Shown one piece after another: positions 1 through 64,000 of a DNA stretch of 64,000 nucleotides. The notes below the pieces were generated by a model that was not told the origin of the DNA, ran no database searches, and saw only the letters and a program-made list of their open reading frames with translations. Positions within the stretch are counted from its first letter, which is position 1; the number at the start of each line of letters is the position of its first letter. A program made the position numbers and the translations under genes. This DNA comes from Candidatus Margulisiibacteriota bacterium (lineage in GTDB: Bacteria > Margulisbacteria > WOR-1 > O2-12-FULL-45-9), in NCBI GenBank assembly GCA_034723395.1, contig JAYEOW010000007.1:1-64000 (forward strand). Direction: 5' to 3'.

Positions 1-579
<579 letters not shown>

Positions 580-581
580 AT

Positions 582-1223
582 ATGCCCGTAAGAGAAATAT
601 ATAAGAAATTATTAAAACATTTCGGTCCCCAAAACTGGTGGCCGGCAGACACTGAATTTGAAGTAATTGTCGGGGCGATCCTCACCCAGAATACGAACTG
701 GAAAAATGTTGAAAGGGCGATTGAGAATCTAAAAACGGCCCACGCGCTACGTCCCTCGTCCCTGCTTAAGCTTAGCAATCAAAAACTAGAAAGACTTATT
801 AAGCCGAGTGGGTTTTATAGGCAAAAAGCGAAGAGATTGAAAGGGTTTACCAAGGAATATTACGGAAGATCAGGGATGAGCAGGGAAGAGCTGCTCAGGG
901 TAAAAGGAATTGGGCCGGAGACAGCAGATTCGATCCTTCTATATGCATTCGATAGACCGACTTTTGTAGTAGATGCGTATACAAAAAGGATCGGCCAAAG
1001 GGTGGGATTATTTAGGTTTGACGATTACCATGAGATCAAGGCGTATTTTGAAAAGAAATTACCCAAGAATCTAGAAGTTTATAAGGAATATCACGCCTTA
1101 TTGGTCGAATTGGCAAAGAATTATTGTAAGACAAAACCGCTATGCGGTGAGTGTCCGGTTGTAAGTTTATGTAAGAACCCTCACCCCCTATCCCCCTCTC
1201 CCAAAGGGCGAGGGGGAAAATAA
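582..1223 (+). CDS. HhH-GPD / endonuclease III-family DNA glycosylase
   Basis: GAILTQNT, KGIGPETAD, VVDAY and C-x6-C-x2-C-x5-C FeS motif; the last residues derive from a repeat. Confidence 0.9.
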   Translation: MPVREIYKKLLKHFGPQNWWPADTEFEVIVGAILTQNTNWKNVERAIENLKTAHALRPSSLLKLSNQKLERLIKPSGFYRQKAKRLKGFTKEYYGRSGMSREELLRVKGIGPETADSILLYAFDRPTFVVDAYTKRIGQRVGLFRFDDYHEIKAYFEKKLPKNLEVYKEYHALLVELAKNYCKTKPLCGECPVVSLCKNPHPLSPSPKGRGGK

Positions 1224-1294
1224 CGGTTACTCCCTCTCCCTCTGGGAGAGGGTTGTTAAGGAAAAATAGTCGATGAGGATAGATTGGGTGAGGG
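1178..1294. repeat. REP-like composite palindrome (CCCTCACCCC, CCCTCTCCC..GGGAGAGGG, GGGTGAGGG)
   Basis: Same motifs recur at 1-54, 4200-4265, 18010-18105 and 52400-52475. Confidence 0.75.
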
Positions 1295-1298
1295 CAGT

Positions 1299-1327
1299 TT
1301 GACCTCCCGTTTAATATAATGTATATT
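1299..1327 (+). promoter_or_regulatory. Sigma70-type promoter of trpC
   Basis: TTGACC-N17-TATATT, 8 nt before the ATG. Confidence 0.55.
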
Positions 1328-1335
1328 AATTCCCA

Positions 1336-2112
1336 ATGATCCTAGATGACATAATTAAAGTTAAGGAACAGGAAGTTTCAGCATTAAAGAAGAAATTCGA
1401 GGGAAAAGATCCGAAAAAACTTATTGAAGGGCTTCCGCATACCCGTAATTTTTTATCTGCTTTTGGCCCCGGCAAGTTTTCCCTTATCGCCGAAATAAAA
1501 AAGGCCTCTCCTTCGGCCGGTATTATCCGGCCGCTATTTGATCCGATCAGCTTAGCTAAAACCTATGAGGAGAGCGGCGCGGCCGCGATCTCTGTTCTTA
1601 CCGATAAAGAGTTTTTCCAGGGGAAGCTTGAGTATATCAAGGCGGCTAAAGAGTCAACTATTATCCCGATCCTCCGCAAAGATTTTATAATCGATGAACT
1701 TCAAGTGTACGAATCGAGAATTGCCGGCGCAGACGCGGTCCTTTTAATCAAAAAAGTGCTGGATGACGAGAAACTTGTTTCTCTTCTCAAGTTAACCGAA
1801 GAGTTGGGGATGCAGGCGCTGGTCGAAGTACATAACTCAAAAGAAGCAGAAAGAGTGCTGATGACCGACGCTAAGATTGTCGGAATAAATAATCGTGACC
1901 TGAAGATTTTTAGAGTAGATAAAAAAAATACGATCTCTTTGATTAAAAAGCTCCCCGAGCTAAAAGAGCGGATAATAATCAGTGAGAGCGGAATAAAGAA
2001 TAAGGCGGATGTCCAAGCTTTAAAGGGTGCCGGGGCAAACGGGATTTTGGTTGGAGAGACGTTGCTGAAGAGCAATAATATCCCAGCGAAAATAAATGAA
2101 CTTCTTAATTAG
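1336..2112 (+). CDS. trpC: Indole-3-glycerol phosphate synthase
   Basis: IAEIKKASPSAG, ISVLTD, LRKDFI, GINNRDL, ISESGI. Confidence 0.97.
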   Translation: MILDDIIKVKEQEVSALKKKFEGKDPKKLIEGLPHTRNFLSAFGPGKFSLIAEIKKASPSAGIIRPLFDPISLAKTYEESGAAAISVLTDKEFFQGKLEYIKAAKESTIIPILRKDFIIDELQVYESRIAGADAVLLIKKVLDDEKLVSLLKLTEELGMQALVEVHNSKEAERVLMTDAKIVGINNRDLKIFRVDKKNTISLIKKLPELKERIIISESGIKNKADVQALKGAGANGILVGETLLKSNNIPAKINELLN

Positions 2113-3070
2113 CTTAATTTTATTATTTATGGTTATTTCCCCATCAGTTACTTATGCTATGGGCGTTGTTCCTGCAACAGAAGAAGTAATAGTTCCAACG
2201 ATCGAATTTGTAGGATCGATCGGCTTGCCGGGAACCGGCGACGGCCAATTCTATTATCCCCGGGATGTCTCGGTCGGGCTTGCCGGTGACCTCGAAACCG
2301 GGTTGGGAAGCATTTTTGTGGCAGACACGGGGAATAATCGTGTCCAAAGGGTGCAGGGAGATGGGACATATCTTTATCAATTCGGCAGGTTTGGGACTGC
2401 TCAGGGGAAATTTAATTCTCCGGTAGGGATCACAGTCGATTTTAATCTCCGTATCTATGTTACAGAAAAAGATAATGACCGGGTCCAGCTGTTCGATATC
2501 CGGGGGAACTTCTTAAGTGAGATTGCTACTGGTGAATATAACTATCGGACAATAAATGGTCCAGCGGGGATTGATGTTGATACCTGGGGGAACGTTTATC
2601 TTGCAGATTCGGGAAACGATCGAATTTTAAAATTTAGCGATGTTGGTAGATTCCAGGAAGCATATGGCGGATTTGGCTGGGGGTCCGGTTTTTTTGATAA
2701 TCCGATGGATGTGGCGGTTGATAAGCATCGCTATATCTATGTGGCCGATACCCAAAACCATCGTATCCAGAAATTAGATTATGATGGACAACCGCTCTTT
2801 TCCTTCGGAAGCATGGGAAAGGAGCCGGGCCAGTTTTATCACCCCCAGGGAATAGAGGTGGATGACCGGTTTATCTACGTTTCAGACACCGGGAACGACC
2901 GGATCCAGCTCTTTTCGAAGCAGGGAAAATTTGTTGCCGCCTTTGGTAAATCGGGATCCCGCAGGGGAGAGTTTAACGGACCCGTCGGGATTGCTAAGGG
3001 GCAGGATAACCGGCTGATCATTGCTGACTCCGGAAACCACCGCATTCAGGAACTTCTTATTAATTACTGA
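2096..3070 (+). CDS. Secreted NHL-repeat beta-propeller protein
   Basis: Hydrophobic N-terminal signal; about six repeats of G.F..P..IAVD...YVADTGN.RIQ. Confidence 0.9.
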   Translation: MNFLISLILLFMVISPSVTYAMGVVPATEEVIVPTIEFVGSIGLPGTGDGQFYYPRDVSVGLAGDLETGLGSIFVADTGNNRVQRVQGDGTYLYQFGRFGTAQGKFNSPVGITVDFNLRIYVTEKDNDRVQLFDIRGNFLSEIATGEYNYRTINGPAGIDVDTWGNVYLADSGNDRILKFSDVGRFQEAYGGFGWGSGFFDNPMDVAVDKHRYIYVADTQNHRIQKLDYDGQPLFSFGSMGKEPGQFYHPQGIEVDDRFIYVSDTGNDRIQLFSKQGKFVAAFGKSGSRRGEFNGPVGIAKGQDNRLIIADSGNHRIQELLINY

Positions 3071-3095
3071 AATTTTCCCTAAAATATGCCGATAT
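3068..3095 (+). promoter_or_regulatory. Alternative-sigma-like promoter motif
   Basis: TGAAA-N15-GCCGATAT. Confidence 0.75.
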
Positions 3096-3120
3096 ATATG
3101 TAGTAAAGGAGTGGAGGATC

Positions 3121-3405
3121 ATGAATCCCGTAAAAAAATTCAATATCGGCAATTATAAAGAGGTCCTTAAAGAGATCGAAGAACTTGGCAAGTTCGATTG
3201 TCTAAAGGAGCTTGAAGATCGGGTTATTCAAGAGATCTCCGCGCTGGTGCAGGAGGGGACAGATGAGGCGAAAAGAAAACTTGAGATACTTGAACAACTG
3301 ATCAACGAAGAATTAGATTTCAAACCCCGTAGCGGCCTTTTAATTTCCGCGTTAAAGAATAGTATCACCGGAGCGATATCAGCCGCAAAATTTTCCCTCT
3401 TTTAA
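3121..3405 (+). CDS. Small helical hypothetical protein (94 aa)
   Basis: GGAGG RBS; clean ORF downstream of the promoter motif. Confidence 0.7.
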   Translation: MNPVKKFNIGNYKEVLKEIEELGKFDCLKELEDRVIQEISALVQEGTDEAKRKLEILEQLINEELDFKPRSGLLISALKNSITGAISAAKFSLF

Positions 3406-3429
3406 GATATGTGTTAAGATATATCCCTG

Positions 3430-4155
3430 ATGGCGAATGAGCTGTTAAAGATCGAACATATTGTTAAACAATTTGGCAATGTATCCGCAGTAAATGACCT
3501 CAGTTTTTCGATTCTTAACGGTGAAAGCCTGGGATTGGTAGGCGAATCGGGATCCGGGAAAACTACCCTGGCGCGAATTATCCTTAAGCTGATCGAACCG
3601 ACAAGCGGATCTATTGTATATAATGATGTAGAAGATATCCGCCGGGAGTGCCAGATTGTCTTTCAAGACCCCCAAACTTCGCTCAATCCGAGGATTCGGA
3701 TCGGTGAAGCGGTTGGGGAACCGATCTTAATCCACAAATTAATGCCAAAAGATAAAATCGCTGCTAGAGTTGGTGAGCTGCTGGAGTTAGTTAAACTTCC
3801 AAAAAATTATGTCTCCCGTTTTCCACATGAGCTTTCGGGTGGGGAGCGGCAGAGGGTGGGGATTGCCAGAGCCTTGGCATCGCAACCACGCTTCCTTATT
3901 CTCGATGAGCCGGTTTCCTCCCTCGATGTTTCGATCCAGGTGGATATATTAAAATTACTCCGGGAGATAAAAAGAGAGCTTAATTTAACCTATCTGTTTA
4001 TCGCCCACGATCTTTCGGTGATCGGTTTTATGTGCGATCGGGTAGCGGTGATGTCAACGGGGAAACTGGTCGAGATCGGCCCGCGCAGCGAGATCCTCGG
4101 ATCTCCGAAAGATCCTTATACTAAAAAGCTTCTAGAATCTACGCTGAGTATTTGA
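3430..4155 (+). CDS. ABC transporter ATP-binding protein, OppF/DppF-like
   Basis: GESGSGKT, LSGGERQR, ILDEP, FIAHDL. Confidence 0.93.
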   Translation: MANELLKIEHIVKQFGNVSAVNDLSFSILNGESLGLVGESGSGKTTLARIILKLIEPTSGSIVYNDVEDIRRECQIVFQDPQTSLNPRIRIGEAVGEPILIHKLMPKDKIAARVGELLELVKLPKNYVSRFPHELSGGERQRVGIARALASQPRFLILDEPVSSLDVSIQVDILKLLREIKRELNLTYLFIAHDLSVIGFMCDRVAVMSTGKLVEIGPRSEILGSPKDPYTKKLLESTLSI

Positions 4156-4199
4156 TCGCATCCCTTACCCTACAGTTATTCAGCTACAGTTCTATTATT

Positions 4200-4265
4200 T
4201 CTCCCTCTCCCAGCGGGAGAGGGACGTCTTGGATAATTGAACGAAAAAAATAGCTAGGGTGAGGG
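4200..4265. repeat. REP-like palindrome between convergent genes
   Basis: CCCTCTCCC-agc-GGGAGAGGG ... GGGTGAGGG. Confidence 0.7.
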
Positions 4266-4278
4266 TCGTTGAATTAAT

Positions 4279-5631
<1,353 letters not shown>

Positions 5632-5688
5632 TTATTATCCTGAGCGACGCCGAGCTTGTCGAGGCGGAGTCGAAGGACTGAAGCCACT

Positions 5689-5717
5689 AGTGTAAAGGAA
5701 AAGTACAGGAATTTCAA
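5689..5717 (-). promoter_or_regulatory. Sigma70-type promoter of eno
   Basis: Minus strand TTGAAA-N17-TACACT. Confidence 0.55.
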
Positions 5718-5732
5718 GATTGGAAAAATCTG

Positions 5733-5761
5733 GTGAAATTTCGGGAAAATCTACCGGATAC
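5733..5761 (+). promoter_or_regulatory. Alternative-sigma-like promoter motif
   Basis: GTGAAA-N15-CCGGATAC. Confidence 0.65.
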
Positions 5762-5765
5762 TTTT

Positions 5766-7988
5766 ATGATGGCGTACATTACAAGAAAAACTTTATCCTG
5801 GCGGCAAATCAATGGGTCTCATCAGAGACTTCTGGGAGAGAAGTGCTATAAGTTGGCACACTATAAGAAGAAAGGTTTTCCTGTCCCCCCTTTCTTTGCG
5901 ATCCCTAATACCCTGGTGGCTGAGATCATAAAAAATAATGCGGTTGCCCCGGGGATAAAAGGGGAGATTCGCGAGCAAATAGGAGAGCTTGAGTCGGAGA
6001 CGGGCAAGAAATTTGGTGGAAATAAAAATCCACTAACGCTTATCGTGCGCAGCGGGGACCCGCGCAACCTGCACGGAGCGTTGCTGTCTCTGATGGGTAT
6101 CGGATTGAATGACATTACTTTTAATTCACTGTTGAGAGAAAATCCCGGGAGAGAGAAAAACATCTGCCGGCTGTACCTGGATCTAATCTTTGATTTTGCG
6201 CTGCATGTTGGGGGATTGAAGAGGTCCCTGGAATATTTGCAGTTGAAGGCGGCAGATCCGAATCTGGGGCTCGTTGATTATAAAAAATTGATCGAAGAGG
6301 CAGAAAGATTTATTTGCCGTTATTCCACGCAGCATTCTCTGCCAAAGGATGTTTATGAGCAGGTATCAGGTGCGGTGATAGGAGTAGCGATGTCCTGGCA
6401 AAAGACCGAAGCCCGGGTGGCCGCAACTTCAATTGGGATAGACTGGAAGAAGGAAATGCCTTCGGTGTTTGTGCAGGAGTTTATGGATGGATCGATGGAG
6501 GATGCATTTGTTAGTATGACTACTCCCCCGCCTTTTGGCAGATATGTGCCCGGAACCTCGGGGCGCTATGTGATGTCAGGTACGCATAGGAAAAAAAACA
6601 CTCTTGGGTATCTGCAGGAAAAGAATCCCACTCTTTATACAAAGGTTATGAAATATGCTGACGGGTTGGTGGCCGAAGAAAAAGCGCCGCTGAATATCGA
6701 AGGAGTGATCTCCGGCGGCAGGTTGAACATTTTCCAGATTTGCCAGGCGAACCTTTCACCCCCTTTTCTGCAGAAAGCGATTGAAGAGATGGAAAAAGGG
6801 AACGTGATCTCGGGGGTAGAGGCGGATCGTATGACGATCGAGTCGGTTGTGCGGAACGACTTTAAATTATTCAAGTTGAATCCGGAAGCGAAATTCAGGG
6901 AGATCGCCCAAGCCTTGCCGGTCATGGGGGTGAGTGGATCACCATCACAGATGGCAATGTGCGGAGATCTGGCATTTACCGTTTCGGAGGCGTTTTTATT
7001 GAAAGACCGTGGGAAGCGGGTGATTTTCTTTTCTACCGATCCCCGCGATGAGAATTTGTATAAACTGCTTCACGGCAGGGGCAACAGAATTATCGATGGC
7101 CTGATTGCCACTTATAGCATTGATAAGCTTGGTTCTCATATTGTTGACATCGCAATGGCGGTCGGCATCCCGGTTGTCGCGTCCCTGAAAGATTATGCGA
7201 TTAATCCCCTGCATGAGATGTTTCCCATGCTTCAGCTTATGCCGTTTTGCGGCCATCGTCTATATATTGGTAATGATAATTATCCGCTTAATTCCGGATC
7301 GCAAATTGTTATCGAGGGGAGGTCGGGAAAGATACTGGTCACAAAACACTCCGAACCAATTGTTGAAGTCCGTACCGTTGTAAATTTGTCTTACGATGTA
7401 AATCTTGGCGGGCTTGTGCGAAGCATGCGCGATTGTTACCAGCCATTTTCATACGAAGATATTTTGGCTGAGCATGGGAAACTTGTTAGGCGGATAGGCA
7501 ATCTTGAGGAAAATAGAAAAGTGGTAAAAGACAAGGGGAAATTGGAGCAGATAAGTGGCGAATTAGGTTGGCTTCAGTCCAAAACGCATGTTTTGCACAT
7601 TTTCGGATATGAAAAGGGAAAAAACAAAGGATTGAGCAGGAGAGATATTGACCTGGACGTCGCGGTAGCGGACGGCAACCTTGGACGGATACCGGGATTG
7701 GAGAATAAGCAGATCGCAATAGAGAGAATTGAAGGCAGGGTAATGATTCTTATCGCTTCCGAAATCGAATATAACGGGACTTATTATCAGGAGGGTGACT
7801 ATGCAAGGAAAGACGCGGGCAGAATTTACGAAGCGGTTAAGGGCAGGGGAGTGACGGTTAGGCAATACATTAAAACTGCCAAATTTTCCAGGCATACTAA
7901 TCAGAGAATAGTTTATGGAATTGAATTAGTAAGAAGCGATCTTGAAGCGGTTGTTGATGTTTTAAAGGATTATTTTAATGAAATTTAA
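5766..7988 (+). CDS. Divergent PPDK-like protein (ATP-grasp + phospho-His domain, unrecognised C-terminus)
   Basis: LLGEK..L....GFPVPPFF, TGKKFG..NPL..IVRSG, IGLND, GSHIV...GIPVV; no PEP/pyruvate barrel. Start moved to ATG 5766/5769. Confidence 0.75.
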   Translation: MMAYITRKTLSWRQINGSHQRLLGEKCYKLAHYKKKGFPVPPFFAIPNTLVAEIIKNNAVAPGIKGEIREQIGELESETGKKFGGNKNPLTLIVRSGDPRNLHGALLSLMGIGLNDITFNSLLRENPGREKNICRLYLDLIFDFALHVGGLKRSLEYLQLKAADPNLGLVDYKKLIEEAERFICRYSTQHSLPKDVYEQVSGAVIGVAMSWQKTEARVAATSIGIDWKKEMPSVFVQEFMDGSMEDAFVSMTTPPPFGRYVPGTSGRYVMSGTHRKKNTLGYLQEKNPTLYTKVMKYADGLVAEEKAPLNIEGVISGGRLNIFQICQANLSPPFLQKAIEEMEKGNVISGVEADRMTIESVVRNDFKLFKLNPEAKFREIAQALPVMGVSGSPSQMAMCGDLAFTVSEAFLLKDRGKRVIFFSTDPRDENLYKLLHGRGNRIIDGLIATYSIDKLGSHIVDIAMAVGIPVVASLKDYAINPLHEMFPMLQLMPFCGHRLYIGNDNYPLNSGSQIVIEGRSGKILVTKHSEPIVEVRTVVNLSYDVNLGGLVRSMRDCYQPFSYEDILAEHGKLVRRIGNLEENRKVVKDKGKLEQISGELGWLQSKTHVLHIFGYEKGKNKGLSRRDIDLDVAVADGNLGRIPGLENKQIAIERIEGRVMILIASEIEYNGTYYQEGDYARKDAGRIYEAVKGRGVTVRQYIKTAKFSRHTNQRIVYGIELVRSDLEAVVDVLKDYFNEI

Positions 7989-7994
7989 AATAAA

Positions 7995-8023
7995 GTGAAA
8001 TTTATTTTTAAACATGGCGAAAC
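7995..8023 (+). promoter_or_regulatory. Alternative-sigma-like promoter motif
   Basis: GTGAAA-N15-GGCGAAAC. Confidence 0.7.
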
Positions 8024-8056
8024 AAAGGTGAAAAATATTTTAAGGGGGTAATTGAT

Positions 8057-9412
8057 ATGTTGGGGAAAGTAGGAGTGTTGAACGGGCCAAAAATTTATTG
8101 GGCGGCAAACGGCGCCAGGGGCGGCGCGGGAGTTTATCGCTCAACTTTTAAAAAATTGTCGATTTATGATCTAGGCAGCCGGATTAAAGGGAAACGTGTC
8201 CTCATTCGCTGCGATTTTAACGGGACCGCAAAAAATGGGGAGATCTTTTCACCTACGAGGATCGACGCGGCGCTTGATACTATAAAACATGTAATGGAGC
8301 AGGGCGCGTCGCAAATAGTACTCCTTTCTCATAATGGGAGAAATAAGCAGATTAAGGCGGAAGGAGAGGGCGTTTATACCCTGGAGCCGGTTGCCCAATA
8401 TTTAACTGGGCAGCTTGGGATAAAGGTTGATTTTGTGAAAGGATTTGGTAAACCGTTAACTTCACAAGCCGGGGTAGTTCTTATGGGAAATACCCGCGCT
8501 GACGCCAGAGACGAAGCAAAAGATCCGGCGGCTAATAAAGCTTATGCCGAAGAAATCCTTGCCACTACTAATCCGGATGTATACATTATAGACGGTTTCA
8601 GTGTGTGCCATCGCGACCAGGCTTCGGTTACCTGGCCGGCAAAATTGATGAAAGAGCAGGGAAAAGCAGCCGTGGCCGGACACCTCCTTGCTGAAGAGTA
8701 TAAATTTTTTATAGACAGCGTGGTAAATAATCCGCAAAAGCCTTTCCTGGTCTTTTTGGGAGGAGCAAAAGTTGAAAGCAAACTGCCGATTCTCGAAGCC
8801 CTCCTTGCCAATGTTGACCAGATTGTGATCGGCGGGGCGATGGCTTTTCCATTTATGCTGGAGAAGGGATATAAGGTTGAGGCAATGGACCCATTTGCCT
8901 CGCGCGAGGGGAGAGCTGAAGAGCTAAGCCGGGAGAGGGTAATTGCCGGAAGGATTTTGCAGGGAATAAATGGACCAAAAGTGATTATCCCGACCCAGAT
9001 AGTTGGCCGGGACAGGACAATCATTGATATCGACAGCAAAGATCCCGCTCCAGAGGGTTTTGTTATGAAGGACATTTTGGCTACAGAGCTGTTTTCAGGG
9101 TTGCAGGCAGTCGGCTACAAAACAATATTCTTTAATGGGACCTTTGGTGCATACGAGGAAAAGCTTGGAGGCCATGTTGAAGGGACTAATGCAGTTTTGT
9201 CTTTTATGGGAGATCAAACTAAGAAAGGGGCGATTACAATCCCAGGCGGCGGTGATACCATTACCGTTTTGAAGGGGCTTCGGAAAATAAGGGAAGTGAG
9301 CTTTTATCATGAAACGACCGGCGGCGGCGCCAGCGGATCGCTGATAACCCTCGGTTTTGCAGGTGATCCGGAAAGCCTGCCGGGGTTTGCTTGTTTAACC
9401 GACAAAGCATAA
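8057..9412 (+). CDS. pgk: Divergent phosphoglycerate kinase with N-terminal extension
   Basis: GKRVLIRCDFN, SHNGR, DGFSVCHR, LGGAKV, GGAMA, FNGTFG, GGGDT, TGGGAS. Confidence 0.85.
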   Translation: MLGKVGVLNGPKIYWAANGARGGAGVYRSTFKKLSIYDLGSRIKGKRVLIRCDFNGTAKNGEIFSPTRIDAALDTIKHVMEQGASQIVLLSHNGRNKQIKAEGEGVYTLEPVAQYLTGQLGIKVDFVKGFGKPLTSQAGVVLMGNTRADARDEAKDPAANKAYAEEILATTNPDVYIIDGFSVCHRDQASVTWPAKLMKEQGKAAVAGHLLAEEYKFFIDSVVNNPQKPFLVFLGGAKVESKLPILEALLANVDQIVIGGAMAFPFMLEKGYKVEAMDPFASREGRAEELSRERVIAGRILQGINGPKVIIPTQIVGRDRTIIDIDSKDPAPEGFVMKDILATELFSGLQAVGYKTIFFNGTFGAYEEKLGGHVEGTNAVLSFMGDQTKKGAITIPGGGDTITVLKGLRKIREVSFYHETTGGGASGSLITLGFAGDPESLPGFACLTDKA

Positions 9413-9433
9413 TTTTTAATATTTTAAAAAAGA

Positions 9434-9462
9434 GTGAAATTTTTTAAAAAATGGTTTGATAA
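9434..9462 (+). promoter_or_regulatory. Alternative-sigma-like promoter motif
   Basis: GTGAAA-N15-TTTGATAA. Confidence 0.65.
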
Positions 9463-9500
9463 ATAAGTGAGAGTAATTTTAGTAAATTTGAAGGAGGAAA

Positions 9501-10925
9501 ATGGAAATGGCAATTACAGCAGCAACAAGGAATATCAGGTTCGCGGTTAGAGGTTTCGGCGGTGAGATCGGAGATACGATGACCAGAGTTTTAATGGCAA
9601 TGAACAGGGGTAAATTTAGAGCTTTTAAACAGGTCACTGGTGAATCGATCACCGCTTTGATCAGACACAAAGAAGGGATGTCGCTAAACGCGACGGTAAG
9701 AGCTGATCGGTCATTTGCTAAACTAGAAAGAAGAGGCGCTCTGGCAACAAATACTGCCTCTTCCTATGCATATATCCCAACAATTGAAGCTGTTGTGTTT
9801 GATAAAGAGGTTGGTGGAAGGGTCCATATTCACGGAACAGATGGAAGAGTTCTAACCGTAGATTATAAGCCGGTCCCTTCGTCCAATGTGGATCGACCCG
9901 AACTAGATAACCTTGATTTCCTGATCGATGCTACCGGAGTAGGGCTTAAGAAGGATGCCGGATTACAGCATCCAGGACATTATGCCAATTATGATAATTT
10001 AACCGTACTTTTTAGCGCGCCGATTAAAACGGTAAAAGGAGTCCCTCATCACCTGAACGGTTTAAATCTGGTATCTGCGGAACAATTAAATGCTACGGGT
10101 TCTTGCTCGACTCACGCGGGAGTGGACGTTATTCGCTATATCAGGGAAGGAATTATGGAGAAGTTAGGACTAGGTGAGGGTGAAATAATAATCGAAGGGG
10201 GGCATTTTAATGCAACCCATTCGTTAACCCCTTCAGATGCCAAAGTGCTTCCTTATTATGACAGCGCTTATATCCCGCAAACGACCGGCTTTGGCAGCGC
10301 GGCCGGAGTTGTATACCCGGTCAGCCATATAGGGAATATTGCGGCGGCTACCGGCAGATATAATTCATTCTTTAAGCAGGGAGATGTTGAAGCTAACGGA
10401 ACTTCAATATTCTCGCTGGCGATGACCATCTCGGTTAAGCATAGGAAAGAACCTGTAACCCACGAAACTATCCAAAGGGCTCTGCTTAACGCAGCCAGCG
10501 ATCCGGAGGGGAGCAAACATATTGGGGTATTAAAAGATGTAGTTAAGTTAAAAACCAATAAAAGGGCCGGTTACTTTACCTCACTTTCCATCTCCGGCAT
10601 GCCTCAGACTGCAATCCTGTCAGTTGGACCAGATAATATTTCCGTTGTCAAAATAGGGGGGAAGAAGGTTGACGAGCAGGGGAACGAATTTGATATGTAC
10701 GTGGTTACGATCAATAATGTCGGATATGATAACCGGCTCGGATTTACTGTCGATATGCTGGACGAAGCAAACGGGATTACCGCTAAACGGTTGGGAACGG
10801 AGCTTATCCCCCGATTCCATCATGTAGATGACTTGGGCAATAACTTAGCCTTTATCTCTTCCACGGTTGGGAGACAATTGTTTGCAAACGCGGTAGCAAA
10901 GACCGGCGGGCAATTGTTAGTCTAA
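9501..10925 (+). CDS. Highly divergent glyceraldehyde-3-phosphate dehydrogenase-like protein
   Basis: GFGGEIG, IDATG, FSAP, GSCSTH (catalytic Cys), HSLT, IPQTTG, YDNRLGF; 474 aa, much longer than typical GAPDH. Confidence 0.75.
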   Translation: MEMAITAATRNIRFAVRGFGGEIGDTMTRVLMAMNRGKFRAFKQVTGESITALIRHKEGMSLNATVRADRSFAKLERRGALATNTASSYAYIPTIEAVVFDKEVGGRVHIHGTDGRVLTVDYKPVPSSNVDRPELDNLDFLIDATGVGLKKDAGLQHPGHYANYDNLTVLFSAPIKTVKGVPHHLNGLNLVSAEQLNATGSCSTHAGVDVIRYIREGIMEKLGLGEGEIIIEGGHFNATHSLTPSDAKVLPYYDSAYIPQTTGFGSAAGVVYPVSHIGNIAAATGRYNSFFKQGDVEANGTSIFSLAMTISVKHRKEPVTHETIQRALLNAASDPEGSKHIGVLKDVVKLKTNKRAGYFTSLSISGMPQTAILSVGPDNISVVKIGGKKVDEQGNEFDMYVVTINNVGYDNRLGFTVDMLDEANGITAKRLGTELIPRFHHVDDLGNNLAFISSTVGRQLFANAVAKTGGQLLV

Positions 10926-10951
10926 AACTGTTTGGTACGCGTAAGTTTAAT

Positions 10952-10984
10952 AACAGGCTGGGAGAGATCCCGGCCTGTTTTTTT
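10952..10984 (+). terminator. Rho-independent terminator
   Basis: AACAGGCTGGGA-gaga-TCCCGGCCTGTT followed by a T run. Confidence 0.8.
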
Positions 10985-11000
10985 ATTATCCGGGTAAAAA

Positions 11001-11029
11001 GTGAAATTTTGGGGCGGTTTTAACGAAAA
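11001..11029 (+). promoter_or_regulatory. Alternative-sigma-like promoter motif
   Basis: GTGAAA-N15-AACGAAAA. Confidence 0.7.
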
Positions 11030-11050
11030 ATACCCGGAGGATCTTGACAA

Positions 11051-14000
11051 ATGGCAATAACTGGAATAGGGCCCCGAATATTCAAGCTTATTAACACCCG
11101 CAGGGATAAATACGCGTACCATGTGCAAAAGAACGGCTTAGCTTTTGAACTGCGTGATGGGAGGCTATTTCTTTCCGCCATTACCCGGGGACCTTGGGGA
11201 CAGCGCAAGATTGCCGAAGCGGTTGAACTGGCGCTTGATCCTCAGGTAATCCAGGGATTACTTCTGAAAGGGATCCACCAATTTACATTACCGGCGAAAG
11301 TTTCGCTGGAACAGGTGGAAGCGGTGTGTAGAGGGGACCTGTCTTCGGTGGCCAGCGGGATTAAATATGACTATAGATCATCTGTTGACCAACTGGTGAA
11401 GGGGGTGGGCGATCCCAATGGGGTTGTGAAAGTGTTGATTGATCATATTCCCCAGGTTAAACCTGAACACCAAAGACAGTATTATGAAACCTTGAAAGAT
11501 ACTTTTGACAATCCTTCGCTTACGCCTGCTTCCCGCAAGCTCATATTAAACGCAATGTCTGCCAAGGTTGCTTCGCTTGAAGGGTCCCGGAGTGAAGGCT
11601 ATTTTTACTGGAGCGCGCTGGCGATTTTGCAATCCAATAATATTAGTGAAGCCGATTATGGGGTGGAAGTGGAGCGCTTGATCGCGTTGGCTATCCAAAA
11701 TATGAACGAAAAATATCCGGCGGGAGCCAACAACGTTGCGCTGGATTATATATCTTTTATCTCTTCATTTTTTGCCCGCAATCAGAATGTCTCCTGGGTG
11801 GCAGCTCTTTCCTCTAAATATTTCCGCGCGATTTGCGATAACGCGCTGGCTAAATCAAAAGAGCATGCTGGCGACCAAATGGTGGTAAACCGGATGTTTA
11901 TGGACCTTGTCCGCGACCTCGGGGCGCTTGAGGGTGAAAGAGGATATCTTGAAGGGTTTATTCCGCGGGTGAGCAGTTATTTTATTGAAGCTTTACAATC
12001 GGGATCTGCGGCTGATTGCGCGCGTTTGATCGATGGGTTAACCATGGCTGGAGCGCAGGTCATAGGCTTAAAGGATCGCGCTTTGGTGTATGTAATAGTG
12101 CCTGACCTGGTAAGGCCTTTTGAGATCCTGTCCAGCAAGAGATTTGAGGCGACCAACAGCACAGGCAAGTATAGTAAAGAAGATTATGACCAGATTGACC
12201 AATTAAAGAGGGCTTCAAGACATGCGGCCCGCCAGCTTTTTGAGTTGATTACAAAAAACCCGCAGGAAGCGGCCCCTTTAATGGTCCGCCTAACTTTTAT
12301 TTTGAAGAATGAGGGATTTAATTTTGCGGACTATACTTTGATACAGGGGGAGATAAGCCGCCTTTTACATTGTGATCTTGCGCCGATCTGGCATATTGCC
12401 CGCCAGCTCATAAAAGCGATCCCGTATTCCTGGAGGGAGATTGGAGTAAGCGATTCTGTCAATCTTGTCCGGTCAAGCGGGGATAAAAAGGCTGATCCTT
12501 CTACCATGCGTAAGGTTTCGGAAGATGTTGATAGGCTCGGCGGAAATAAAGGGATACTGCACCTGCTAAGAGTCCAGATCCATTCATCTTCGAGCAAACA
12601 GAACGTTGATCTGATGGATAAGATTTTTGAATTTTGGATGACGGGCAATGCAGAGATTTTTAAAAAGCTTGAAACCTCCGAAGCATTTCTCCAGCTGATG
12701 GCGGAAGAAGGTAAAAGAGGCCATACAAGAGCCTCTTTAATCGGCTATGAAAAAGACCAACCGCAAATACAGGTTCTCTTTGCCGCCCTGGCGCGGGCGC
12801 GGGGGTTAGATCGCCTGGGGATGGATGACTTATATGAGATTTCTATGGACCAGGCCCGCCAGGTATTTGATAAATGCCGGGATGTCAGCCATGTCTCCAA
12901 AGAAAAAACAATGTTAATGCTCCATCTTTATCAATTGATTAGGGATAAATATGGGGTATACGCCGGGAAACTCACAGATGAGGTCCGGCATAGCAGTTAC
13001 TGCAGTGGATATAATAGTTCAACTGTGAGTAAGGAGCTGGCCGCCGCGGTTGACGCGTACGAGAAAGATCCGGCGGCGGAGACAGCCCTCGCGCTGATGC
13101 GGCAGCTGCATATCGCAAGGCGCTGGGCGAAACGGAAGCTTCAAGCCGCAGGAGAATTCGATGAAGATATAGCCATGAGCCAGATCTATGAAAAGCGGCA
13201 TGTTGCTCCTTTTCGTTCGGGTACCTGGGGGACATATTCTGAGCCTAAATTTGATCTTTTTAACCTGGACCGGATTCTCGAAGATTATCAGAACCTGATT
13301 ATTGAGAAGATATTTGGAGAGCATTTTGCAAACTTAAGTAAAGAAAGCTTGCCCCTGTTTTTGTCCGGAATGTATGAGCTTATCCTGGCCACTTTTGATA
13401 ATGGGATCGGCTCCACCAGCCTGCTGTCACTGGCTAATATGCTAAAGATATCGTCTATCAGCCGCTCCCAGGTAAGGGACCTTTCGGCCATGCTGGCAAG
13501 GCAGTGCCGGGGGGTTGTCGACCGTTTAAACAGCGAATATCGTTTTGGCAGGCAGGTGGATGACCAGGATGCTATTAAAAGGGAAGAAACGTTTATGGGG
13601 AACCTGGTTGCGGGAGAGGTCGGTTTTAAGCGGTTTGGTGGGGAGGTGGATAGATTAAGATTGTTTTTAAATGGTCTCCTGGAAGTTGAAGGAGATGGAT
13701 ATCTTTATGAAAAGCATGCCCCTAGTTTAGGGCCTGTTGAGCTGATGCCGGTTATCGGGCAGTGGGACCGAAAGGACCTCCCAAAAAGATATTTTTTGGG
13801 CGGCAAGGCGGCGAACCTGTTTCGTATGCGGCAAGAGGGACTTCCTGTCCCGGAAGGGTTTACTATTTCGGCTGAATTTTTTAAGAGAGAAACTCCAAAG
13901 GGGCAGGTTTACGATCAACATTTGAAGGAGGGGGTCGACCGCAGGAATTTTAAGCTGGCCGTGCAGGAGCGGATCGCTGGTATTGAAGAGGGGACTGGGA

Positions 14001-15268
14001 AAAAGTTTGGAGGAGATAAAAATCCTTTAATTTTTTCGGTCCGTTCCGGCAGTGTTATCTCTATGCCCGGCCAGATGGAAACAATAACCAATGTCGGCCT
14101 AAATGATGTGGCCGTCGGAGCCCTGGAAAAAGAGACCGGTAATAAATGGTTTGCTTACGATTGTTATCGCAGGTTTATCCAATCCTATGCGATGGGCGTG
14201 CATGGTATCAGCAGGAAAACATTTCACCAAATAATTGAAACGTATAAAAAGGGGAGAGGCGTACGTAAAAAATCCGAACTTACAGGGGACGATATGCAAC
14301 AGATTGCCCAGGCCTATGGCGCCAAGGTAGAAAGTTTGGGCTATTCAATTCCTCAGGGCCCAGTAGAACAGTTGTGGGAGGCCATCTGGGCGGTTAATCG
14401 ATCATGGTATAGCGAGAGGGCTACTTCATATAGGAAAAACCTGGGCATTTCGGACAGGTGGGGTACGGGCATAAGTGTCCAAGTGATGAAGTTTGGAAAT
14501 CGAAATGATAAATCCTTGACCGGCGTGCTCCTTACCCACGATCCAATAACCGGACAGAAGAAGCTGCAAGGCAGTTTTAAGTACAACGCGCAGGGGAATG
14601 ATGTTGTGGATGGGGTAGGGGGCAGTATTCTTGATTTGAAAGACCTTCGCTGCAAAGCTCCCGAAGTTTACCACAAATTGGTTGAAGGAGCGGAAAAAGT
14701 TTTAAACAGGCTTGCAACCCCTCAAGAGATGGAGATTACGGTTGAAGCAACGGAAGCCGGGTCTCTAGAAGTTTATTTTCTCCAAACCCGGGACCTTAAT
14801 ATTCAGCATAAACCATTTCCGGTTTTTGACGAAGCGGCTTTGTCGGGTATGCGTTATATCGGTTTAGGCGCGCCAATCGCTGGCGGGGCTTTTAGGGGAA
14901 GAGTTATCTTGGACCCGGCGGAGATGATCGGGCTCAATAAAAAAGCGCCGGCCAGAAAGATGGGGGAAATAGGCTTTGCTTATTTCGCGAACGATCTGGT
15001 GCCTGAGGATATCGAACTAATTATTGCCGGTGACGCGTTTTTGATCAGGCAGGGATCGCCGACCTCCCATGCCGCGATCACTTTAAGGCCCCTCGGAAAA
15101 ACCGGGATTGTTTTCCCCGGTTTTGATAAACAGGGAGATCAGGTCAGGATCGGAGATCTGATTGTACGGAAGAACGAAATAATCAGTTTCGACGGGAGGA
15201 CAGGAAGGGTGTTTTTGGGCAGAGCGCCATTATTACGGGATGCTTCTGGAGCCCTAATATTGAAGTGA
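11051..15268 (+). CDS. Large atypical PPDK-family protein (about 900 aa N-terminal region + ATP-grasp + phospho-His domain)
   Basis: LGGKAANL, GLPVPEGF, SVRSG..SMPGQMETITNVGLND, AYDCYRRF, AQGNDVVDG, LQTR, TSHAA; ends after the His domain. Confidence 0.85.
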   Translation: MAITGIGPRIFKLINTRRDKYAYHVQKNGLAFELRDGRLFLSAITRGPWGQRKIAEAVELALDPQVIQGLLLKGIHQFTLPAKVSLEQVEAVCRGDLSSVASGIKYDYRSSVDQLVKGVGDPNGVVKVLIDHIPQVKPEHQRQYYETLKDTFDNPSLTPASRKLILNAMSAKVASLEGSRSEGYFYWSALAILQSNNISEADYGVEVERLIALAIQNMNEKYPAGANNVALDYISFISSFFARNQNVSWVAALSSKYFRAICDNALAKSKEHAGDQMVVNRMFMDLVRDLGALEGERGYLEGFIPRVSSYFIEALQSGSAADCARLIDGLTMAGAQVIGLKDRALVYVIVPDLVRPFEILSSKRFEATNSTGKYSKEDYDQIDQLKRASRHAARQLFELITKNPQEAAPLMVRLTFILKNEGFNFADYTLIQGEISRLLHCDLAPIWHIARQLIKAIPYSWREIGVSDSVNLVRSSGDKKADPSTMRKVSEDVDRLGGNKGILHLLRVQIHSSSSKQNVDLMDKIFEFWMTGNAEIFKKLETSEAFLQLMAEEGKRGHTRASLIGYEKDQPQIQVLFAALARARGLDRLGMDDLYEISMDQARQVFDKCRDVSHVSKEKTMLMLHLYQLIRDKYGVYAGKLTDEVRHSSYCSGYNSSTVSKELAAAVDAYEKDPAAETALALMRQLHIARRWAKRKLQAAGEFDEDIAMSQIYEKRHVAPFRSGTWGTYSEPKFDLFNLDRILEDYQNLIIEKIFGEHFANLSKESLPLFLSGMYELILATFDNGIGSTSLLSLANMLKISSISRSQVRDLSAMLARQCRGVVDRLNSEYRFGRQVDDQDAIKREETFMGNLVAGEVGFKRFGGEVDRLRLFLNGLLEVEGDGYLYEKHAPSLGPVELMPVIGQWDRKDLPKRYFLGGKAANLFRMRQEGLPVPEGFTISAEFFKRETPKGQVYDQHLKEGVDRRNFKLAVQERIAGIEEGTGKKFGGDKNPLIFSVRSGSVISMPGQMETITNVGLNDVAVGALEKETGNKWFAYDCYRRFIQSYAMGVHGISRKTFHQIIETYKKGRGVRKKSELTGDDMQQIAQAYGAKVESLGYSIPQGPVEQLWEAIWAVNRSWYSERATSYRKNLGISDRWGTGISVQVMKFGNRNDKSLTGVLLTHDPITGQKKLQGSFKYNAQGNDVVDGVGGSILDLKDLRCKAPEVYHKLVEGAEKVLNRLATPQEMEITVEATEAGSLEVYFLQTRDLNIQHKPFPVFDEAALSGMRYIGLGAPIAGGAFRGRVILDPAEMIGLNKKAPARKMGEIGFAYFANDLVPEDIELIIAGDAFLIRQGSPTSHAAITLRPLGKTGIVFPGFDKQGDQVRIGDLIVRKNEIISFDGRTGRVFLGRAPLLRDASGALILK

Positions 15269-15297
15269 AATATCTCCCAGATATTTTCTTAAAAAGT

Positions 15298-15346
15298 ATC
15301 CCGACGCTTCGGTCGGGATCCCGTTCCGATCTGATCGGAAGGGGAA
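15298..15346. repeat. Palindromic element (ATCCCGA..TCGGGAT family)
   Basis: Two adjacent hairpins; related element at 19988-20011. Confidence 0.55.
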
Positions 15347-15374
15347 AATCATGTGGAAAGTATTTTCCAGAAAA

Positions 15375-15403
15375 GTGAAATTTTTAAGAAAAGGCACCGA
15401 TAA
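15375..15403 (+). promoter_or_regulatory. Alternative-sigma-like promoter motif
   Basis: GTGAAA-N15-ACCGATAA. Confidence 0.75.
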
Positions 15404-15433
15404 ATATTTGGAAGAAAAAGGAGAATCAAAACC

Positions 15434-15643
15434 ATGAGTTTAAGAGAATTTAGATGTAAGTTTTGCCACAGACTTCTAGCAAAAGTAGAGGAAGGAAGCA
15501 AGGTAGAGATCAAGTGCCCAAAGTGCAAAACGATGAACCTTTATCAGGATGAGACGGTTATTGTGTATGAAGTTCCTGAGAACAATGTAACCAAAAAGAT
15601 CCTCGAAAAGGGGATTGTTAAGTACGATTTCTTGCAGAACTAA
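15434..15643 (+). CDS. Mu Com-like zinc-finger protein
   Basis: EFRCxxCxRLL...VEIKCPKCKT.N; AGGAG RBS. Confidence 0.8.
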   Translation: MSLREFRCKFCHRLLAKVEEGSKVEIKCPKCKTMNLYQDETVIVYEVPENNVTKKILEKGIVKYDFLQN

Positions 15644-16425
15644 GCGTGGTTAATCTTGATCTTCTCCAGTAAAATGGTCCTAAGTCGTTCACTACACTGT
15701 AGTTTTGTTGCCTTTTCCCTTAATTTGTTGTAGGCTCCCATCCAATAATCTTTCCACGTTTCACTGTGTACCGAAGGCCAAGGCATTTTTACATTTGCCA
15801 AAGCAACCTCACCGGTTAACATTTCATAAAGGGAGAGGCCCAGGCCAAAATGGTCGTCTTGTGGTCGGATTGGATAGCCCCGCATATGGCTTAGGGTCAT
15901 ATATTGTAAGGTCCCAACCACTCTGCGATTAATTTTTTCTTGGCCTGCGATAGGTCTTGCGCGCTCAAAATCTGCCAGTTTTACCGTTGCGCCGGGAAGG
16001 ATATTTTCGGTTTTTACGTCTCCATGTGCTAATCCATGCTGATGAGCATGCGAAAGCGCCGAAGATATCCCCTGGTTTATCCTTAAAACCTCGGCTTCGG
16101 GGAATGGTCCAGTAATCTTTATCTTTCTTTTTGCGTCGGCTGAATCGACGTATTCCATCTCAAGATAAATATTCCCGTCAATTCTGCCGCAACCATGCAG
16201 AGCGGTAATGTTTGGATGGGGGAGCAGTAAGTCCAAAACCATCGCCTCTCTTAACAGATGATCCTGCGAAGAAGTTCGAGCAACTTTTAGGGCAAACCAC
16301 TGATTTTTGGGACCGCGGACTTTAAATACCTGTGTTTTTCCTTGTAAAGCTACTCTTTCCCCTGGTTTCAGATTGCGGGAACCGCGAATTATTTTTCTTA
16401 AGTTTACATATGTTGTGGCGTTCAT
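15640..16425 (-). CDS. Hanks-type Ser/Thr protein kinase, atypical
   Basis: ALK, HPNI, HGDVKTEN, ADFE (DFG variant), GTLQYM. Confidence 0.85.
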   Translation of the reverse strand: MNATTYVNLRKIIRGSRNLKPGERVALQGKTQVFKVRGPKNQWFALKVARTSSQDHLLREAMVLDLLLPHPNITALHGCGRIDGNIYLEMEYVDSADAKRKIKITGPFPEAEVLRINQGISSALSHAHQHGLAHGDVKTENILPGATVKLADFERARPIAGQEKINRRVVGTLQYMTLSHMRGYPIRPQDDHFGLGLSLYEMLTGEVALANVKMPWPSVHSETWKDYWMGAYNKLREKATKLQCSERLRTILLEKIKINHA

Positions 16426-16440
16426 TATCTTTCTGAACTA

Positions 16441-16468
16441 ATATCGCCGGTTTTGCGGAGGGATTTCA
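16441..16468 (-). promoter_or_regulatory. Alternative-sigma-like promoter motif
   Basis: Minus strand TGAAA-N15-GGCGATAT. Confidence 0.75.
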
Positions 16469-16472
16469 GTAG

Positions 16473-17717
16473 TTAATTAATAATATGCAGGCTCTTTTTC
16501 AGAACGTTTAGTGCTGCCTCGTACAGCCCTTCCGGATGACTGGGATGTGCTTGTAAAGTTCCTGACAGCTGATTAACGGTTAATCCATTTTTTACTGCAA
16601 CGACTGCTCCTCCTAAAAGATTTACCGCATCTGCTCCAAGGATATGGATCCCAAGTAATTTATTGCTATCATCCGCGACAACTTTAATAAAACCTTCGAT
16701 CTCACCCTTAGCTTGCGCGATCCCTAATGCTGCATAAGGGAATTTACCGGTCTTGATATTTCCATGCTTTTCTCTGGCTTCTTTTTCGGTCAGCCCAATC
16801 CCGCCAATCTCAGGGGTAGTAAATATTCCGTACGGAACATGATCGTAATTAAATGTTCTATTTCCTCCCATAGCATTCTCCGCAGCAATAATCCCTTGTT
16901 CGAAAGCGACATGGGCCAGTTGTTTAGAGCTGACCAGATCTCCAATTGCATATACCCCCGGTTTATCGGTCTCCATCTTTGCGTTAACTTTGATCCCCGG
17001 AGTATTCGGTTTTCGGCCGATACAGATCAACGTTTTATCCGAGGTTTTTGATGGATCAAAAGGGGTGTTGGTAATTATGTTTACTTTTTTACGTTTAAGG
17101 ATTCGTTTAAGATTAGCTACGATATCCTCGTCCACTCCCGAAAGAATATCCGGGAGCGCTTCGTAGACGGTTACTTCAGTTCCTAACGAACTAAATATCT
17201 GAGCGAACTCGATTCCAATCACACCGCCGCCGACAATTGTCAATTTATCAGGAACTTCTTTAAGATCTAATATCTGGTCACTCGAAAAATATCGCTTGCC
17301 ATCGAATTCTATTCCTGGTAGTTGGGTGGGGTAAGATCCGGTAGCAAGGATTATTTTTTCCCCATCACTTTTTCCATCCCATGTATCATGAATAAGGTCG
17401 ATCCCGTTCTTTTTAAGTAACAGTTCGACCCCTCTAACGATCTTTTCAACGGTCTTATCTTTCCGCTCTATTACTTTTGCTAAATCGATTGCTGTGCCTT
17501 GAGTGGTTATCCCATAATTTTCAGATTTCCTGATTTTATCGTAAAGGTTTGTGCAGGCTAAGATAGCTTTAGTAGGAATGCAGCCTCGATTGAGACATGT
17601 TCCGCCGACTTTATCTTTTTCGATTAGAGCAACCTTAGCTCCAAGTTGTGCAGCTCGAATTGCGGCTATATATCCTCCAGGGCCACCGCCAACGACTAGA
17701 ATGTCATACTTGTTCAT
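16473..17717 (-). CDS. lpdA: Dihydrolipoamide dehydrogenase
   Basis: GGGPGGY, GGTCLNRGCIP, GGGVIGIE, HPSHPE. Confidence 0.9.
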   Translation of the reverse strand: MNKYDILVVGGGPGGYIAAIRAAQLGAKVALIEKDKVGGTCLNRGCIPTKAILACTNLYDKIRKSENYGITTQGTAIDLAKVIERKDKTVEKIVRGVELLLKKNGIDLIHDTWDGKSDGEKIILATGSYPTQLPGIEFDGKRYFSSDQILDLKEVPDKLTIVGGGVIGIEFAQIFSSLGTEVTVYEALPDILSGVDEDIVANLKRILKRKKVNIITNTPFDPSKTSDKTLICIGRKPNTPGIKVNAKMETDKPGVYAIGDLVSSKQLAHVAFEQGIIAAENAMGGNRTFNYDHVPYGIFTTPEIGGIGLTEKEAREKHGNIKTGKFPYAALGIAQAKGEIEGFIKVVADDSNKLLGIHILGADAVNLLGGAVVAVKNGLTVNQLSGTLQAHPSHPEGLYEAALNVLKKSLHIIN

Positions 17718-17759
17718 TCTAAGTGGATTATAGCATATTGATAACGAAAAGTAGTAGGT

Positions 17760-18105
17760 GCAGGGGCTCTGCCCCTAGCAAGATAAGCTCTAGTTTCTTG
17801 TTTTATATTCCATGATACCCCGGTAACTTTTTTGGTGGCAAAAAAGTTACCAAAAAACCACATAAGGGGTTCCCCCTTATGTATCCCCGCGCAACTAACT
17901 CGGCCGGACACAGCAATCCCTCGACTTCGCTCGGGATTGCTCTGCCGGCCTCGAACAGAGCTGCTAATAATGTTTTTTATTGTTTTAATCGAAAACTAAA
18001 TGTTTGTGTTCCCCCTCTCCACGAAGTGGAGAGGGGAATGAATTGCGCCGGCTTGTCCTCTGAAGCACTAAGTGCGAAGGAGGAAGGCGCAAGAAAGGGG
18101 TGAGG
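17760..18105. repeat. Intergenic cluster of nested palindromes / MITE-like repeats
   Basis: AGGGGC..GCCCCT; GTAACTTTTTTG..CAAAAAAGTTAC; ATAAGGGG..CCCCTTAT; GCAATCCCTCG..CTCGGGATTGC; CCCCTCTCCAC..GTGGAGAGGGG. Confidence 0.65.
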
Positions 18106-18465
18106 TTACCCCCAAAAGATCAATCGTATCGCGATCAGGAGTAAGAATATGCCGAAAATCTTACGTAAATGCAGATCGGGGAGGAGATGGGCAAAATGGG
18201 CGCCGATCAGGCCGCCGATAAAGAATCCCAAAGCTAAAAGTAAAGCCCAACCGATATTAACATTCCCATTCTTCCAGTAGTGCCAGGCGGCCAAAAGGCC
18301 GATTGGGGGGACCATCATTGCCAGGGTCGTCCCTTGCGCTAAGTGCTGGTTTAATCCATAGATAACAACTAAGATTGGAATAACTATGGTGGCACCACCG
18401 ATCCCGAAGAGGCCGCTCATCATGCCGGCCAACAATCCGGTAACTAATAGTCCTACTATTTGCAT
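18106..18465 (-). CDS. TauE/SafE (TSUP) family membrane protein, half-size
   Basis: GLFGIGGATIVIP, HLAQGTTL, about 4 TM segments. Confidence 0.85.
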   Translation of the reverse strand: MQIVGLLVTGLLAGMMSGLFGIGGATIVIPILVVIYGLNQHLAQGTTLAMMVPPIGLLAAWHYWKNGNVNIGWALLLALGFFIGGLIGAHFAHLLPDLHLRKIFGIFLLLIAIRLIFWG

Positions 18466-18908
18466 TATTTGTTCAGAAGCTCACGAACCATCTGACTGGC
18501 GATCTTTCCGTCAATCCCCTGATTCTTCCCGGTGACCTCTTTCATCACTTTGCCCATATCTTTCATCGAGGCTGCGCCGGTATCTGCAATAGCTTGCTGG
18601 ACGATCTTTTTTATCTCTTCAGGAGTCAGTTCCGGCGGAAGATATTCGGCAACAATTGCCAACTCTTTTTCATGGGTAGCAACTTCTTCGTTTTTGCTTA
18701 CTTTTTTAAACTCTTCGATCGATTGCTTTAGGTCTTTGGAATACTTCTTGATAATTTTAGTGATCTCTTCTTCAGGAAGGTCTCCGCGGGCATTAACATA
18801 AAGAATTTTACTCTTTACCATGCGGAGGACAGCTAAGCGGAGCTCATCCTTTGCTTTGAGCGCGGATTGAAGATCGGAGTTTACTTTTACGAAAAGTTCA
18901 CTGGACAT
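18465..18908 (-). CDS. GatB/YqeY domain protein
   Basis: ALKAKD..RL..LRM, EYLP, KDMGKVM. Confidence 0.9.
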   Translation of the reverse strand: MSSELFVKVNSDLQSALKAKDELRLAVLRMVKSKILYVNARGDLPEEEITKIIKKYSKDLKQSIEEFKKVSKNEEVATHEKELAIVAEYLPPELTPEEIKKIVQQAIADTGAASMKDMGKVMKEVTGKNQGIDGKIASQMVRELLNK

Positions 18909-19009
18909 AGAAAATCACCTCATATTTTATCTGTTCATTATAAGCTAAATCAGATAAGAAGGTCAAGAAAATTAATCTGAATATCGGTAAGATCGGGAAC
19001 ATCATATAC

Positions 19010-19041
19010 CCCTTCGACTCGCTGCGCTCGCTCAGGGCATG
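19010..19041 (+). repeat. REP-like element CCCTTCGACTCGCTnCGCTCGCTCAGG
   Basis: Near-identical copy at 40591-40623; inverted relative at 5638-5677. Confidence 0.75.
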
Positions 19042-19974
19042 CCCCTAAGAGGTCTTTCTGATAGCGACCAGTCGGGGTCTCAGGATTCAACTTTTGCAAG
19101 TATAGCATGGAATGATAGTCCAAGATAATTGGCGGGAATGAAAGCGCCGCGGGATCAATCCGTTCCTGGCTTTCCGCTAGTATTTCGATTGGTATTTTTC
19201 CCCACTTGTAAGAATTAGGCCTTTTGTAATTAAAAACTATCTGATAAGTATAAGCCTTGTTGAGAAAATCAATCTGGTTATCATAATCTTCCAGATCAAA
19301 GAAATGGTATTCAATAATTCGATTAAAAGTCTCAATGTCTGCATTGTAATTAGGCCGGCCTCGGGGAATTCTGATATGTTTAGCTCCATAAACCTTAGAT
19401 ACTGAGGGATATCGTCCAGATACTTAACATCTACCTGAATCTTCTCAAAAGGTCGTAATTTGGCTTTAATAGCCCTCAGATCCCGCTTCTTTTGGTATTT
19501 CCTCTTCCGTTTGCCAATCAATCCGTGATCCTTAAGCACGCGATAAATTGTACAGGTTGAATATGGCAATTTGAGCGAAGCCTTAATCGCCCAGCAGGAA
19601 ATCCGGTTCTTGCGTCTTTTTCTCAACGCCACAATCCTTTCCTCGTCAGCCTTCGGAATCTTTCTGGGCTGTTTTGGTCCCCTTGACTCATCCAATAAAC
19701 CATCCAGCCCCTTAGTCGTATACCTCCTGTGCCATTTACGAACTGTTACTACTGAAGCCATATATTCCTTGGCAGTTGGTTTAATACCGATTTCCTGTAC
19801 TCTTTGTACCATTTTTAACCTCCATCCATATTTATTCGCCGATAGCCTAAGGTTCTCATAATATGTTATGCTTACTATAGGGATCACTCCTTTCTATGTG
19901 TTGTTGCTAACATCATTATAAGGGTGGTCCCCAGCCTTAAAAAGGCTTGATTTTCCCGCCCTCAATAATTTACA
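19040..19974 (-). pseudogene. IS481-family transposase remnant with internal deletion/frameshift
   Basis: HTH region (TVRKW..RY...GLDGLLDESR), IQVDVKYL, then a frame switch to HIRIPRGRPNYNADIETFN; TGT-starting end at 19974. Confidence 0.8.
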
Positions 19975-20153
19975 AATAATGCCGGCGGGATCCCGATCGA
20001 AGCATCGGGACATGTTTTTTGTGATTTTTTTGATATAGCCACCCCGAAACCACCTCCCCAACCCAAACACCCCTTTACCATCGAGAAACCCTATTTCTTC
20101 TAATCCCAGGGGTATACCATGTTCCAGATCATTTCTAATTAATCTAAATATAG

Positions 20154-20182
20154 GTGAAATTTTAGCCTTTTGGGAGCGATAT
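20154..20182 (+). promoter_or_regulatory. Alternative-sigma-like promoter motif
   Basis: GTGAAA-N15-AGCGATAT. Confidence 0.75.
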
Positions 20183-20194
20183 TTATATGTAGTT

Positions 20195-20851
20195 ATGCGA
20201 GTGAAATTAGAAGGAATAAACGTTTGTCACTCTCTAGGTGGCAGAAAATATCAGAAAGAACTTCCTCGGATCAGGCAGATTGCCCGGCAGGCTGCTTTTG
20301 CGCACAGGGTCCTCGGCCGGATCCGGCCCGAAGCGGGTTCTATTGGGGAAAGGGTAGACAGGGCTTGCGGGTTTGCTGCCCGGACCATGCTGACCGCCCA
20401 TACACTTTTTGATGAAATGAAGGCGCAGGAGACATCAGATGCTTTTCTCTGTGACGGCCTGCTGCTTAATAAGCGGGTTGTCCAAGTGATGCGGGGAGGG
20501 CGTACCCACGGGGTTTTGGTTTTTGATCTCGGCAGCGAGTGGATTGTGGCTGATCCGACCATTGCTCAGTTTGCCCTCAACGCAAAACTGGCGCGCCTGA
20601 AATCCAGGCCAGGAGCTTTTTCAGAGAGTTTCTTGGATGTGCAATTGTTTCTTGCATCAGTTCATCCGACTGAAAACGATTTTTCCAGCAGAATGCAGGA
20701 GCTTTTTGGCCAGTCGTCCTGGCAACGGCTCTCTCCCTTTGACCCCGCGGTCCGCAGGGTTAACCGGCGTTTTTTATTGTTCTATCGTTCAGACCTTCTT
20801 TCATTTAAAGAGTATATCAGGTTCCATATGGAGAATCTTGAAAATGGGTGA
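20195..20851 (+). CDS. Hypothetical protein, possible transglutaminase/papain-like Cys-His-Asp enzyme
   Basis: RACGFAA ... THGVL ... IVADPTIAQF. Confidence 0.55.
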   Translation: MRVKLEGINVCHSLGGRKYQKELPRIRQIARQAAFAHRVLGRIRPEAGSIGERVDRACGFAARTMLTAHTLFDEMKAQETSDAFLCDGLLLNKRVVQVMRGGRTHGVLVFDLGSEWIVADPTIAQFALNAKLARLKSRPGAFSESFLDVQLFLASVHPTENDFSSRMQELFGQSSWQRLSPFDPAVRRVNRRFLLFYRSDLLSFKEYIRFHMENLENG

Positions 20852-20876
20852 AATTATTTATAATAGGTGCCGAAAA
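20848..20876 (+). promoter_or_regulatory. Alternative-sigma-like promoter motif
   Basis: GTGAAA-N15-GCCGAAAA. Confidence 0.75.
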
Positions 20877-20906
20877 ATAACTAGATAGATTCAAGGAGGA
20901 ATAATT

Positions 20907-22226
20907 ATGCCAGGAATAAGCACTTTAATAACAAATCCTCGAGTCGAAGGCTATAGAAAACGAAATATTAGGATCGGGATATTGCATTCGGGCGGACCGG
21001 CGCCGGGTGGTAATAAAGTTCTTTATGCTGCCGCGCTCCGCGCCCTGGATCACGGGGTCGGATTAGTTGCCTTTCAACACGGATATGAGCATTTAATGAG
21101 CAAGAAAGCATCTGAGGTTGCTGCAAGATGGGCAATTGAAGTCGGACGCGAGCAGATCCGCTATTTACGTGATCAAAATTTCCTTCTTCCGGGCACCGCC
21201 CGGGCCAATCCCGGCAAAGCCATTGAAAATATCGACAACTTACAGGACCAGGGGAGAACCAAAGCTTTAACTAAGGTCATAGATGTTTTTGAGGCGCTAA
21301 GGATAGGAGCGCTTATCTCGGTCGGAGGGGATGATACGATGCGGACGGCCAACCTCCTGCAAATACATCACGCCAATCTTGTTGGTGCGGGAAGAGCGTT
21401 TAGCTGTTTCGAAGGAGTTGTCCACGTTCCAAAGACTATTGATAAGGATTATCCCGGGATCGATTTTACTTTTGGGTTTATTACCGCGTCCCAGGTTATA
21501 GGCAAGAAAATACGTCGGTTGCGCGCAGATGCCCGCGCTACCGCTACCAGCAAACAGCTGGTTTATCATATTGTTGAAGTCATGGGAAGGACGGCCGGAT
21601 GGCTGACGGCGGCTTCTTCAATTTACGGCCAGGCTACCTACGCGATCATACCGGAAGATTTTTCCGAACGCAGGGATTGGACCGTCCAGGAATTGGCGAA
21701 AAAGTGTGCGGACGTGATATTGACCAGGAAAAACCAGGGGAAAAATTACGGTGTGATCACGATATGCGAGGGATTGGGAGACCTAATTGTGGCCGACCAA
21801 ACCAAGGTAAAGGACGAGTTTGGTCACACTCGGCATGCCGAAGCGGATCTTTGCGGGAATCTAAAAAGGGCGATCGCCGCAGAACTTGCCGTGCGCTCGA
21901 AAATAAGTTTTAAATCGACGGCGAGTAAGGCTGGTTATGAGGCCAGACAGGCTGAACCCAATATTTTTGATGAGCTGCTTTGCCTGCAGCTGGGTATTTC
22001 GGCGGTCAATGCGGTTTTTTCGGGAAAATTCGGCAATATGGTTTCGATCAAGGAAGCTTTAACTCCTAAATTGGTTCCTTTCAGCGGCTTGTTTGATCCA
22101 CAGACGGTCAAAGTGAAAAATTGGATCTTAAGCCCGGAAGAAGGGCTTTGGCAATTGTTACACGGCATGGAACAGCCTTTTGAAACCGGAGTTATTGATG
22201 CTGATCCGGAAACCAGAATAGGATAA
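20907..22226 (+). CDS. Divergent 6-phosphofructokinase, probably PPi-dependent
   Basis: SGGPAPGGN, GGDDT, PKTIDKD, EVMGR..GWL, GYEAR. Confidence 0.88.
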   Translation: MPGISTLITNPRVEGYRKRNIRIGILHSGGPAPGGNKVLYAAALRALDHGVGLVAFQHGYEHLMSKKASEVAARWAIEVGREQIRYLRDQNFLLPGTARANPGKAIENIDNLQDQGRTKALTKVIDVFEALRIGALISVGGDDTMRTANLLQIHHANLVGAGRAFSCFEGVVHVPKTIDKDYPGIDFTFGFITASQVIGKKIRRLRADARATATSKQLVYHIVEVMGRTAGWLTAASSIYGQATYAIIPEDFSERRDWTVQELAKKCADVILTRKNQGKNYGVITICEGLGDLIVADQTKVKDEFGHTRHAEADLCGNLKRAIAAELAVRSKISFKSTASKAGYEARQAEPNIFDELLCLQLGISAVNAVFSGKFGNMVSIKEALTPKLVPFSGLFDPQTVKVKNWILSPEEGLWQLLHGMEQPFETGVIDADPETRIG

Positions 22227-22262
22227 TCGTCAATCCCTCCCCTTTATGCTAAAATATAGGGG

Positions 22263-23198
22263 ATGGAAGATTTAAAGTCTAAGAAGATTTGTGTCTTAAT
22301 GGGCGGACGCTCGGGTGAGCGCGATGTTTCACTCCGCTCCGGCAAGAAAGTTTTCGACTCCCTCCAAAAACAAGGCTTCAATGTCGTCTCCATGGACCTC
22401 GATGATGATTTAGTCTCCAAACTCAAACAAGAAAAAATAGATATTGTTTATAATATCCTCCACGGACGGTTCGGTGAAGACGGCGTGGTCCAGGGCCTGC
22501 TCGAAATGGCCAACATTCCATACACCGGATCAAAAGTCCTCGCTTCTGCTTTAGCGATGAATAAACTCGCTTCCAAAAGGGTCTTTGATGCGGTCGGAGT
22601 TCCGACCCCGAAATATCTTGAAATTGATAGCTATAGCGATATAAAAAAAGAGGCTGACCGGACCGCTAATAATTTTCCGCTCCCTTTTATTATGAAGCCG
22701 ATTTCCGAAGGGTCGAGCCTCGGCGTAGTGTTAATTAAGGATGAAAAAGATATTCTGCCGACCTTAGAAAAACTGGTCGGAGAGTTTAAAGATGTCTTCA
22801 TTGAAGAATATGTTAAGGGGAGAGAGGTTACGGTTGGGATTCTGGGCAAAAACGGTGATCTTACGGCGCTACCTGTCTTAGAATTGGTATCAAAGAACGA
22901 ATTCTACGATTTCGACGCGAAATATACCGAAGGGATGACCGAATTTGTCCTTCCCGCGCGCCTTCCCGGGCAAGTTTATAAAAAAACCCAGGAAATTGCC
23001 ATGAATGCCCATCGTGTTTTAGGTTGTTATGGTGTTTCCCGCGTTGATATGATCGTTGGCCCGGATAATATTCCATATGTCCATGATGTTAATACTATTC
23101 CGGGAATGACCGATCGCTCCGACCTTCCCGCTGAGGCAGCGCATGCCGGGATCTCTTTTGATCAGCTCGTTTTAAAAATTCTCGAGAGCGCATATTAA
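22263..23198 (+). CDS. ddl: D-alanine--D-alanine ligase
   Basis: GGRSGERDVSL, LHGRFGEDG, EGSSLG, YDFDAKY, NTIPGMT. Confidence 0.97.
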   Translation: MEDLKSKKICVLMGGRSGERDVSLRSGKKVFDSLQKQGFNVVSMDLDDDLVSKLKQEKIDIVYNILHGRFGEDGVVQGLLEMANIPYTGSKVLASALAMNKLASKRVFDAVGVPTPKYLEIDSYSDIKKEADRTANNFPLPFIMKPISEGSSLGVVLIKDEKDILPTLEKLVGEFKDVFIEEYVKGREVTVGILGKNGDLTALPVLELVSKNEFYDFDAKYTEGMTEFVLPARLPGQVYKKTQEIAMNAHRVLGCYGVSRVDMIVGPDNIPYVHDVNTIPGMTDRSDLPAEAAHAGISFDQLVLKILESAY

Positions 23199-23969
23199 GT
23201 GGTTAAGAAGAGATTAAAAAGAAAAACGAAGAAAAAACCGAGGCCGCGAAGCATCCGCATTCTCGCATTCATCATATCTGTTTTAGTTTTACTCGGGATC
23301 GGTATATATATCCTATCGCTGCCGATATTTGATATCAGAGATGTGGTGGTAAACGGGACCCGGATGCTCTCGGCGGACGAGGTAAGGGCGTTAGCCGGGA
23401 TCCCGATGTCGGAAAATTTATTCTTCACAAATTTTTCTCGCGCCGAAGAGAACTTGGGAAAGATCGCGGCGATCAAAGAGGTCAGGGTCTATCGGATCCC
23501 TCCGGCGACAGTTTTGATCAGCGTTAAGGAACGGGAGCCGATCGCCATGGTCGTCTTCCCCAAAAAATCGGTAGTGACCAGCCGCGACGGGCATATTATT
23601 AACCGGAATCCAAATATAACTCTGATTATTCCTAATATGGCGGAGCTCCCGGTGATATCCGGGATCAACGAAAAAGAAGCGCTAAAGAATAACCGGATCG
23701 ATAAAAGGATTTCCCAACTTATCTCCGAGGTCATTTTAAAACTTTCTGAATTTATGGAATCCGAACGGATGAGGCTTGAAGTAGGGGGGATGAAGGATAT
23801 TAATCTGGTTTTAGATGACCTTTTGAAAGTTAAGATCGGGAGTACAGAGAAGATCAAGCGAAAAATGTCGGTTTTTGTCGCGCTGTTGCCGGTGATCGCC
23901 GGAAAATGGTCTTCGGTCGAGTATGTGGATGTCCGTTTTCCGGATAATCCGGTGATCAAATTCAAGTAG
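23199..23969 (+). CDS. ftsQ: Cell division protein FtsQ/DivIB
   Basis: Basic N-terminus, single TM, POTRA-like region, YVDVRF; sits between ddl and ftsZ. Confidence 0.88.
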   Translation: MVKKRLKRKTKKKPRPRSIRILAFIISVLVLLGIGIYILSLPIFDIRDVVVNGTRMLSADEVRALAGIPMSENLFFTNFSRAEENLGKIAAIKEVRVYRIPPATVLISVKEREPIAMVVFPKKSVVTSRDGHIINRNPNITLIIPNMAELPVISGINEKEALKNNRIDKRISQLISEVILKLSEFMESERMRLEVGGMKDINLVLDDLLKVKIGSTEKIKRKMSVFVALLPVIAGKWSSVEYVDVRFPDNPVIKFK

Positions 23970-24047
23970 CCCGGACAGCTTGCATTTGCAGTCGCCTATG
24001 CTACAATATGTGCACCGTTTTCAACGCGGGTAAAGGAGTAGATGTAA

Positions 24048-25100
24048 ATGATTGGAGCCGATGGTAAGAATTTTGCCACCATTAAGGTCTTTGGGGTTGG
24101 AGGAGGGGGGACCAATGCGGTTAACCGGATGATCGGCGGAGGGTTAAAAGGGGTAGAATTTTGGGGGGTAAATACAGATCAGCAGGCTCTCGGCGTATCT
24201 TTGGCCGACCACAAACTTCAACTCGGTAAAAAAATAACCAAAGGGCTTGGCGCCGGCGCCAATCCGGAGGTTGGGCAGAAGGCGGCCGAGGAATCGCACG
24301 AAGATATCCGCCTCGCTTTGGAAGGTTCGGACATGATATTCCTCACTGCCGGAATGGGCGGCGGGACAGGGACGGGCGCCTCCCCGGTTATTGCCGAAGT
24401 TGCTAAAGAGATGGGTTGTTTAACCGTAGGGGTTGTTACCAAACCTTTTCGTTTTGAAGGTCCGGTAAGAATTTCTCAGGCGGAGACTGGCGTAGCGATG
24501 CTTAAGGAGAAAGTTGATGCCTTAATTGTTATCCCCAATGATAAACTCCTCCAGGTAGTAGAAAGCAAGACTTCAATTATTGAGGCATTCCGTATTGCTG
24601 ATGATGTCCTTCGCCAGGGGGTAAAGGGAATTTCTGATCTAATTACCGTTCCTGGATTGATCAATTTGGACTTTGCCGACGTTCGCACGGTTATGTATGA
24701 GGCGGGTTCGGCGATGATGGGGATCGGCAGCGGATCGGGCGAGAACAGGGCGACAGAAGCGGCCGAAGCGGCGATATCTTCTCCGTTGCTGGAAGAGACG
24801 ATCACCGGGGCCAAAGGAGTTATCTTTAATGTTACCGGCGGGTCCGATCTTACCCTTTATGAAGTTAACGAAGCGGCCGAGGTTATTTACAATGCGGTCG
24901 ATCCGGAAGCTAATATTATTTTTGGGGCGGTGATCGACGAAAAACTTCAGGGAGACGTTGTGGTTACGGTGATTGCCACCGGATTTAAGCCATCGCCAAA
25001 AGAGATCAAGAATACACCATCATTTGTCCGGCCAAAAACAGCCCGAATAGCCGGTTCGTCCAACAAAGAGCATATCGAACTTCCGCCTTTCATGAAATAA
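24048..25100 (+). CDS. ftsZ: Cell division protein FtsZ
   Basis: [29 protein letters not shown]. Confidence 0.99.
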
Positions 25101-25102
25101 AA

Positions 25103-26314
25103 ATGAAGATAGCCATGCTGCATTGGGGTTTTCCTCCGGTGATCGGAGGGGTTGAGACCCACCTGATCTTTTTGATGCCTGAGCTGTGCAAGATGGGGCA
25201 CGAGGTCTTCCTGCTTACCGGCTCTGCCGAAGGATCCCCCGACGAATTCGAATTTCAAGGAGCGAAGATAACCCGATCCCCGTATTTTGAACTCAACTCC
25301 ATCTTTAAAGGGGATATGCAGGAAACGGATGGAGAGGCTAAAAAAGCGATTTGCGGTTTTCTCGATAAGTCAAAACCGGATGTGATCCATGCGCACAACA
25401 TGCACTATTTTTGCCGCTATCATACCTGGATCGTGGAAAATTACGCGCTCGAACATAAGATCCCGCTCGTTTTAACCGCGCATAATTCGTGGACCGATAA
25501 ATTATTCCTGGACCTTACCTGTAAAGTTGCCTGGGATAAGATTATCGCCATCAGCCGGTATATCAAACGGGAAATTATGTCGGTCGGATTTCCCGAAAAG
25601 AAGATCGAAGTTATCTATCACGGGATCGATTCGGACCTTTTCTGCCCCGGGAAACCTTCGCGCAAATTATTTAAATACCACCCGCAGCTAAAGGGGAGAA
25701 AGCATGTCGTATTTAATCCGGCGAGGATGGGATTGGTGAAAGGGTGCGATATTACAATTGAAGCTTTTGCGTTGGTAAAAAAGGAGCTCCCGGATGCGTT
25801 TCTTATAATGTCGGGGAGCAGCAATATCATCGACCTGGGCCAGCAACAGGGAAAAGATATTAGTTATTTTCGCGGATTGATCAAGCAGCTGGAGATTGAG
25901 GATAGCGTCTATATCAATACATTTTCGATCGACAAAGAAATGCCCGATCTCTACCGGATGGCGGATGTGGTTATCTACCCCTCGATATTTGAGGAGCCTT
26001 TTGGCTTGGCGATGCTTGAATCGATGGCTGCTGCTAAGCCGATTGTTGTAACCAGTGTGGGTGGGATGCCTGAGGTTATCCACGATGATGTAAACGGTTA
26101 CGTTGTTCCCCGCCGGAACCATGTCCTCCTGGCGGAGAAGATCATCAAACTCTTGAAAGATAATGAGTTAAGGGGGCAGTTGGGGAGGACCGGGAGACAG
26201 CAGGTCGAGGGATTATATACCAAAGAGATCTACGCAAGAAAGATCATTAAAGTTTTTGAAGATGCGATAAAAGATTACTTTCCGAAACCGCTTAAATATT
26301 CCAATCCGCGTTGA
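25103..26314 (+). CDS. GT4 family glycosyltransferase (paralog 1)
   Basis: GGVETH, EEPFGLAMLE, VGGMPEVI. Confidence 0.92.
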   Translation: MKIAMLHWGFPPVIGGVETHLIFLMPELCKMGHEVFLLTGSAEGSPDEFEFQGAKITRSPYFELNSIFKGDMQETDGEAKKAICGFLDKSKPDVIHAHNMHYFCRYHTWIVENYALEHKIPLVLTAHNSWTDKLFLDLTCKVAWDKIIAISRYIKREIMSVGFPEKKIEVIYHGIDSDLFCPGKPSRKLFKYHPQLKGRKHVVFNPARMGLVKGCDITIEAFALVKKELPDAFLIMSGSSNIIDLGQQQGKDISYFRGLIKQLEIEDSVYINTFSIDKEMPDLYRMADVVIYPSIFEEPFGLAMLESMAAAKPIVVTSVGGMPEVIHDDVNGYVVPRRNHVLLAEKIIKLLKDNELRGQLGRTGRQQVEGLYTKEIYARKIIKVFEDAIKDYFPKPLKYSNPR

Positions 26315-26347
26315 CAATTTTTTCTTTTCAAGGCATAATCGTTTATT

Positions 26348-27586
26348 ATGAAGATAGCCATGCTGCATTGGGGTTTTCCTCCGATTATCGGAGGGGTTGA
26401 GACCCACCTGATCTTTCTGATGCCCGAGCTGGTTAAAATGGGGCATAAGGTTTCGCTTCTTACCGGTTCCGCGGACGGTTCGCCAGAACACCTCGATTTT
26501 AAAGGGGTCGATGTGTATAGGTCCCAATATTATGATCTTAACTGGCTGTTTAAAAGTAACTTCCAGGAAGTAGACGATAATGTGTCGGAAGTAACGCTTG
26601 AGTTTTTAGATAAACTTAAGCCGGATATCATCCACGCGCATAATATGCACTATTTCAGCCGCTACCATACCCGGGTCATAGAACGTTATGCCATACAGAA
26701 GAAGATCCCCATGGTATTGACCGCCCACAATACCTGGAAAGACAAGCTTTTTTTAGACCTCACTTATAAGGTCGCCTGGGATAAGATCATTGCGATCAGC
26801 CATTATATAAAAAGGGAATTAGTTGCGGTTGGGATCCCGGAGGAAAAGGTCGTGGTTGTTCACCACGGGATTGATGAAAAGATCTTTTCTTCCGGCAAGC
26901 CATCTCCCAAATTATTTAAGGACCATCCTGAATTAAAAGGGAGGAAGAAGATAGTTTTTCATCCCGCCCGCATGGGGTTAGCCAAGGGATGCGATATTGT
27001 GATCGAGGCTTTCAGGCTGGTCAAAGATAAATTTCCGGATGCTACGCTGGTTATGTCCGGCAGCGGGAATATAATTGATTGGGGACTGAATCAAAATAAG
27101 GAGATCGCCTATTTTATGAGCTTGATCAGGCATTTGGAGCTTGAAGATTCATTTTATATCAATACTTTTTCGGTCAATGAGGAGATGCCGCATTTGTACC
27201 GCCTGGCGGACGTTATTGTCTATCCCTCGACCGTAGAGGAGCCCTTTGGCTTAACTATGTTGGAAGCCATGGCATCGGAGAAACCAGTGATAGTTAGTGA
27301 ATCCGGGGGGATGCCGGAAATAATTAAAAATGATATTAACGGGTATGTGGTGCCCAAGGGGAACCATGAAGCGCTGGCCGAAAAGATCATAAAACTTTTC
27401 TCGGATGAAGGGATTAGGAAGAATCTGGGCAGGGTAGGGCGTGAGCATGTGGAAAGTATGTACACCAAAAATATTTATGCAAAGAGCATCTATAAGGTCT
27501 ATGAAGACGCGCTGAAGGAATTTTCAAAGAAAAAGGGCAAGGCGCGCCGGAAATTTGCTGTTGCAGGGAACGAGATGGCAATATGA
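26348..27586 (+). CDS. GT4 family glycosyltransferase (paralog 2)
   Basis: GGVETH, EEPFGLTMLE; colinear with paralog 1. Confidence 0.92.
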   Translation: MKIAMLHWGFPPIIGGVETHLIFLMPELVKMGHKVSLLTGSADGSPEHLDFKGVDVYRSQYYDLNWLFKSNFQEVDDNVSEVTLEFLDKLKPDIIHAHNMHYFSRYHTRVIERYAIQKKIPMVLTAHNTWKDKLFLDLTYKVAWDKIIAISHYIKRELVAVGIPEEKVVVVHHGIDEKIFSSGKPSPKLFKDHPELKGRKKIVFHPARMGLAKGCDIVIEAFRLVKDKFPDATLVMSGSGNIIDWGLNQNKEIAYFMSLIRHLELEDSFYINTFSVNEEMPHLYRLADVIVYPSTVEEPFGLTMLEAMASEKPVIVSESGGMPEIIKNDINGYVVPKGNHEALAEKIIKLFSDEGIRKNLGRVGREHVESMYTKNIYAKSIYKVYEDALKEFSKKKGKARRKFAVAGNEMAI

Positions 27587-28236
27587 GGATTAAGGGAGCG
27601 ATCTTTGATCTTGACGGGGTAATCGTCAATACAGTTCCACTTCACTTCAGGGCCTGGGAAAAGATGTTTAATGCGTACGGCCATAAGTTTGAAATGGAAG
27701 ATTATCTCGCTGAGGTTGATGGACGGCCCCGCCTGGAAGGCGCCGCTGCGATCTTGACCGAGCTTTCTCCTGACGAGATCAAAAAGGCGGGAGATAAAAA
27801 ACAGGAATTTTACCTTGAGCTCTTGAATAGAGATCCGATCGAGATATTTGGAAGTTCGGTAGATCTTTTAAAAGAGATGAAGAAAAAAAACATCAAGCTG
27901 GCTGCTGCTTCTTCAAGCAAGAATGCGGTTTTGATCTTAAAGAAGATCAATTTGTTTAATATGTTCGAAGCAAATGTTTCCGGGTCTGATTTTAAAAAAG
28001 GTAAGCCGGATCCGGAAATATTTCTGACCGCCGCATCAAAGATCGGTTTGACCCCAAAAGAATGTGTCGTGCTTGAAGATGCGAAGTCCGGGGTCCAGGC
28101 GGCGGTAAACGGCGGATTTTATTGCATAGGGATCAACCGGCATGACGACTTTGAAGCGTTAAAAGGGGCGAATGTTATTGTGAACGATCTTTCTGAAATT
28201 AGCTTGGGGGAGATACTAAAACTTGGCGAAGTTTAA
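27583..28236 (+). CDS. pgmB: Beta-phosphoglucomutase (HAD family)
   Basis: FDLDGVI, H..AW, SSSKNA, KPDPEIF, LED; adjacent to GH65 gene. Confidence 0.88.
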   Translation: MRIKGAIFDLDGVIVNTVPLHFRAWEKMFNAYGHKFEMEDYLAEVDGRPRLEGAAAILTELSPDEIKKAGDKKQEFYLELLNRDPIEIFGSSVDLLKEMKKKNIKLAAASSSKNAVLILKKINLFNMFEANVSGSDFKKGKPDPEIFLTAASKIGLTPKECVVLEDAKSGVQAAVNGGFYCIGINRHDDFEALKGANVIVNDLSEISLGEILKLGEV

Positions 28237-30538
28237 ATTAAGTCCAAAGGATTGGCTGATCGAAGAGAAAGGCTTTTATCCCTACAAGCAGGGGATCTAT
28301 GAATCGCTGTTTACCTTGGGAAATGGTTATCTTGGGGTGCGTGGGTCGCTTGAAGAGAACCCCGAATGTAGTTATCGCGGGGTTTATATTGCGGGGATCT
28401 TTGATAAATCGGAGTCTTATGTTAGAGAAGTTGTGAAGGACCCGGGCTGGTGTGATTTTTCGGTCTGGTTAAACGACGAAAAGTTTAGTGTTGACACTTG
28501 CAAGGTCCTTCTCCACAAAAGGACCCTTGATTTGAAGACAGGGATACTATACCGTGTAACCCGTTTTAGAAACCGGCGCGGCAAGATATTGAAGCTTGAG
28601 ACCCGCCGGGTCGTTTTTGCCCATCAGGTAAGGGGAGCGGCGTTGGATGTAACGGTCACTCCGGAAAATTTTTCCGGGGTCATCAAGATATCGAGCGGCT
28701 TGAACGGAGATGTTTCCAACCAGGGTTATTTTTCCCAGGAACGGATCAAACATTTAAATCTTACCAATATGCGGCGGACAGGGAACGACCATATCTATCT
28801 GGAGATGAAGACCCGGGACAGCAATATCAAAATTGCGATGGCGTCCAGCACCCAATTTGATAATCCATCAGACGGGGCAGTAACCGTGAACCGGATCTAT
28901 GGGGAGAAGTTTGCCCAGGAAATTACATTTAACGCCGACAAAAAGAAGAGCTACCATTTTATTAAATGGGTGACTATTTTTACCAGCCGCGAGGGGTACG
29001 AGCGGCAGATCGAGGCGGCCACCGCCGATCTTCTGCATGACATGGCTTATGACGGGATCGATTACCATCTTAAAAGACACCTCGAAGTAAAGGAGAGGGA
29101 GTGGGAGAGAGCGGACATTAAGATTGTAGGGGACAAGAAGGCGCAATTGGGGATCCGCTTTAACCTTTATCATCTGATGATCGCCAAGCCGCATCATGAC
29201 CCAACCGTAAGTGTCGGAGCAAGGTTCCTCACCTCCGAAGGGTATAAGGGGCACACTTTTTGGGACACCGAAATATTTATCTTACCCTTCTATATTTTTA
29301 ATTTTCCGGAAGATGCCCGCAATCTTTTGATGTACCGCTATTACACTTTAAAAGGGGCCTTAGCTAATGCGAGGTTGCTGGGCTATAAGGGGGCCAAAGT
29401 TGCCTGGGAGAGCGCGGATACAGGAGAGGAGACAACCCCCAATTGCGGGTTGAGAGCCGACGGGACGGTGGATAAGATCTTTACCGGGGATGAGGAGCAC
29501 CATATCGTTTCGGATGTCGTTTACGGGATATATAAATTTGTTGAAGCGACCGGCGATGCCGATTTCCTTTATAAGTTCGGGGCTGAGATGGTTTTCCAGA
29601 CTGCCCGTTTCTGGTTGAGCCGGGTGGAGAAGCGGCGCGACCGATACGAGATTAGAAAGGTTATCGGACCGGATGAATTCCATGAACATGTCGATAATAA
29701 CGCCTTCACGAATTATCTGGTCAAATGGCATCTGGCCTATGCGGGGAGCATTTACAAGGAGATGAAGAAGCTGGCGCCGGAACAGTTAAAAGTCCTAATG
29801 GAAAAAATTAAACTAAAGGCTGATGAGATCGAAAAAATGGAGGCGGTATCCAAGACGATCCATTTTCCTTATGACCAGAAGAGCGAATTGATCGAACAAT
29901 TTGAGGGCTATTTTACGCTCGATGACCACAAAGTGACCCAGTTCGATAAACATGGAATGCCCAGGTATCCAAGGGGGATAAATGGCAGCAATGTCCACCG
30001 CACCCGGCTTTTAAAACAGGCGGACGTTGTCCTTTTAATGTATCTTTTCCTAGACAGGTTTTCGTCGGAACTGAAAAAGAAAAATTATAAATATTATGAA
30101 GCGCGGACCATGCATAAATCTTCCCTCTCTCCGTGCAGCTATGCCTTGATGGGGCTGGAAATCGGCGACCATAAAAAAGCCTATAATTATTTCATGAAGA
30201 CCTCTTATATCGACCTTCTTAACCTAAGCCGGAATACCAGTGAGGGGATCCATGCGGCGGCGATGGGAGGGGCGTGGATGACGGCGATCCAGGGTTTTGG
30301 GGGGATGAAGGTGAGGAGAGGCGATCTGTGTTTTGACCCATGGTTGCCCGGGAAATGGAGAGAATTAAATTATAATCTTACATGGCAGGGGAGCTTGATG
30401 AATGTTAAGGTTACACGTAAAAGCATTATTTTAAAACTTCTCTCCGGTAAATCGATGGATATAAAGGTTTACGGGAAACCGGTCAGGCTTAAACTGAGAA
30501 AACCTGCAAAAATCAAATTGATCCCCGGGGTTTATTAA
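28223..30538 (+). CDS. GH65 family disaccharide phosphorylase
   Basis: GNGYLGVRG, GYKGHTFWDTE, GPDEFH, KQADV, H.SSLS. Confidence 0.95.
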   Translation: MAKFKLSPKDWLIEEKGFYPYKQGIYESLFTLGNGYLGVRGSLEENPECSYRGVYIAGIFDKSESYVREVVKDPGWCDFSVWLNDEKFSVDTCKVLLHKRTLDLKTGILYRVTRFRNRRGKILKLETRRVVFAHQVRGAALDVTVTPENFSGVIKISSGLNGDVSNQGYFSQERIKHLNLTNMRRTGNDHIYLEMKTRDSNIKIAMASSTQFDNPSDGAVTVNRIYGEKFAQEITFNADKKKSYHFIKWVTIFTSREGYERQIEAATADLLHDMAYDGIDYHLKRHLEVKEREWERADIKIVGDKKAQLGIRFNLYHLMIAKPHHDPTVSVGARFLTSEGYKGHTFWDTEIFILPFYIFNFPEDARNLLMYRYYTLKGALANARLLGYKGAKVAWESADTGEETTPNCGLRADGTVDKIFTGDEEHHIVSDVVYGIYKFVEATGDADFLYKFGAEMVFQTARFWLSRVEKRRDRYEIRKVIGPDEFHEHVDNNAFTNYLVKWHLAYAGSIYKEMKKLAPEQLKVLMEKIKLKADEIEKMEAVSKTIHFPYDQKSELIEQFEGYFTLDDHKVTQFDKHGMPRYPRGINGSNVHRTRLLKQADVVLLMYLFLDRFSSELKKKNYKYYEARTMHKSSLSPCSYALMGLEIGDHKKAYNYFMKTSYIDLLNLSRNTSEGIHAAAMGGAWMTAIQGFGGMKVRRGDLCFDPWLPGKWRELNYNLTWQGSLMNVKVTRKSIILKLLSGKSMDIKVYGKPVRLKLRKPAKIKLIPGVY

Positions 30539-30556
30539 GGCTTGGATAAGAATTAA

Positions 30557-31021
30557 ATGAGTGAACGTTTAACTAAAAAAAGTTTTGAAAAATTGAAGAA
30601 AAAACTCGAGGAGCTGAAAAAACGGCGTCCTGTTATTTCTAAGGCGATTGGTGAAGCGCGGGAGCATGGGGACCTAAAGGAGAATTCCGCTTACCATGCC
30701 GCCAAGGAGGAGCAGGGGTTGAATGAGATGAGGGTCAGGGAGCTGGAAGCTAAGCTTAGCGATGTCACGATCGTGGATGAAAAGGACCTGGCCCAAAATG
30801 ATATGGTTAGGCTTGGATCGACGGTAAAGATCAAGGCTGTAGCGAGCGGAGAAGAGTTTGAATATACATTAGTGTCGGCGATGGAGGCAGATATATTAGA
30901 AAGCAAGATATCCCCCGACTCACCGCTGGGCGGTGAGCTGGTAAAACGGAAAGAGGGCGAAGTTATCGAGGTTGAAGCCCCGGCCGGATTGATCAAGTAT
31001 AAGATTTTAGAGATTAAGTGA
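30557..31021 (+). CDS. greA: Transcription elongation factor GreA
   Basis: [21 protein letters not shown]. Confidence 0.97.
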
Positions 31022-31036
31022 ACCCCTGTTGTTTTA

Positions 31037-31063
31037 TAAAAACCCCGCCCCGGACTCGAATTA
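31037..31063 (+). repeat. Cassette-boundary repeat TAAAAACCCCGCCCCGGACTnGAATTA
   Basis: 27 nt with 1 mismatch to 37216-37242; degenerate copy near 35490. Confidence 0.75.
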
Positions 31064-31123
31064 ATGTATTTCTATTATGAAATGGTGATACAATAGACAT
31101 TACTATGTTTGCAGGGGGGGGGA

Positions 31124-32377
31124 ATGAATAGATCCATTGTAACGATCATGATCTCTGTTTTTTTATTCCTTGCTCAGCCTGGCTTTGCATTGACACTCAA
31201 TGCCTGTATTGAGTCCGCTTTAGCCAAGAACGAAACTATCCTTTATCACCAGCAGCAGGTCAAAGAAGCAGAGTTTAAAGCCACAGAAAAAAATGCCGCG
31301 CTCCTGCCTAGCTTCAGCCTGTCCGCCGGGTATACCCGTTTGCCCTATGTCTCACCGTCAAAAGCATCCATGCTGGGCAGCAGCCTGGATGATTATTCCG
31401 CCTCTTTTACCCTGTCGCAGCCGCTTTACGCGGGCGGTAGTTTATTCGCTGACAAGGCAAAGGTTGAGGTCGAGCTGGCCCAGGCCAGGGACTCGTTTAA
31501 GAATGCTAAAAACAAATTATACTTTGACGTGGTTTCCGCTTATTACACGGCCAGGCAGGGTCAGGAAGTGCTGACGGCTAAAGAGGCCTTTTTGAAAAAT
31601 CTTCAGGCTTTTTATTTAAGATCAAAGAATCTGTATGACAGGACCAAATCGCCGCGGCTGGAAGCCCTGCTGCAGATCGAAGTGCAGGTGGGCAATGCGG
31701 CGCAAGATGTTGAAATTGCTAAAAACAATTATCAAAAAGCCATAAGAGCTTTACTCGAACTTATTTATCAGGACAATGAAAAGGTAGAATTATCAGACTC
31801 CCTGCCGCTGGTTATTTCTGATATCGGGCCAATGGATATCCAAAACAACTATGAGTATTGCCAGGGATCATTCGATCTTAAAGCAGCTGAGCATGATGAG
31901 GTGATCTATCGCAGCGCGCTTTTGCCGGAACTTAATCTTAGCGCTTATTATGGGTGGGAGTGGGCGACTTGGCCGCCGGCTGATGGTTATTCACAATGGG
32001 CTGTTTCGCTTGAATTGCTGCTTTTTGATTTTATGGGTACCGCGGCAAAAGCAGACCAGGCAAAAAGTATTTACCAGCAGAAGCTCACCAGCTTGAATAT
32101 TTTAAAAAGGAGTTTAAAAAAACTCTATACCAATACAGCGGATGACCTGAGGTCTGCTGGAGCGCGGCTCAAGCTCTCAAAAGCGAATTTAACTAAAGCA
32201 GAAGAAAGCCTCAAGCTTTACCAGCAACGATACGCCAGCTACACGGTCAACAGCCGGGAACTGCTGGACGCGGAGCAGGCCGCTCTGCAGGCCAAAATGA
32301 ATTGTCTTAGCGCCTTGCTGGATTATAATCTGGCCAGGATCGAGCTGCACCGTCTGCGCGGAGAAGCCAGGTTATGA
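31124..32377 (+). CDS. TolC-family outer membrane efflux protein
   Basis: Signal peptide, ALLP.FSL.A, QPLYAGG, ELLDAE; adjacent RND gene. Confidence 0.88.
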   Translation: MNRSIVTIMISVFLFLAQPGFALTLNACIESALAKNETILYHQQQVKEAEFKATEKNAALLPSFSLSAGYTRLPYVSPSKASMLGSSLDDYSASFTLSQPLYAGGSLFADKAKVEVELAQARDSFKNAKNKLYFDVVSAYYTARQGQEVLTAKEAFLKNLQAFYLRSKNLYDRTKSPRLEALLQIEVQVGNAAQDVEIAKNNYQKAIRALLELIYQDNEKVELSDSLPLVISDIGPMDIQNNYEYCQGSFDLKAAEHDEVIYRSALLPELNLSAYYGWEWATWPPADGYSQWAVSLELLLFDFMGTAAKADQAKSIYQQKLTSLNILKRSLKKLYTNTADDLRSAGARLKLSKANLTKAEESLKLYQQRYASYTVNSRELLDAEQAALQAKMNCLSALLDYNLARIELHRLRGEARL

Positions 32378-35300
32378 ATTTAAGCCATTTGTCGATCAGA
32401 AGGACCGTTGGGACCCTGGTAATTACGGTCTTGCTCTGTGGCCTGGGAGTTTATTCTCTGCGCAGTCAATCGGTTGACATGCTGCCGCGGATGACCTATC
32501 CGTTGGTCATGATCCGGGTCTCATATCCCGGGGCCTCGCCCGGGGAAGTTGAAAGCAATATCACCAAAAAGATCGAGGCGGCCGTGGCTTCGACCGAGGA
32601 CGCGCTCAAATTGACCTCGACCGTGACCGAGGGGCTTTCCCGGACCTATCTTTATTTTGATTACAGCAAAGACATTGATGTCGCGCTCAACGACGTGCGC
32701 GCCCGGCTGGACCGGGTCAAGAATTTACCGGATGATGCGGAAGATCCCGAGGTTAGAAAAGCTGATCCTTCCCAGGCGCCGATCATTGATCTGGCCTTGT
32801 CTTCGGACAGTCGTGATGAAGTTGAGCTGCGCACCTGGGCTGAGAATGAATTTTCAGAATTGTTCATGGGCATCCAGGGGCTGGCGTCAAATTTTGTTAG
32901 CGGCGGCAGGATCAGGGAGATCCATGTTGTTTTTAACCCGAACAGGCTGGCTGACTACGAGCTTTCAACCGGGCAGGTCCTGGCTGCTCTGGCGCAAGAA
33001 AATATCGAATCGCCTGGCGGTTATATTACTTCAAAGGGCCAGGAGTTTAGCGTTAGGCTGCTGACCAAGTTCCAGGACATGGGAGATATCAGGAATGTTA
33101 TCATTGCCAACCGGGAAGGGGAATTGGTCCGCCTTAAATACGTGGCCCAGGTGGTTGATACTTTTCAGGACCAGCGGGTGATCGTGCGTTTGGACGGCAA
33201 ACCCTCTATCCTGGTCAGGTTCCTGAAACAACCTAATGCTAATACGGTCGCTGTGTGCGATGAGATCAAAGACAAAATAGCGCAGTTGCGCAAAAGAGGT
33301 TTGATACCGGAGGATATTAAGACCGCGGTCGTCAGCGACCAGTCCTATTACATTGATAACTCGATCAAGAGTGTTAGCGAAGCCCTGATCTTTGGCGGCC
33401 TGCTGGCGACTCTTGCGGTCTTTTTATTCCTGGGAAGTTTTATCCGCACTTTGATCGTAGCCATTGCCGTGCCCGTTTCTTTGCTGGTCACTTTCTTTTT
33501 TATGGGGATCTTTGGCATTACCATTAACATGATCAGCTTGGGCGGACTGGTGTTGGGAGTTGGTATGCTGATCGACAACTCGATCATCATGCTGGAGAAT
33601 ATTGCCCGGCGCCAGAAAATTGACAACAACCGCGTCAAGGCGGCTGAAGAGGGCAGCTCGGAAGTTGGTTCGGCGATCGTTGCTTCCACCTTGACCAACC
33701 TGGCGGCTGTTTTGCCTTTTCTCCTGGTCACGGGTGTGGTTATCCTGCTTTTCCGGGACCTGATCGTAACCATTTCAATCTCTATTATTGCTTCAATGCT
33801 CACGGCCTTAACTGTTGTACCCGCCTTATCAGCCCGTTTGACAAAATATTCACGAGGCAAAGAGGGTTTGACTGAAAAACTTGCGTCAGGCTACAGCAGG
33901 GTGCTGGCAGTCGCGCTCAAGTTTCGCTGGCTGGTGATCGGCCTGGTCCTGGTTTCCATGACCGCGTGTTTCTTTTGCTGGAAAAGTATTGGCGCGGAAT
34001 TTTTGCCGGCTATTGATGACGGCCGGGTGACCATGGTAATTACCCTGCCAGTTGGCACAGCGCTTTCAAAAACTGATGGTCTGTCGCGCAAATTTGAAAA
34101 AATTGTGCGCCAGAAATTTCCTGACGTGGACACTCTTTATTCTTCCGTGGGCGGATTTTGGCAGGGAGGCGGGGTGAACGAATTTTCCAATCGCGCCAGT
34201 ATTTATATTCAGCTCAAGCCGCGGGGTGACAGAAAAATAAGCACCCCGCAGTTCATAAAGTCCCTTCGACAATTGATCAAAAAACAAAAGATCCCCGGGG
34301 CTAATTTTAAACTTACTCGTTCGAGGATCCGTGGCCTGCGCTTGGGCGCGGCGGAAGAAGATATTGAGATAAAGCTCTTTGGCCCGGACATAGTTCAGCT
34401 GGAGCAGTATGCTCAGCAGGTTATGTCTATTATTAAACCGGTTGCTGGTGTAACTAATCTTGATACCTCGCTTGATATTTCCAGTCCGGAACTGCATTTA
34501 ATTATCAATCGTTCGAAGATGAGTGATTTTGGTTTAAGCGCCCGGTCGGTGGCTGATACGGTCAGGACCGTGATCACTGGTTATTCTTCGACCAGGTACA
34601 CGGACCCTCATTTGGGCGAGGATTTTGATATCAGGGTGGTTTATGACCGTCGCAGGTTGAAGAGCGCCCGGGACATTAGAAACATATTTTTGTACCCCCC
34701 AAGCGGCGTGGCAGTTCGTTTAGGCGAGATCGGTGCGGTTAAAAGCTCTTTTGGTCCGGTCTCGATCGAGCGAGAGGACCAGGTCAAGGTTGTTCGCGTT
34801 TTAGCTGATGTGGCGCCGGGTTTTTCCGTGGGCCCGGTCACGCAGTCCGCGCAAAAGGCGCTAACTGATCTTAAGCTGCCCGAGCCTTACCGGATCGAGT
34901 ATGGCGGGGAGGCGGAGAGTATCGCGGAAAGTAATCAGGCGCTGATGGCCGCGGCCCTGCTGGCTGTTTTTCTGGTCTTTGGCATTATGGCAGTACAGTT
35001 TGAATCGCTCAGGGATCCTCTGGTAATTATGTTTACGGTGCCTTTTGCGGTGATGGGCGCTATTTTTGCTTTGAGTGTTACAGGTATACCATTTAGCGCG
35101 GTGGTTTTTCTTGGGATAATTCTTTTGATCGGCATCGCGGTCAATGATGGTATTGTCATGGTCAATTATTTTGGTATTTTGAGGCGAGAGGGGGGCAAAG
35201 GGGTTTATGGATCCGTACTTGAGGGCGCTCCCACCAGGCTGCGGCCGGTGCTAATGACCAGTATTACCACCATCTTCGGCCTGATACCGATCAGTTTGGG

Positions 35301-35433
35301 GTTGGGGGAAGGGTCTGAAGTCTTAGCGCCTCTGGGTGTGGCGGTTATCGGCGGCATGGTCCTGGCTACTGTGCTGACCTTGTTTGTTATTCCTTCGATG
35401 TATTTGATCTTTAATCCGGAGAGAAAGAAATAA
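32374..35433 (+). CDS. RND efflux permease (AcrB/CzcA family)
   Basis: YPGASP..VE, GMLIDNSII, RLRPVLMT, PLGVAVIGG. Confidence 0.96.
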   Translation: MNLSHLSIRRTVGTLVITVLLCGLGVYSLRSQSVDMLPRMTYPLVMIRVSYPGASPGEVESNITKKIEAAVASTEDALKLTSTVTEGLSRTYLYFDYSKDIDVALNDVRARLDRVKNLPDDAEDPEVRKADPSQAPIIDLALSSDSRDEVELRTWAENEFSELFMGIQGLASNFVSGGRIREIHVVFNPNRLADYELSTGQVLAALAQENIESPGGYITSKGQEFSVRLLTKFQDMGDIRNVIIANREGELVRLKYVAQVVDTFQDQRVIVRLDGKPSILVRFLKQPNANTVAVCDEIKDKIAQLRKRGLIPEDIKTAVVSDQSYYIDNSIKSVSEALIFGGLLATLAVFLFLGSFIRTLIVAIAVPVSLLVTFFFMGIFGITINMISLGGLVLGVGMLIDNSIIMLENIARRQKIDNNRVKAAEEGSSEVGSAIVASTLTNLAAVLPFLLVTGVVILLFRDLIVTISISIIASMLTALTVVPALSARLTKYSRGKEGLTEKLASGYSRVLAVALKFRWLVIGLVLVSMTACFFCWKSIGAEFLPAIDDGRVTMVITLPVGTALSKTDGLSRKFEKIVRQKFPDVDTLYSSVGGFWQGGGVNEFSNRASIYIQLKPRGDRKISTPQFIKSLRQLIKKQKIPGANFKLTRSRIRGLRLGAAEEDIEIKLFGPDIVQLEQYAQQVMSIIKPVAGVTNLDTSLDISSPELHLIINRSKMSDFGLSARSVADTVRTVITGYSSTRYTDPHLGEDFDIRVVYDRRRLKSARDIRNIFLYPPSGVAVRLGEIGAVKSSFGPVSIEREDQVKVVRVLADVAPGFSVGPVTQSAQKALTDLKLPEPYRIEYGGEAESIAESNQALMAAALLAVFLVFGIMAVQFESLRDPLVIMFTVPFAVMGAIFALSVTGIPFSAVVFLGIILLIGIAVNDGIVMVNYFGILRREGGKGVYGSVLEGAPTRLRPVLMTSITTIFGLIPISLGLGEGSEVLAPLGVAVIGGMVLATVLTLFVIPSMYLIFNPERKK

Positions 35434-35542
35434 GCTTTGCTGGCCCCGCCTCCTATTACTAAGCCGTTTTTTTTCATTATTTTGAATTTTAAAAACCCCT
35501 CTACACCGGATTATGATGGTGTTATAATAATCACGAATTAAG

Positions 35543-36013
35543 GTGACAGAAGAGATAAGATTAAAACCCATTGGGGTCATTCATACTCCGTATAAAGAAA
35601 CCAAAGATATGCCTATCCAGGGAACTTTTGGGAAAGGAACTCTTGGAAGGGTAGAGCTATTTCCGGAATACAAGGAAGGGCTTTTGGATATCCAGGGCTT
35701 TTCGCATCTGATCCTGATCTATTATTTTAACCGGGCAAAAGAAGAAAAACTGATTGGTAAACCTTTTCTCGAAGATGAAACGCACGGGATCTTTGCTATC
35801 CGCGGCCCGATGCGGCCGAATCATATTGGATTTTCCGTCGTTAAACTGGAAAAAGTTGAAGGTGATGTTGTGACTTTTTCAGAAGTTGACATGCTGAATG
35901 GAACGCTGCTTTTAGATATCAAACCCTACGTTTCGCATTTTGATTCCAGAGAAAATGTGAGAAACGGATGGCTGGAGAAGCATTTTAAGGATGAGCGAAC
36001 CATGCCTCGCTAA
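35543..36013 (+). CDS. tsaA: TsaA/TrmO tRNA methyltransferase family (UPF0066)
   Basis: PIGVIHTPY, GIFA.R.P.RPN.IG.S, LLDIKPY. Confidence 0.9.
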   Translation: MTEEIRLKPIGVIHTPYKETKDMPIQGTFGKGTLGRVELFPEYKEGLLDIQGFSHLILIYYFNRAKEEKLIGKPFLEDETHGIFAIRGPMRPNHIGFSVVKLEKVEGDVVTFSEVDMLNGTLLLDIKPYVSHFDSRENVRNGWLEKHFKDERTMPR

Positions 36014-36068
36014 TTTTTTATACCTGCCTCCTGCTTTGCCTGCCGGCAGGCAGGCCACGGATATGGAC

Positions 36069-36136
36069 TGACTAAAAACATTAGTCATATGACTAAAAAC
36101 ATTAGTCATTGACAAAAACGCTCTTGGCGCTATAAT
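36069..36136 (+). promoter_or_regulatory. Tandem palindromic operators next to a sigma70 promoter
   Basis: TGACTAAAAACATTAGTCAT x2 (36069-36088, 36090-36109), then TTGACA-N16-TATAAT. Confidence 0.75.
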
Positions 36137-36145
36137 TAGCATGGT

Positions 36146-36475
36146 ATGTTAAAGCCTATTTTGGATAATTTAATAAAGGAGAGGATACTGCTTGCGATTC
36201 TTATTCGTAAAGAGGTGTATGCTCGAGACATCGCTTCAATTTTTAATGCCTATTTACTATCTGTTCAGAATCAGTTAAAGAAATTGGAGAAGGGGGGGGT
36301 GGTTGTTAGCCAGAAGAAGGGAAAGACAAGATTGTATAGTTTTAATCCAAGATATCCATTTTTAAAGGAGCTAAAGAATTTACTTTCGCGTTCTCTTCAG
36401 TTTATGCCCAAGGCCGAAAAAGAAAAGTATTACACTCCCAGATTGCGTCCCCGCCGTGCCGGCAAGCCTCTGTGA
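36146..36475 (+). CDS. Winged-helix DNA-binding protein (putative antitoxin/regulator)
   Basis: ARDIA...SVQNQLKKLE.GGVV...GKTRLY. Confidence 0.8.
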   Translation: MLKPILDNLIKERILLAILIRKEVYARDIASIFNAYLLSVQNQLKKLEKGGVVVSQKKGKTRLYSFNPRYPFLKELKNLLSRSLQFMPKAEKEKYYTPRLRPRRAGKPL

Positions 36476-37020
36476 AGAACTCTCTAAAAGAAATAACCCT
36501 AAAAAACTTAGCTGCTTTTGTTAGTAAACAATTAAAAAAACATAAAATAGATGTCGTTTTAACCGGTGGCGCTTGCGTTAGCATATTTTCTAATAATAAA
36601 TATCAATCTCTGGACCTCGATTTTGTTTCTGCTGCAGTTGAATATAAGCCAAAGGCGATAATAAAGGCCATGCGGGAGATCGGTTTTGAAAGAGCGGCCG
36701 AAGGATTCTTCGCTCATTCTAATTGTCCTTACATAATTGAGTTTATCCAGCCGCCGCTTTCAATTGGCAGGGAGCCGGTTAAAAAGATAAAAAACATGAA
36801 AACAAAATATGGGACGATAAAATTATTAAACCCTACCGATTGTGTTAAAGATCGATTGGCGGCATATTATTTTTGGGACGATTTGCAGTCGCTCGAGCAG
36901 GCTAAGATGGTTACGCAAAAGCAGAAGGTGGATTTAAAAGAAGTGAAGCGATGGTCAAGGGTAGAAGGGGAGTTGAAAAAATATAGCCAATTTATTAAAC
37001 AGCTTGAAAAAGAGATATGA
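36472..37020 (+). CDS. Nucleotidyltransferase-fold protein (putative toxin)
   Basis: LTGGACVSI...SLDLDFV; coupled to the wHTH gene. Confidence 0.65.
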   Translation: MKNSLKEITLKNLAAFVSKQLKKHKIDVVLTGGACVSIFSNNKYQSLDLDFVSAAVEYKPKAIIKAMREIGFERAAEGFFAHSNCPYIIEFIQPPLSIGREPVKKIKNMKTKYGTIKLLNPTDCVKDRLAAYYFWDDLQSLEQAKMVTQKQKVDLKEVKRWSRVEGELKKYSQFIKQLEKEI

Positions 37021-37109
37021 AAAAGTACTTCATTAAAACTTACGGTCCCTCGACAGGCTCGGGACCATATTAAAGAATGGGAAAATATTATATAAAAACA
37101 TATGGATGC
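37017..37109 (+). pseudogene. Two truncated miaB 5' ends (MKKYFIKTYG.., MGKYYIKTYGC..)
   Basis: Match the intact miaB start MLRYFIKTYGCQM; 17-bp identity between 37029-37045 and 41839-41855. Confidence 0.75.
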
Positions 37110-37304
37110 CCTCTGGTTGGAAGTATACCATCGATTAAAAACGGCGCTTATTTCTCTTTATAATTTTTAGCGACGCCGTTTTTTTCATTATTTTGAAAAA
37201 TGCAATTTGAATTTTTAAAAACCCCGCCCCGGACTAGAATTATTATCTTTATAATCTTATACATAGTGCTATAATATTAACTAAAGAGAAATTATTTTAT
37301 CTTT

Positions 37305-38330
37305 ATGAAAAAACAAAAAAAACCACTAAAATTTATTGATTTGTTTGCTGGCATTGGAGGTATCAGAATCCCGTTTGAAGAAATGGGATGTAAGTGTGTA
37401 TTCAGTTCTGATTGGGATAAGGCTTCGCAAAAGATGTACGAGGCTAATTTTGGTGAAAAGCCATTTGGAGATATTACGAAAATTAGTGAGAATGATATTC
37501 CAGACCATGATATTTTGCTTGGCGGTTTTCCATGTCAGGCTTTTAGTATCATTGGAAAAGGAGAAGGCTTCGCTGATACGCGTGGCACCTTATTTTTTGA
37601 GATAGAGCGCATACTTAAAACAAAGAAACCGAAGGCTTTTCTGTTAGAAAATGTTAAACAGCTTGTTGGACATGATAAGGGGAAAACATTGAGGACTATC
37701 CTGGAGCATCTAAAAGCTTTAGGCTATTTTGTGCATTGGAAAGTTCTGAACGCCTTAGACTTTGGTTTGCCTCAAAAAAGAGAAAGAATTATTATTGTCG
37801 GGTTTTTGAAGAATTATGACTTTAATTTCCCTGCTAGAGCTACTTGCCGGGTGGACCTTTCTAATATTTTAGAGAAAAAAGTTGATAAGAAATATTATGC
37901 ATCAGAAAAAATAAGAAAAAAGAGAAAAGCTAAACATCAATCGAAACACAATCTTTCCATTTGGCATGAAAATAAGGGCGGGAATGTCAGCTCATATCCG
38001 TTTTCTTGTGCTTTAAGAGCAGGGGCTTCCTATAATTATTTATTAGTGAATGGGGAAAGGAGACTGACTCCGCGAGAATGTCTCCGGTTGATGGGGTTCC
38101 CGGATTCATTTAAAATTGTGTGTAATTACTCAGATATGCGTAAGGTGACCGGAAATAGCGTTTGCGTTCCTGTTATTAGAGCTGTGGCTAAAGAGATGCT
38201 CAAGTGTTTACGTGAAGATAAAGTGAATGCTAAACAAAATCCCAATTGGTTGCTTAGCGAACAACTAGATTTTTTCCCTAGAAGTAAACAATCAGCGCGT
38301 AATGCAAAAGTTTTTCAATCGGTTGGTTAA
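37305..38330 (+). CDS. DNA (cytosine-5) methyltransferase
   Basis: DLFAGIGG, GFPCQ, ENV, PQKRER, GNSV. Confidence 0.97.
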   Translation: MKKQKKPLKFIDLFAGIGGIRIPFEEMGCKCVFSSDWDKASQKMYEANFGEKPFGDITKISENDIPDHDILLGGFPCQAFSIIGKGEGFADTRGTLFFEIERILKTKKPKAFLLENVKQLVGHDKGKTLRTILEHLKALGYFVHWKVLNALDFGLPQKRERIIIVGFLKNYDFNFPARATCRVDLSNILEKKVDKKYYASEKIRKKRKAKHQSKHNLSIWHENKGGNVSSYPFSCALRAGASYNYLLVNGERRLTPRECLRLMGFPDSFKIVCNYSDMRKVTGNSVCVPVIRAVAKEMLKCLREDKVNAKQNPNWLLSEQLDFFPRSKQSARNAKVFQSVG

Positions 38331-38333
38331 TTT

Positions 38334-39404
38334 ATGGCTAGTTTAAAAGAAGCCAAAAAACGTTTAGATCTGATTATTAAAAAAGCAAGAATTCATCTTT
38401 ATAAGCCTATACAAATAGCTGAAATATTATATCAACATCGTAAAAAACCATCATTTAATTTAAGTGATTTAGAGTCCTATAGACGGCAATCGAAGCAATG
38501 GCGTGACGAGGTGACACAGAAACTAGTTGGCAGAGTAAGCACATCCTCGGCCCGATTCCAAGACAATCTTTTTGAAGCGAATGCAATGCCTCCTCGTTTT
38601 TTTGCTGTTCTTGGCAAAGCAAATGAAGAAGCTTCAGGAGGGAAAGTTGAAGCGTACATTTACGAAAAGTTAACGAGACGTTTTGAAACTTTAAATAGCA
38701 TAGTCAGTTATGTTTTTCACGCTAAACCAAGCACTTTCAATTTGTCGGAACTTATAAAGAAATTTACATCTGAGCCTGGTTTGAAAAGAAGTATAGATAA
38801 ATGCTATGAGATAATCGCTTATGCATTGTTTAATGCTCTTATTGTTTTCCTTGAGGCAATGGCTACATTAGAAATCCCAACAAAAAACCGGAAATTACTT
38901 AGTGAATTCGAGGATTTTGCTAAAACTGTTTTGAATTTATCAGTTGATCAGCCTTCCATTAGCGTTCCTGCATGTGTTTACCGCACTGGCGTTACAAATG
39001 CTGCTGATAGGGGACTAGATATTTGGTCAAATTTTGGTCCAGCAATACAAATAAAACATGTGACTTTGGATGAAGAGTCAGCTACAGGCATTGCTTGCCA
39101 AGTTGCTGAGAATGCTAAAATAATTGTTGTTTGTAAAAAGACAGATCGCAAGACCATTCACAGTTTACTTAGTCAACTTGGCCTATCAAAAAAGATACAA
39201 GGAGTGGTCACTCAAAATGACTTGGAGGATTGGTATAATAAGTGTCTAAAAGGCAAATATGCCGACACAATAGGCCGTGAGGTTCTGCAGATATTAAAAG
39301 CTGAATTTATATTAGAGTTTCCTTCTACCGGCAACGCCCTAACGGCTCTTATAAAAGAGCGTAAATATGACAAGATAAAACTTCAGGTTCCTTGGCGTGT
39401 TTGA
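38334..39404 (+). CDS. Type II restriction endonuclease, HaeII-like family
   Basis: YKPIQIAEILY, STSSARFQD, NAADRGLD; lies between the C5 MTase and vsr. Confidence 0.75.
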   Translation: MASLKEAKKRLDLIIKKARIHLYKPIQIAEILYQHRKKPSFNLSDLESYRRQSKQWRDEVTQKLVGRVSTSSARFQDNLFEANAMPPRFFAVLGKANEEASGGKVEAYIYEKLTRRFETLNSIVSYVFHAKPSTFNLSELIKKFTSEPGLKRSIDKCYEIIAYALFNALIVFLEAMATLEIPTKNRKLLSEFEDFAKTVLNLSVDQPSISVPACVYRTGVTNAADRGLDIWSNFGPAIQIKHVTLDEESATGIACQVAENAKIIVVCKKTDRKTIHSLLSQLGLSKKIQGVVTQNDLEDWYNKCLKGKYADTIGREVLQILKAEFILEFPSTGNALTALIKERKYDKIKLQVPWRV

Positions 39405-39817
39405 TGGTGGACACATTCAGTAAGAAAAAACGATCTTCTATTATGCGAGCGGTCCGGTCCCGCGGGAATAAATCCACTGAACTTAAATTTAAGAAAGCTT
39501 TAAGAAAAGCAAGTATAAAAGGATGGCGAAGTCATCCTAAATTGAGTTGTGCTCCAGATTTTGCTTTTCAAAATGGGAAAATAGCTATATTTATTGATGG
39601 GTGTTTTTGGCATGGGTGTAAAAAGCATCTTAGACTTCCAAAGTCCAATGTCTCTTATTGGAAAGCTAAAATCAGTAGAAATATTAATAGGGATAAGATT
39701 GCTAGCAAAACTTTAAGGGGACAAGGATGGAAAGTGTTAAGAATATGGGAACATACGGTTAATAGTAATAAAGCTTTGCAGAAGTGGCTAGATAAAAATA
39801 GAACGATTTTACGATAA
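39404..39817 (+). CDS. vsr: Very short patch repair endonuclease
   Basis: RS.IM.AVRS, PDF, FIDGCFWHG, GWKVLRIWE. Confidence 0.93.
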   Translation: MVDTFSKKKRSSIMRAVRSRGNKSTELKFKKALRKASIKGWRSHPKLSCAPDFAFQNGKIAIFIDGCFWHGCKKHLRLPKSNVSYWKAKISRNINRDKIASKTLRGQGWKVLRIWEHTVNSNKALQKWLDKNRTILR

Positions 39818-39836
39818 TTTTATTTGCCCCTATTTT

Positions 39837-40514
39837 TTATCCCGCCTTATGGTTTTTTTGAATGTTTTTGATTGTTCTAGTAGATTCCCGATCAGCGCGC
39901 GCTATTAATTTATTTGCAAGACTTTCATTTTTTTTGTCCGCGCTTGCATAGATAAGAATAAAGTTATTAGGCAAAAAGAAATCGTCAAAAAGTGGAATTT
40001 GTTGAGTATTATAACTTTCAATTTTATCATAATTGCTATCAACAATAAGAGCAACTTTTGATCCTTTTTTGAATTCTGGGTATTTTAGTAGCAAGTCAAT
40101 CCATGCTTTCCAGCCAAAAATCTCTGCATTTTTCTTTGCGTTTTTGAATGTGCAACTTGCAAATGGTCTATATTCAGCGATATTTTCATTTATTATACAT
40201 TGAATAACACTTGTTACGGATATGTGTTCATTCCCAATGGTTTGAGTATTAGTATCAACTGCAAATATGTAATCAAAACTCAATAAATTTATTACCGCGT
40301 TAAAATCAATGATATTATTTGAAGAAATTTTAAAAAGGGTCTTGGGAGATTTTTTTCTTTTATGCTGGCTGCTCACGGTCATTTTTTTAAAGGGAATTTT
40401 CTCCCCATCGTGAAAAGCTTCGATGATTCCGGTTTTTTTGTTTACTCTTATTCCATTAATTATCGTTTTTGCTTCAAGATTAAATTCAATTTTTAATTGT
40501 CTTTCTTTTTTCAC
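39837..40514 (-). CDS. AT-rich hypothetical protein
   Basis: 225-aa ORF in the RM island; no recognised family. Confidence 0.55.
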   Translation of the reverse strand: MKKERQLKIEFNLEAKTIINGIRVNKKTGIIEAFHDGEKIPFKKMTVSSQHKRKKSPKTLFKISSNNIIDFNAVINLLSFDYIFAVDTNTQTIGNEHISVTSVIQCIINENIAEYRPFASCTFKNAKKNAEIFGWKAWIDLLLKYPEFKKGSKVALIVDSNYDKIESYNTQQIPLFDDFFLPNNFILIYASADKKNESLANKLIARADRESTRTIKNIQKNHKAG

Positions 40515-40742
40515 TTATATATGCTCACAATTCCTATTTTGTAAATTATATTTATAAATAGAAAATCCGCTCCCAGCTTTCCCATTTTAGCCCTTCGACT
40601 CGCTACGCTCGCTCAGGACATGCATTTTTTCGCCTATTCCTGCTTTGTCAGCTGAAAGCGGACTGCAGTTTTTTGCGTTGTCATACAAATGGTCGAAAAC
40701 CGCTGAGCGTATGGTAACTCTATTTAAGAAAGCTCATTGTTT

Positions 40743-40782
40743 TTACACTACAAATATGTTAAAATCTGGATTTGTAGTGTAA
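40743..40782 (+). promoter_or_regulatory. Inverted-repeat operator enclosing an extended -10
   Basis: TTACACTACAAAT ... ATTTGTAGTGTAA around TGnTAAAAT. Confidence 0.7.
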
Positions 40783-40796
40783 GATGGGAGGTTGAA

Positions 40797-41102
40797 ATGA
40801 AAGTTCTAAAGGGAATTTTAAAAGAGAGTAGGGAATACTATAAACAAACGGAAGCCGAAATAGTGAGAAGGCTATCTCATTTGCCAAAGGGGAGCATAAA
40901 GCGACGTAAGATAAACCAACGCGTCTATTATTATCTTCAGTACAGGAAAGGACCTAAGGTTGTCCATAAATACCTTGGTAAGAATAAACCTCTTGATCTA
41001 GCCAGGAGATTAAAAGAACGTTCCAGCTTGGAAAAGGAGCTTAAAAAAGTAAGGAGCTCATTAGAATTACTGAAAAGGACAAAGAGAAGAAAAAGGCAAT
41101 GA
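40797..41102 (+). CDS. Small basic DNA-binding-like protein (putative antitoxin)
   Basis: LPKGSI..RKI...YYYLQYR.G.KV..KYLG; GGAGG RBS before ATG 40797. Confidence 0.7.
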   Translation: MKVLKGILKESREYYKQTEAEIVRRLSHLPKGSIKRRKINQRVYYYLQYRKGPKVVHKYLGKNKPLDLARRLKERSSLEKELKKVRSSLELLKRTKRRKRQ

Positions 41103-41782
41103 TAGAGATTGTAAAAAAGATTCTGAAAGTCTTTGATGAAAACCATTTATGGGATAGAGGTATTGAGCTAATCGGTAGTTGGTGTTTTATTTTATATCAG
41201 AAGCATTTTGGAGTAAAACCCTTCCCTTTGAGAACAGTTGATATTGATTTTCTTATTCCTCTGCCTTATAAAGCTAAAGAGAAAATAGATTTAATCGGTT
41301 TGCTTGAACCGCTCGGTTTTAAAACCGGCTTCAATTCTGATGGTTCGATATATCTTTGGAGTGCTGATCTTAAAATAGAATTTTTGACTGCTGAAAGAGG
41401 CAGAGGCACAGATAAGGCTAAAGAAATTAAGAATCTTTCTCTAAAAGCGATTCCTTTAAGATTTGTTGATATGCTATTCAAAAATCCGGTCCTGGTTAAA
41501 GAAGAAGGCGTTAAGATCTCAATTCCAAATCCCGCGGTCTTTGCTGTACATAAAATCTTGATCTCTGATAGAAGAAAGAAGCCAGAAAAGAAGCATAAAG
41601 ATTTAGAACAAGCATTACATGTCTTAGAAGCAATAGACTTAGATGACGTCAAACATATTTATCATACGTTTCCTAAAACTTGGAGGAAATCGATCCTGGA
41701 CTCTTTGCAAAATAGCGTTCGGATATTTCCTTTAAGAAAAGAGCTTATTCAAAAAGTGCTCTCTACACTACAACATGAATAA
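41099..41782 (+). CDS. Nucleotidyltransferase-fold protein (GSU2403-like; putative toxin)
   Basis: LIGSW, RTVDIDF, IEFL, P.P..FAVHK..IS..R...K..KD..QA. Confidence 0.7.
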   Translation: MIEIVKKILKVFDENHLWDRGIELIGSWCFILYQKHFGVKPFPLRTVDIDFLIPLPYKAKEKIDLIGLLEPLGFKTGFNSDGSIYLWSADLKIEFLTAERGRGTDKAKEIKNLSLKAIPLRFVDMLFKNPVLVKEEGVKISIPNPAVFAVHKILISDRRKKPEKKHKDLEQALHVLEAIDLDDVKHIYHTFPKTWRKSILDSLQNSVRIFPLRKELIQKVLSTLQHE

Positions 41783-41826
41783 ATCTTGCCAATGTAGTGT
41801 AAGAATTCATTAAAGGAAAGGAAAAT

Positions 41827-42843
41827 ATGCTCCGCTATTTCATTAAAACTTACGGATGTCAAATGAATAAAAGTGATAGCGAGATTTACGCGTCGATCTT
41901 GAGCCAGGCTGGTTATGCTCAGGCTAAATCTGAGAAAGACGCGGATTTGATCCTGGTTAATACTTGTGCGGTTAGGCAAACCGCGGAAGACCGGGCGCTC
42001 TGGTACCTTACCTCGCAAAAAAACCGCAAGGCTAAAATAATTTTTGCCGGTTGTATCGCCGCGCTCGAAAACTTTCCCAAAGAAGACTATCCGCATGTCG
42101 ATCTCTTTATGAATCCGCGCGAGTTTGATCGATTAGCATTGTTTTTAGGGCTAAACCGATTTGAGTTCAGCCCCCTCCGGACCGAAAAGGATGTCGCCTG
42201 GGTGGCGGCGATCGAGGGATGCAATAATTTCTGCTCATATTGTATCGTCCCTTATGTTCGCGGAAGGGAGAGGAGCCGGCCACTGCCCGAAATAATAGAG
42301 GAGATCAGGAAGATCGATAAGAATAAGTATTCGGAAGTGGTTTTACTTGGCCAGAATATCAACGCCTACGCGGAGGGGCTTTCTAAGCTGCTTAAGGAAG
42401 TTTCAAAAATAGACGGGATCGAAAAGATCCGTTTCCTGACCGCCCATCCGCGCGATTTTTCGGATGATATTATCTATGCGGTAAGGGACCTGCCGAAAGT
42501 CGTCCCTGAATTCCACCTGCCGATCCAGCATGGGGATGACGAGATCCTGGAAAAGATGAACCGCGGATACACTGTTGAATATTACTTAAATTTGATCGCA
42601 AAAATTAAAAAAGAAGTTCCGGAGGCTCGCTTTTCGACCGATCTGATCGTCGGTTTTCCCGGGGAGACCGAAGAGCAATTTCAAAATTCTCTTTCGGTCA
42701 TTAAAAAAGTAAAATTTTATCATGTTAACATGGCGGCTTATTCAGAAAGGACCGGGACTAAGGCCGCGGAGATGAAAGATATGCTGCCTCAAGAAGTCAG
42801 GCAGGAGCGTTTGCAAAGGATAATTGCAGTAGTAAAAGGTTAG
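41827..42843 (+). CDS. miaB: MiaB-family radical SAM methylthiotransferase (no C-terminal TRAM domain)
   Basis: TYGCQMN, NTCAVR, GCNNFCSYCIVPYVRGRE, DLIVGFPGET. Confidence 0.88.
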   Translation: MLRYFIKTYGCQMNKSDSEIYASILSQAGYAQAKSEKDADLILVNTCAVRQTAEDRALWYLTSQKNRKAKIIFAGCIAALENFPKEDYPHVDLFMNPREFDRLALFLGLNRFEFSPLRTEKDVAWVAAIEGCNNFCSYCIVPYVRGRERSRPLPEIIEEIRKIDKNKYSEVVLLGQNINAYAEGLSKLLKEVSKIDGIEKIRFLTAHPRDFSDDIIYAVRDLPKVVPEFHLPIQHGDDEILEKMNRGYTVEYYLNLIAKIKKEVPEARFSTDLIVGFPGETEEQFQNSLSVIKKVKFYHVNMAAYSERTGTKAAEMKDMLPQEVRQERLQRIIAVVKG

Positions 42844-42893
42844 TGTTAGAATAACTTTGTCTAAAAGCCCGGTCCTTAAAGGAGAATGAATTA

Positions 42894-43838
42894 ATGGCAA
42901 ATTCTGAGTTGCGTGTTTTCTACGGTAATTCCCATCCTGAAATAGGGGAGAAGATTATTAAATATCTCAAACTTAATCCGGGCAAGATCAAGGTTTCACG
43001 TTTTGCCGGTGGAGAGATCTACACCCGACTCCTCGAAAATATCCGGGGGCAAAGCTGCGTTATCGTCCAGACCTGCACCGAGAAAGTAAACGAGGACCTG
43101 ATCGAACTTTTTATTGTTATCGACGCGATGAAGCGGGCTTCGGCCAAGACCATTACCGTCGTTATTCCTCATTTTGGCTACGCAAGGCAGGACCGGAAGG
43201 CCGCCTCGCGGGAGCCGATCTCGGCCAGGTTGATCGCCAATTTATTAGAAACTGCCGGAGCTGACCGGGTGGTTACCGTCGACCTGCACTCCGACCAGAT
43301 CCAGGGATTTTTTAATATCCCGGTCGATACCCTTACCGCGATGCCCCTTTTTGAAGACTATATAAATTTAAAAAGCCTGGATGATATTGTTGTGGTCGCG
43401 CCGGATACCGGCCGGGCTAAGGTTGCAAAAAAACTGGCCGATCGGATCGGCGCTGAACTGGCGATCTTGCATAAAGTCCGTGCCGAACACCATAAATCGG
43501 CGGTTACCCACGTGGTCGGTGACGTCAAAGGAAAAACCGTAGTTATTACTGACGATATGATCGATACCGCGGGAACGATAACTAATGGGGTGGATGCATT
43601 GCGCAAAGAGGGCTGCAATAAAGATATTTATGTGATGGCAACCCACGCGCTTTTGAACGGTCCGGCGGTCGAGCGGATGAAAAAAGCGAACTTTAAAGAG
43701 GTCGTCGTTACCAATTCGGTGCCAATCCCAAAGGAGAAGCAGTTTAAGGGATTAACGGTCCTTCCCGCTGAAGAGCTCTTGGGTGAAGCGATCCAGCGCA
43801 ACTACGGGAACAAGTCGATCTCATCCCTTTTTGACTAG
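42894..43838 (+). CDS. prs: Ribose-phosphate pyrophosphokinase
   Basis: GYARQDRK, DLHS.QIQGFF, DDMIDTAGT. Confidence 0.98.
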   Translation: MANSELRVFYGNSHPEIGEKIIKYLKLNPGKIKVSRFAGGEIYTRLLENIRGQSCVIVQTCTEKVNEDLIELFIVIDAMKRASAKTITVVIPHFGYARQDRKAASREPISARLIANLLETAGADRVVTVDLHSDQIQGFFNIPVDTLTAMPLFEDYINLKSLDDIVVVAPDTGRAKVAKKLADRIGAELAILHKVRAEHHKSAVTHVVGDVKGKTVVITDDMIDTAGTITNGVDALRKEGCNKDIYVMATHALLNGPAVERMKKANFKEVVVTNSVPIPKEKQFKGLTVLPAEELLGEAIQRNYGNKSISSLFD

Positions 43839-43839
43839 C

Positions 43840-45090
43840 ATGGTGAAAAAGATACAAATCGGCGTAATTGGTCTTGGGAATATCGGATCTTCGGTGGCGG
43901 AAGTGTTGCGGAAGAACCGGAACACAATCCTCGAAGGATCCGGAGTAGACCTTAAAATTAAAAAGGTTTGCGATTCCCGCCGAATAAAAACTTCACTCCC
44001 TTTTACCACTGACGCAAATGCGGTCATTAATGATCCCGATATTTCGGTCGTAGTTGAAACGATCGGCGGGACAAAACCGGCGCTTAAATTCATTTTAGCC
44101 GCTTTGAACAAAGGCAAACATGTTGTTACTCCAAATAAAGAGGTAATCGCAAAACATATGCCGGAGATCCTGGCGGCTGCCCGGAAAAACCGGGTCAAAG
44201 TTATGTTCGAAGGGGCGGTTGGTGGCGGGATTCCGATCATCCAGCCACTTAAAGAAAGTTTGTCAGCTAATCAAATCTCCGAAGTTTACGGGATCGTAAA
44301 CGGGACGACAAATTATATCCTTTCTAAAATGGATGAAGAAGGGATGGAGTTCTCCGAAGCCCTGAAAAAGGCGCAGGAGAAGGGTTATGCCGAACCGGAC
44401 CCTACTGCTGATATTCAAGGCTATGACGCTTTATATAAGACGGTGATCCTTGCGTCGCTCGCTTTTGGCGTTAAAGTTAGTTGCAAAGATGTTTATTGTG
44501 AAGGGATTACAAAGATATCGCAGGAAGATCTTCAATATGCGAAGGATATCGGATATTCGGTTAAATTGCTGTCGATCTCCAGAATAGTCGATGGTCGAAT
44601 TGAACTTAGGGTTCATCCTGCGCTGATTTCCAAGGATCATCCTTTGTCGGCAGTATCGGAAAACTTTAATGCGATTTGCGTAAAAGGAAAACCGATCGGA
44701 CAGGTCATGTTTTACGGTCCGGGCGCCGGTGGCGGGCCGACTGCTTCGGCGATAATCTCTGATATTATCCATATTGCGAAAAGACCAAAGACCCAAGACC
44801 GAAGGCTAAAGGCCGCAAAGATAAGAAAGATCGGTGATATCGCGAGCCGTTACTATATCCGGATGCAGGTTGCCGATAAATTCGGGGTATTGGCGATAAT
44901 CTCCAGGATATTTGCCCGGAAAAAGGTGAGTATCGATGCGGTGATCCAAAAAGAGACCACCGGGAATGTCGCCACATTGGTAGTCCTGGCGCATAAGGTC
45001 GCGGAAAAGAATATTAAAGCTGCGTTAAAATTAATCGAAAAACTCTCGGTGGTAAAGAAAGTATGCAACGTAATTCGAATAGTTTCATAA
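43840..45090 (+). CDS. hom: Homoserine dehydrogenase with ACT domain
   Basis: GLGNIG, EGAVGGGIPII, NGTTNYIL, GPGAGG.PTASA. Confidence 0.96.
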   Translation: MVKKIQIGVIGLGNIGSSVAEVLRKNRNTILEGSGVDLKIKKVCDSRRIKTSLPFTTDANAVINDPDISVVVETIGGTKPALKFILAALNKGKHVVTPNKEVIAKHMPEILAAARKNRVKVMFEGAVGGGIPIIQPLKESLSANQISEVYGIVNGTTNYILSKMDEEGMEFSEALKKAQEKGYAEPDPTADIQGYDALYKTVILASLAFGVKVSCKDVYCEGITKISQEDLQYAKDIGYSVKLLSISRIVDGRIELRVHPALISKDHPLSAVSENFNAICVKGKPIGQVMFYGPGAGGGPTASAIISDIIHIAKRPKTQDRRLKAAKIRKIGDIASRYYIRMQVADKFGVLAIISRIFARKKVSIDAVIQKETTGNVATLVVLAHKVAEKNIKAALKLIEKLSVVKKVCNVIRIVS

Positions 45091-45788
45091 TTTTTTTCCT
45101 CTTCCTTTTCCTCTTCCTTTCCCCTGCCCATGCCCAAACTGTTTTCGGCAGAAAACTAACCATTGGCGGCCAGTACGCGGGCGGGAATACCCGCCTCAAC
45201 TCGCTTCACTTCGAATATTATCTTAACCGAAACAGGAAGCTGACCGACGAACTGACCACCAAAGGGAGCCTCGACTACGAATCAAATGATGGGGTGGATA
45301 CGGTTTTCAAAGCTTATACTTTCCTTCGCTATGCCTATTCGATGGGCGATGACCTTTATCATTTCTACAAGCTGGAGATGGAGCACGATCGTTTTCAGGA
45401 TGTCGACCTGCGATTGATCCCGACGATCGGGATCGGTTATTGGTTCCGTAATGATGATACTTTCCGTTTCACGATCGAAGGGGCGATTGGTTACCAGAGG
45501 AATTATCTGCTTAACAGCGTAGCGGATGAGATGGTCGTATTAAAGCTAAGCACGTTCTTTATGCTTTGGGCATTCTCGAACGATTTTGATGTTTTTGTCG
45601 ATACGGCGGACCTTAATAATTTCCGCTTTGTAAACGAGATGACCTATAAGATTAAATTAAACACCCATTACGCTTTTAAATGGATGTTTAAGAATGAGTT
45701 TAATAACCGGCCGGCCGCGGGAATCCAGAAGAATGATCTTAGAACTACCCTTGGCCTCGAGTACGCGTTTAAGAAAACTGTCGAATAG
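45063..45788 (+). CDS. Outer-membrane beta-barrel, DUF481-like
   Basis: Signal peptide, GGNT, HDRFQ..DLR, GIGY, terminal GLEYAF. Confidence 0.75.
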   Translation: MQRNSNSFIIFFLFLFLFLSPAHAQTVFGRKLTIGGQYAGGNTRLNSLHFEYYLNRNRKLTDELTTKGSLDYESNDGVDTVFKAYTFLRYAYSMGDDLYHFYKLEMEHDRFQDVDLRLIPTIGIGYWFRNDDTFRFTIEGAIGYQRNYLLNSVADEMVVLKLSTFFMLWAFSNDFDVFVDTADLNNFRFVNEMTYKIKLNTHYAFKWMFKNEFNNRPAAGIQKNDLRTTLGLEYAFKKTVE

Positions 45789-45828
45789 AGAGTTGAAATA
45801 TTCTGTGATAAAAGCTATTATTTTCAGG

Positions 45829-47706
45829 ATGTATAGAAGATCCCTAGCGCTCTTTATCCTTATCTTGTTCAGCGCCATCGCCTTTGGTGATCTTAAGATT
45901 GCCAACGACCCTGCCACTGTTGGTATTGGCGCCCGCGCTCTGGGGATGGGCGGGGTAATGCTTAATTTTTCCGATATCTCTTCTTTAATGGGTAATCCCG
46001 CGGCATTAGCTGAAATAGACACTAGCCAATATACCATGATGGCGGGGAGATTTATCAATGATGTCGATTATTTAAGCGTTGGCGGGATAATCCCATCTCC
46101 CTGGGGTGTTGTGGGCGTTACCTATCTTAACAGCCAACTAACTTATACCGGACCAAGCGTGACTACCGAGGTTGTTGATGGGATAAGGATTCTTCCTTCG
46201 ACCACCGAAGTTTCAACCGATACATACCGTAATTCCGGTATTTACCTGTCGTTCAGTAAAGCGGCGGAAGAGTTGACCGATATCGATCTCCTGAAAAAGG
46301 TTTCACTGGGCGGTACCTTGAAGATCTTTTCGCAGCAGATCGTCGCCCCCGGAGCGAACGGGGATGCGTCGGGTTATGAGATCGATCTGGGGATGCAGTA
46401 CAAAGTAAATTCCTGGATGAAATACTCGTTGGTCGGGAAAAATGTCCTCCCGGCGGCGATGGGGGGGAAGCTTACCTGGTCAACCGGGAGAGAAGAATCC
46501 TATCCATACTATATCCGGACGGGGATCGAGATGGATTTTGGCCAGGACATAAAGATCGCAAATGTTGAGGCGAATTCTTTGTCGGTTGGAATGGAGTATG
46601 ATTATCGTCCGCAGGGGAATGCCCCGAATCTGCTGCACTATGGTTTGGAGTGGGGGATCGGGGATATTTTGGATATCAGGTTTGGGCAGGACCAGGGATA
46701 CATTGGGCAGGGTGGGACTTCGGTCTTTGATGTGGCGAACAACTTGACCTACGGGGTTGGTGTAACCTACAAGGGTTGGAGATTTGATTATGCCTTCCAC
46801 GAATACTATGATGACTCGGAAAATAATACCAGTTATTTTTCGCTTACTTATGGGATACCCTATGCCAAAAAACTAAAACCTTCGGAACGGATAAGATTCA
46901 GTCCGGGTGACAGATCGGTCGTTGATAAAGCCAGAGTAGATCTTATTGGGGTAATTATTGACAAAAATATTAAGCATGTTTTCATCAAAGATGAATATTT
47001 GGATATTGTCAAAGGTTCAGCGGTCGGAGAGCTCGAGCTGGAGCTCGGGAGGAACAGTTTTATTGTCCTGGGAATAGACGATAAGAGGAGAGAGATATTC
47101 AATCAAAAGCTCAGGATATTAAGATTGGTAGGGTTTAAAGATGTGGGGGAGGATTATTGGGCAAAGGATTCGATCGAACTGCTGGCTACTTTGGGATTGA
47201 TCAAAGGTTACCCTGGTGATCTTTTTAAACCGGGAAAAGGGATTACTCGGGCTGAATTTGCAACCTTGCTTGCCAGGATTGCCGGCCGGGATAAATATAA
47301 ACCAACGGAAAAACTGCCATTCAAGGATTTGCCTGAAAAGCATTGGTCCTACAGTTCGGTTGCTTACGCGGTCGATGCCGGTTTGATGAAAGGATATCCG
47401 GAGGGGACGTTCAAGCCGAACAAAAAGATCTCCCGCGCGGAGGGGGTAGTGGTCATTGCCCGTTTTGCCGGGTTGGACCTAAACGCGGAAATTTATGAGA
47501 TCCCTTTTAAGGATGTCCCGGGGCGCCACTGGGCGATCTACGGGATAAACGCGGCCAAGCTTGCGGGGCTATTAAGGCACCTTGAAGATAAATTTGAACC
47601 TAAGAAGGACCTTTCCAGGGCGGAAACCGCCGGGATCCTTTCGAATGTTGGCTTTATAAAAAAGAGGACCAGAGAACTTTTGGATTTTAATAAAGGATAT
47701 AAGTAA
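45829..47706 (+). CDS. PorV/FadL-like beta-barrel fused to C-terminal SLH domains
   Basis: GIGARALGMGG...NPA.L, DLG.QY, FDYAF, then SLH repeats (FKDV..WA, GYP..FKP, ITRAEF). Confidence 0.8.
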   Translation: MYRRSLALFILILFSAIAFGDLKIANDPATVGIGARALGMGGVMLNFSDISSLMGNPAALAEIDTSQYTMMAGRFINDVDYLSVGGIIPSPWGVVGVTYLNSQLTYTGPSVTTEVVDGIRILPSTTEVSTDTYRNSGIYLSFSKAAEELTDIDLLKKVSLGGTLKIFSQQIVAPGANGDASGYEIDLGMQYKVNSWMKYSLVGKNVLPAAMGGKLTWSTGREESYPYYIRTGIEMDFGQDIKIANVEANSLSVGMEYDYRPQGNAPNLLHYGLEWGIGDILDIRFGQDQGYIGQGGTSVFDVANNLTYGVGVTYKGWRFDYAFHEYYDDSENNTSYFSLTYGIPYAKKLKPSERIRFSPGDRSVVDKARVDLIGVIIDKNIKHVFIKDEYLDIVKGSAVGELELELGRNSFIVLGIDDKRREIFNQKLRILRLVGFKDVGEDYWAKDSIELLATLGLIKGYPGDLFKPGKGITRAEFATLLARIAGRDKYKPTEKLPFKDLPEKHWSYSSVAYAVDAGLMKGYPEGTFKPNKKISRAEGVVVIARFAGLDLNAEIYEIPFKDVPGRHWAIYGINAAKLAGLLRHLEDKFEPKKDLSRAETAGILSNVGFIKKRTRELLDFNKGYK

Positions 47707-47718
47707 AAGGGGGATAAA

Positions 47719-50325
47719 ATGAGAAAATTAGTATTGATATTTTTAATGGTCGGATTGATTGGAGTTTCTGGAGCTTTTGCGCAGTATAAGCCGATGCTGG
47801 CGACGAATGGGGTGGCATTGTGCCCGATCGATTTTGACGGCGGGATCTATATAAACTTGGTCGGGAGCGCGGGGAATAAATTGCTCATGATGGTCTATAA
47901 CAAAGAGATCACGGCAAAAATGATCGATAACGATGGCAACAGTTTATGGGAGGAACAGATAAGCTCAAATACAACCGATAAAAAAGAGGATCCCATGTTT
48001 GTTGAAACCAGCGATGGCAATATTATTTTTGCCTGGACAGATTATCGAAGAGGCGGTAGCTTGCCGGAAGTTGTGATGCGAAAATATGATATGAGCGGAA
48101 CGCAGCTGTCCGCTGAGATAGAAAAGACCTATGGCGCAATAGTTAAAGATATAAAAATTGCCCCGGATGATAACGGCGGGTTTTATCTGGTTTATTTTTT
48201 TGGAGGATACAATTCATTCGCGATCGACCGTTATGATGGAAATATGACCAGTGTCTGGAGCAATCTCACACCGCTTGCCCTTAATGGGAGCACCGAAGAT
48301 ACCCGCTATGAGCTTGTCTCGGGGGGGAGCGGGGTCGATAACCGCGCTTTTGTGGTTTACAGCACGAATGAAGCGACTTCTGAAGCGGTCGCCGCGCTAG
48401 CCAGTACTGTATCGGGGAATGGCAAGATGCAGTATCAAATACTCGGGAACACGGTCGAGTTTTTCGATACGCTTGAGTTGGGCGGCAAATTCTTTGTTGT
48501 TCAGAATTCATCCACCGGCAATATCGTTGTACAAAGGCTGGGAAGAACAGTAACTGGGGTTTTCTCCATTGAAGTCTCCAAAGCTCAGGTTTGCTATGCC
48601 GCAGGCAGGCAGTCGATCCCTAAGATGGTGACTGATGGCTCAAGCCTGTGTATATGCTGGCTGGATGAGAGGAACTACAGCGAAGGGCAGGGGAATGATC
48701 TGGACATCTACATCCAGAAGAGCACAAGCGACGGAGTGATGCAATGGCTGGCGGACGGACTGCCGGTAACGCACAGTGATCAGGGAGTTAAATCATATTC
48801 TCTGATCAGCGCAAATAATGAGATATTGTGCAGCCAGCAGGCGATGGTTTACGGGGATGGCAGGGTGTACCTGGCCTGGCATGATTTTAGAATGGATCCC
48901 GATGTTTCCAAAGATGATCCTTTTTCCGCCATGATCGCTACCAAAGAAGCGGATATTTACATGCAGGCTGTAAATATTTCGGATGGAAGCATGCTGAATT
49001 CTGATCTCCCGGTTTGTAGCGCGGTCAGTGCCCAGATTTTACCTTCGATCTTTGCCTCTTCACCCTTTGCGGCGTGGGTGGACCTGCGGGATTATCCTAA
49101 TTTGGTTTCGGAAGAGGCCCAGAGAGCGGATAATATCTCAACCGCCATCACCAGCATTACAACCTCTCCGGCCAGCGCGAATATGGTAATTAATGGGGTG
49201 GGCTTTGGGGTTGATCCTAATGACTATGTTTATAGCGGGGTCACTTACGGCTCGGAATATAATTATGTGAGCGTAAATGGTTCTATCGTTGGTAGCCCCA
49301 GCTGGACGCCGACGGCAATTACCTTCGATAACTATACATATAACGATTTTCTGGCGGGGCCCGATAGTGATGTTATCGTTGAGGTAATGGCTTATGGTGA
49401 CACCGATTCGATTACACTTTCAAAACCGAGCAGCATTATTATTTCCGATATTTATTTTGATGGGGACGCATATTCGACAAGCGGCCAGGTTATTAGTAAA
49501 AATGCCATTGTGACCGGAGAGATTACCAGCGTTCAGAGTATAACATCGTCGGCAATTAGCGTGGATGGGAGTGCGTCAACTTTAACTTTGACTAACGATG
49601 CTTTTTCTTATCCTCTTTCAAGCCTTTCATCAGGAGATCATGCCATAATTATCAGCGCGATCGATTCAAAGGGCGGGACGGGATCGACTACTTGTAACGT
49701 CTCGGTTTCCAGCGTAATAACGATCAGCGAGAGTTCTTTTAATGATAAGAGCTATCAAAGGAATGATTATGTAAACAGCAATACGAGTTTTAGGGGCAAA
49801 GTTACAAGCGATTATTCGATCAGCGAATTAAAGTTATCGGTCGGGACCGGCAGCGGGGCCGAGATCGATGTCCTTTCAGATTACGATAACGGATATCTCG
49901 AGATCGCAGATCTTGGCGTGCATATTAATTTGAGCGGCGATGTAATTTTTACATTGCGGGCAAAGGATAGCAACGGCAACGAAACTTCGCAGGTCTATTA
50001 TGTGTCCGTCGCGGAACAGGCGGTGGCAAAAGATGTCGTGGCAACTGATGTGTCTGCCACCCAGGATGCCCGGATCGGATTTAACTACGGCGGGCAGTCG
50101 AGCTCTTCAGGTTCCGGAATCGGAGCAGCCGCGACCGGCGAGAGCGTAAAGATACTATTATACGGACCGTCGGGGAAACCGATCATGCTGCAGCAGGCGG
50201 TAACGATCGGTTATAATGAAGTAACGTTATCCAAAGAGCTTTTTGACAGTAACGGGATCTACATCGTAAAAATCTACGATGGCAGCCGGGTGATCGGGAA
50301 AACCAGGATAGTGGTATTAAAATAG
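47719..50325 (+). CDS. Large secreted beta-rich protein with Ig-like domains and a T9SS-type-A-like C-terminal domain
   Basis: Signal peptide; W.D.R repeats; C-terminus NGIYIVKIYDGSRVIGKTRIVVLK. Confidence 0.65.
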   Translation: MRKLVLIFLMVGLIGVSGAFAQYKPMLATNGVALCPIDFDGGIYINLVGSAGNKLLMMVYNKEITAKMIDNDGNSLWEEQISSNTTDKKEDPMFVETSDGNIIFAWTDYRRGGSLPEVVMRKYDMSGTQLSAEIEKTYGAIVKDIKIAPDDNGGFYLVYFFGGYNSFAIDRYDGNMTSVWSNLTPLALNGSTEDTRYELVSGGSGVDNRAFVVYSTNEATSEAVAALASTVSGNGKMQYQILGNTVEFFDTLELGGKFFVVQNSSTGNIVVQRLGRTVTGVFSIEVSKAQVCYAAGRQSIPKMVTDGSSLCICWLDERNYSEGQGNDLDIYIQKSTSDGVMQWLADGLPVTHSDQGVKSYSLISANNEILCSQQAMVYGDGRVYLAWHDFRMDPDVSKDDPFSAMIATKEADIYMQAVNISDGSMLNSDLPVCSAVSAQILPSIFASSPFAAWVDLRDYPNLVSEEAQRADNISTAITSITTSPASANMVINGVGFGVDPNDYVYSGVTYGSEYNYVSVNGSIVGSPSWTPTAITFDNYTYNDFLAGPDSDVIVEVMAYGDTDSITLSKPSSIIISDIYFDGDAYSTSGQVISKNAIVTGEITSVQSITSSAISVDGSASTLTLTNDAFSYPLSSLSSGDHAIIISAIDSKGGTGSTTCNVSVSSVITISESSFNDKSYQRNDYVNSNTSFRGKVTSDYSISELKLSVGTGSGAEIDVLSDYDNGYLEIADLGVHINLSGDVIFTLRAKDSNGNETSQVYYVSVAEQAVAKDVVATDVSATQDARIGFNYGGQSSSSGSGIGAAATGESVKILLYGPSGKPIMLQQAVTIGYNEVTLSKELFDSNGIYIVKIYDGSRVIGKTRIVVLK

Positions 50326-50682
50326 ATCTTCTCGGGTAACCTTGCGAAGACGCTTTTTTCTGGCGCGGAGCTTTTTGCCTTGCAGCATTTTTTCCTTAGC
50401 GCGCTTAGATCGTTTCCTCTTTTGCCGGCGGATCTTTTCGATCTTTTTCTGCCGTGCGGTTTTGATTTTTAAAATTTTTTCGGTGATCTTTTCTTTTAAG
50501 ATCCTCCAGGCCAAAAAGCGGTTAAGCGCCTGTGACCTTTCGCGTGATACCTTTACTTCGATCCCGGTCGGGATATGTTTCAGGTAAACACAAGTCGAAG
50601 ATTTGTTGACCTTTTGCCCTCCCGGGCCGCCCGAGCGGATGAACTTTTCGATAACGTCTTTTTTGTTCAGAATATCGGCCAT
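50317..50682 (-). CDS. ArfB-like peptidyl-tRNA hydrolase (RF-1 GGQ domain)
   Basis: RSGGPGGQKVNK, RERSQ..NR, basic tail. Confidence 0.9.
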   Translation of the reverse strand: MADILNKKDVIEKFIRSGGPGGQKVNKSSTCVYLKHIPTGIEVKVSRERSQALNRFLAWRILKEKITEKILKIKTARQKKIEKIRRQKRKRSKRAKEKMLQGKKLRARKKRLRKVTREDLF

Positions 50683-50712
50683 ACCGCATCATTATATTGC
50701 TCCCTGCCCAAC

Positions 50713-50740
50713 TTGACAAGCGATTCGCAAATGATATACT
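50713..50740 (+). promoter_or_regulatory. Sigma70 promoter of the SLH-porin gene
   Basis: TTGACA-N16-TATACT with TG extension. Confidence 0.65.
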
Positions 50741-50927
50741 TTTAGCCAGGTTTGGGCGGCTATAAAAAAGGAGGTGAAAACATACTTAGTCAACCGCCTG
50801 AACAGGATGGGTTTTAGCGTAAGATCCGGATATTTTGACGGATTAAAGGAAACATGGATACTTTGATCCCGGAAGAATGGAAGGATTTAAACTGAGGCCT
50901 GATCCGCATAGACTAAGGAGGTACTCA

Positions 50928-52340
50928 ATGAAAAAATGTTTAGTAATGTTCCTGGCATTTGCCTTAAGCATGACAATGGTTATGTCTGCTTCCGCGCAGA
51001 TCAAATTTAAAGATGTGCCGTCCAATCACTGGGCTGCATCTGCCGTTTACGATCTGGTAAAATTGGGAGTTACCAAGGGCTACCCCGATGGGACTTTCCG
51101 CGGTAAGAACAAGATCACCAGATACGAAACAGCCGTCTTCCTTTCAAAATTAGCCAAAGCTATCGGGGCTTCTTCAAATGTCACTTCTGATATCGCGGCG
51201 TTGAAAAGAGATATCACCGCGTTGAAGCGGCGCCCGGCTGGCGGAGGCGCAGGGATCACCGGATCATACAATGCGAATTGGATGTTCGGCAATCTCCTGG
51301 CTGAAGCGGGAGGCGTTCGCGGAGCGATCGCCGATTATCGACTGAAAGTTTCCTCTTCCCATAACCTGGGAGAGGGATCTGACGTCACGATTAACCTGGA
51401 TACCATGGACTACGGTTACATGAACGATGGCGCGACCATCACCGGCGGGGTTCTGACTACCGAATTGCTGGATATCGAGTCAAATCTAAAACTCGACCTG
51501 GCAGCTTTAGGCCTGGCCAATCCAGTCGATCTCAAGTTGACCTATGGTCCTGGCAACAAGGTACACGCTGATCCAACGGGGAGCTTTCCGAGCGAGATCG
51601 GGGTAACCTATATGCGACCGGACACCGCTATTATGGCGGCTACTTCCCTTTGGGGAGCGGATGTTTCCGGCGGTTACATCGCCCTGGCACACAGTGCTTC
51701 CGGGAAAGTGGACACCAGTCAGGTAACCGGAACGGTTGGAATGGATTTCGCGGATGTTCCGCTGCTCAATTCTTTAAGAGTTGACGCAACCGGAGACTAT
51801 GTCTCTGACGGAATGCTCTCTTCCGACAACCGTGACCTGCGCGCGTCACTGGCGGTTGCCGCACCACTCGCCGACAAAGTTAAGGCTTCTGGAACTTTCG
51901 GCATGGGCGGGTCCGAACAGAAAAAGTGGATGGTTAAAGGTGAAGTTGCCTTAGACGATCTCTGGGAAACAGGGACCGTCGCCACTATTCGCGGTTCTAA
52001 GGTTGGTTCCGAATTCATTACTCCTGCTTTCGCAGGAGCTGAATGGGACTTTGCCGGGTTCGATTCTTTCGACCGGGCATTGGCCGCAGGAACTGTTAAC
52101 CTTGGTGGTGAATTGGTCCAAGACGTCTCTGATGATATCAAACTGGTCGGTAAAGGAGACCTTCGTCTGAACAGCGACTATAAATATGAAGCACCTAACG
52201 GCAGATTAACTGCTCAAGGGGGCATTTCATACTCTATAGCTCCTAATACCACCCTGGATGCGATGTATCGTATCTTCCAGGACAAGGTGACCAATGATAC
52301 TTCAGACGTTGCAGCTGTAGGACTTTTGTACGAGTTCTAA
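50928..52340 (+). CDS. SLH domain + beta-barrel outer membrane protein (OmpM/SomA-like)
   Basis: FKDVP..HWA, GYPDGTFRG, TRYE, coiled coil, terminal Phe. Confidence 0.85.
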   Translation: MKKCLVMFLAFALSMTMVMSASAQIKFKDVPSNHWAASAVYDLVKLGVTKGYPDGTFRGKNKITRYETAVFLSKLAKAIGASSNVTSDIAALKRDITALKRRPAGGGAGITGSYNANWMFGNLLAEAGGVRGAIADYRLKVSSSHNLGEGSDVTINLDTMDYGYMNDGATITGGVLTTELLDIESNLKLDLAALGLANPVDLKLTYGPGNKVHADPTGSFPSEIGVTYMRPDTAIMAATSLWGADVSGGYIALAHSASGKVDTSQVTGTVGMDFADVPLLNSLRVDATGDYVSDGMLSSDNRDLRASLAVAAPLADKVKASGTFGMGGSEQKKWMVKGEVALDDLWETGTVATIRGSKVGSEFITPAFAGAEWDFAGFDSFDRALAAGTVNLGGELVQDVSDDIKLVGKGDLRLNSDYKYEAPNGRLTAQGGISYSIAPNTTLDAMYRIFQDKVTNDTSDVAAVGLLYEF

Positions 52341-52361
52341 ACTAGCTGTTAGTTGTTTTTT

Positions 52362-52399
52362 AAGGAAGGCCCTTGTTTTTACAAGGGCCTTTTCCTTTT
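52362..52399 (+). terminator. Rho-independent terminator
   Basis: AAGGCCCTTGT-tttt-ACAAGGGCCTT followed by a T-rich tail. Confidence 0.8.
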
Positions 52400-52475
52400 C
52401 CTCACCCCCTCCCTCGCTGCGCTCGGGTTTCCCTCTCTCCATCGGAGATGGAGAGAGGGACGGAAGGGGGTGAGG
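52400..52475 (+). repeat. REP-like composite palindrome upstream of birA
   Basis: CCTCACCCCC...CTCTCTCCATC-gga-GATGGAGAGAG...GGGGGTGAGG. Confidence 0.8.
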
Positions 52476-52477
52476 AA

Positions 52478-53011
52478 ATGAAAAAGATAATTTACCATAA
52501 TGAGATAGACTCAACCAACGACGAAGCCAGGCGTCTGATTAAAAAGGGGGCTTCGGAAGGGATGGTCATCGTCGCAGGGACACAAGCCAAGGGGAGAGGT
52601 AAGCCGGGGAGCGGATGGTTTTCCCCGCCGGATGTTGGAATATATCTTTCCGTTATTCTAAAACCATTTAAGAACCCAAACGACCTGTCTTCGATCACGA
52701 TCATCGGAGCGAGGGCTGTTATAAAAGCGATAAAAAATGTTTCTGATCTTGCGGCCGAGATAAAACTGCCTAACGATGTGTTGATCAATGGTAAAAAGAT
52801 CGCCGGAATATTGACCGAACGGGATTCCTCGGGCAACCTAATTATCGGGATCGGTATCAATATTAATAATCCAACCGATTCTTTTCCGGACGATATTGCG
52901 GCTACCTCACTTAAAATAGAAACCAAGAAAGAATATGGCATTAAGGGGTTTATAGATTCATTATTGGCCGAACTTGATCGGGAATATCTTGCTTATTTAG
53001 GCAAAATTTGA
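52478..53011 (+). CDS. birA: Biotin-protein ligase (catalytic domain only)
   Basis: DSTN, Q.KGRG, KLPND, KKIAGIL, GIGIN. Confidence 0.92.
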   Translation: MKKIIYHNEIDSTNDEARRLIKKGASEGMVIVAGTQAKGRGKPGSGWFSPPDVGIYLSVILKPFKNPNDLSSITIIGARAVIKAIKNVSDLAAEIKLPNDVLINGKKIAGILTERDSSGNLIIGIGININNPTDSFPDDIAATSLKIETKKEYGIKGFIDSLLAELDREYLAYLGKI

Positions 53012-53024
53012 TACCATCTTGAAC

Positions 53025-53375
53025 ATGCAAGTCCGGGGAATACGCGGGGCGATTACCGTAAAAAACAACGATAAAAAGGATATTCTCGCCGCGACAAAAG
53101 AGCTGCTGGCTGAGATCATCAAGGGCAATCAGGTAAAAGTTGAGGATATCGCGTCGGTAATTTTTTCCGCGACCAAAGATCTCGACGCGGAGTTTCCGGC
53201 GTTGGCGGCCAGAGAGATGGGCTGGAGTGAGACCCCGCTGCTTTGTACCAAGGAGATCGATGTCCCGGGAAGCCTGGAAAAGTGTATACGGGTATTAATC
53301 CTGGTAAATTTGGATAAGACCCAAAAAGAGATCAGGAATATCTATTTAAAAGATGCGGTAAATCTTCGGAGGTAA
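53025..53375 (+). CDS. aroH: Chorismate mutase, AroH class
   Basis: VRGIRGAIT, FPALAAR, EIDVPGSL..CIR. Confidence 0.95.
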   Translation: MQVRGIRGAITVKNNDKKDILAATKELLAEIIKGNQVKVEDIASVIFSATKDLDAEFPALAAREMGWSETPLLCTKEIDVPGSLEKCIRVLILVNLDKTQKEIRNIYLKDAVNLRR

Positions 53376-53380
53376 ATTAA

Positions 53381-54400
53381 ATGATCATTATTATGGGCCC
53401 GGATTCGACCGATGAACAGATCAACCATGTGGTTGAGAAATTAAAACAGCACGGTTTCGGGATCCATCTTTCTAAGGGTGTGGAACGCACCGTTATCGGC
53501 GCGATCGGGGACAAGACCGCGATCGAACTGGAATCGATCCAGATGCTCCCCGGAGTCTCGGAGATCGTCCCGATCAGGAAGCCGTACAAGCTGGTCAGCC
53601 GTGAATTTAAACACAGTGATAGTATCGTAAAGGTATCAAAGTCGCTTTCGATCGGCGCAAGTAAAAAGATCGCGGTCATTGCCGGCCCTTGTTCTGTAGA
53701 GAGTAAGGAGGGGCTGCTGGAGATCGCCAAAGAGGTGAAAAAGGGCGGGGCGAGCGCGCTGCGCGGAGGGGCCTTTAAACCAAGGACATCTCCCTACAGC
53801 TTCCAGGGATTAGGCAAGAAGGGATTGGAGATATTAAAACTGGCGAGGGAAAAGACCGGCCTTCCTGTCGTGACCGAAGCACTTGATCCGCGCGATGTCC
53901 CGCTGGTCGAAAAATATACGGATGTGATCCAGATAGGCGCGCGTAATATGCAAAATTTTACCCTATTAAAAGAGGTCGGTAAAACAAAAAAACCGGTCCT
54001 TTTAAAACGGGGTCCGGCGGCCAAGGTGGAAGATCTTCTGATGTCGGCGGAATACGTAATGTCCGAAGGGAACCATGATGTTATCCTTTGCGAAAGAGGG
54101 ATTACGACCTTTGAGACCTATACCCGCAACACGCTGGACCTTTCTGTTGTTCCGGCGATAAAAAAACTTAGCCATTTGCCGGTAGTAGTTGACCCGAGCC
54201 ATGGGACCGGTAAATGGGATATGGTGGCGGCGATGTCAAAAGCTGCGGTGGCTGCCGGAGCGGACGGGCTAATAATCGAGGTCCATACTCATCCGGATGA
54301 AGCGCTTTCGGACGGGCCGCAATCGTTGAAGCCGGACACCTTCGAGGAACTGGTCAAGGAGCTAAAGGTTATCGCCCAGGCGGTGGGAAGAAAACTTTAG
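53381..54400 (+). CDS. aroF: DAHP synthase type I-beta with N-terminal regulatory domain
   Basis: [34 protein letters not shown]. Confidence 0.96.
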
Positions 54401-55463
54401 TAATCTCTTCCTTAAGTTCTGTCAACCCTTGTTGCTTCAGGGCGGAGATTAATAACGCCGGAGCGTATTTATCGATTAATTTTCCCGATGCTTTTTTGCC
54501 AACCAGGTCGATCTTGTTAAAAACGGTGATTACCGGCTTGGCCGCGCATTTCAATTCTTCAAGCACCCGGTAAACCGATCCGATCTGGTCTTCAAAATAA
54601 GGGTTTGAGAAATCAACTACATGGATAAGCAGGTCTGCTTCGCTCACCTCTTCTAAAGTTGCTTTAAAAGCGGCGATCAACTGGTGGGGAAGGTTGTTTA
54701 TAAACCCGACCGTATCGGTAAAAAGGATAGTTTTTCCCGGCGACAGGTTAAATCTCCTGGTAGTCGTATCAACTGTGGCAAATAATTTGTCTTCCACCAG
54801 GACCCCCGCGTCAGTTAATGTGTTTAGAAGGGTCGATTTTCCCGAGTTAGTATAGCCGACCAGGGAGATAAGAGGTAGATTGCTCTTTTTACGCTTTTCC
54901 CGGCGCAGCGACCTTTCCCTCCTTAATTTTTCGATCTCTTTTTTCAGGTCGGCGATCTTTTTTCGGATGCGGCGGCGGTCATGTTCCAGTTTTGTTTCCC
55001 CCGGGCCCCGCGTCCCGATCCCCCCGCCGGGCCGTGACATATCTACGCCATAGCCGGTCAGCCTGGTCAAGCGAAAAGTTGACTGGGCAAGCTCTACCTG
55101 GAGGTTCCCTTCCCTGCTTTTCGCGTGCTGGGCGAATATGTCGAGGATCAATTCGGTATAATCGACTACTTTTACTCCCAGGGCGGTTTCGAGGTTCCGA
55201 CACTGCGAAGGGGAGAGGGATACGTTAAAAATAGCTAGATCCGCCTCTTTTGCCGCGATCATGGACCTGATTTCTTCAATTTTTCCTGAACCGATAAAAT
55301 ACCTTGGATCGGGCCGGTCTTTTTTCTGCGAGACCTTGCCAGCTGTTATCGCCCCCGCGGTGTCGGCCAGCCTTTCGAGCTCGATAAAAGTCTCTTTCAA
55401 CGGCTCATTTTTCTGATAGCCGGTTTTTACTCCGATTAAAACAGCTTTTTCCGGATTATACAT
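54369..55463 (-). CDS. hflX: GTPase HflX
   Basis: GIGTRGPGE, GYTNSGKST, DTVGFI, NKID. Confidence 0.97.
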   Translation of the reverse strand: MYNPEKAVLIGVKTGYQKNEPLKETFIELERLADTAGAITAGKVSQKKDRPDPRYFIGSGKIEEIRSMIAAKEADLAIFNVSLSPSQCRNLETALGVKVVDYTELILDIFAQHAKSREGNLQVELAQSTFRLTRLTGYGVDMSRPGGGIGTRGPGETKLEHDRRRIRKKIADLKKEIEKLRRERSLRREKRKKSNLPLISLVGYTNSGKSTLLNTLTDAGVLVEDKLFATVDTTTRRFNLSPGKTILFTDTVGFINNLPHQLIAAFKATLEEVSEADLLIHVVDFSNPYFEDQIGSVYRVLEELKCAAKPVITVFNKIDLVGKKASGKLIDKYAPALLISALKQQGLTELKEEITKVFFPPPGR

Positions 55464-55518
55464 GTAAAAATTCCCTTACAAAAGTATAGCACATATGCTA
55501 TAATCACACGGGTTTATA

Positions 55519-56463
55519 ATGGGTAATAAGAAGATTTTGGTTGCGGACAATAATATCCAATCATTGCAGACGCCACTGAAAAAGCTGCGTGAGAATAATT
55601 ATGATATCGTCACCGCCTATGATGGCATTCAAGTAGTAAAGCTCTCCCATGCCCACAGCCCCAGCCTGGTCATATTAAGTGTTAACATGCCCGGGGGGGG
55701 GTTAGCTATCTTTGAGAACCTGAAATTTTCTGTAGAGACCTCGGTCATCCCGGTTATCCTCTTAACTGAGAAAATCGATACCGACGCAAGGCAGGAATTG
55801 ATCGAAAAAGGGGCGCGCGAAGTTATTGTTAAACCGATCGAATCGAATGAATTGTTGAGCGTAGTGAATAAGATTATCGGATCGGACAAAAAGGCCAAGC
55901 CCTCATCCCCGGTTGCTAAAGAGGGGTTCCCGACGGAAACTCCAGTAAAAGCCCCGCTGGAAACAGCCATTCCCGCTAAAGGGATAGAAGAGACCGAGAT
56001 GTATAAAGAAGACATAAAGACATTGTATGAGGAGATAAAATCCAAGGAATCGGCCAAACCCGCGGAATCCGCAAAAAAAATCAAGCGGGACCAAAAGATG
56101 GTATTGGTAGTTGATGATGAGCCGGATGTGAATTCGCTCTTGGCCCTTTTATTAAAATCCCAAGGTTATCAGGTGATCTCCGCAGTTGACGGACAGCAGG
56201 GATTGGAGATGGCCAGGAAAGAAAATCCCGACCTGATCCTGCTGGATATTATGCTCCCCAAATTGGATGGTTATAAAATCGCGAGAATGCTGAAATTCGA
56301 TGAGCAGTTTAGGCATATCCCGATCATAATGCTTACCGCAAAGATCCAGGATAAAGATCGGGATACCGGGTTGGAGATGGGGGCGAATGAATATATAACC
56401 AAGCCTTTTGATACAAAAATTGTGTTGGCCAAGATTAAAGAGATGTTGGCGAAAGAAGAATAA
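55519..56463 (+). CDS. Response regulator with two receiver domains and no output domain
   Basis: Degenerate REC1 (ADNN, ILSVNMP), linker, canonical REC2 (VVDDE, LLDIMLP, KPF). Confidence 0.88.
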   Translation: MGNKKILVADNNIQSLQTPLKKLRENNYDIVTAYDGIQVVKLSHAHSPSLVILSVNMPGGGLAIFENLKFSVETSVIPVILLTEKIDTDARQELIEKGAREVIVKPIESNELLSVVNKIIGSDKKAKPSSPVAKEGFPTETPVKAPLETAIPAKGIEETEMYKEDIKTLYEEIKSKESAKPAESAKKIKRDQKMVLVVDDEPDVNSLLALLLKSQGYQVISAVDGQQGLEMARKENPDLILLDIMLPKLDGYKIARMLKFDEQFRHIPIIMLTAKIQDKDRDTGLEMGANEYITKPFDTKIVLAKIKEMLAKEE

Positions 56464-56479
56464 AACCGGGGGTGAAGCG

Positions 56480-58153
56480 TTGGTTGATAGAAGCAGATCA
56501 TTGCGCGAAAGTTTAGTAAAGTCCCAAATCTTAACTGAAGAACAGATCAAAATAGCGATTGAGAAGGGGCGGAAGACCGGAGATACATTGATTAAGAGCA
56601 TCCTGAGCAACCGGTTGGTCGATGAAAATACATTAATATCCTTCCTCGAAAGGGAGATGGATATCCCCCGGGTTGACCTTTCCAGTTATATTATCGATCA
56701 AAAGGCGTTAGCTCTTGTCCCATACGCAGTAGCGAGAAAATACAGGTGCCTTCCTCTTTTTAAGGTTGGGGACATCTTGACTGTTGCCATGGTTGATCCG
56801 TTCGACGTCATGGCCTTAGACGAAGTCCGGGCCAAAACCAAGTGTGAAGTGGAGCCGATGGTTGCTACCGCCGAGGAGATAGATTCGGCGATCAACCAAT
56901 ATTACGGAGTTTCCGGATCGGTTGCGGACCTGGTCAAGGGTTTAGAGCCGGAAGAAAAAGATGTTCAGGGGGGGATGATAGCCGGGTTAGCGGAGGAAAG
57001 CCCTGTTGCGAAACTTGTCACCCTGTTGATCTTGCGGGCGGTTGGAGAAAAGGCGTCCGATGTCCACATTGAACCGACCTCCAAGGATGTGCGTATCCGC
57101 TATCGTGTAGATGGTATTATGCATGATGTTTCAAGCGCCCCGGGATATTTGAACTCGTCAATCGTAACCCGGATCAAGGTCATGGCAAAGATGGATATTG
57201 CCGAATCGCGAGTACCGCAAGATGGAAGGTTCGAGCTAAAGAGCGAGGGGAGAGCGGTCGATGTCCGCGTCTCTTCATTCCCCACTATCCATGGCGAATG
57301 CCTGGTTTTAAGGTTATTGGATAAGAAAAGTATTTTATTAAGCCTGACCGATCTGGGATTTTCAAAAGAAAATTTAATAAAGTTTGAGGAGCTGGTCAAG
57401 AAACCGTATGGGATTATTCTGGTCACCGGGCCGACCGGATCAGGGAAGACCACTACGCTTTACGCGACGTTAAATCATATTGTTACTCCGGAAAAAAATA
57501 TTATGACCATTGAAGATCCGGTCGAATACGAGCTTGCCGGTATCCGCCAGACCCCGATCAATCCTAAGGCCGGCCTCGATTTTGCAAATTCACTCAGGTC
57601 GATCGTCCGCCAGGACCCGGATGTAATCCTGGTTGGTGAGGTTCGCGACCTCGAAACAGCAAAGGTTGCTATCCAATCTGCGCTGACCGGCCATCTGGTT
57701 TTTTCTACCCTGCATACCAATGACGCGGCGGGGACCCTTACCCGCCTGATCGAAATGGGGATCGAACCTTTCTTATGCGCTTCATCGGTTGATGCCGCTG
57801 TCGCGCAAAGATTAGTGAGAAATATCTGCACAAAATGCAAAGAGGAATATTTTCCTCCGAAGGAGCTTATTGCCAAGGTCGGATTAGATCCTGATAAGGA
57901 TATAAAATTTTACCGCGGGAAAGGGTGTAAGAGTTGCCGGGGGACGGGCTATGCGGGGCGAACCGGTATCTATGAATTCTTATTGATGGATGACGCGATC
58001 CGCGATCTGGTTTTAAAACGGGCTTCATCGGTAGATATAAAAGAGGCTGCCATGAAAGCGGGGATGAGGACATTGCGGGACGATGGCCTGCTTAAGGTAT
58101 TAGACGGTATAACGACCATTGAAGAAGTAATAAGGGTGACACAACTTGAATAA
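56480..58153 (+). CDS. PilB/GspE-family assembly ATPase
   Basis: ASDVHIEP, PQDGR, GPTGSGKTTT, RQDPD..LVGEVRD, CxxC motifs. Confidence 0.96.
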   Translation: MVDRSRSLRESLVKSQILTEEQIKIAIEKGRKTGDTLIKSILSNRLVDENTLISFLEREMDIPRVDLSSYIIDQKALALVPYAVARKYRCLPLFKVGDILTVAMVDPFDVMALDEVRAKTKCEVEPMVATAEEIDSAINQYYGVSGSVADLVKGLEPEEKDVQGGMIAGLAEESPVAKLVTLLILRAVGEKASDVHIEPTSKDVRIRYRVDGIMHDVSSAPGYLNSSIVTRIKVMAKMDIAESRVPQDGRFELKSEGRAVDVRVSSFPTIHGECLVLRLLDKKSILLSLTDLGFSKENLIKFEELVKKPYGIILVTGPTGSGKTTTLYATLNHIVTPEKNIMTIEDPVEYELAGIRQTPINPKAGLDFANSLRSIVRQDPDVILVGEVRDLETAKVAIQSALTGHLVFSTLHTNDAAGTLTRLIEMGIEPFLCASSVDAAVAQRLVRNICTKCKEEYFPPKELIAKVGLDPDKDIKFYRGKGCKSCRGTGYAGRTGIYEFLLMDDAIRDLVLKRASSVDIKEAAMKAGMRTLRDDGLLKVLDGITTIEEVIRVTQLE

Positions 58154-59372
58154 TTACAACTATAAAGCGCGCGATAGATACGGGGTCTTGACTACCGGGA
58201 TAATTGATGCGGAAAACTCCAAAGAGGTCGCGCTTCAGTTGGAGAGGAGGCATTATACCCCGGTTTCAATCGAGGCGGTGGAAGAAGAGGGGGTTGCGGG
58301 AAAACTGAGCGTTTTTTTTAACTCTTTCCAAAAGGTAAGCCCGGACGAATTGGTGGTCTTTACCCGCCAGCTCGCCTCAATTTTAGAAGCAGGCGTCCCT
58401 TTAACCGATGGCTTGGATGCCCTGCAGGAACAGCTGAAAAACAAGGGGTTCCAGAAGGTTGTTCTGCAGGTTAAAAGGGAAATCGAGGGAGGAGCCTCTT
58501 TTTCGGACGCGCTGGAAAAACATGAGAAGATATTCTCTAAACTGGTCATTAATATGGTCAGGGCGGGGGAACGGGCAGGGATATTGGACGAAGTTTTGGA
58601 AACTGTTTCGACCTTGCTTGATAAAGAAATCGAAACGGCTGGCCGCGTAAAAAGCGCCACCCGCTATCCCCTGATTGTTTCTATCACTATGATTATCGCC
58701 TTTATGGTGTTGACCACTTTTATTATCCCAAAGTTTGCCAAATTCTTTGCCGCTTTCAAGACGGAGCTCCCTTTGCCTACCCGAATATTAATTTGGTTCA
58801 ATAACGTCCTGGTTAATTATTGGTTCATCATTTTGGGAGTATTTTTTTTGGCGATTTATGTAATTAAAAGAGTCCTTGATACCGATAAGGGGAGATATGC
58901 CTGGGACCGGTTGATGCTTTCGACCCCAATTTTCGGGCCGCTCTTTTCAAAGATATACCTTTCCCGTTTTTCGCGGATGCTGGCGGCGATGATCCGCAGC
59001 GGGATCCCTATTTTACAGGCCTTGGAAATTACCTCGGCAACCGTGGAAAACAAGGTGATTTCTAAAGTTATATTGGATGTGCGCGATAAGGTTTCTCAAG
59101 GCAAAAGCCTGGCAGAACCGATGAAGGGGAGCAAGATTTTTCCGCCAATTGCGATCTCCATGGTGGCAATTGGTGAGCGGGCGGGAAGCTTGGAAAAAAT
59201 GTTAAATAAGGTCTCTGATTATTTTGACCGGGAGTCGGACTATACGGTTAAGAACCTTACTCCGCTTTTAGAGCCGATATTAATTTTTGGTTTAGGGATG
59301 ATGATGCTGGTCTTTGCGCTTGGTATCTTTCTGCCGATGTGGGATTTGGTAAAAGTATATCGTAATTATTAA
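58146..59372 (+). CDS. PilC/GspF inner membrane platform protein
   Basis: FTRQL...AGVP, AGE.AG.L, YP, LEP. Confidence 0.95.
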   Translation: MNNYNYKARDRYGVLTTGIIDAENSKEVALQLERRHYTPVSIEAVEEEGVAGKLSVFFNSFQKVSPDELVVFTRQLASILEAGVPLTDGLDALQEQLKNKGFQKVVLQVKREIEGGASFSDALEKHEKIFSKLVINMVRAGERAGILDEVLETVSTLLDKEIETAGRVKSATRYPLIVSITMIIAFMVLTTFIIPKFAKFFAAFKTELPLPTRILIWFNNVLVNYWFIILGVFFLAIYVIKRVLDTDKGRYAWDRLMLSTPIFGPLFSKIYLSRFSRMLAAMIRSGIPILQALEITSATVENKVISKVILDVRDKVSQGKSLAEPMKGSKIFPPIAISMVAIGERAGSLEKMLNKVSDYFDRESDYTVKNLTPLLEPILIFGLGMMMLVFALGIFLPMWDLVKVYRNY

Positions 59373-59450
59373 TCAATATAAGGTAATTTCGGGCTTGACA
59401 CTAAAAAGGTGTATGATAGAATCTAGCCAAAGAGGAGGTGGAGAACAAAT

Positions 59451-59825
59451 ATGCGACGAGGTTTTACATTAATCGAATTGATCATGGTTATCGTTATCTT
59501 GGGGATTCTAGCAGCTACCGCATTGCCTAGGTTTATCGACCTTTCGACCCAAGCGACAGAGAGCGCCGCGCGCGGGACTTTGGGAGCAATGAGAGCCGCA
59601 GTAGCGATCCAGTACGCCAGTAACGCGGCGTCGGGAAGCCCGGGCATGCCGGCGTCAATTGAGGTTTCCATGTTCCATGATAGTCAGATACCGGAAGAGC
59701 CATTTTCGGACAGCAGTGCTGTTACGCTTAATAACAGTGCGCCAAGTACTGACGGTGTTGGTTGGAGATATGACAGTGTTAATGGACGCGTCTGGATAAA
59801 CGACAGCGATTATTCAGACTACTAA
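59451..59825 (+). CDS. Type IV pilin
   Basis: Class III signal G/FTLIELIMVIVILGILAA.ALP. Confidence 0.92.
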   Translation: MRRGFTLIELIMVIVILGILAATALPRFIDLSTQATESAARGTLGAMRAAVAIQYASNAASGSPGMPASIEVSMFHDSQIPEEPFSDSSAVTLNNSAPSTDGVGWRYDSVNGRVWINDSDYSDY

Positions 59826-59841
59826 TTAGTAGTTTCAATAG

Positions 59842-59879
59842 GGCAAAGGCTCCGATATTCCGGGGCCTTTGCTTTTTTC
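59842..59879 (+). terminator. Rho-independent terminator after the pilin gene
   Basis: GCAAAGGCTCCG..CGGGGCCTTTGC followed by a T run. Confidence 0.75.
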
Positions 59880-59880
59880 T

Positions 59881-60693
59881 ATGCATATTATTAAAGCATT
59901 TATACTTTTTTTGCTAATTGTCAATATTTTTGGTTGCAGCCGGGAGCCGCAGCAACCCAAACTATTGAAATCGATGGCTGAGCTTGACCAAATATATGTT
60001 CCCGCTTTGATATTTACCGATCTAAAGCGGCAGCGGGCCTCAGAAATATCATTGGACAAGCTTCGTTTTGAATGGAATAAATTTCACAACCATTTTTATA
60101 ATTTAAAGTTTGAATATGGGGTGGATATTGTCGATAAGTTCTGGAAGGAAGATTTTGATCGGATCGAAGATCTGATTTCATCGGCGGAAGCCCTGGTCAT
60201 GGATAATAAGCTGGAGGAGGCCTTTCAGAAATTAGAAGAGATTAGATCGATCTTTAAGGAGCTGCGGCACCGTAATGGTTTGCCCTATTTCTTGGATGGG
60301 ATGACCGATTTTCACCAAACGATGGATGAGATCCTTGCTTATTTAAGAGGGAAGGGCGAGCTAAAAGATAAAGATTTAAAAAAAATGGGTAAATTATCTG
60401 TCGAAGCGGCATTAAAGTGGCAAAAAGTATCCCAGGCAAAGATTGATGGCCAGGTCTACGGTTTTGATGATGCGAAGATCAAAGCTATCAGGCAGAGGAT
60501 CAGTTTTGAGGCGGAAAGCGTGGAGGCTTTTAAGGCGGCAGTTGAATCGGGAGATGAAAATGCTATTTTCCAGTCGGCCCAGGATATAAAACCAAACTAT
60601 ATTGTCCTATATAAGGCGTTTGGCGATTTTAAACCGATCTTTGATGAAGTAAAAAAGGAAAAATCTTCTAGTCTGCCGGAAAATAGTATATAA
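59881..60693 (+). CDS. Hypothetical helical lipoprotein
   Basis: Signal peptide with lipobox-like IFGC. Confidence 0.65.
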   Translation: MHIIKAFILFLLIVNIFGCSREPQQPKLLKSMAELDQIYVPALIFTDLKRQRASEISLDKLRFEWNKFHNHFYNLKFEYGVDIVDKFWKEDFDRIEDLISSAEALVMDNKLEEAFQKLEEIRSIFKELRHRNGLPYFLDGMTDFHQTMDEILAYLRGKGELKDKDLKKMGKLSVEAALKWQKVSQAKIDGQVYGFDDAKIKAIRQRISFEAESVEAFKAAVESGDENAIFQSAQDIKPNYIVLYKAFGDFKPIFDEVKKEKSSSLPENSI

Positions 60694-60702
60694 TCATTGA
60701 TA

Positions 60703-61434
60703 ATGATCGACAGAATAACCGACTGGGTAAAGCAACAAGTTGAAGGGGCTGGCGCAAAGGGATGTGTATTCGGCCTTTCCGGCGGTTTGGATTCTTCAGT
60801 TGTTGGAGCTTTATGTAAGAAGGCTTTTCCGGAGAGTTCCTTGGGACTGCTTTTGCCGTGCTTTAGCCGCGGAGAAGACCTTAAACATGCCCGTAAGGTC
60901 GCGGAGGCATTTTTCATTAAAACAAAGCTTATCGATCTGGGGCCCGCTTTTGACCAGTTTTATATCCAATTAGAAGGTAAGGTGTACGATAAAAAGGATA
61001 TGAATTTAGCGATCGCGAACTTAAAACCGCGATTAAGAATGATCTCGCTTTACTACCAGGCGAACAAGTTTAATTATTTGGTAGTGGGGACCGGGAACCG
61101 GTCGGAGGCGGCTATGGGATATTGTACAAAATATGGGGATGCCGGAGTGGACCTGCTGCCGCTGGCGCATTTACTGAAAAGCCAGGTAAGGGAGTTGGCC
61201 AGGGAGCTTAACGTTCCGGCCGGGATCATCAAAAAACCGCCATCCGCGGGGCTTTGGAGCGGCCAGACCGATGAAGATGAGATGGGGATAACATATAACG
61301 ATCTTGATAAGATCATAATCGGCTTGGAGAATAATGAACTAAAGGGATTAGATCCGAGACTGGTAGAAAAGGTTAAAAAAACTATGGCCGCCAGCCGGCA
61401 TAAGCGCTGTGTTCCACCCGCTTTTAAGCCCTAG
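60703..61434 (+). CDS. nadE: NH3-dependent NAD+ synthetase
   Basis: GLSGGLDS, N.KPRLRM, GY.TKYGD, PPSAGLW.GQTDE. Confidence 0.96.
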   Translation: MIDRITDWVKQQVEGAGAKGCVFGLSGGLDSSVVGALCKKAFPESSLGLLLPCFSRGEDLKHARKVAEAFFIKTKLIDLGPAFDQFYIQLEGKVYDKKDMNLAIANLKPRLRMISLYYQANKFNYLVVGTGNRSEAAMGYCTKYGDAGVDLLPLAHLLKSQVRELARELNVPAGIIKKPPSAGLWSGQTDEDEMGITYNDLDKIIIGLENNELKGLDPRLVEKVKKTMAASRHKRCVPPAFKP

Positions 61435-61479
61435 ACATTCAATTTGTCTTTTTCCCTCTAATATGCTATATTTGCAGGC

Positions 61480-62397
61480 ATGAAAGACCTTGTTTCTATC
61501 CACGATCTCTCTTCTCAAGAGATTCAAAAAATATTTAACCTGGCATCTAAACTTAAAGGTAAGCCCGAAAGTTCGCTGCTCAAAGGGAAGAGCCTGGCCC
61601 TTATTTTTGAGAAGCCCTCGACCCGTACCCGGGTCTCTTTTGAGGTAGGGATGTACCAACTTGGCGGCAAAACTGTCCACCTTTCACCACGGGCGGTCCA
61701 GCTGGGGGAGCGGGAGGCGATCTCCGATGTTGCGCGCACTCTTTCGCGGTATGTAAATGGGGTAATGCTGCGGACCTTTTCCCACAAGAATCTGGTTGAA
61801 TACGCAAAATATTCCGATGTTCCGGTGATCAACGGACTTTCGGACCTGCTGCATCCCTGCCAGGCGCTAGCCGATATTTTTACGGTGCTCGAAAAGAAAA
61901 AGAGCTTAAAGGAAATAAAATTCGCCTACATCGGCGATGGGAATAATGTCTGCAACTCACTTATGTTCGCGGCGGCAAAGACGGGGATGGACCTGACGGT
62001 TGCCACTCCCAGGGGGTTTGAGCCCAGGGAGAGGGTTACGGAGCTGGTTTTTCAAGACGCCAAAAAGACCGGCTGTGAAATCGATATCCTAAACGACCCG
62101 GTGATCGCGGCCAGGGATGCGGATGTTATCTATACCGATGTCTGGGCGTCGATGGGGCAGGAGAAGGAGAGTAAAAACCGGAAGAAAAAATTCAACAAGT
62201 TCCAGGTGAACGCCCAATTACTTGCTTTGGCAAAGAAGGACACAATTATTATGCATTGCCTGCCGGCCCACCGCGGGGAGGAGATCACGGACAAAGTGTT
62301 GGAATCAAAGAGTTCCGTAGTCTTTGACCAGGCGGAGAACCGGCTGCACGTCCAAAAAGCGGTATTGGCAATACTCTTAGGAGGGAAAAATGATTAA
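61480..62397 (+). CDS. argF: Ornithine carbamoyltransferase
   Basis: [22 protein letters not shown]. Confidence 0.98.
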
Positions 62398-63607
62398 CAA
62401 GGTGGTTTTGGCATATTCTGGGGGGTTGGATACCTCAGTAATGATCCCATGGCTTAAGGAGAATTATGGCTGTGAGGTTATCGCTTTTGCCGCCGACCTG
62501 GGACAGGCGGAAGAGCTAAAGGGATTAAAACAGAAGGCGATCAGGACCGGAGCCTCGAAGATCTATATCGAAGACCTGCGGGAAGAATTTGCTGACGATT
62601 TTATATTTCCTATGCTTAAGTCGGGCGCGATTTACGAAGGAGAATATCTTTTGGGGACCTCGATTGCCCGTCCGCTGATTGCAAAGCGCCAGGTAGAGAT
62701 CGCAAAGAAAGAGAAAGCAGATGCCGTTTCCCACGGGGCGACCGGAAAAGGGAACGATCAGGTCCGTTTTGAATTAACCTACAAGGCGCTTGCCCCCGAT
62801 CTAAAGATCGTTGTTCCCTGGAGGGAATGGGACCTTAAAGGGCGCGAAGAAGAGATAGAATATGCTAAAAAACGCGGGATCCCGGTACCGGTTTCAAAGC
62901 GTAAACCGTATTCCTCTGACCGGAATCTATGGCACATTAGTTATGAAGGCGGGGTCTTAGAAGATCCATGGTATGAGCCCAGGGAGGATATGTTCATTTT
63001 GACCCGTTCGCCGGAGAAAGCTCCGAACCGGCCGACTTACGTCGAGATCGAGCTTGAAAAAGGGATCCCGGTAAAAGTGAACGGCAAAAGCTATAAAGGA
63101 TACAGGCTGATCGAAAAACTAAATGAGATCGGCGGCAAAAACGGGATCGGGCGGGTCGATATCGTAGAGAATCGTTTAGTCGGAATAAAATCCCGCGGAG
63201 TTTACGAAACTCCGGGAGGGACGATCCTCTACCTGGCGCACCAGGCGCTCGAGTCGATCACGCTGGACCGTGACACGCTGCATTATAAGCAGCAAGTTGC
63301 TTTGCGTTATGCCGAATTAGTTTATTACGGCCAATGGTACTCGCCGCTGCGCGAATCATTGGATGCTTTTATTGATAAAACACAGCAAGTGGTTGGCGGG
63401 ACGGTTCATTTGAAATTATATAAAGGGAACTGCACGGTTGTCGGCAGGAGATCGAAGTATTCGCTGTATCAGACTGACCTGGCGACCTTTGAAAAAGAAG
63501 AGGTCTATAACCAGAAAGACGCGGAGGGCTTCATTAATCTCTTCGGTCTCCCCATGAAGGTCCAAGCTAAGCGTCCCTCGATCCGTCTCGGGACAAGGAG
63601 GAAATAG
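62390..63607 (+). CDS. argG: Argininosuccinate synthase
   Basis: [28 protein letters not shown]. Confidence 0.98.
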
Positions 63608-63608
63608 A

Positions 63609-64000
63609 ATGGTAAAAAAGAAATCCAATAAAGCGTGGGCAGGGAGATTTACCCAGCCGCTGGCAAAATCGGTGGAAGAGTTCTCTGCTTCGGTCCATTA
63701 TGATGTGCGGTTGTACAAACAGGATATTAAGCAGAGCATCGCCTATTCCAAAGCTTTAGTAAAAGCGAGAGTTATTTCCACTGCGGAGTCAAAAAAGATC
63801 ATCAAGGGGCTTGAAGCGATCTTAAGAGGGATCAAGAGCAAAAAAATAAAGCTTCGCCAGGAGTTGGAAGATGTGCACATGAATATCGAATCGCTCCTGA
63901 TCGAAAAGGTCGGTGAAGTGGGGAAGAAGCTCCATTCTGGCCGTTCGCGCAATGACCAGGTTTCTACCGATTTGCGCATGTATTTAAAAGAAGAAGCCTC
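63609..64000 (+). CDS. argH: Argininosuccinate lyase, 5' part (runs off the window)
   Basis: MVKKKSNKAWAGRF..., EDVHMNIE, KLHSGRSRNDQ. Confidence 0.95.
   Translation, partial: MVKKKSNKAWAGRFTQPLAKSVEEFSASVHYDVRLYKQDIKQSIAYSKALVKARVISTAESKKIIKGLEAILRGIKSKKIKLRQELEDVHMNIESLLIEKVGEVGKKLHSGRSRNDQVSTDLRMYLKEEA

Follow-up and report, generated by a model that had tools for sequence, protein, structure and literature searches.

A promoter class behind about 100 genes of a WOR-1 (Margulisbacteria) genome and its possible link to a flagellum-derived export apparatus without a filament

The Margulisbacteria, WOR-1 among them, have small genomes, are related to cyanobacteria and have not been cultured. 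In a 64,000-nucleotide stretch of one WOR-1 genome (contig JAYEOW010000007.1; hereafter the window), nine copies of a fixed-spacing, two-box motif stand in front of genes. The original prediction took them for promoters of an alternative-sigma regulon, and we recovered all nine with the coordinates, strands and -10 boxes given there. The pattern TGAAAT-N17-GAWA occurs nine times in the window, compared with a mean of 0.98 and a maximum of 4 in 100 block-wise dinucleotide shuffles. The short distance to a start codon also holds, with the first in-frame start 25, 4, 33, 38, 21, 30, 15, 12 and 30 nt past the end of the 8-nt box, as does the statement that co-oriented genes each carry their own copy, which applies to a row of five (5766, 8057, 9501, 11051 and 15434) and to the pair 20195/20907. 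The sigma-70 boxes claimed for housekeeping genes were only partly recovered by regular-expression search, being clear before trpC, weak before eno and absent before the two SLH genes.

The first site (3068..3094, plus strand, PWM score 26.8) overlaps the stop codon of an upstream NHL-repeat gene and precedes a conserved 94-aa protein of no known family (3121..3405, plus) with an acidic N-terminus and without the leader described below; the named ones among its 11 matches are from WOR-1/Margulisbacteria, and it probably acts intracellularly. The row of five, all on the plus strand, starts with a leaderless site whose start codon lies 4–7 nt downstream (5734..5760, PWM 16.9) and a divergent PPDK N-terminal-like protein with a basic leader (5766..7988). 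Next come a site at 7996..8022 (PWM 19.8) with a phosphoglycerate kinase (PGK) paralogue (8057..9412), whose N-terminus is about 30 aa longer than that of the housekeeping copy on contig C38, and a site at 9435..9461 (PWM 21.5) with a GAPDH-like protein (9501..10925), so named from language-model features (0.90) and a model with TM 0.55 to a GAPDH cluster, for which Pfam, NCBIfam and PDB sequence searches gave no match. The site at 11002..11028 (PWM 23.1) precedes a 1405-aa protein (11051..15268) in which 900 unknown residues are followed by the nucleotide-binding and His-carrier domains of PPDK, the pyruvate-binding barrel being absent, and that at 15376..15402 (PWM 26.7) a 69-aa zinc-ribbon protein resembling Mu Com (15434..15643). 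On the minus strand, a site at 16442..16468 (PWM 22.1) serves a Ser/Thr protein kinase with a basic leader (15640..16425). The final pair, again on the plus strand, consists of a site at 20155..20181 (PWM 22.1) with a 218-aa orphan carrying a basic leader (20195..20851), and a site at 20849..20875 (PWM 22.7), overlapping the upstream stop codon, with a phosphofructokinase (PFK) paralogue (20907..22226) that has an N-terminal extension, is best matched by a PPi-dependent model and keeps both promoter and extension in its orthologues.

Judged from sequence, the nine repeats are genuine promoters of a kind that recurs about 100 times in this genome. We refer to them as class A (TGAAAT-N16-CGATA), of which there are about 100 strong copies here and 10–194 copies per genome in 55/55 genomes of the taxonomic class. 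TGAAA-N15-NNCGAWA has 92 matches genome-wide at spacer 15 and 7–22 at each of 13 other spacers, and at a PWM score of at least 17 there are 100 sites at spacer 15 compared with 1–4 at five other spacers, a control independent of the training of the PWM on upstream matches. The -10 columns are strongly constrained (C 0.80, G 0.98, A 0.99, T 0.81, A 0.93). As anticipated, hits lie upstream of rather than within genes: 101 of the 118 sites scoring at least 15 are intergenic, and 85 of these 101 have an in-frame, same-strand start within 120 nt, compared with 932 of 3000 random intergenic positions. A Shine-Dalgarno-like word was found for 2/31 genes starting at most 11 nt from a site and for 38/43 genes starting 17–70 nt away. 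Ribosome-binding sites go with distant starts and are missing at near ones, the pattern that promoters would give. We found no published description of this regulon, which includes rpoD itself. Fixed spacing, strand and position bias, the bimodality of leaderless and Shine-Dalgarno-preceded starts, class-wide conservation and two FliA-like genes all support the predicted regulon. A single dedicated sigma factor is too simple, because there are a second promoter class, B (GCAAGT-N16-CGATA), and a second FliA-like gene.

The two FliA-like genes show linkage to the flagellar export apparatus, whose genes lie on contigs C55 (flgFGAHI, fliA-like, flgBC, fliEF, a half-size fliG of 154 aa and fliHIJ) and C46 (fliK, a short flgE, fliMNOPQR and flhBA). 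The export core of FlhA, FlhB, FliPQR, FliI, FliH, FliJ and FliF is complete and free of internal stops. In this 97% complete genome we found neither flagellin nor the MotB plug, and tblastn with late flagellar and chemotaxis genes from a flagellated relative gave no match; the flagellin, hook-filament junction, MotAB and full-length FliG of a motile flagellum are missing. Class-wide, flagellin occurs in 1/55 and the MotB plug in 4/55 genomes; across the phylum, FlhA is present in 104/109 and flagellin in 13/109 genomes, with a second FlhA in 12 of these 13. MotB-plug genes occur in 38/54 genomes outside the class, many of them without flagellin, so "motorless" is valid for this class only, and because nearly all genomes have the export apparatus, co-occurrence does not discriminate. 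Injectisomes lack flagellum-specific rod and ring genes, and here flgB, flgC, fliE, flgH and flgI are present. No needle, tip or translocon was recognised; a hairpin candidate had no Pfam or PDB sequence match and gave generic fold matches only (best Z 7.6, tied among generic hairpins). The CesT model for class I chaperones found 0/109 genomes, control genomes likewise giving no signal. Sigma-28 control of flagellin and late flagellar genes with the anti-sigma factor FlgM was not seen in this flagellin-free genome, in which the FliD, FliS, FlgK, FlgL, FlgN and FlgM candidates of genome G045 had no match, although a short, divergent FlgM could escape such a search.

Most regulon proteins share an N-terminal leader; neither it nor the filament-less export apparatus had figured in the original prediction. 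Arg-rich, acid-poor and non-hydrophobic, it occurs in 46/71 regulon proteins and 49/1256 others. Net charge over residues 2–36 averages +5.2 in the regulon and +1.4 elsewhere (p 1e-19), with no difference at residues 72–106; Arg makes up 9–13% of residues 2–46, Asp and Glu are depleted, and a hydrophobic signal is present in 5/71 regulon proteins compared with 344/1256 others. PGM, PGK, PFK, dGTPase, RelA and nucleotidyltransferase paralogues extend past their housekeeping copies. At PFK-paralogue loci, that of the window included, the promoter (PWM at least 14) is found in 12/13 and the extension in 13/13, two ordinary PFKs having neither; at PGK-paralogue loci the promoter is found in 2/4 only. 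A strict Arg rule, written after the sequences had been seen and with its net-charge cut lowered from 5 to 4, selects only four of the nine motif-preceded genes in the window. It held in one of two control genomes (G094, 5/14 vs. 7/269) and failed in the other (G057, 2/21 vs. 9/298, p 0.16), as it did in G047 (2/25), G013 (1/25) and G045 (0/19); G107 gave 12/21 vs. 3/8, a control set that is too small. Net charge itself is raised in both G094 (3.6 vs. 0.9) and G057 (3.3 vs. 1.1; both p < 1e-4). In the distant genomes G045 and G047 a start of the form M-x-x-K-I-I-S/A (KIIS) takes the place of the Arg-rich leader, K-[IVL]-[IV]-[SA] being found in 13/22 vs. 13/331 and 8/28 vs. 20/332 proteins, respectively, with K at Met+3 in 37/58 KIIS starts. 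KIIS is found in 0/71 regulon genes here and is absent from those of G094 and G057, which means that two unlike tags are credited to one machine. The leader is N-terminal, non-hydrophobic and sequence-variable, as type III signals are; the canonical signal, in the available text of PMC6140923, is polar and depleted in charged residues, the present leader having few acids but much Arg.

In the flagellum, late export substrates are switched on by sigma-28. The leader on most regulon proteins suggests that these are cargo for a filament-less export machine derived from the flagellum, and the explanation that we favor, with modest confidence, is that sigma-28-type promoters control a set of type III export cargo. 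Class A would then be the promoter of a FliA-related sigma belonging to this apparatus, from which flagellin, the cap, the hook-filament junction and (in this class) the stator are missing; the promoter instead precedes about 100 genes, which are scattered and fast-changing. The added leader of 15–45 residues, Arg-rich here and M-x-x-K-I-I-S/A in the two distant genomes, would be the export address. Tagged genes lack a Pfam family in 51/83 and 44/58 cases; the regulon includes Ser/Thr kinases, a PP2C phosphatase, two RelA/SpoT proteins, two sigma-70 paralogues, an ADP-ribosylglycohydrolase, HD proteins and a PFK/GAPDH/PGK/PPDK/PGM set parallel to the usual one, products that would exert their effect inside or at the surface of a partner cell. 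A minority (rpoD, the 94-aa protein, the zinc-ribbon protein and a few proteins with Sec signals) would stay at home. Transcription start, responsible sigma, export and target cell are all points that we infer from sequence.

We judge it somewhat unlikely that the regulon is specific to one stage and has its effects within the cell, with leaders serving as internal localisation signals or, as is possible, degradation tags. A parallel is the attack phase of Bdellovibrio bacteriovorus, for which the available part of PMC3627812 places 92 of 140 promoters, many of them non-flagellar, under FliA. The two regulons have in common about 100 promoters under a flagellar sigma (a putative one here), a CGATA -10 box, the spacing and many uncharacterised genes; Bdellovibrio differs in its promoter (TTAAG-N16-CCGATA, with -35 TTAAG rather than TGAAAT) and its working flagellum, that part of the source mentions no shared N-terminal leader, and the present genome has a second promoter class and a second FliA-like gene. 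A large part of the cargo resembles proteins of the bacterial cytoplasm, and rpoD, the zinc-ribbon regulator and sigma paralogues lie within the regulon. The Lys-hydrophobic starts match ClpX N-motif 1 as given in the text available from PMC9775585, the ClpXP degradation tags of N-motifs 1 and 2 having Lys and then hydrophobic residues close to the N-terminus, and both KIIS genomes carry ClpX; but KIIS is longer, is fixed at Met+3 and follows Thr, as in the ClpX examples listed there, in 12/58 starts only. At E 1e-50 ClpX was found in G057, G047 and G045 and not in this genome (G000) or the single-contig G094, so that the Arg-rich leader occurs where the ClpX search found none. Tagged genes are, moreover, patchy and fast-changing (PGK paralogue in 4/109 genomes, PFK paralogue in 13/109), and an internal regulon would leave an export apparatus kept phylum-wide without late cargo.

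It is quite unlikely that the leaders direct proteins to some other carrier, be it a secretion system not yet recognised, vesicles or a protein compartment, with the flagellum-derived machine being structural only. The Arg-rich leader is indeed unlike canonical type III signals, and a paired 100-aa hairpin family stands behind class B promoters, with WXG100 proteins among its tied top fold matches. WxG, however, occurs in 2/129 hairpin proteins, a motif search found no multi-domain FtsK/EssC-like multi-ATPase, C-terminal YxxxD/E is found in 3/71 vs. 43/1256 proteins and there is no C-terminal basic bias. A contractile sheath occurs in 4/109 genomes and T6SS VipB in 0/5, and the Sec or Tat signals that type II secretion requires are missing from 66/71 regulon proteins.

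We consider it very unlikely that an ECF sigma recognises the motif or that a transcription factor uses it as an operator. The genome has one ECF gene (C53:13061), the sigma on C46 has only regions 2 and 4, as in ECF, and both FliA-like proteins have FliA/WhiG as best model, yet score 135.6 and 75.1, under the cut-off of 189.6. The ECF gene is not among the genes behind 132 class A sites scoring at least 12; the C46-type sigma is found in 105/109 phylum genomes and about 1 kb from flhA in 12/14 loci examined in relatives. The original prediction allowed sigma-28 or ECF geometry, and we prefer sigma-28 because flagellated relatives have a -10 box of the same GCCGATA type, equally spaced, ahead of their flagellin genes, box and 16-nt spacing being common to 3/5 flagellin upstream regions read by eye; only the -35 box differs, TGAAAT standing in place of the TAAA(G) of sigma-28 promoters, and all five regions score at most 3.3 with the class A matrix. 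Two boxes without symmetry and the leaderless peak also fit a promoter rather than an operator. It is scarcely credible that the leader arose only because the start codon nearest to the promoter was taken in each case and untranslated DNA was thereby translated. Starts were indeed chosen by rule, and some genes have a later Met, but choosing the most upstream ATG in other genes yields such leaders in 57/1126 only, a Shine-Dalgarno-like word precedes 38/43 of the starts lying 17–70 nt away, the frame stays open with the extension kept in 13 PFK orthologues, and the distance from KIIS to Met is fixed.

Export of non-flagellar proteins by flagellar machinery has precedents. In the available text of PMC9856085, Campylobacter jejuni has sigma-28-dependent non-flagellar genes (Feds, FspA, Cia), some of whose products exit via the flagellar type III apparatus; here, junction and filament genes are absent and candidate cargo numbers about 50–100. 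Lysobacter enzymogenes OH11, in the part available of PMC7688988, secretes non-flagellar enzymes through a flagellin-less flagellar T3SS, but as one strain's remnant, whereas the present machine occurs in 104/109 genomes with its own sigma factors and, in 12, beside a full flagellum. Injectisomes, including the early Myxococcales branch, likewise re-use the export core after loss of motility genes and have N-terminally addressed, fast-changing cargo, as we propose here from the leaders; they carry a secretin and SctF needle, the Myxococcales systems being without flagellar rod genes (PMC3459982, accessible portion), unlike the present machine, which retains the rod, the L and P rings, FliK and a short FlgE and in which neither needle nor translocon was recognised. 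The main Margulisbacteria genome paper makes no mention of flagella, secretion or sigma factors in the main text as available (PMC6349859).

Promoter and leader together pick out a large candidate export set per genome from sequence alone, and the predicted export role would show what the flagellum-derived machine retained across the phylum is for. If true, it would add to the known ways in which a flagellum has become a secretion system and would indicate a host-dependent life style. It is possible, and we put it forward tentatively, that Margulisbacteria throughout the phylum have independently turned the flagellum into a protein-delivery machine injecting effectors into a prokaryotic host, a target for which we know of no injectisome, and that they are parasites or symbionts of other microbes. 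The basal-body operon, together with one FliA-like sigma, would then be driven by a sigma-70 promoter, the small hairpin proteins and giant proteins replacing the filament by class B promoters, and 50–150 tagged effectors by class A promoters, the injected cargo including RelA/SpoT, sigma-70 paralogues, CheR, histidine-kinase domains and glycolytic enzymes.

All nine sites that the original prediction had placed between 3068 and 20876, each with its boxes, were recovered; the pattern occurs nine times in the window, compared with 0.98 times on average, and at most four times, in 100 block-wise shuffles. Across the whole genome (1.68 Mb, 97% complete, with the window at the start of contig C7), TGAAA-N15-NNCGAWA gave 92 matches, compared with 7–22 for each of 13 alternative spacers, and a scoring matrix seeded with the nine window sites and refined with the upstream matches found 100 sites scoring ≥17, against 1–4 at five other spacers. 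Of the 118 sites scoring ≥15, 101 were intergenic, 12 were genic on the same strand and five on the opposite strand. An in-frame start followed within 120 nt at 85 of the 101 intergenic sites vs. 932 of 3000 random intergenic positions. A Shine-Dalgarno-like word was present before 2 of 31 genes starting ≤11 nt from the box and 38 of the 43 starting 17–70 nt away, a pattern that fits transcription starting about 6–9 nt after the box, with the near genes presumably leaderless. The exact class A promoter, TGAAAT-N16-CGATA, was found in all 55 genomes of the host's WOR-1-type class at 10–194 copies (median 53; reversed control, 0–3) and in 54 genomes of other classes at 1–83 copies (median 9.5).

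Two FliA-like genes and one ECF gene were found in the genome, in a sigma set that also holds RpoD and two divergent sigma-70 paralogues. For both FliA-like proteins the best model was FliA/WhiG, at scores under its cut-off; a FliA-like protein of this genome shares 59–79% identity with WOR-1, Saganbacteria and Margulisiibacteriota proteins, and one of the genes, C55:4553–5293, lies within the operon flgF-G-A-H-I-(J)-fliA-flgB-C-fliE-F-G-H-I-J, the other being C46:681–1271. The sigma type named after contig C46 is present in 105 of 109 Margulisbacteria genomes, and in 12 of the 14 relatives' loci examined roughly 1 kb separates it from flhA; the type named after C55 is present in at least 59 of 109, by a cut-off too strict to show absence outside the class. 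A second promoter class (class B), GCAAGT-N16-CGAWA, gave 20 matches vs. 0–4 at other spacers. When five regions upstream of flagellin genes, taken from three flagellated relatives, were scored with the class A matrix, none exceeded 3.3, and three of these regions carry, by eye, CTAAAG at class A spacing before a CGA box. From the flagellin-region and class B comparisons, three promoter classes thus have the −10 box and spacing in common and distinct −35 boxes, in step with FliA-like gene number.

Of 15 loci of the C46-type sigma, 3 have a class A site (matrix score ≥14) upstream of that gene. A class B site precedes the fliK operon in one of the three loci with flgE located, and 8 of the 20 loci examined for flgF (located in 17) have a sigma70 box 38–39 nt ahead of it. 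In the host genome, a near-consensus sigma70 promoter at C55:137–175 (locus L012) precedes flgF by 38 nt, apparently leaving it leaderless. The promoter types at these three places hint at a possible sigma cascade. A strong class A site also stands 17 nt upstream of rpoD (C29:79465–80520; L037:16402–17457), within the end of the preceding gene, so that the primary sigma may be subject to feedback from the alternative one.

When 83 proteins of the regulon, the genes behind class A sites, were scanned against Pfam (E 1e-4), 51 matched no family. Among the remaining products were two sigma paralogues and RpoD, a Ser/Thr kinase and a PP2C, two RelA/SpoT and, besides these, two other HD proteins, three HATPase proteins, CheR, TPR proteins, PGM, an ADP-ribosylglycohydrolase, a nucleotidyltransferase and two glycoside hydrolases. 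Another kinase, the second, is encoded in the window, together with a parallel set of glycolytic proteins (PFK, PGK, one GAPDH-like and two PPDK-derived), whose distribution is patchy, the PGK paralogue occurring in 4 and the PFK paralogue in 13 of 109 genomes. Three regulon proteins carry the PPDK nucleotide-binding domain (window 11051–15268 and 5766–7988; C50:43642–45678); the first, of 1405 aa, also has the His-carrier domain, is devoid of the pyruvate-binding barrel and therefore may phosphorylate another substrate. Within the window, an IS481-like helix-turn-helix gene (19237–19887; related N-terminus at C22:13638) separates two regulon blocks, and a C5 methyltransferase, HaeII-family endonuclease and Vsr at 37305–39817 form an ordinary restriction-modification cassette.

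The 118 sites precede 91 genes, 84 of them behind intergenic sites, and 71 were kept for N-terminal comparison (start ≤70 nt, ≥130 residues). Over residues 2–36, Arg made up 11.7% in regulon proteins vs. 4.6% in others and Asp plus Glu 4.6% vs. 10.2%, giving a net charge of +5.2 vs. +1.4 (p 1e-19) that became equal at residues 72–106. A leader rule (net charge ≥4, ≤2 acidic residues, ≥3 Arg, free of a hydrophobic stretch), written after the sequences were inspected, selected 46 of 71 regulon proteins vs. 49 of 1256 others, or 57 of 1126 others if the most upstream ATG was taken, while a hydrophobic signal-like stretch occurred in 5 of 71 vs. 344 of 1256. Relative to the housekeeping copies, paralogues are extended N-terminally by ~40 (PGM), 30 (PGK), 10–13 (PFK), 37 (dGTPase), 65 (RelA) and 8 (nucleotidyltransferase) residues; among 13 PFK-paralogue loci the promoter (≥14) was found in 12 and the extension in all, and two ordinary PFKs had neither. 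In 400-kb samples of two other genomes of the class, G094 and G057, net charge was again raised (3.6 vs. 0.9 and 3.3 vs. 1.1, respectively) and hydrophobic signals were scarce (2/14 vs. 80/269 and 0/21 vs. 82/298); the strict Arg rule held in G094 only, not G057, and failed in three genomes from outside the class. The sigma-70 paralogues (C33:3291–5624, C31:18582–19250) have basic leaders, with ~550 unknown residues preceding the sigma domains in one. In several non-regulon genes (C1:15418, C7:84798, C11:4696, C36:5911, C48:6811), the N-terminal parts leading up to a hydrophobic segment resemble one another and probably represent a palindromic repeat element.

Unrelated regulon proteins of other-class genomes start with M-x-x-K-[IL]-[IV]-[SA] (the KIIS start), as seen in 13 of 22 regulon proteins vs. 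13 of 331 others in the flagellated relative G045 and in 8 of 28 vs. 20 of 332 in G047; similar starts were noted by eye, with no count made, in G013. Counts of the motif within the first ten residues were 27 and 29, compared with about 2 per later bin. Among 58 KIIS-start proteins, Lys occupied Met+3 in 37 and no Pfam family (E 1e-6) was matched by 44, the rest including ankyrin proteins, PGI, FBPase and signalling proteins; one, an ordinary GMP synthase, is a false positive. Loose KIIS-like patterns showed no enrichment in the host genome.

The host has a flagellar export core, rod, L and P rings, FliK, a 271-aa FlgE and a FliG of 154 aa. Neither flagellin nor a MotB plug was found in its genome, the sole MotA-family match being ExbB, beside ExbD, and flagellin, cap, junction, chaperone, FlhF and CheA/CheW candidates of G045 gave no tblastn match there. 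Across the phylum, FlhA is present in 104 and flagellin in 13 of 109 genomes, 12 of these 13 having a second FlhA, and the MotB plug in 4 of 55 class genomes vs. 38 of 54 others. Outside the class, many genomes without flagellin have MotB-plug genes. The only flagellin-family match within the class (G092:C4:62270–62632; E 6e-16, 253-aa frame) comes from a genome that has just one FlhA.

Class B promoters precede genes for small polar proteins and for proteins of 1152–1911 residues. Directly behind one, at C16:18098–18845, are two paralogous 108-aa proteins, in a cluster with five class B promoters (C16:11932–26763; L237) that encodes this hairpin pair, polar proteins of 77 and 97 aa, a 1838-aa protein, a glycosyltransferase and a 533-aa protein and is a candidate filament, tip or translocon replacement. 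Of 109 genomes, 20 have relatives of the second 108-aa protein, in most cases close to class B sites, and a profile retrieved 134 representatives. For one 108-aa protein the model (pLDDT 83) is a helical hairpin that contains a short beta insertion. Identification as a needle protein did not succeed: two models (pLDDT 75 and 83) matched tied generic hairpins only, with no needle protein among the matches listed, and atlas matches of the family stayed under 0.9. A needle role is thus only a lead.

Sigma-28 regulates late flagellar export substrates. In Campylobacter, it is described as also driving non-flagellar proteins, some of which leave through the flagellum (PMC9856085), and in Lysobacter an apparatus without flagellin is reported to secrete enzymes (PMC7688988). 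Here, late flagellar substrates are missing, sigma factors and the export gate are retained phylum-wide, and class A promoters precede accessory genes carrying an added non-hydrophobic leader; the products would be cargo of the flagellum-derived machine. This is the simplest joint reading of these sequences, and we lean slightly towards it; carriers other than the flagellum-derived machine are scarce. Against it stands Bdellovibrio, which shows that a general life-stage programme can be under FliA control (PMC3627812). The canonical type III signal, as summarized in PMC6140923, is poor in charged residues, whereas the host leader is rich in Arg, and two unlike leaders, Arg-rich and KIIS, must serve one machine. 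The KIIS start also resembles a ClpX tag as described in PMC9775585, which likewise counts against cargo; ClpX, however, was not found at E 1e-50 in the host or the single-contig relative G094, although it is present in 10 of the 14 control genomes. A mitochondrial-type presequence is unsupported, because the leaders were no more amphipathic, as helix or as strand, than shuffled sequences (p 0.16, 0.20).

If the regulon products are exported, family names among them (RelA/SpoT, sigma-70, CheR, kinase domains) would point to a prokaryotic partner. The termite class of Margulisbacteria attaches to spirochaetes. The phylum is reported to include an intracellular Trichoplax symbiont (PMC6784892), as well as that one class known from termites (bioRxiv 10.1101/568287). 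No description of the regulon or machine was found in titles and opening abstracts of the papers listed for Margulisbacteria and related terms; subscription papers and supplements may mention flagellar genes. Sigma-28-driven export through a flagellar apparatus is already known, and the regulon would be a variant thereof; that it represents a delivery system which evolved independently and targets other microbes is a tentative, rather unlikely possibility.

What the first reader, a model, noticed from the sequence alone, without database searches (positions are those of the whole stretch)
5766..22226. A fast-evolving 'second glycolysis' plus effector-like enzymes under one promoter, possibly exported
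Seen: the motif-bearing genes encode very divergent PPDK-like (x2), PGK, GAPDH and PPi-PFK proteins, a kinase and a Cys-His-Asp protein. The adjacent enolase is textbook-conserved and sigma70-driven. Their N-termini are non-hydrophobic, acid-poor and rich in R/K/T/I/G/N: MAYITRKTLSWRQING, MLGKVGVLNGPKIYWAANGARGG, MAITAATRNIRF, MAITGIGPRIFKLINTRR, MNATTYVNLRKIIRGSRN, MPGISTLITNPRV. Known: acid-poor uncleaved N-termini are typical of type III/flagellar export substrates, and late substrates are often sigma28-controlled. Inference: these enzymes may be delivered into a host/prey cell or a special compartment to redirect carbon and ATP metabolism, or serve a stage-specific pathway.
Basis: inference. 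Interest (0 to 1): 0.85.

Follow-up and report, generated by a model that had tools for sequence, protein, structure and literature searches.

The report
Export-tagged enzyme copies in Saganbacteria
These genes are fast-evolving second copies of sugar-metabolism and signalling enzymes, each with its own flagellar-type promoter and an acid-free front end, in an uncultured bacterium that keeps a flagellum-like export machine without filament or motor, so they are most likely proteins it delivers into a host cell, probably another bacterium.

Summary
In this Saganbacteria/WOR-1 genome (Margulisbacteria), each of the seven genes has its own sigma28-spaced promoter (TGAAATT-N15-CGATAW). There are about 107 copies versus 1-6 in shuffles, and 7-178 strict copies in all 65 class genomes. 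Housekeeping gap, pgk, pfk and ppdK lie elsewhere. Motif-driven proteins have acid-poor N-termini (0.56 vs 2.38 D+E in residues 2-21, p=8e-23), replicated in two relatives. The PGK-, GAPDH- and PFK-like copies keep their catalytic residues. The two "PPDKs" lack the pyruvate barrel, and no complete second glycolysis exists. The genome has a full flagellar-type export gate, rod and L/P rings, but no flagellin, stator, FliG torque domain, VirB4, TssC or sheath. Other cargo (RelA/SpoT, sigma factors, CheR without chemoreceptors) points to a bacterial target. FlhA and FlhB+FliP+FliR trees put this machine on the injectisome side of flagella; FliI does not. Export is inferred, not shown (about 0.6). 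The scan found the regulon and the motorless machine before on other DNA of this genome. New here: the leader statistic linking them, the cargo's nature and the tree position.

The parts
4279..5613 (-). Canonical enolase, only copy in the genome; no regulon motif; weak sigma70-like site at 5717-5689
5733..5761 (+). sigma28-type promoter (score 20.7, imperfect -10); ATG about 10 nt downstream, leaderless-like
5766..7988 (+). PPDK-like 1 (740 aa): degenerate ATP-grasp domain, phospho-His domain (H458), unknown C-terminal domain; no PEP barrel
7995..8023 (+). sigma28-type promoter (26.7)
8057..9412 (+). PGK paralog (451 aa) with about 31-residue acid-free leader; active-site residues kept; long-branch clade
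9434..9462 (+). sigma28-type promoter (30.3)
9507..10925 (+). GAPDH-fold protein (472 aa), invariant C200, H238 and YDNR; S-loop region shortened; family invisible to Pfam
10952..10989 (+). Intrinsic terminator (12-bp stem plus T run)
11001..11029 (+). sigma28-type promoter (31.5)
11051..15268 (+). PPDK-like 2 (1405 aa): about 900-aa N-terminal domain, ATP-grasp, C-terminal phospho-His domain (H1340); member of a widespread 1370-1410-aa dikinase-like family, here with an acid-poor N-terminus
15375..15403 (+). sigma28-type promoter (36.1)
15434..15643 (+).
   Evidence: PF10122, E 7e-11
15640..16425 (-). Ser/Thr kinase (261 aa; K, HGD and DFE motifs) with acid-poor leader
16441..16469 (-). sigma28-type promoter (23.1, GAAATC variant)
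16473..17717 (-). Dihydrolipoamide dehydrogenase-like housekeeping gene (read from its motifs); not in the regulon; also flanks the paralog cluster in G119
19237..19887 (-). IS481-like transposase fragment
20154..20182 (+). sigma28-type promoter (31.5)
20195..20851 (+). Orphan (218 aa), possible papain/transglutaminase-like Cys-His-Asp enzyme
   Evidence: weak
20848..20876 (+). sigma28-type promoter (26.4)
20907..22226 (+). PPi-type PFK paralog (439 aa; GGDD and PKTIDKD motifs) with about 20-residue leader
3067..3405 (+). Promoter (35.0) plus conserved 94-aa regulon protein with an acidic N-terminus, probably not cargo

Best explanation
The genes belong to a genome-wide late regulon read by a FliA/sigma28-like sigma factor (shown: motif, spacing, two FliA-like genes; inferred: which sigma reads it). 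Most regulon proteins carry an uncleaved, acid-poor, non-hydrophobic N-terminus of about 10-40 residues (shown) that acts as a type III export signal (inferred). They leave through the class's filament-less, stator-less flagellar-type machine (shown: gene set; inferred: function). That machine has an export gate, ATPase, rod, L/P rings and a short rod-like FlgE. The cargo enters a host cell, most likely a bacterium (inferred). There, PGK, GAPDH, PPi-PFK and the dikinase-like enzymes redirect sugar-phosphate, ATP and PPi flux, while RelA/SpoT, sigma factors, kinases and CheR override regulation. My odds: export 0.6; delivery into a host cell of any kind about 0.55; bacterial host given export about 0.7.
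For: Leader bias: 58 of 64 vs 294 of 1021 proteins with <=1 acidic residue in positions 2-21. It holds against first-in-unit genes (n=360, p=3e-20), for strong-RBS starts (n=21, p=8e-8) and in G142 (8/9 vs 5/33) and G086 (8/10 vs 9/24). It fades by about residue 60 and is absent at C-termini (p=0.08). PGK leaders are unalignable, yet 9 of 11 carry <=1 acid versus 2-4 in all 107 canonical hits. Complete export genes. No flagellin, FliG_C (36), MotB (112), or FlgK/FlgL/FlgD/FlhF/MotA (44). No VirB4, TssC, sheath or BMC hit; both secretins sit in type IV pilus clusters (108, 117), and only 5 of 69 regulon proteins have a hydrophobic N-terminus (24). Cargo includes 2 RelA/SpoT, 2 extra sigma70, 3 HATPase proteins and CheR, in a genome with no MCP or CheW. 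A related Margulisbacteria lineage attaches to spirochetes (title only).
Against: No secretion, host or expression data. No FlgM, and no needle-tip, translocon or chaperone was identified. [quoted passage not shown] The regulon also contains rpoD, Sec/Tat/lipoprotein precursors and a conserved acidic 94-aa protein, so it is not cargo only. The GAPDH-like leader is about 8 residues and absent as called in 5 of 16 family members. Start codons for regulon genes were chosen relative to the promoter. Arg/Pro enrichment did not replicate in G142 or G086.
Confidence: 0.5

Rival explanations
1. An internal stage programme, like the Bdellovibrio attack-phase FliA regulon. The paralogs work inside the cell in one life stage, and the leaders are degradation or localisation tags.
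For: FliA controls two thirds of attack-phase promoters in Bdellovibrio, including non-flagellar genes (PMC3627812, passages). The regulon includes rpoD and envelope proteins. Catalytic residues are kept.
Against: CheR has no receptors in this genome. Cargo is patchy and fast-evolving: PGK-like in 4 of 64 other class genomes, GAPDH-like in 3 of 64. The export machine is kept without a known extracellular structure to build.
Confidence: 0.25
2. The cargo is exported into a eukaryotic host (an anaerobic protist), with the Arg-rich, acid-free leaders doubling as mitochondrial or hydrogenosomal presequences.
For: Leaders are Arg-rich and acid-free in G000, with a small helical-moment excess (0.605 vs 0.562 +/- 0.015 shuffled). 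A marine Margulisbacteria lineage is intracellular in Trichoplax (preprint passages). PPi-PFK and PPDK are typical of anaerobic protists (recalled).
Against: Sigma factors, RelA/SpoT, CheR and histidine-kinase-type proteins need bacterial targets. Leaders are Pro-rich and not Leu/Ala-rich.
Confidence: 0.12
3. The proteins are exported but not injected: they go to the periplasm, surface or medium and act as moonlighting adhesins or extracellular enzymes.
For: No translocon was found. GAPDH and PGK moonlight on surfaces in other bacteria (recalled). GH16 and GH116 glycosidases are in the regulon.
Against: ATP-, PPi- and NAD-dependent active sites are conserved. Sigma factors and RelA/SpoT have no use outside a cytoplasm.
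Confidence: 0.08
4. Decaying or horizontally acquired accessory genes; the N-terminal bias is a by-product of AT-rich, leaderless mRNA starts or of start miscalls.
For: Many starts lie 10-17 nt after the -10 box. An IS481 fragment lies inside the cluster. PPDK-like 1 has lost several ATP-grasp residues.
Against: The bias is the same with strong RBS. Lys (AT-rich codons) is depleted while Arg and Pro rise, and Gly and Ala (G-start codons like Asp/Glu) are not depleted. Open frames and invariant catalytic residues persist across 16 GAPDH-like and 12 PGK-like sequences.
Confidence: 0.05

Closest known systems
Buchnera aphidicola flagellar basal body and secreted SyeA (PMC13468123, passages read; PMC8109811, search listing only)
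   Same: Basal body and type III export genes kept without a filament; proposed secretion of an effector with a variable N-terminus.
   Different: Buchnera is a single reduced flagellum in an insect symbiont with few predicted effectors (8). Here the machine is a separate ancient paralog that coexists with a true flagellum in one clade, lacks FlgK and FlgD, and comes with about 60-70 leader-bearing genes under a sigma28-type promoter.
Myxococcus 'needleless' T3SS* (PMC12075869 passages; PMC3459982 passages)
   Same: A type III export apparatus without secretin or needle, used against bacterial prey; early-branching relative of injectisomes.
   Different: Myxo systems lack FlgBCDEK, FliEG and FlgH. 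This machine keeps FlgB, C, F, G, H, I, FliE, a short FlgE and FliK, so it has its own outer-membrane passage. Its cargo looks like metabolic and regulatory takeover enzymes rather than lytic toxins.
Bdellovibrio bacteriovorus FliA attack-phase regulon (PMC3627812, passages)
   Same: A sigma28-type promoter expanded into a global regulon in a bacterium that lives on bacteria; similar -10 box (CCGATA).
   Different: Bdellovibrio has a real flagellum. The passages read report no N-terminal export tag or duplicated central enzymes.
Pyruvate phosphate dikinase (TIGR01828) and rifamycin phosphotransferase-type swivel dikinases
   Same: ATP-grasp domain plus phospho-His domain.
   Different: No PEP/pyruvate barrel; scores 108 and 328 vs cut-off 843. 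PPDK-like 2 has a 900-aa N-terminal domain shared with an uncharacterised 1370-1410-aa family; the acceptor substrate is unknown.

Membership tests
sigma28 (FliA) promoter/regulon | -35/-10 boxes with sigma28 spacing and CGATAA-type -10 | tested here: met
   GAAA, 17 nt, CGATA; 106 of 107 sites share one spacing. A spacer one base shorter gives 2 vs 50 strict sites in G000. Enteric consensus recalled; Bdellovibrio consensus.
sigma28 (FliA) promoter/regulon | Cognate FliA-family sigma factor | tested here: inconclusive
   Two FliA-like genes inside the export clusters, both under the TIGR02479 cut-off (135.6 and 75.1 vs 189.6); which one reads the motif is unknown.
sigma28 (FliA) promoter/regulon | FlgM anti-sigma checkpoint | tested here: not met
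   PF04316: no match at E<=1; FlgM is short and divergent, so it may be missed.
Motile flagellum | Export gate, MS ring, rod, L/P rings | tested here: met
Motile flagellum | Flagellin, hook cap and junction proteins | tested here: not met
   flagellin-family hit in 1 of 65 class genomes and 15 of 146 phylum genomes
Motile flagellum | Stator MotAB and FliG torque domain | tested here: not met
   FliG is 154 aa without FliG_C; no MotB; the MotA/ExbB hit lies beside ExbD-like and TonB-like genes
Injectisome (NF-T3SS, Abby and Rocha criteria) | Core sctJNQRSTUV homologs | tested here: met
   FlhA passes neither cut-off (770.8/772.1 FlhA; 661/692 SctV); FliI passes both FliI clade 2 and SctN cut-offs.
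Injectisome (NF-T3SS, Abby and Rocha criteria) | Secretin SctC and absence of flgB, flgC, fliE | tested here: not met
   flgB, flgC and fliE are present; the two secretins are in type IV pilus clusters
Injectisome (NF-T3SS, Abby and Rocha criteria) | SctF needle, tip and translocon | not tested
   No profile search was run; no candidate seen in the two clusters
Type III export substrates | Uncleaved, non-hydrophobic, acid-poor, sequence-variable N-terminus | tested here: met
Type III export substrates | Export depends on the type III gate | not testable with these tools
   Needs an experiment
GAPDH | Fold and catalytic Cys/His | tested here: met
GAPDH | Sequence-profile match (Pfam, NCBIfam, PDB) | tested here: not met
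Phosphoglycerate kinase | PF00162 over cut-off and substrate/ATP-site residues | tested here: met
PPi-dependent PFK | GGDD and PKTID motifs | tested here: met
   best model NF041103 scores 195 vs cut-off 550
Pyruvate phosphate dikinase | C-terminal PEP/pyruvate-binding barrel | tested here: not met
Complete second glycolytic pathway | Second copy of every step | tested here: not met
   One enolase only; no TPI, aldolase or phosphoglycerate mutase family among the 72 regulon proteins scanned

The most novel reading that the evidence does not exclude
Saganbacteria are parasites of other bacteria that inject dozens of leader-tagged enzymes and regulators into the host cytoplasm to take over its carbon, ATP/PPi, stringent-response and transcription machinery. 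The injector is a third kind of type III system: a flagellar rod and ring assembly with a straight short 'hook', surviving from the stem lineage between flagella and injectisomes.
Probability: 0.3. Interest if true: 0.95.

Novelty: new variant of a known kind. Interest (0 to 1): 0.8.

Why it matters
It would assign a lifestyle (host takeover) to a whole uncultured class next to Cyanobacteria, so far described mainly through hydrogen metabolism. It gives a sequence rule (promoter plus acid-free leader) that lists candidate effectors in 65 genomes. It would be a type III system that reprograms a bacterial host rather than lysing it. It also offers a living system that keeps the flagellar rod and rings yet groups with injectisomes in two of three trees, which makes the order of steps in the flagellum-to-injectisome transition testable. 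It also shows GAPDH can drift beyond all sequence profiles while keeping its catalytic site.

Tried and rejected
No relative of the GAPDH-like protein was found by the pattern scan of genome contigs, and no PDB sequence hit with the single protein or the 16-row profile; only the fold search worked. Single-sequence folding of the 218-aa orphan failed (pLDDT 39). One search used a spacer one base too short and serves only as a control. The FliI/SctN tree (29 rows) was uninformative to conflicting: SctN was not one group, and the long-branch ATPase outgroup rooted inside the Margulisbacteria clade. No RNA holder was listed. The Termititenax genome paper was not held. Word searches of earlier findings and the relatives look-up returned nothing. 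Rejected: one shared promoter; a microcompartment; T4SS, T6SS or eCIS export (one marker each); a C-terminal basic signal; C24:16939 PFK as a regulon member (no motif, normal N-terminus). The complex-prediction job was not used.
Full report
Setting. The window is G000:C7:1-64000 of a 1.68-Mb, 97%-complete genome. Named top homologs of the PGK-like and GAPDH-like proteins are Ca. Saganbacteria, candidate division WOR-1 and Ca. Margulisbacteria, so I treat it as class WOR-1. Gene calls outside the window come from my own hexamer caller (1646 genes).

The genes. The interval holds PPDK-like 1 (5766-7988), PGK-like (8057-9412), GAPDH-like (9507-10925), PPDK-like 2 (11051-15268), a Com zinc ribbon (15434-15643), a Ser/Thr kinase (15640-16425, minus), an orphan (20195-20851) and a PFK-like gene (20907-22226). 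Housekeeping genes and an IS481 fragment lie between them. Canonical ppdK (C29), gap and pgk (C38) and two pfk (C24) exist elsewhere; enolase is single. In a 42-row PGK tree, the 12 divergent copies form one group (SH-aLRT 100) on a 0.71 stem, apart from 14 canonical class PGKs; their source is unresolved. Substrate and ATP-site residues are kept (residue roles recalled). The GAPDH-like protein has 16 homologs among 8000 scored candidates, none with a Pfam domain, invariant C200, H238 and YDNR, a confident model and GAPDH as best fold. The PFK-like protein has the GGDD/PKTID signature of PPi use (signature recalled). Both PPDK-like proteins have ATP-grasp and phospho-His domains but no PEP barrel. 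The larger belongs to a widespread 1370-1410-aa family whose two fetched members begin with acidic N-termini. So these are dikinase-like enzymes of unknown acceptor, and the set is not a complete pathway.

The promoter. Each gene has its own copy of TGAAATT-N15-CGATAW, and a terminator separates GAPDH-like from PPDK-like 2. A matrix scan finds 107 sites at score >=18 against 1-6 in three Markov shuffles; the matrix was trained on the same genome, so the contrast is somewhat inflated. The untrained strict pattern gives 50 sites in G000 and 7-178 in each of 65 class genomes, versus 0-2 for the reversed control; other classes have 0-67. A spacer one base shorter gives 0-12. The spacing equals that of sigma28 promoters (recalled; Bdellovibrio consensus). 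Two FliA-like sigma genes sit in the export clusters; one follows flhA across the phylum. No site lies in the export clusters themselves, as expected for a late class.

The leaders. Of 109 sites at score >=16, 95 had a downstream gene. I kept 69 genes (score >=18, start within 70 nt, >=100 aa) and set aside 5 with hydrophobic N-termini. The remaining 64 average 0.56 Asp+Glu in residues 2-21 versus 2.38 in 1021 background proteins (p=8e-23). Arg is 2.31 vs 1.0, Pro is up, Lys is down, Ile and Gly are unchanged, and the bias is gone by about residue 60. It survives a first-gene control, a strong-RBS subset and an independent start rule (64/69 vs 67/225). It replicates in 200 kb each of G142 (8/9 vs 5/33, p=1e-4) and G086 (8/10 vs 9/24, p=0.027), where only the acid depletion, not the Arg/Pro excess, holds. 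Against: the GAPDH-like leader is short or absent in 5 of 16 homologs, and the housekeeping PPDK, ATP-PFK and GAPDH also start acid-poor.

The cargo. Of 72 motif-driven proteins outside the window, 42 have no Pfam hit at E<=1e-4. The 30 others include 2 RelA/SpoT, 2 extra sigma70 proteins plus RpoD itself, 3 HATPase proteins, CheR, a Ser/Thr kinase, a PP2C, phosphoglucomutase, YvcK/CofD, an amino-acid kinase family enzyme, an NTP transferase, an ADP-ribosylglycohydrolase, a third PPDK_N protein and three glycosidases (12 further rows in that call were hand-picked and are not counted). The genome has no MCP or CheW, so CheR lacks its own substrate. Four relatives carry similar clusters around the divergent PGK, with transaldolase, TPI, class II aldolase, FBPase, malic enzyme, iPGM, GAPDH or PFK copies, many with their own motif. 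In G119 the cluster lies between enolase and the same dehydrogenase gene as here. Distribution is patchy: PGK-like in 4 of 64 and GAPDH-like in 3 of 64 other class genomes.

The machine. C55:175-10789 and C46:20422-28960 encode FlgF, G, A, H, I, a 100-aa FlgJ-position ORF, FlgB, C, FliE, F, G, H, I, J, FlhA, FlhB, FliR, Q, P, O, N, M, a 271-aa FlgE without the D2 domain, and FliK. FliG is 154 aa and lacks the torque domain. Flagellin, MotB and FlgM profiles find nothing, and FlgK, FlgL, FlgD, FlgN, FliW, FlhF and MotA of relatives give no tblastn hit. FlhA is in 135 of 146 phylum genomes, flagellin-family genes in 15, and 13 of these (G058-G070) have two or more FlhA matches. For four of them I placed both copies: one with G000's, one with true flagella. 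One marker each for T4SS, T6SS, contractile sheath and BMC was negative; the secretins belong to type IV pili. Caveat: outside this class many flagellin-less genomes have MotB next to FliG_C-domain proteins, so 'motorless' is shown for this genome and 60 of 64 other class genomes only.

Tree position. In a 175-row FastTree (support 99) and a 43-row mixture-model tree (SH-aLRT 96), this FlhA clade falls with SctV and three unnamed FlhA-annotated proteins, apart from flagellar FlhA. Forcing it together with the phylum's own flagellar FlhA is only marginally rejected (AU p=0.043; the group was named after seeing the tree). FlhB+FliP+FliR (32 rows) gives the same split (SH-aLRT 98). FliI does not. 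The trees are unrooted, so sister to injectisomes and outgroup to all flagella are both open. Abby and Rocha name Myxococcales systems, which lack rod and L-ring, as the intermediate (PMC3459982, passages); this machine keeps them.

Mechanism and odds. Shown: promoter, leaders, paralogy, catalytic residues, gene set of the machine. Inferred: which sigma acts, that leaders are export signals, that cargo enters a cell, and that the cell is bacterial. I give 0.5 to delivery into a host that is probably bacterial, 0.25 to an internal stage programme, 0.12 to a eukaryotic host, 0.08 to export without injection and 0.05 to decay.

Literature. Searches returned no listing that describes this regulon or machine in Margulisbacteria (listings and abstract starts only, except as noted). 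The main text of Matheus Carnevali 2019 (PMC6349859) has zero occurrences of flagell, type III, secretion or motil (two passages), and the Trichoplax preprint has none of flagell or type III. I did not read supplements of these papers, and the Termititenax paper (title seen) was not held; either may mention the partial flagellar gene set. Earlier scan notes on other DNA of this genome already reported the regulon and the motorless machine; they are AI notes, and I tested both independently before seeing them.

Verdict. Real and unusual. New variant of known kinds (Buchnera basal-body secretion, Myxococcus T3SS*, Bdellovibrio FliA regulon), with a 0.3 chance of being a new kind of inter-bacterial takeover system. 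Interest 0.8.

Noticed in passing
window 3067-3405: 94-aa helical protein behind a top-scoring motif, found in 27 of 146 phylum genomes (all in this class), with the motif kept in 9 of 13 other loci checked. Its N-terminus is acidic, so it is a candidate chaperone or regulator of the regulon.
   Followed up: partly
window 15434-15643 and G000:C4:43457-43642: Two Com-like zinc ribbons; only the window copy has the motif.
   Followed up: no
G000:C46:681-1712; L080, L083, L086, L087, L091, L092, L094, L096: flhA is followed across the phylum by one or two small unknown ORFs and a short FliA-like sigma; in G000 the pair lies about 18 kb away. Candidate anti-sigma or chaperone.
   Followed up: partly
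G044:C275:28828-30123, G040:C21:93228-94540, G012:C5:86288-87583: 480-500-aa proteins with a FliG_C domain lie next to MotB-plug genes in many flagellin-less genomes of other classes: a possible separate motor module.
   Followed up: no
P0145, P0166, P0220, P0148, P0253, P0287: Other FlhA-annotated proteins branch between flagellar FlhA and SctV; one is named Ca. Binatus. They may mark more filament-less systems.
   Followed up: partly
G000:C29:80566: rpoD has a copy of the motif (GAAATC variant, like the window kinase).
   Followed up: no
G126:C4:62270-62632; G007:C64:1277-1687: Stray flagellin-family hits in 245-253-aa frames in genomes outside the flagellated clade.
   Followed up: no
window 5625-5685, 17750-18100, 18990-19050, 15290-15330, 19985-20015: Palindromic intergenic repeats; two copies share one hairpin sequence.
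   Followed up: no
window 25103-30538: Two tandem glycosyltransferase-like genes, a HAD-type phosphomutase-like gene and a 771-aa glycoside phosphorylase-like gene (read from sequence).
   Followed up: no
window 36000-42000: Low-GC island (35-37%) with a cytosine methyltransferase-like gene, a probable restriction enzyme, a Vsr-like gene and nucleotidyltransferase-like genes (read from sequence).
   Followed up: no
G000:C16:19442-26763: Cluster of an 1838-aa gene and smaller orphans, two with acid-free N-termini but no motif at score >=16; possible extra cargo or structural parts.
   Followed up: no
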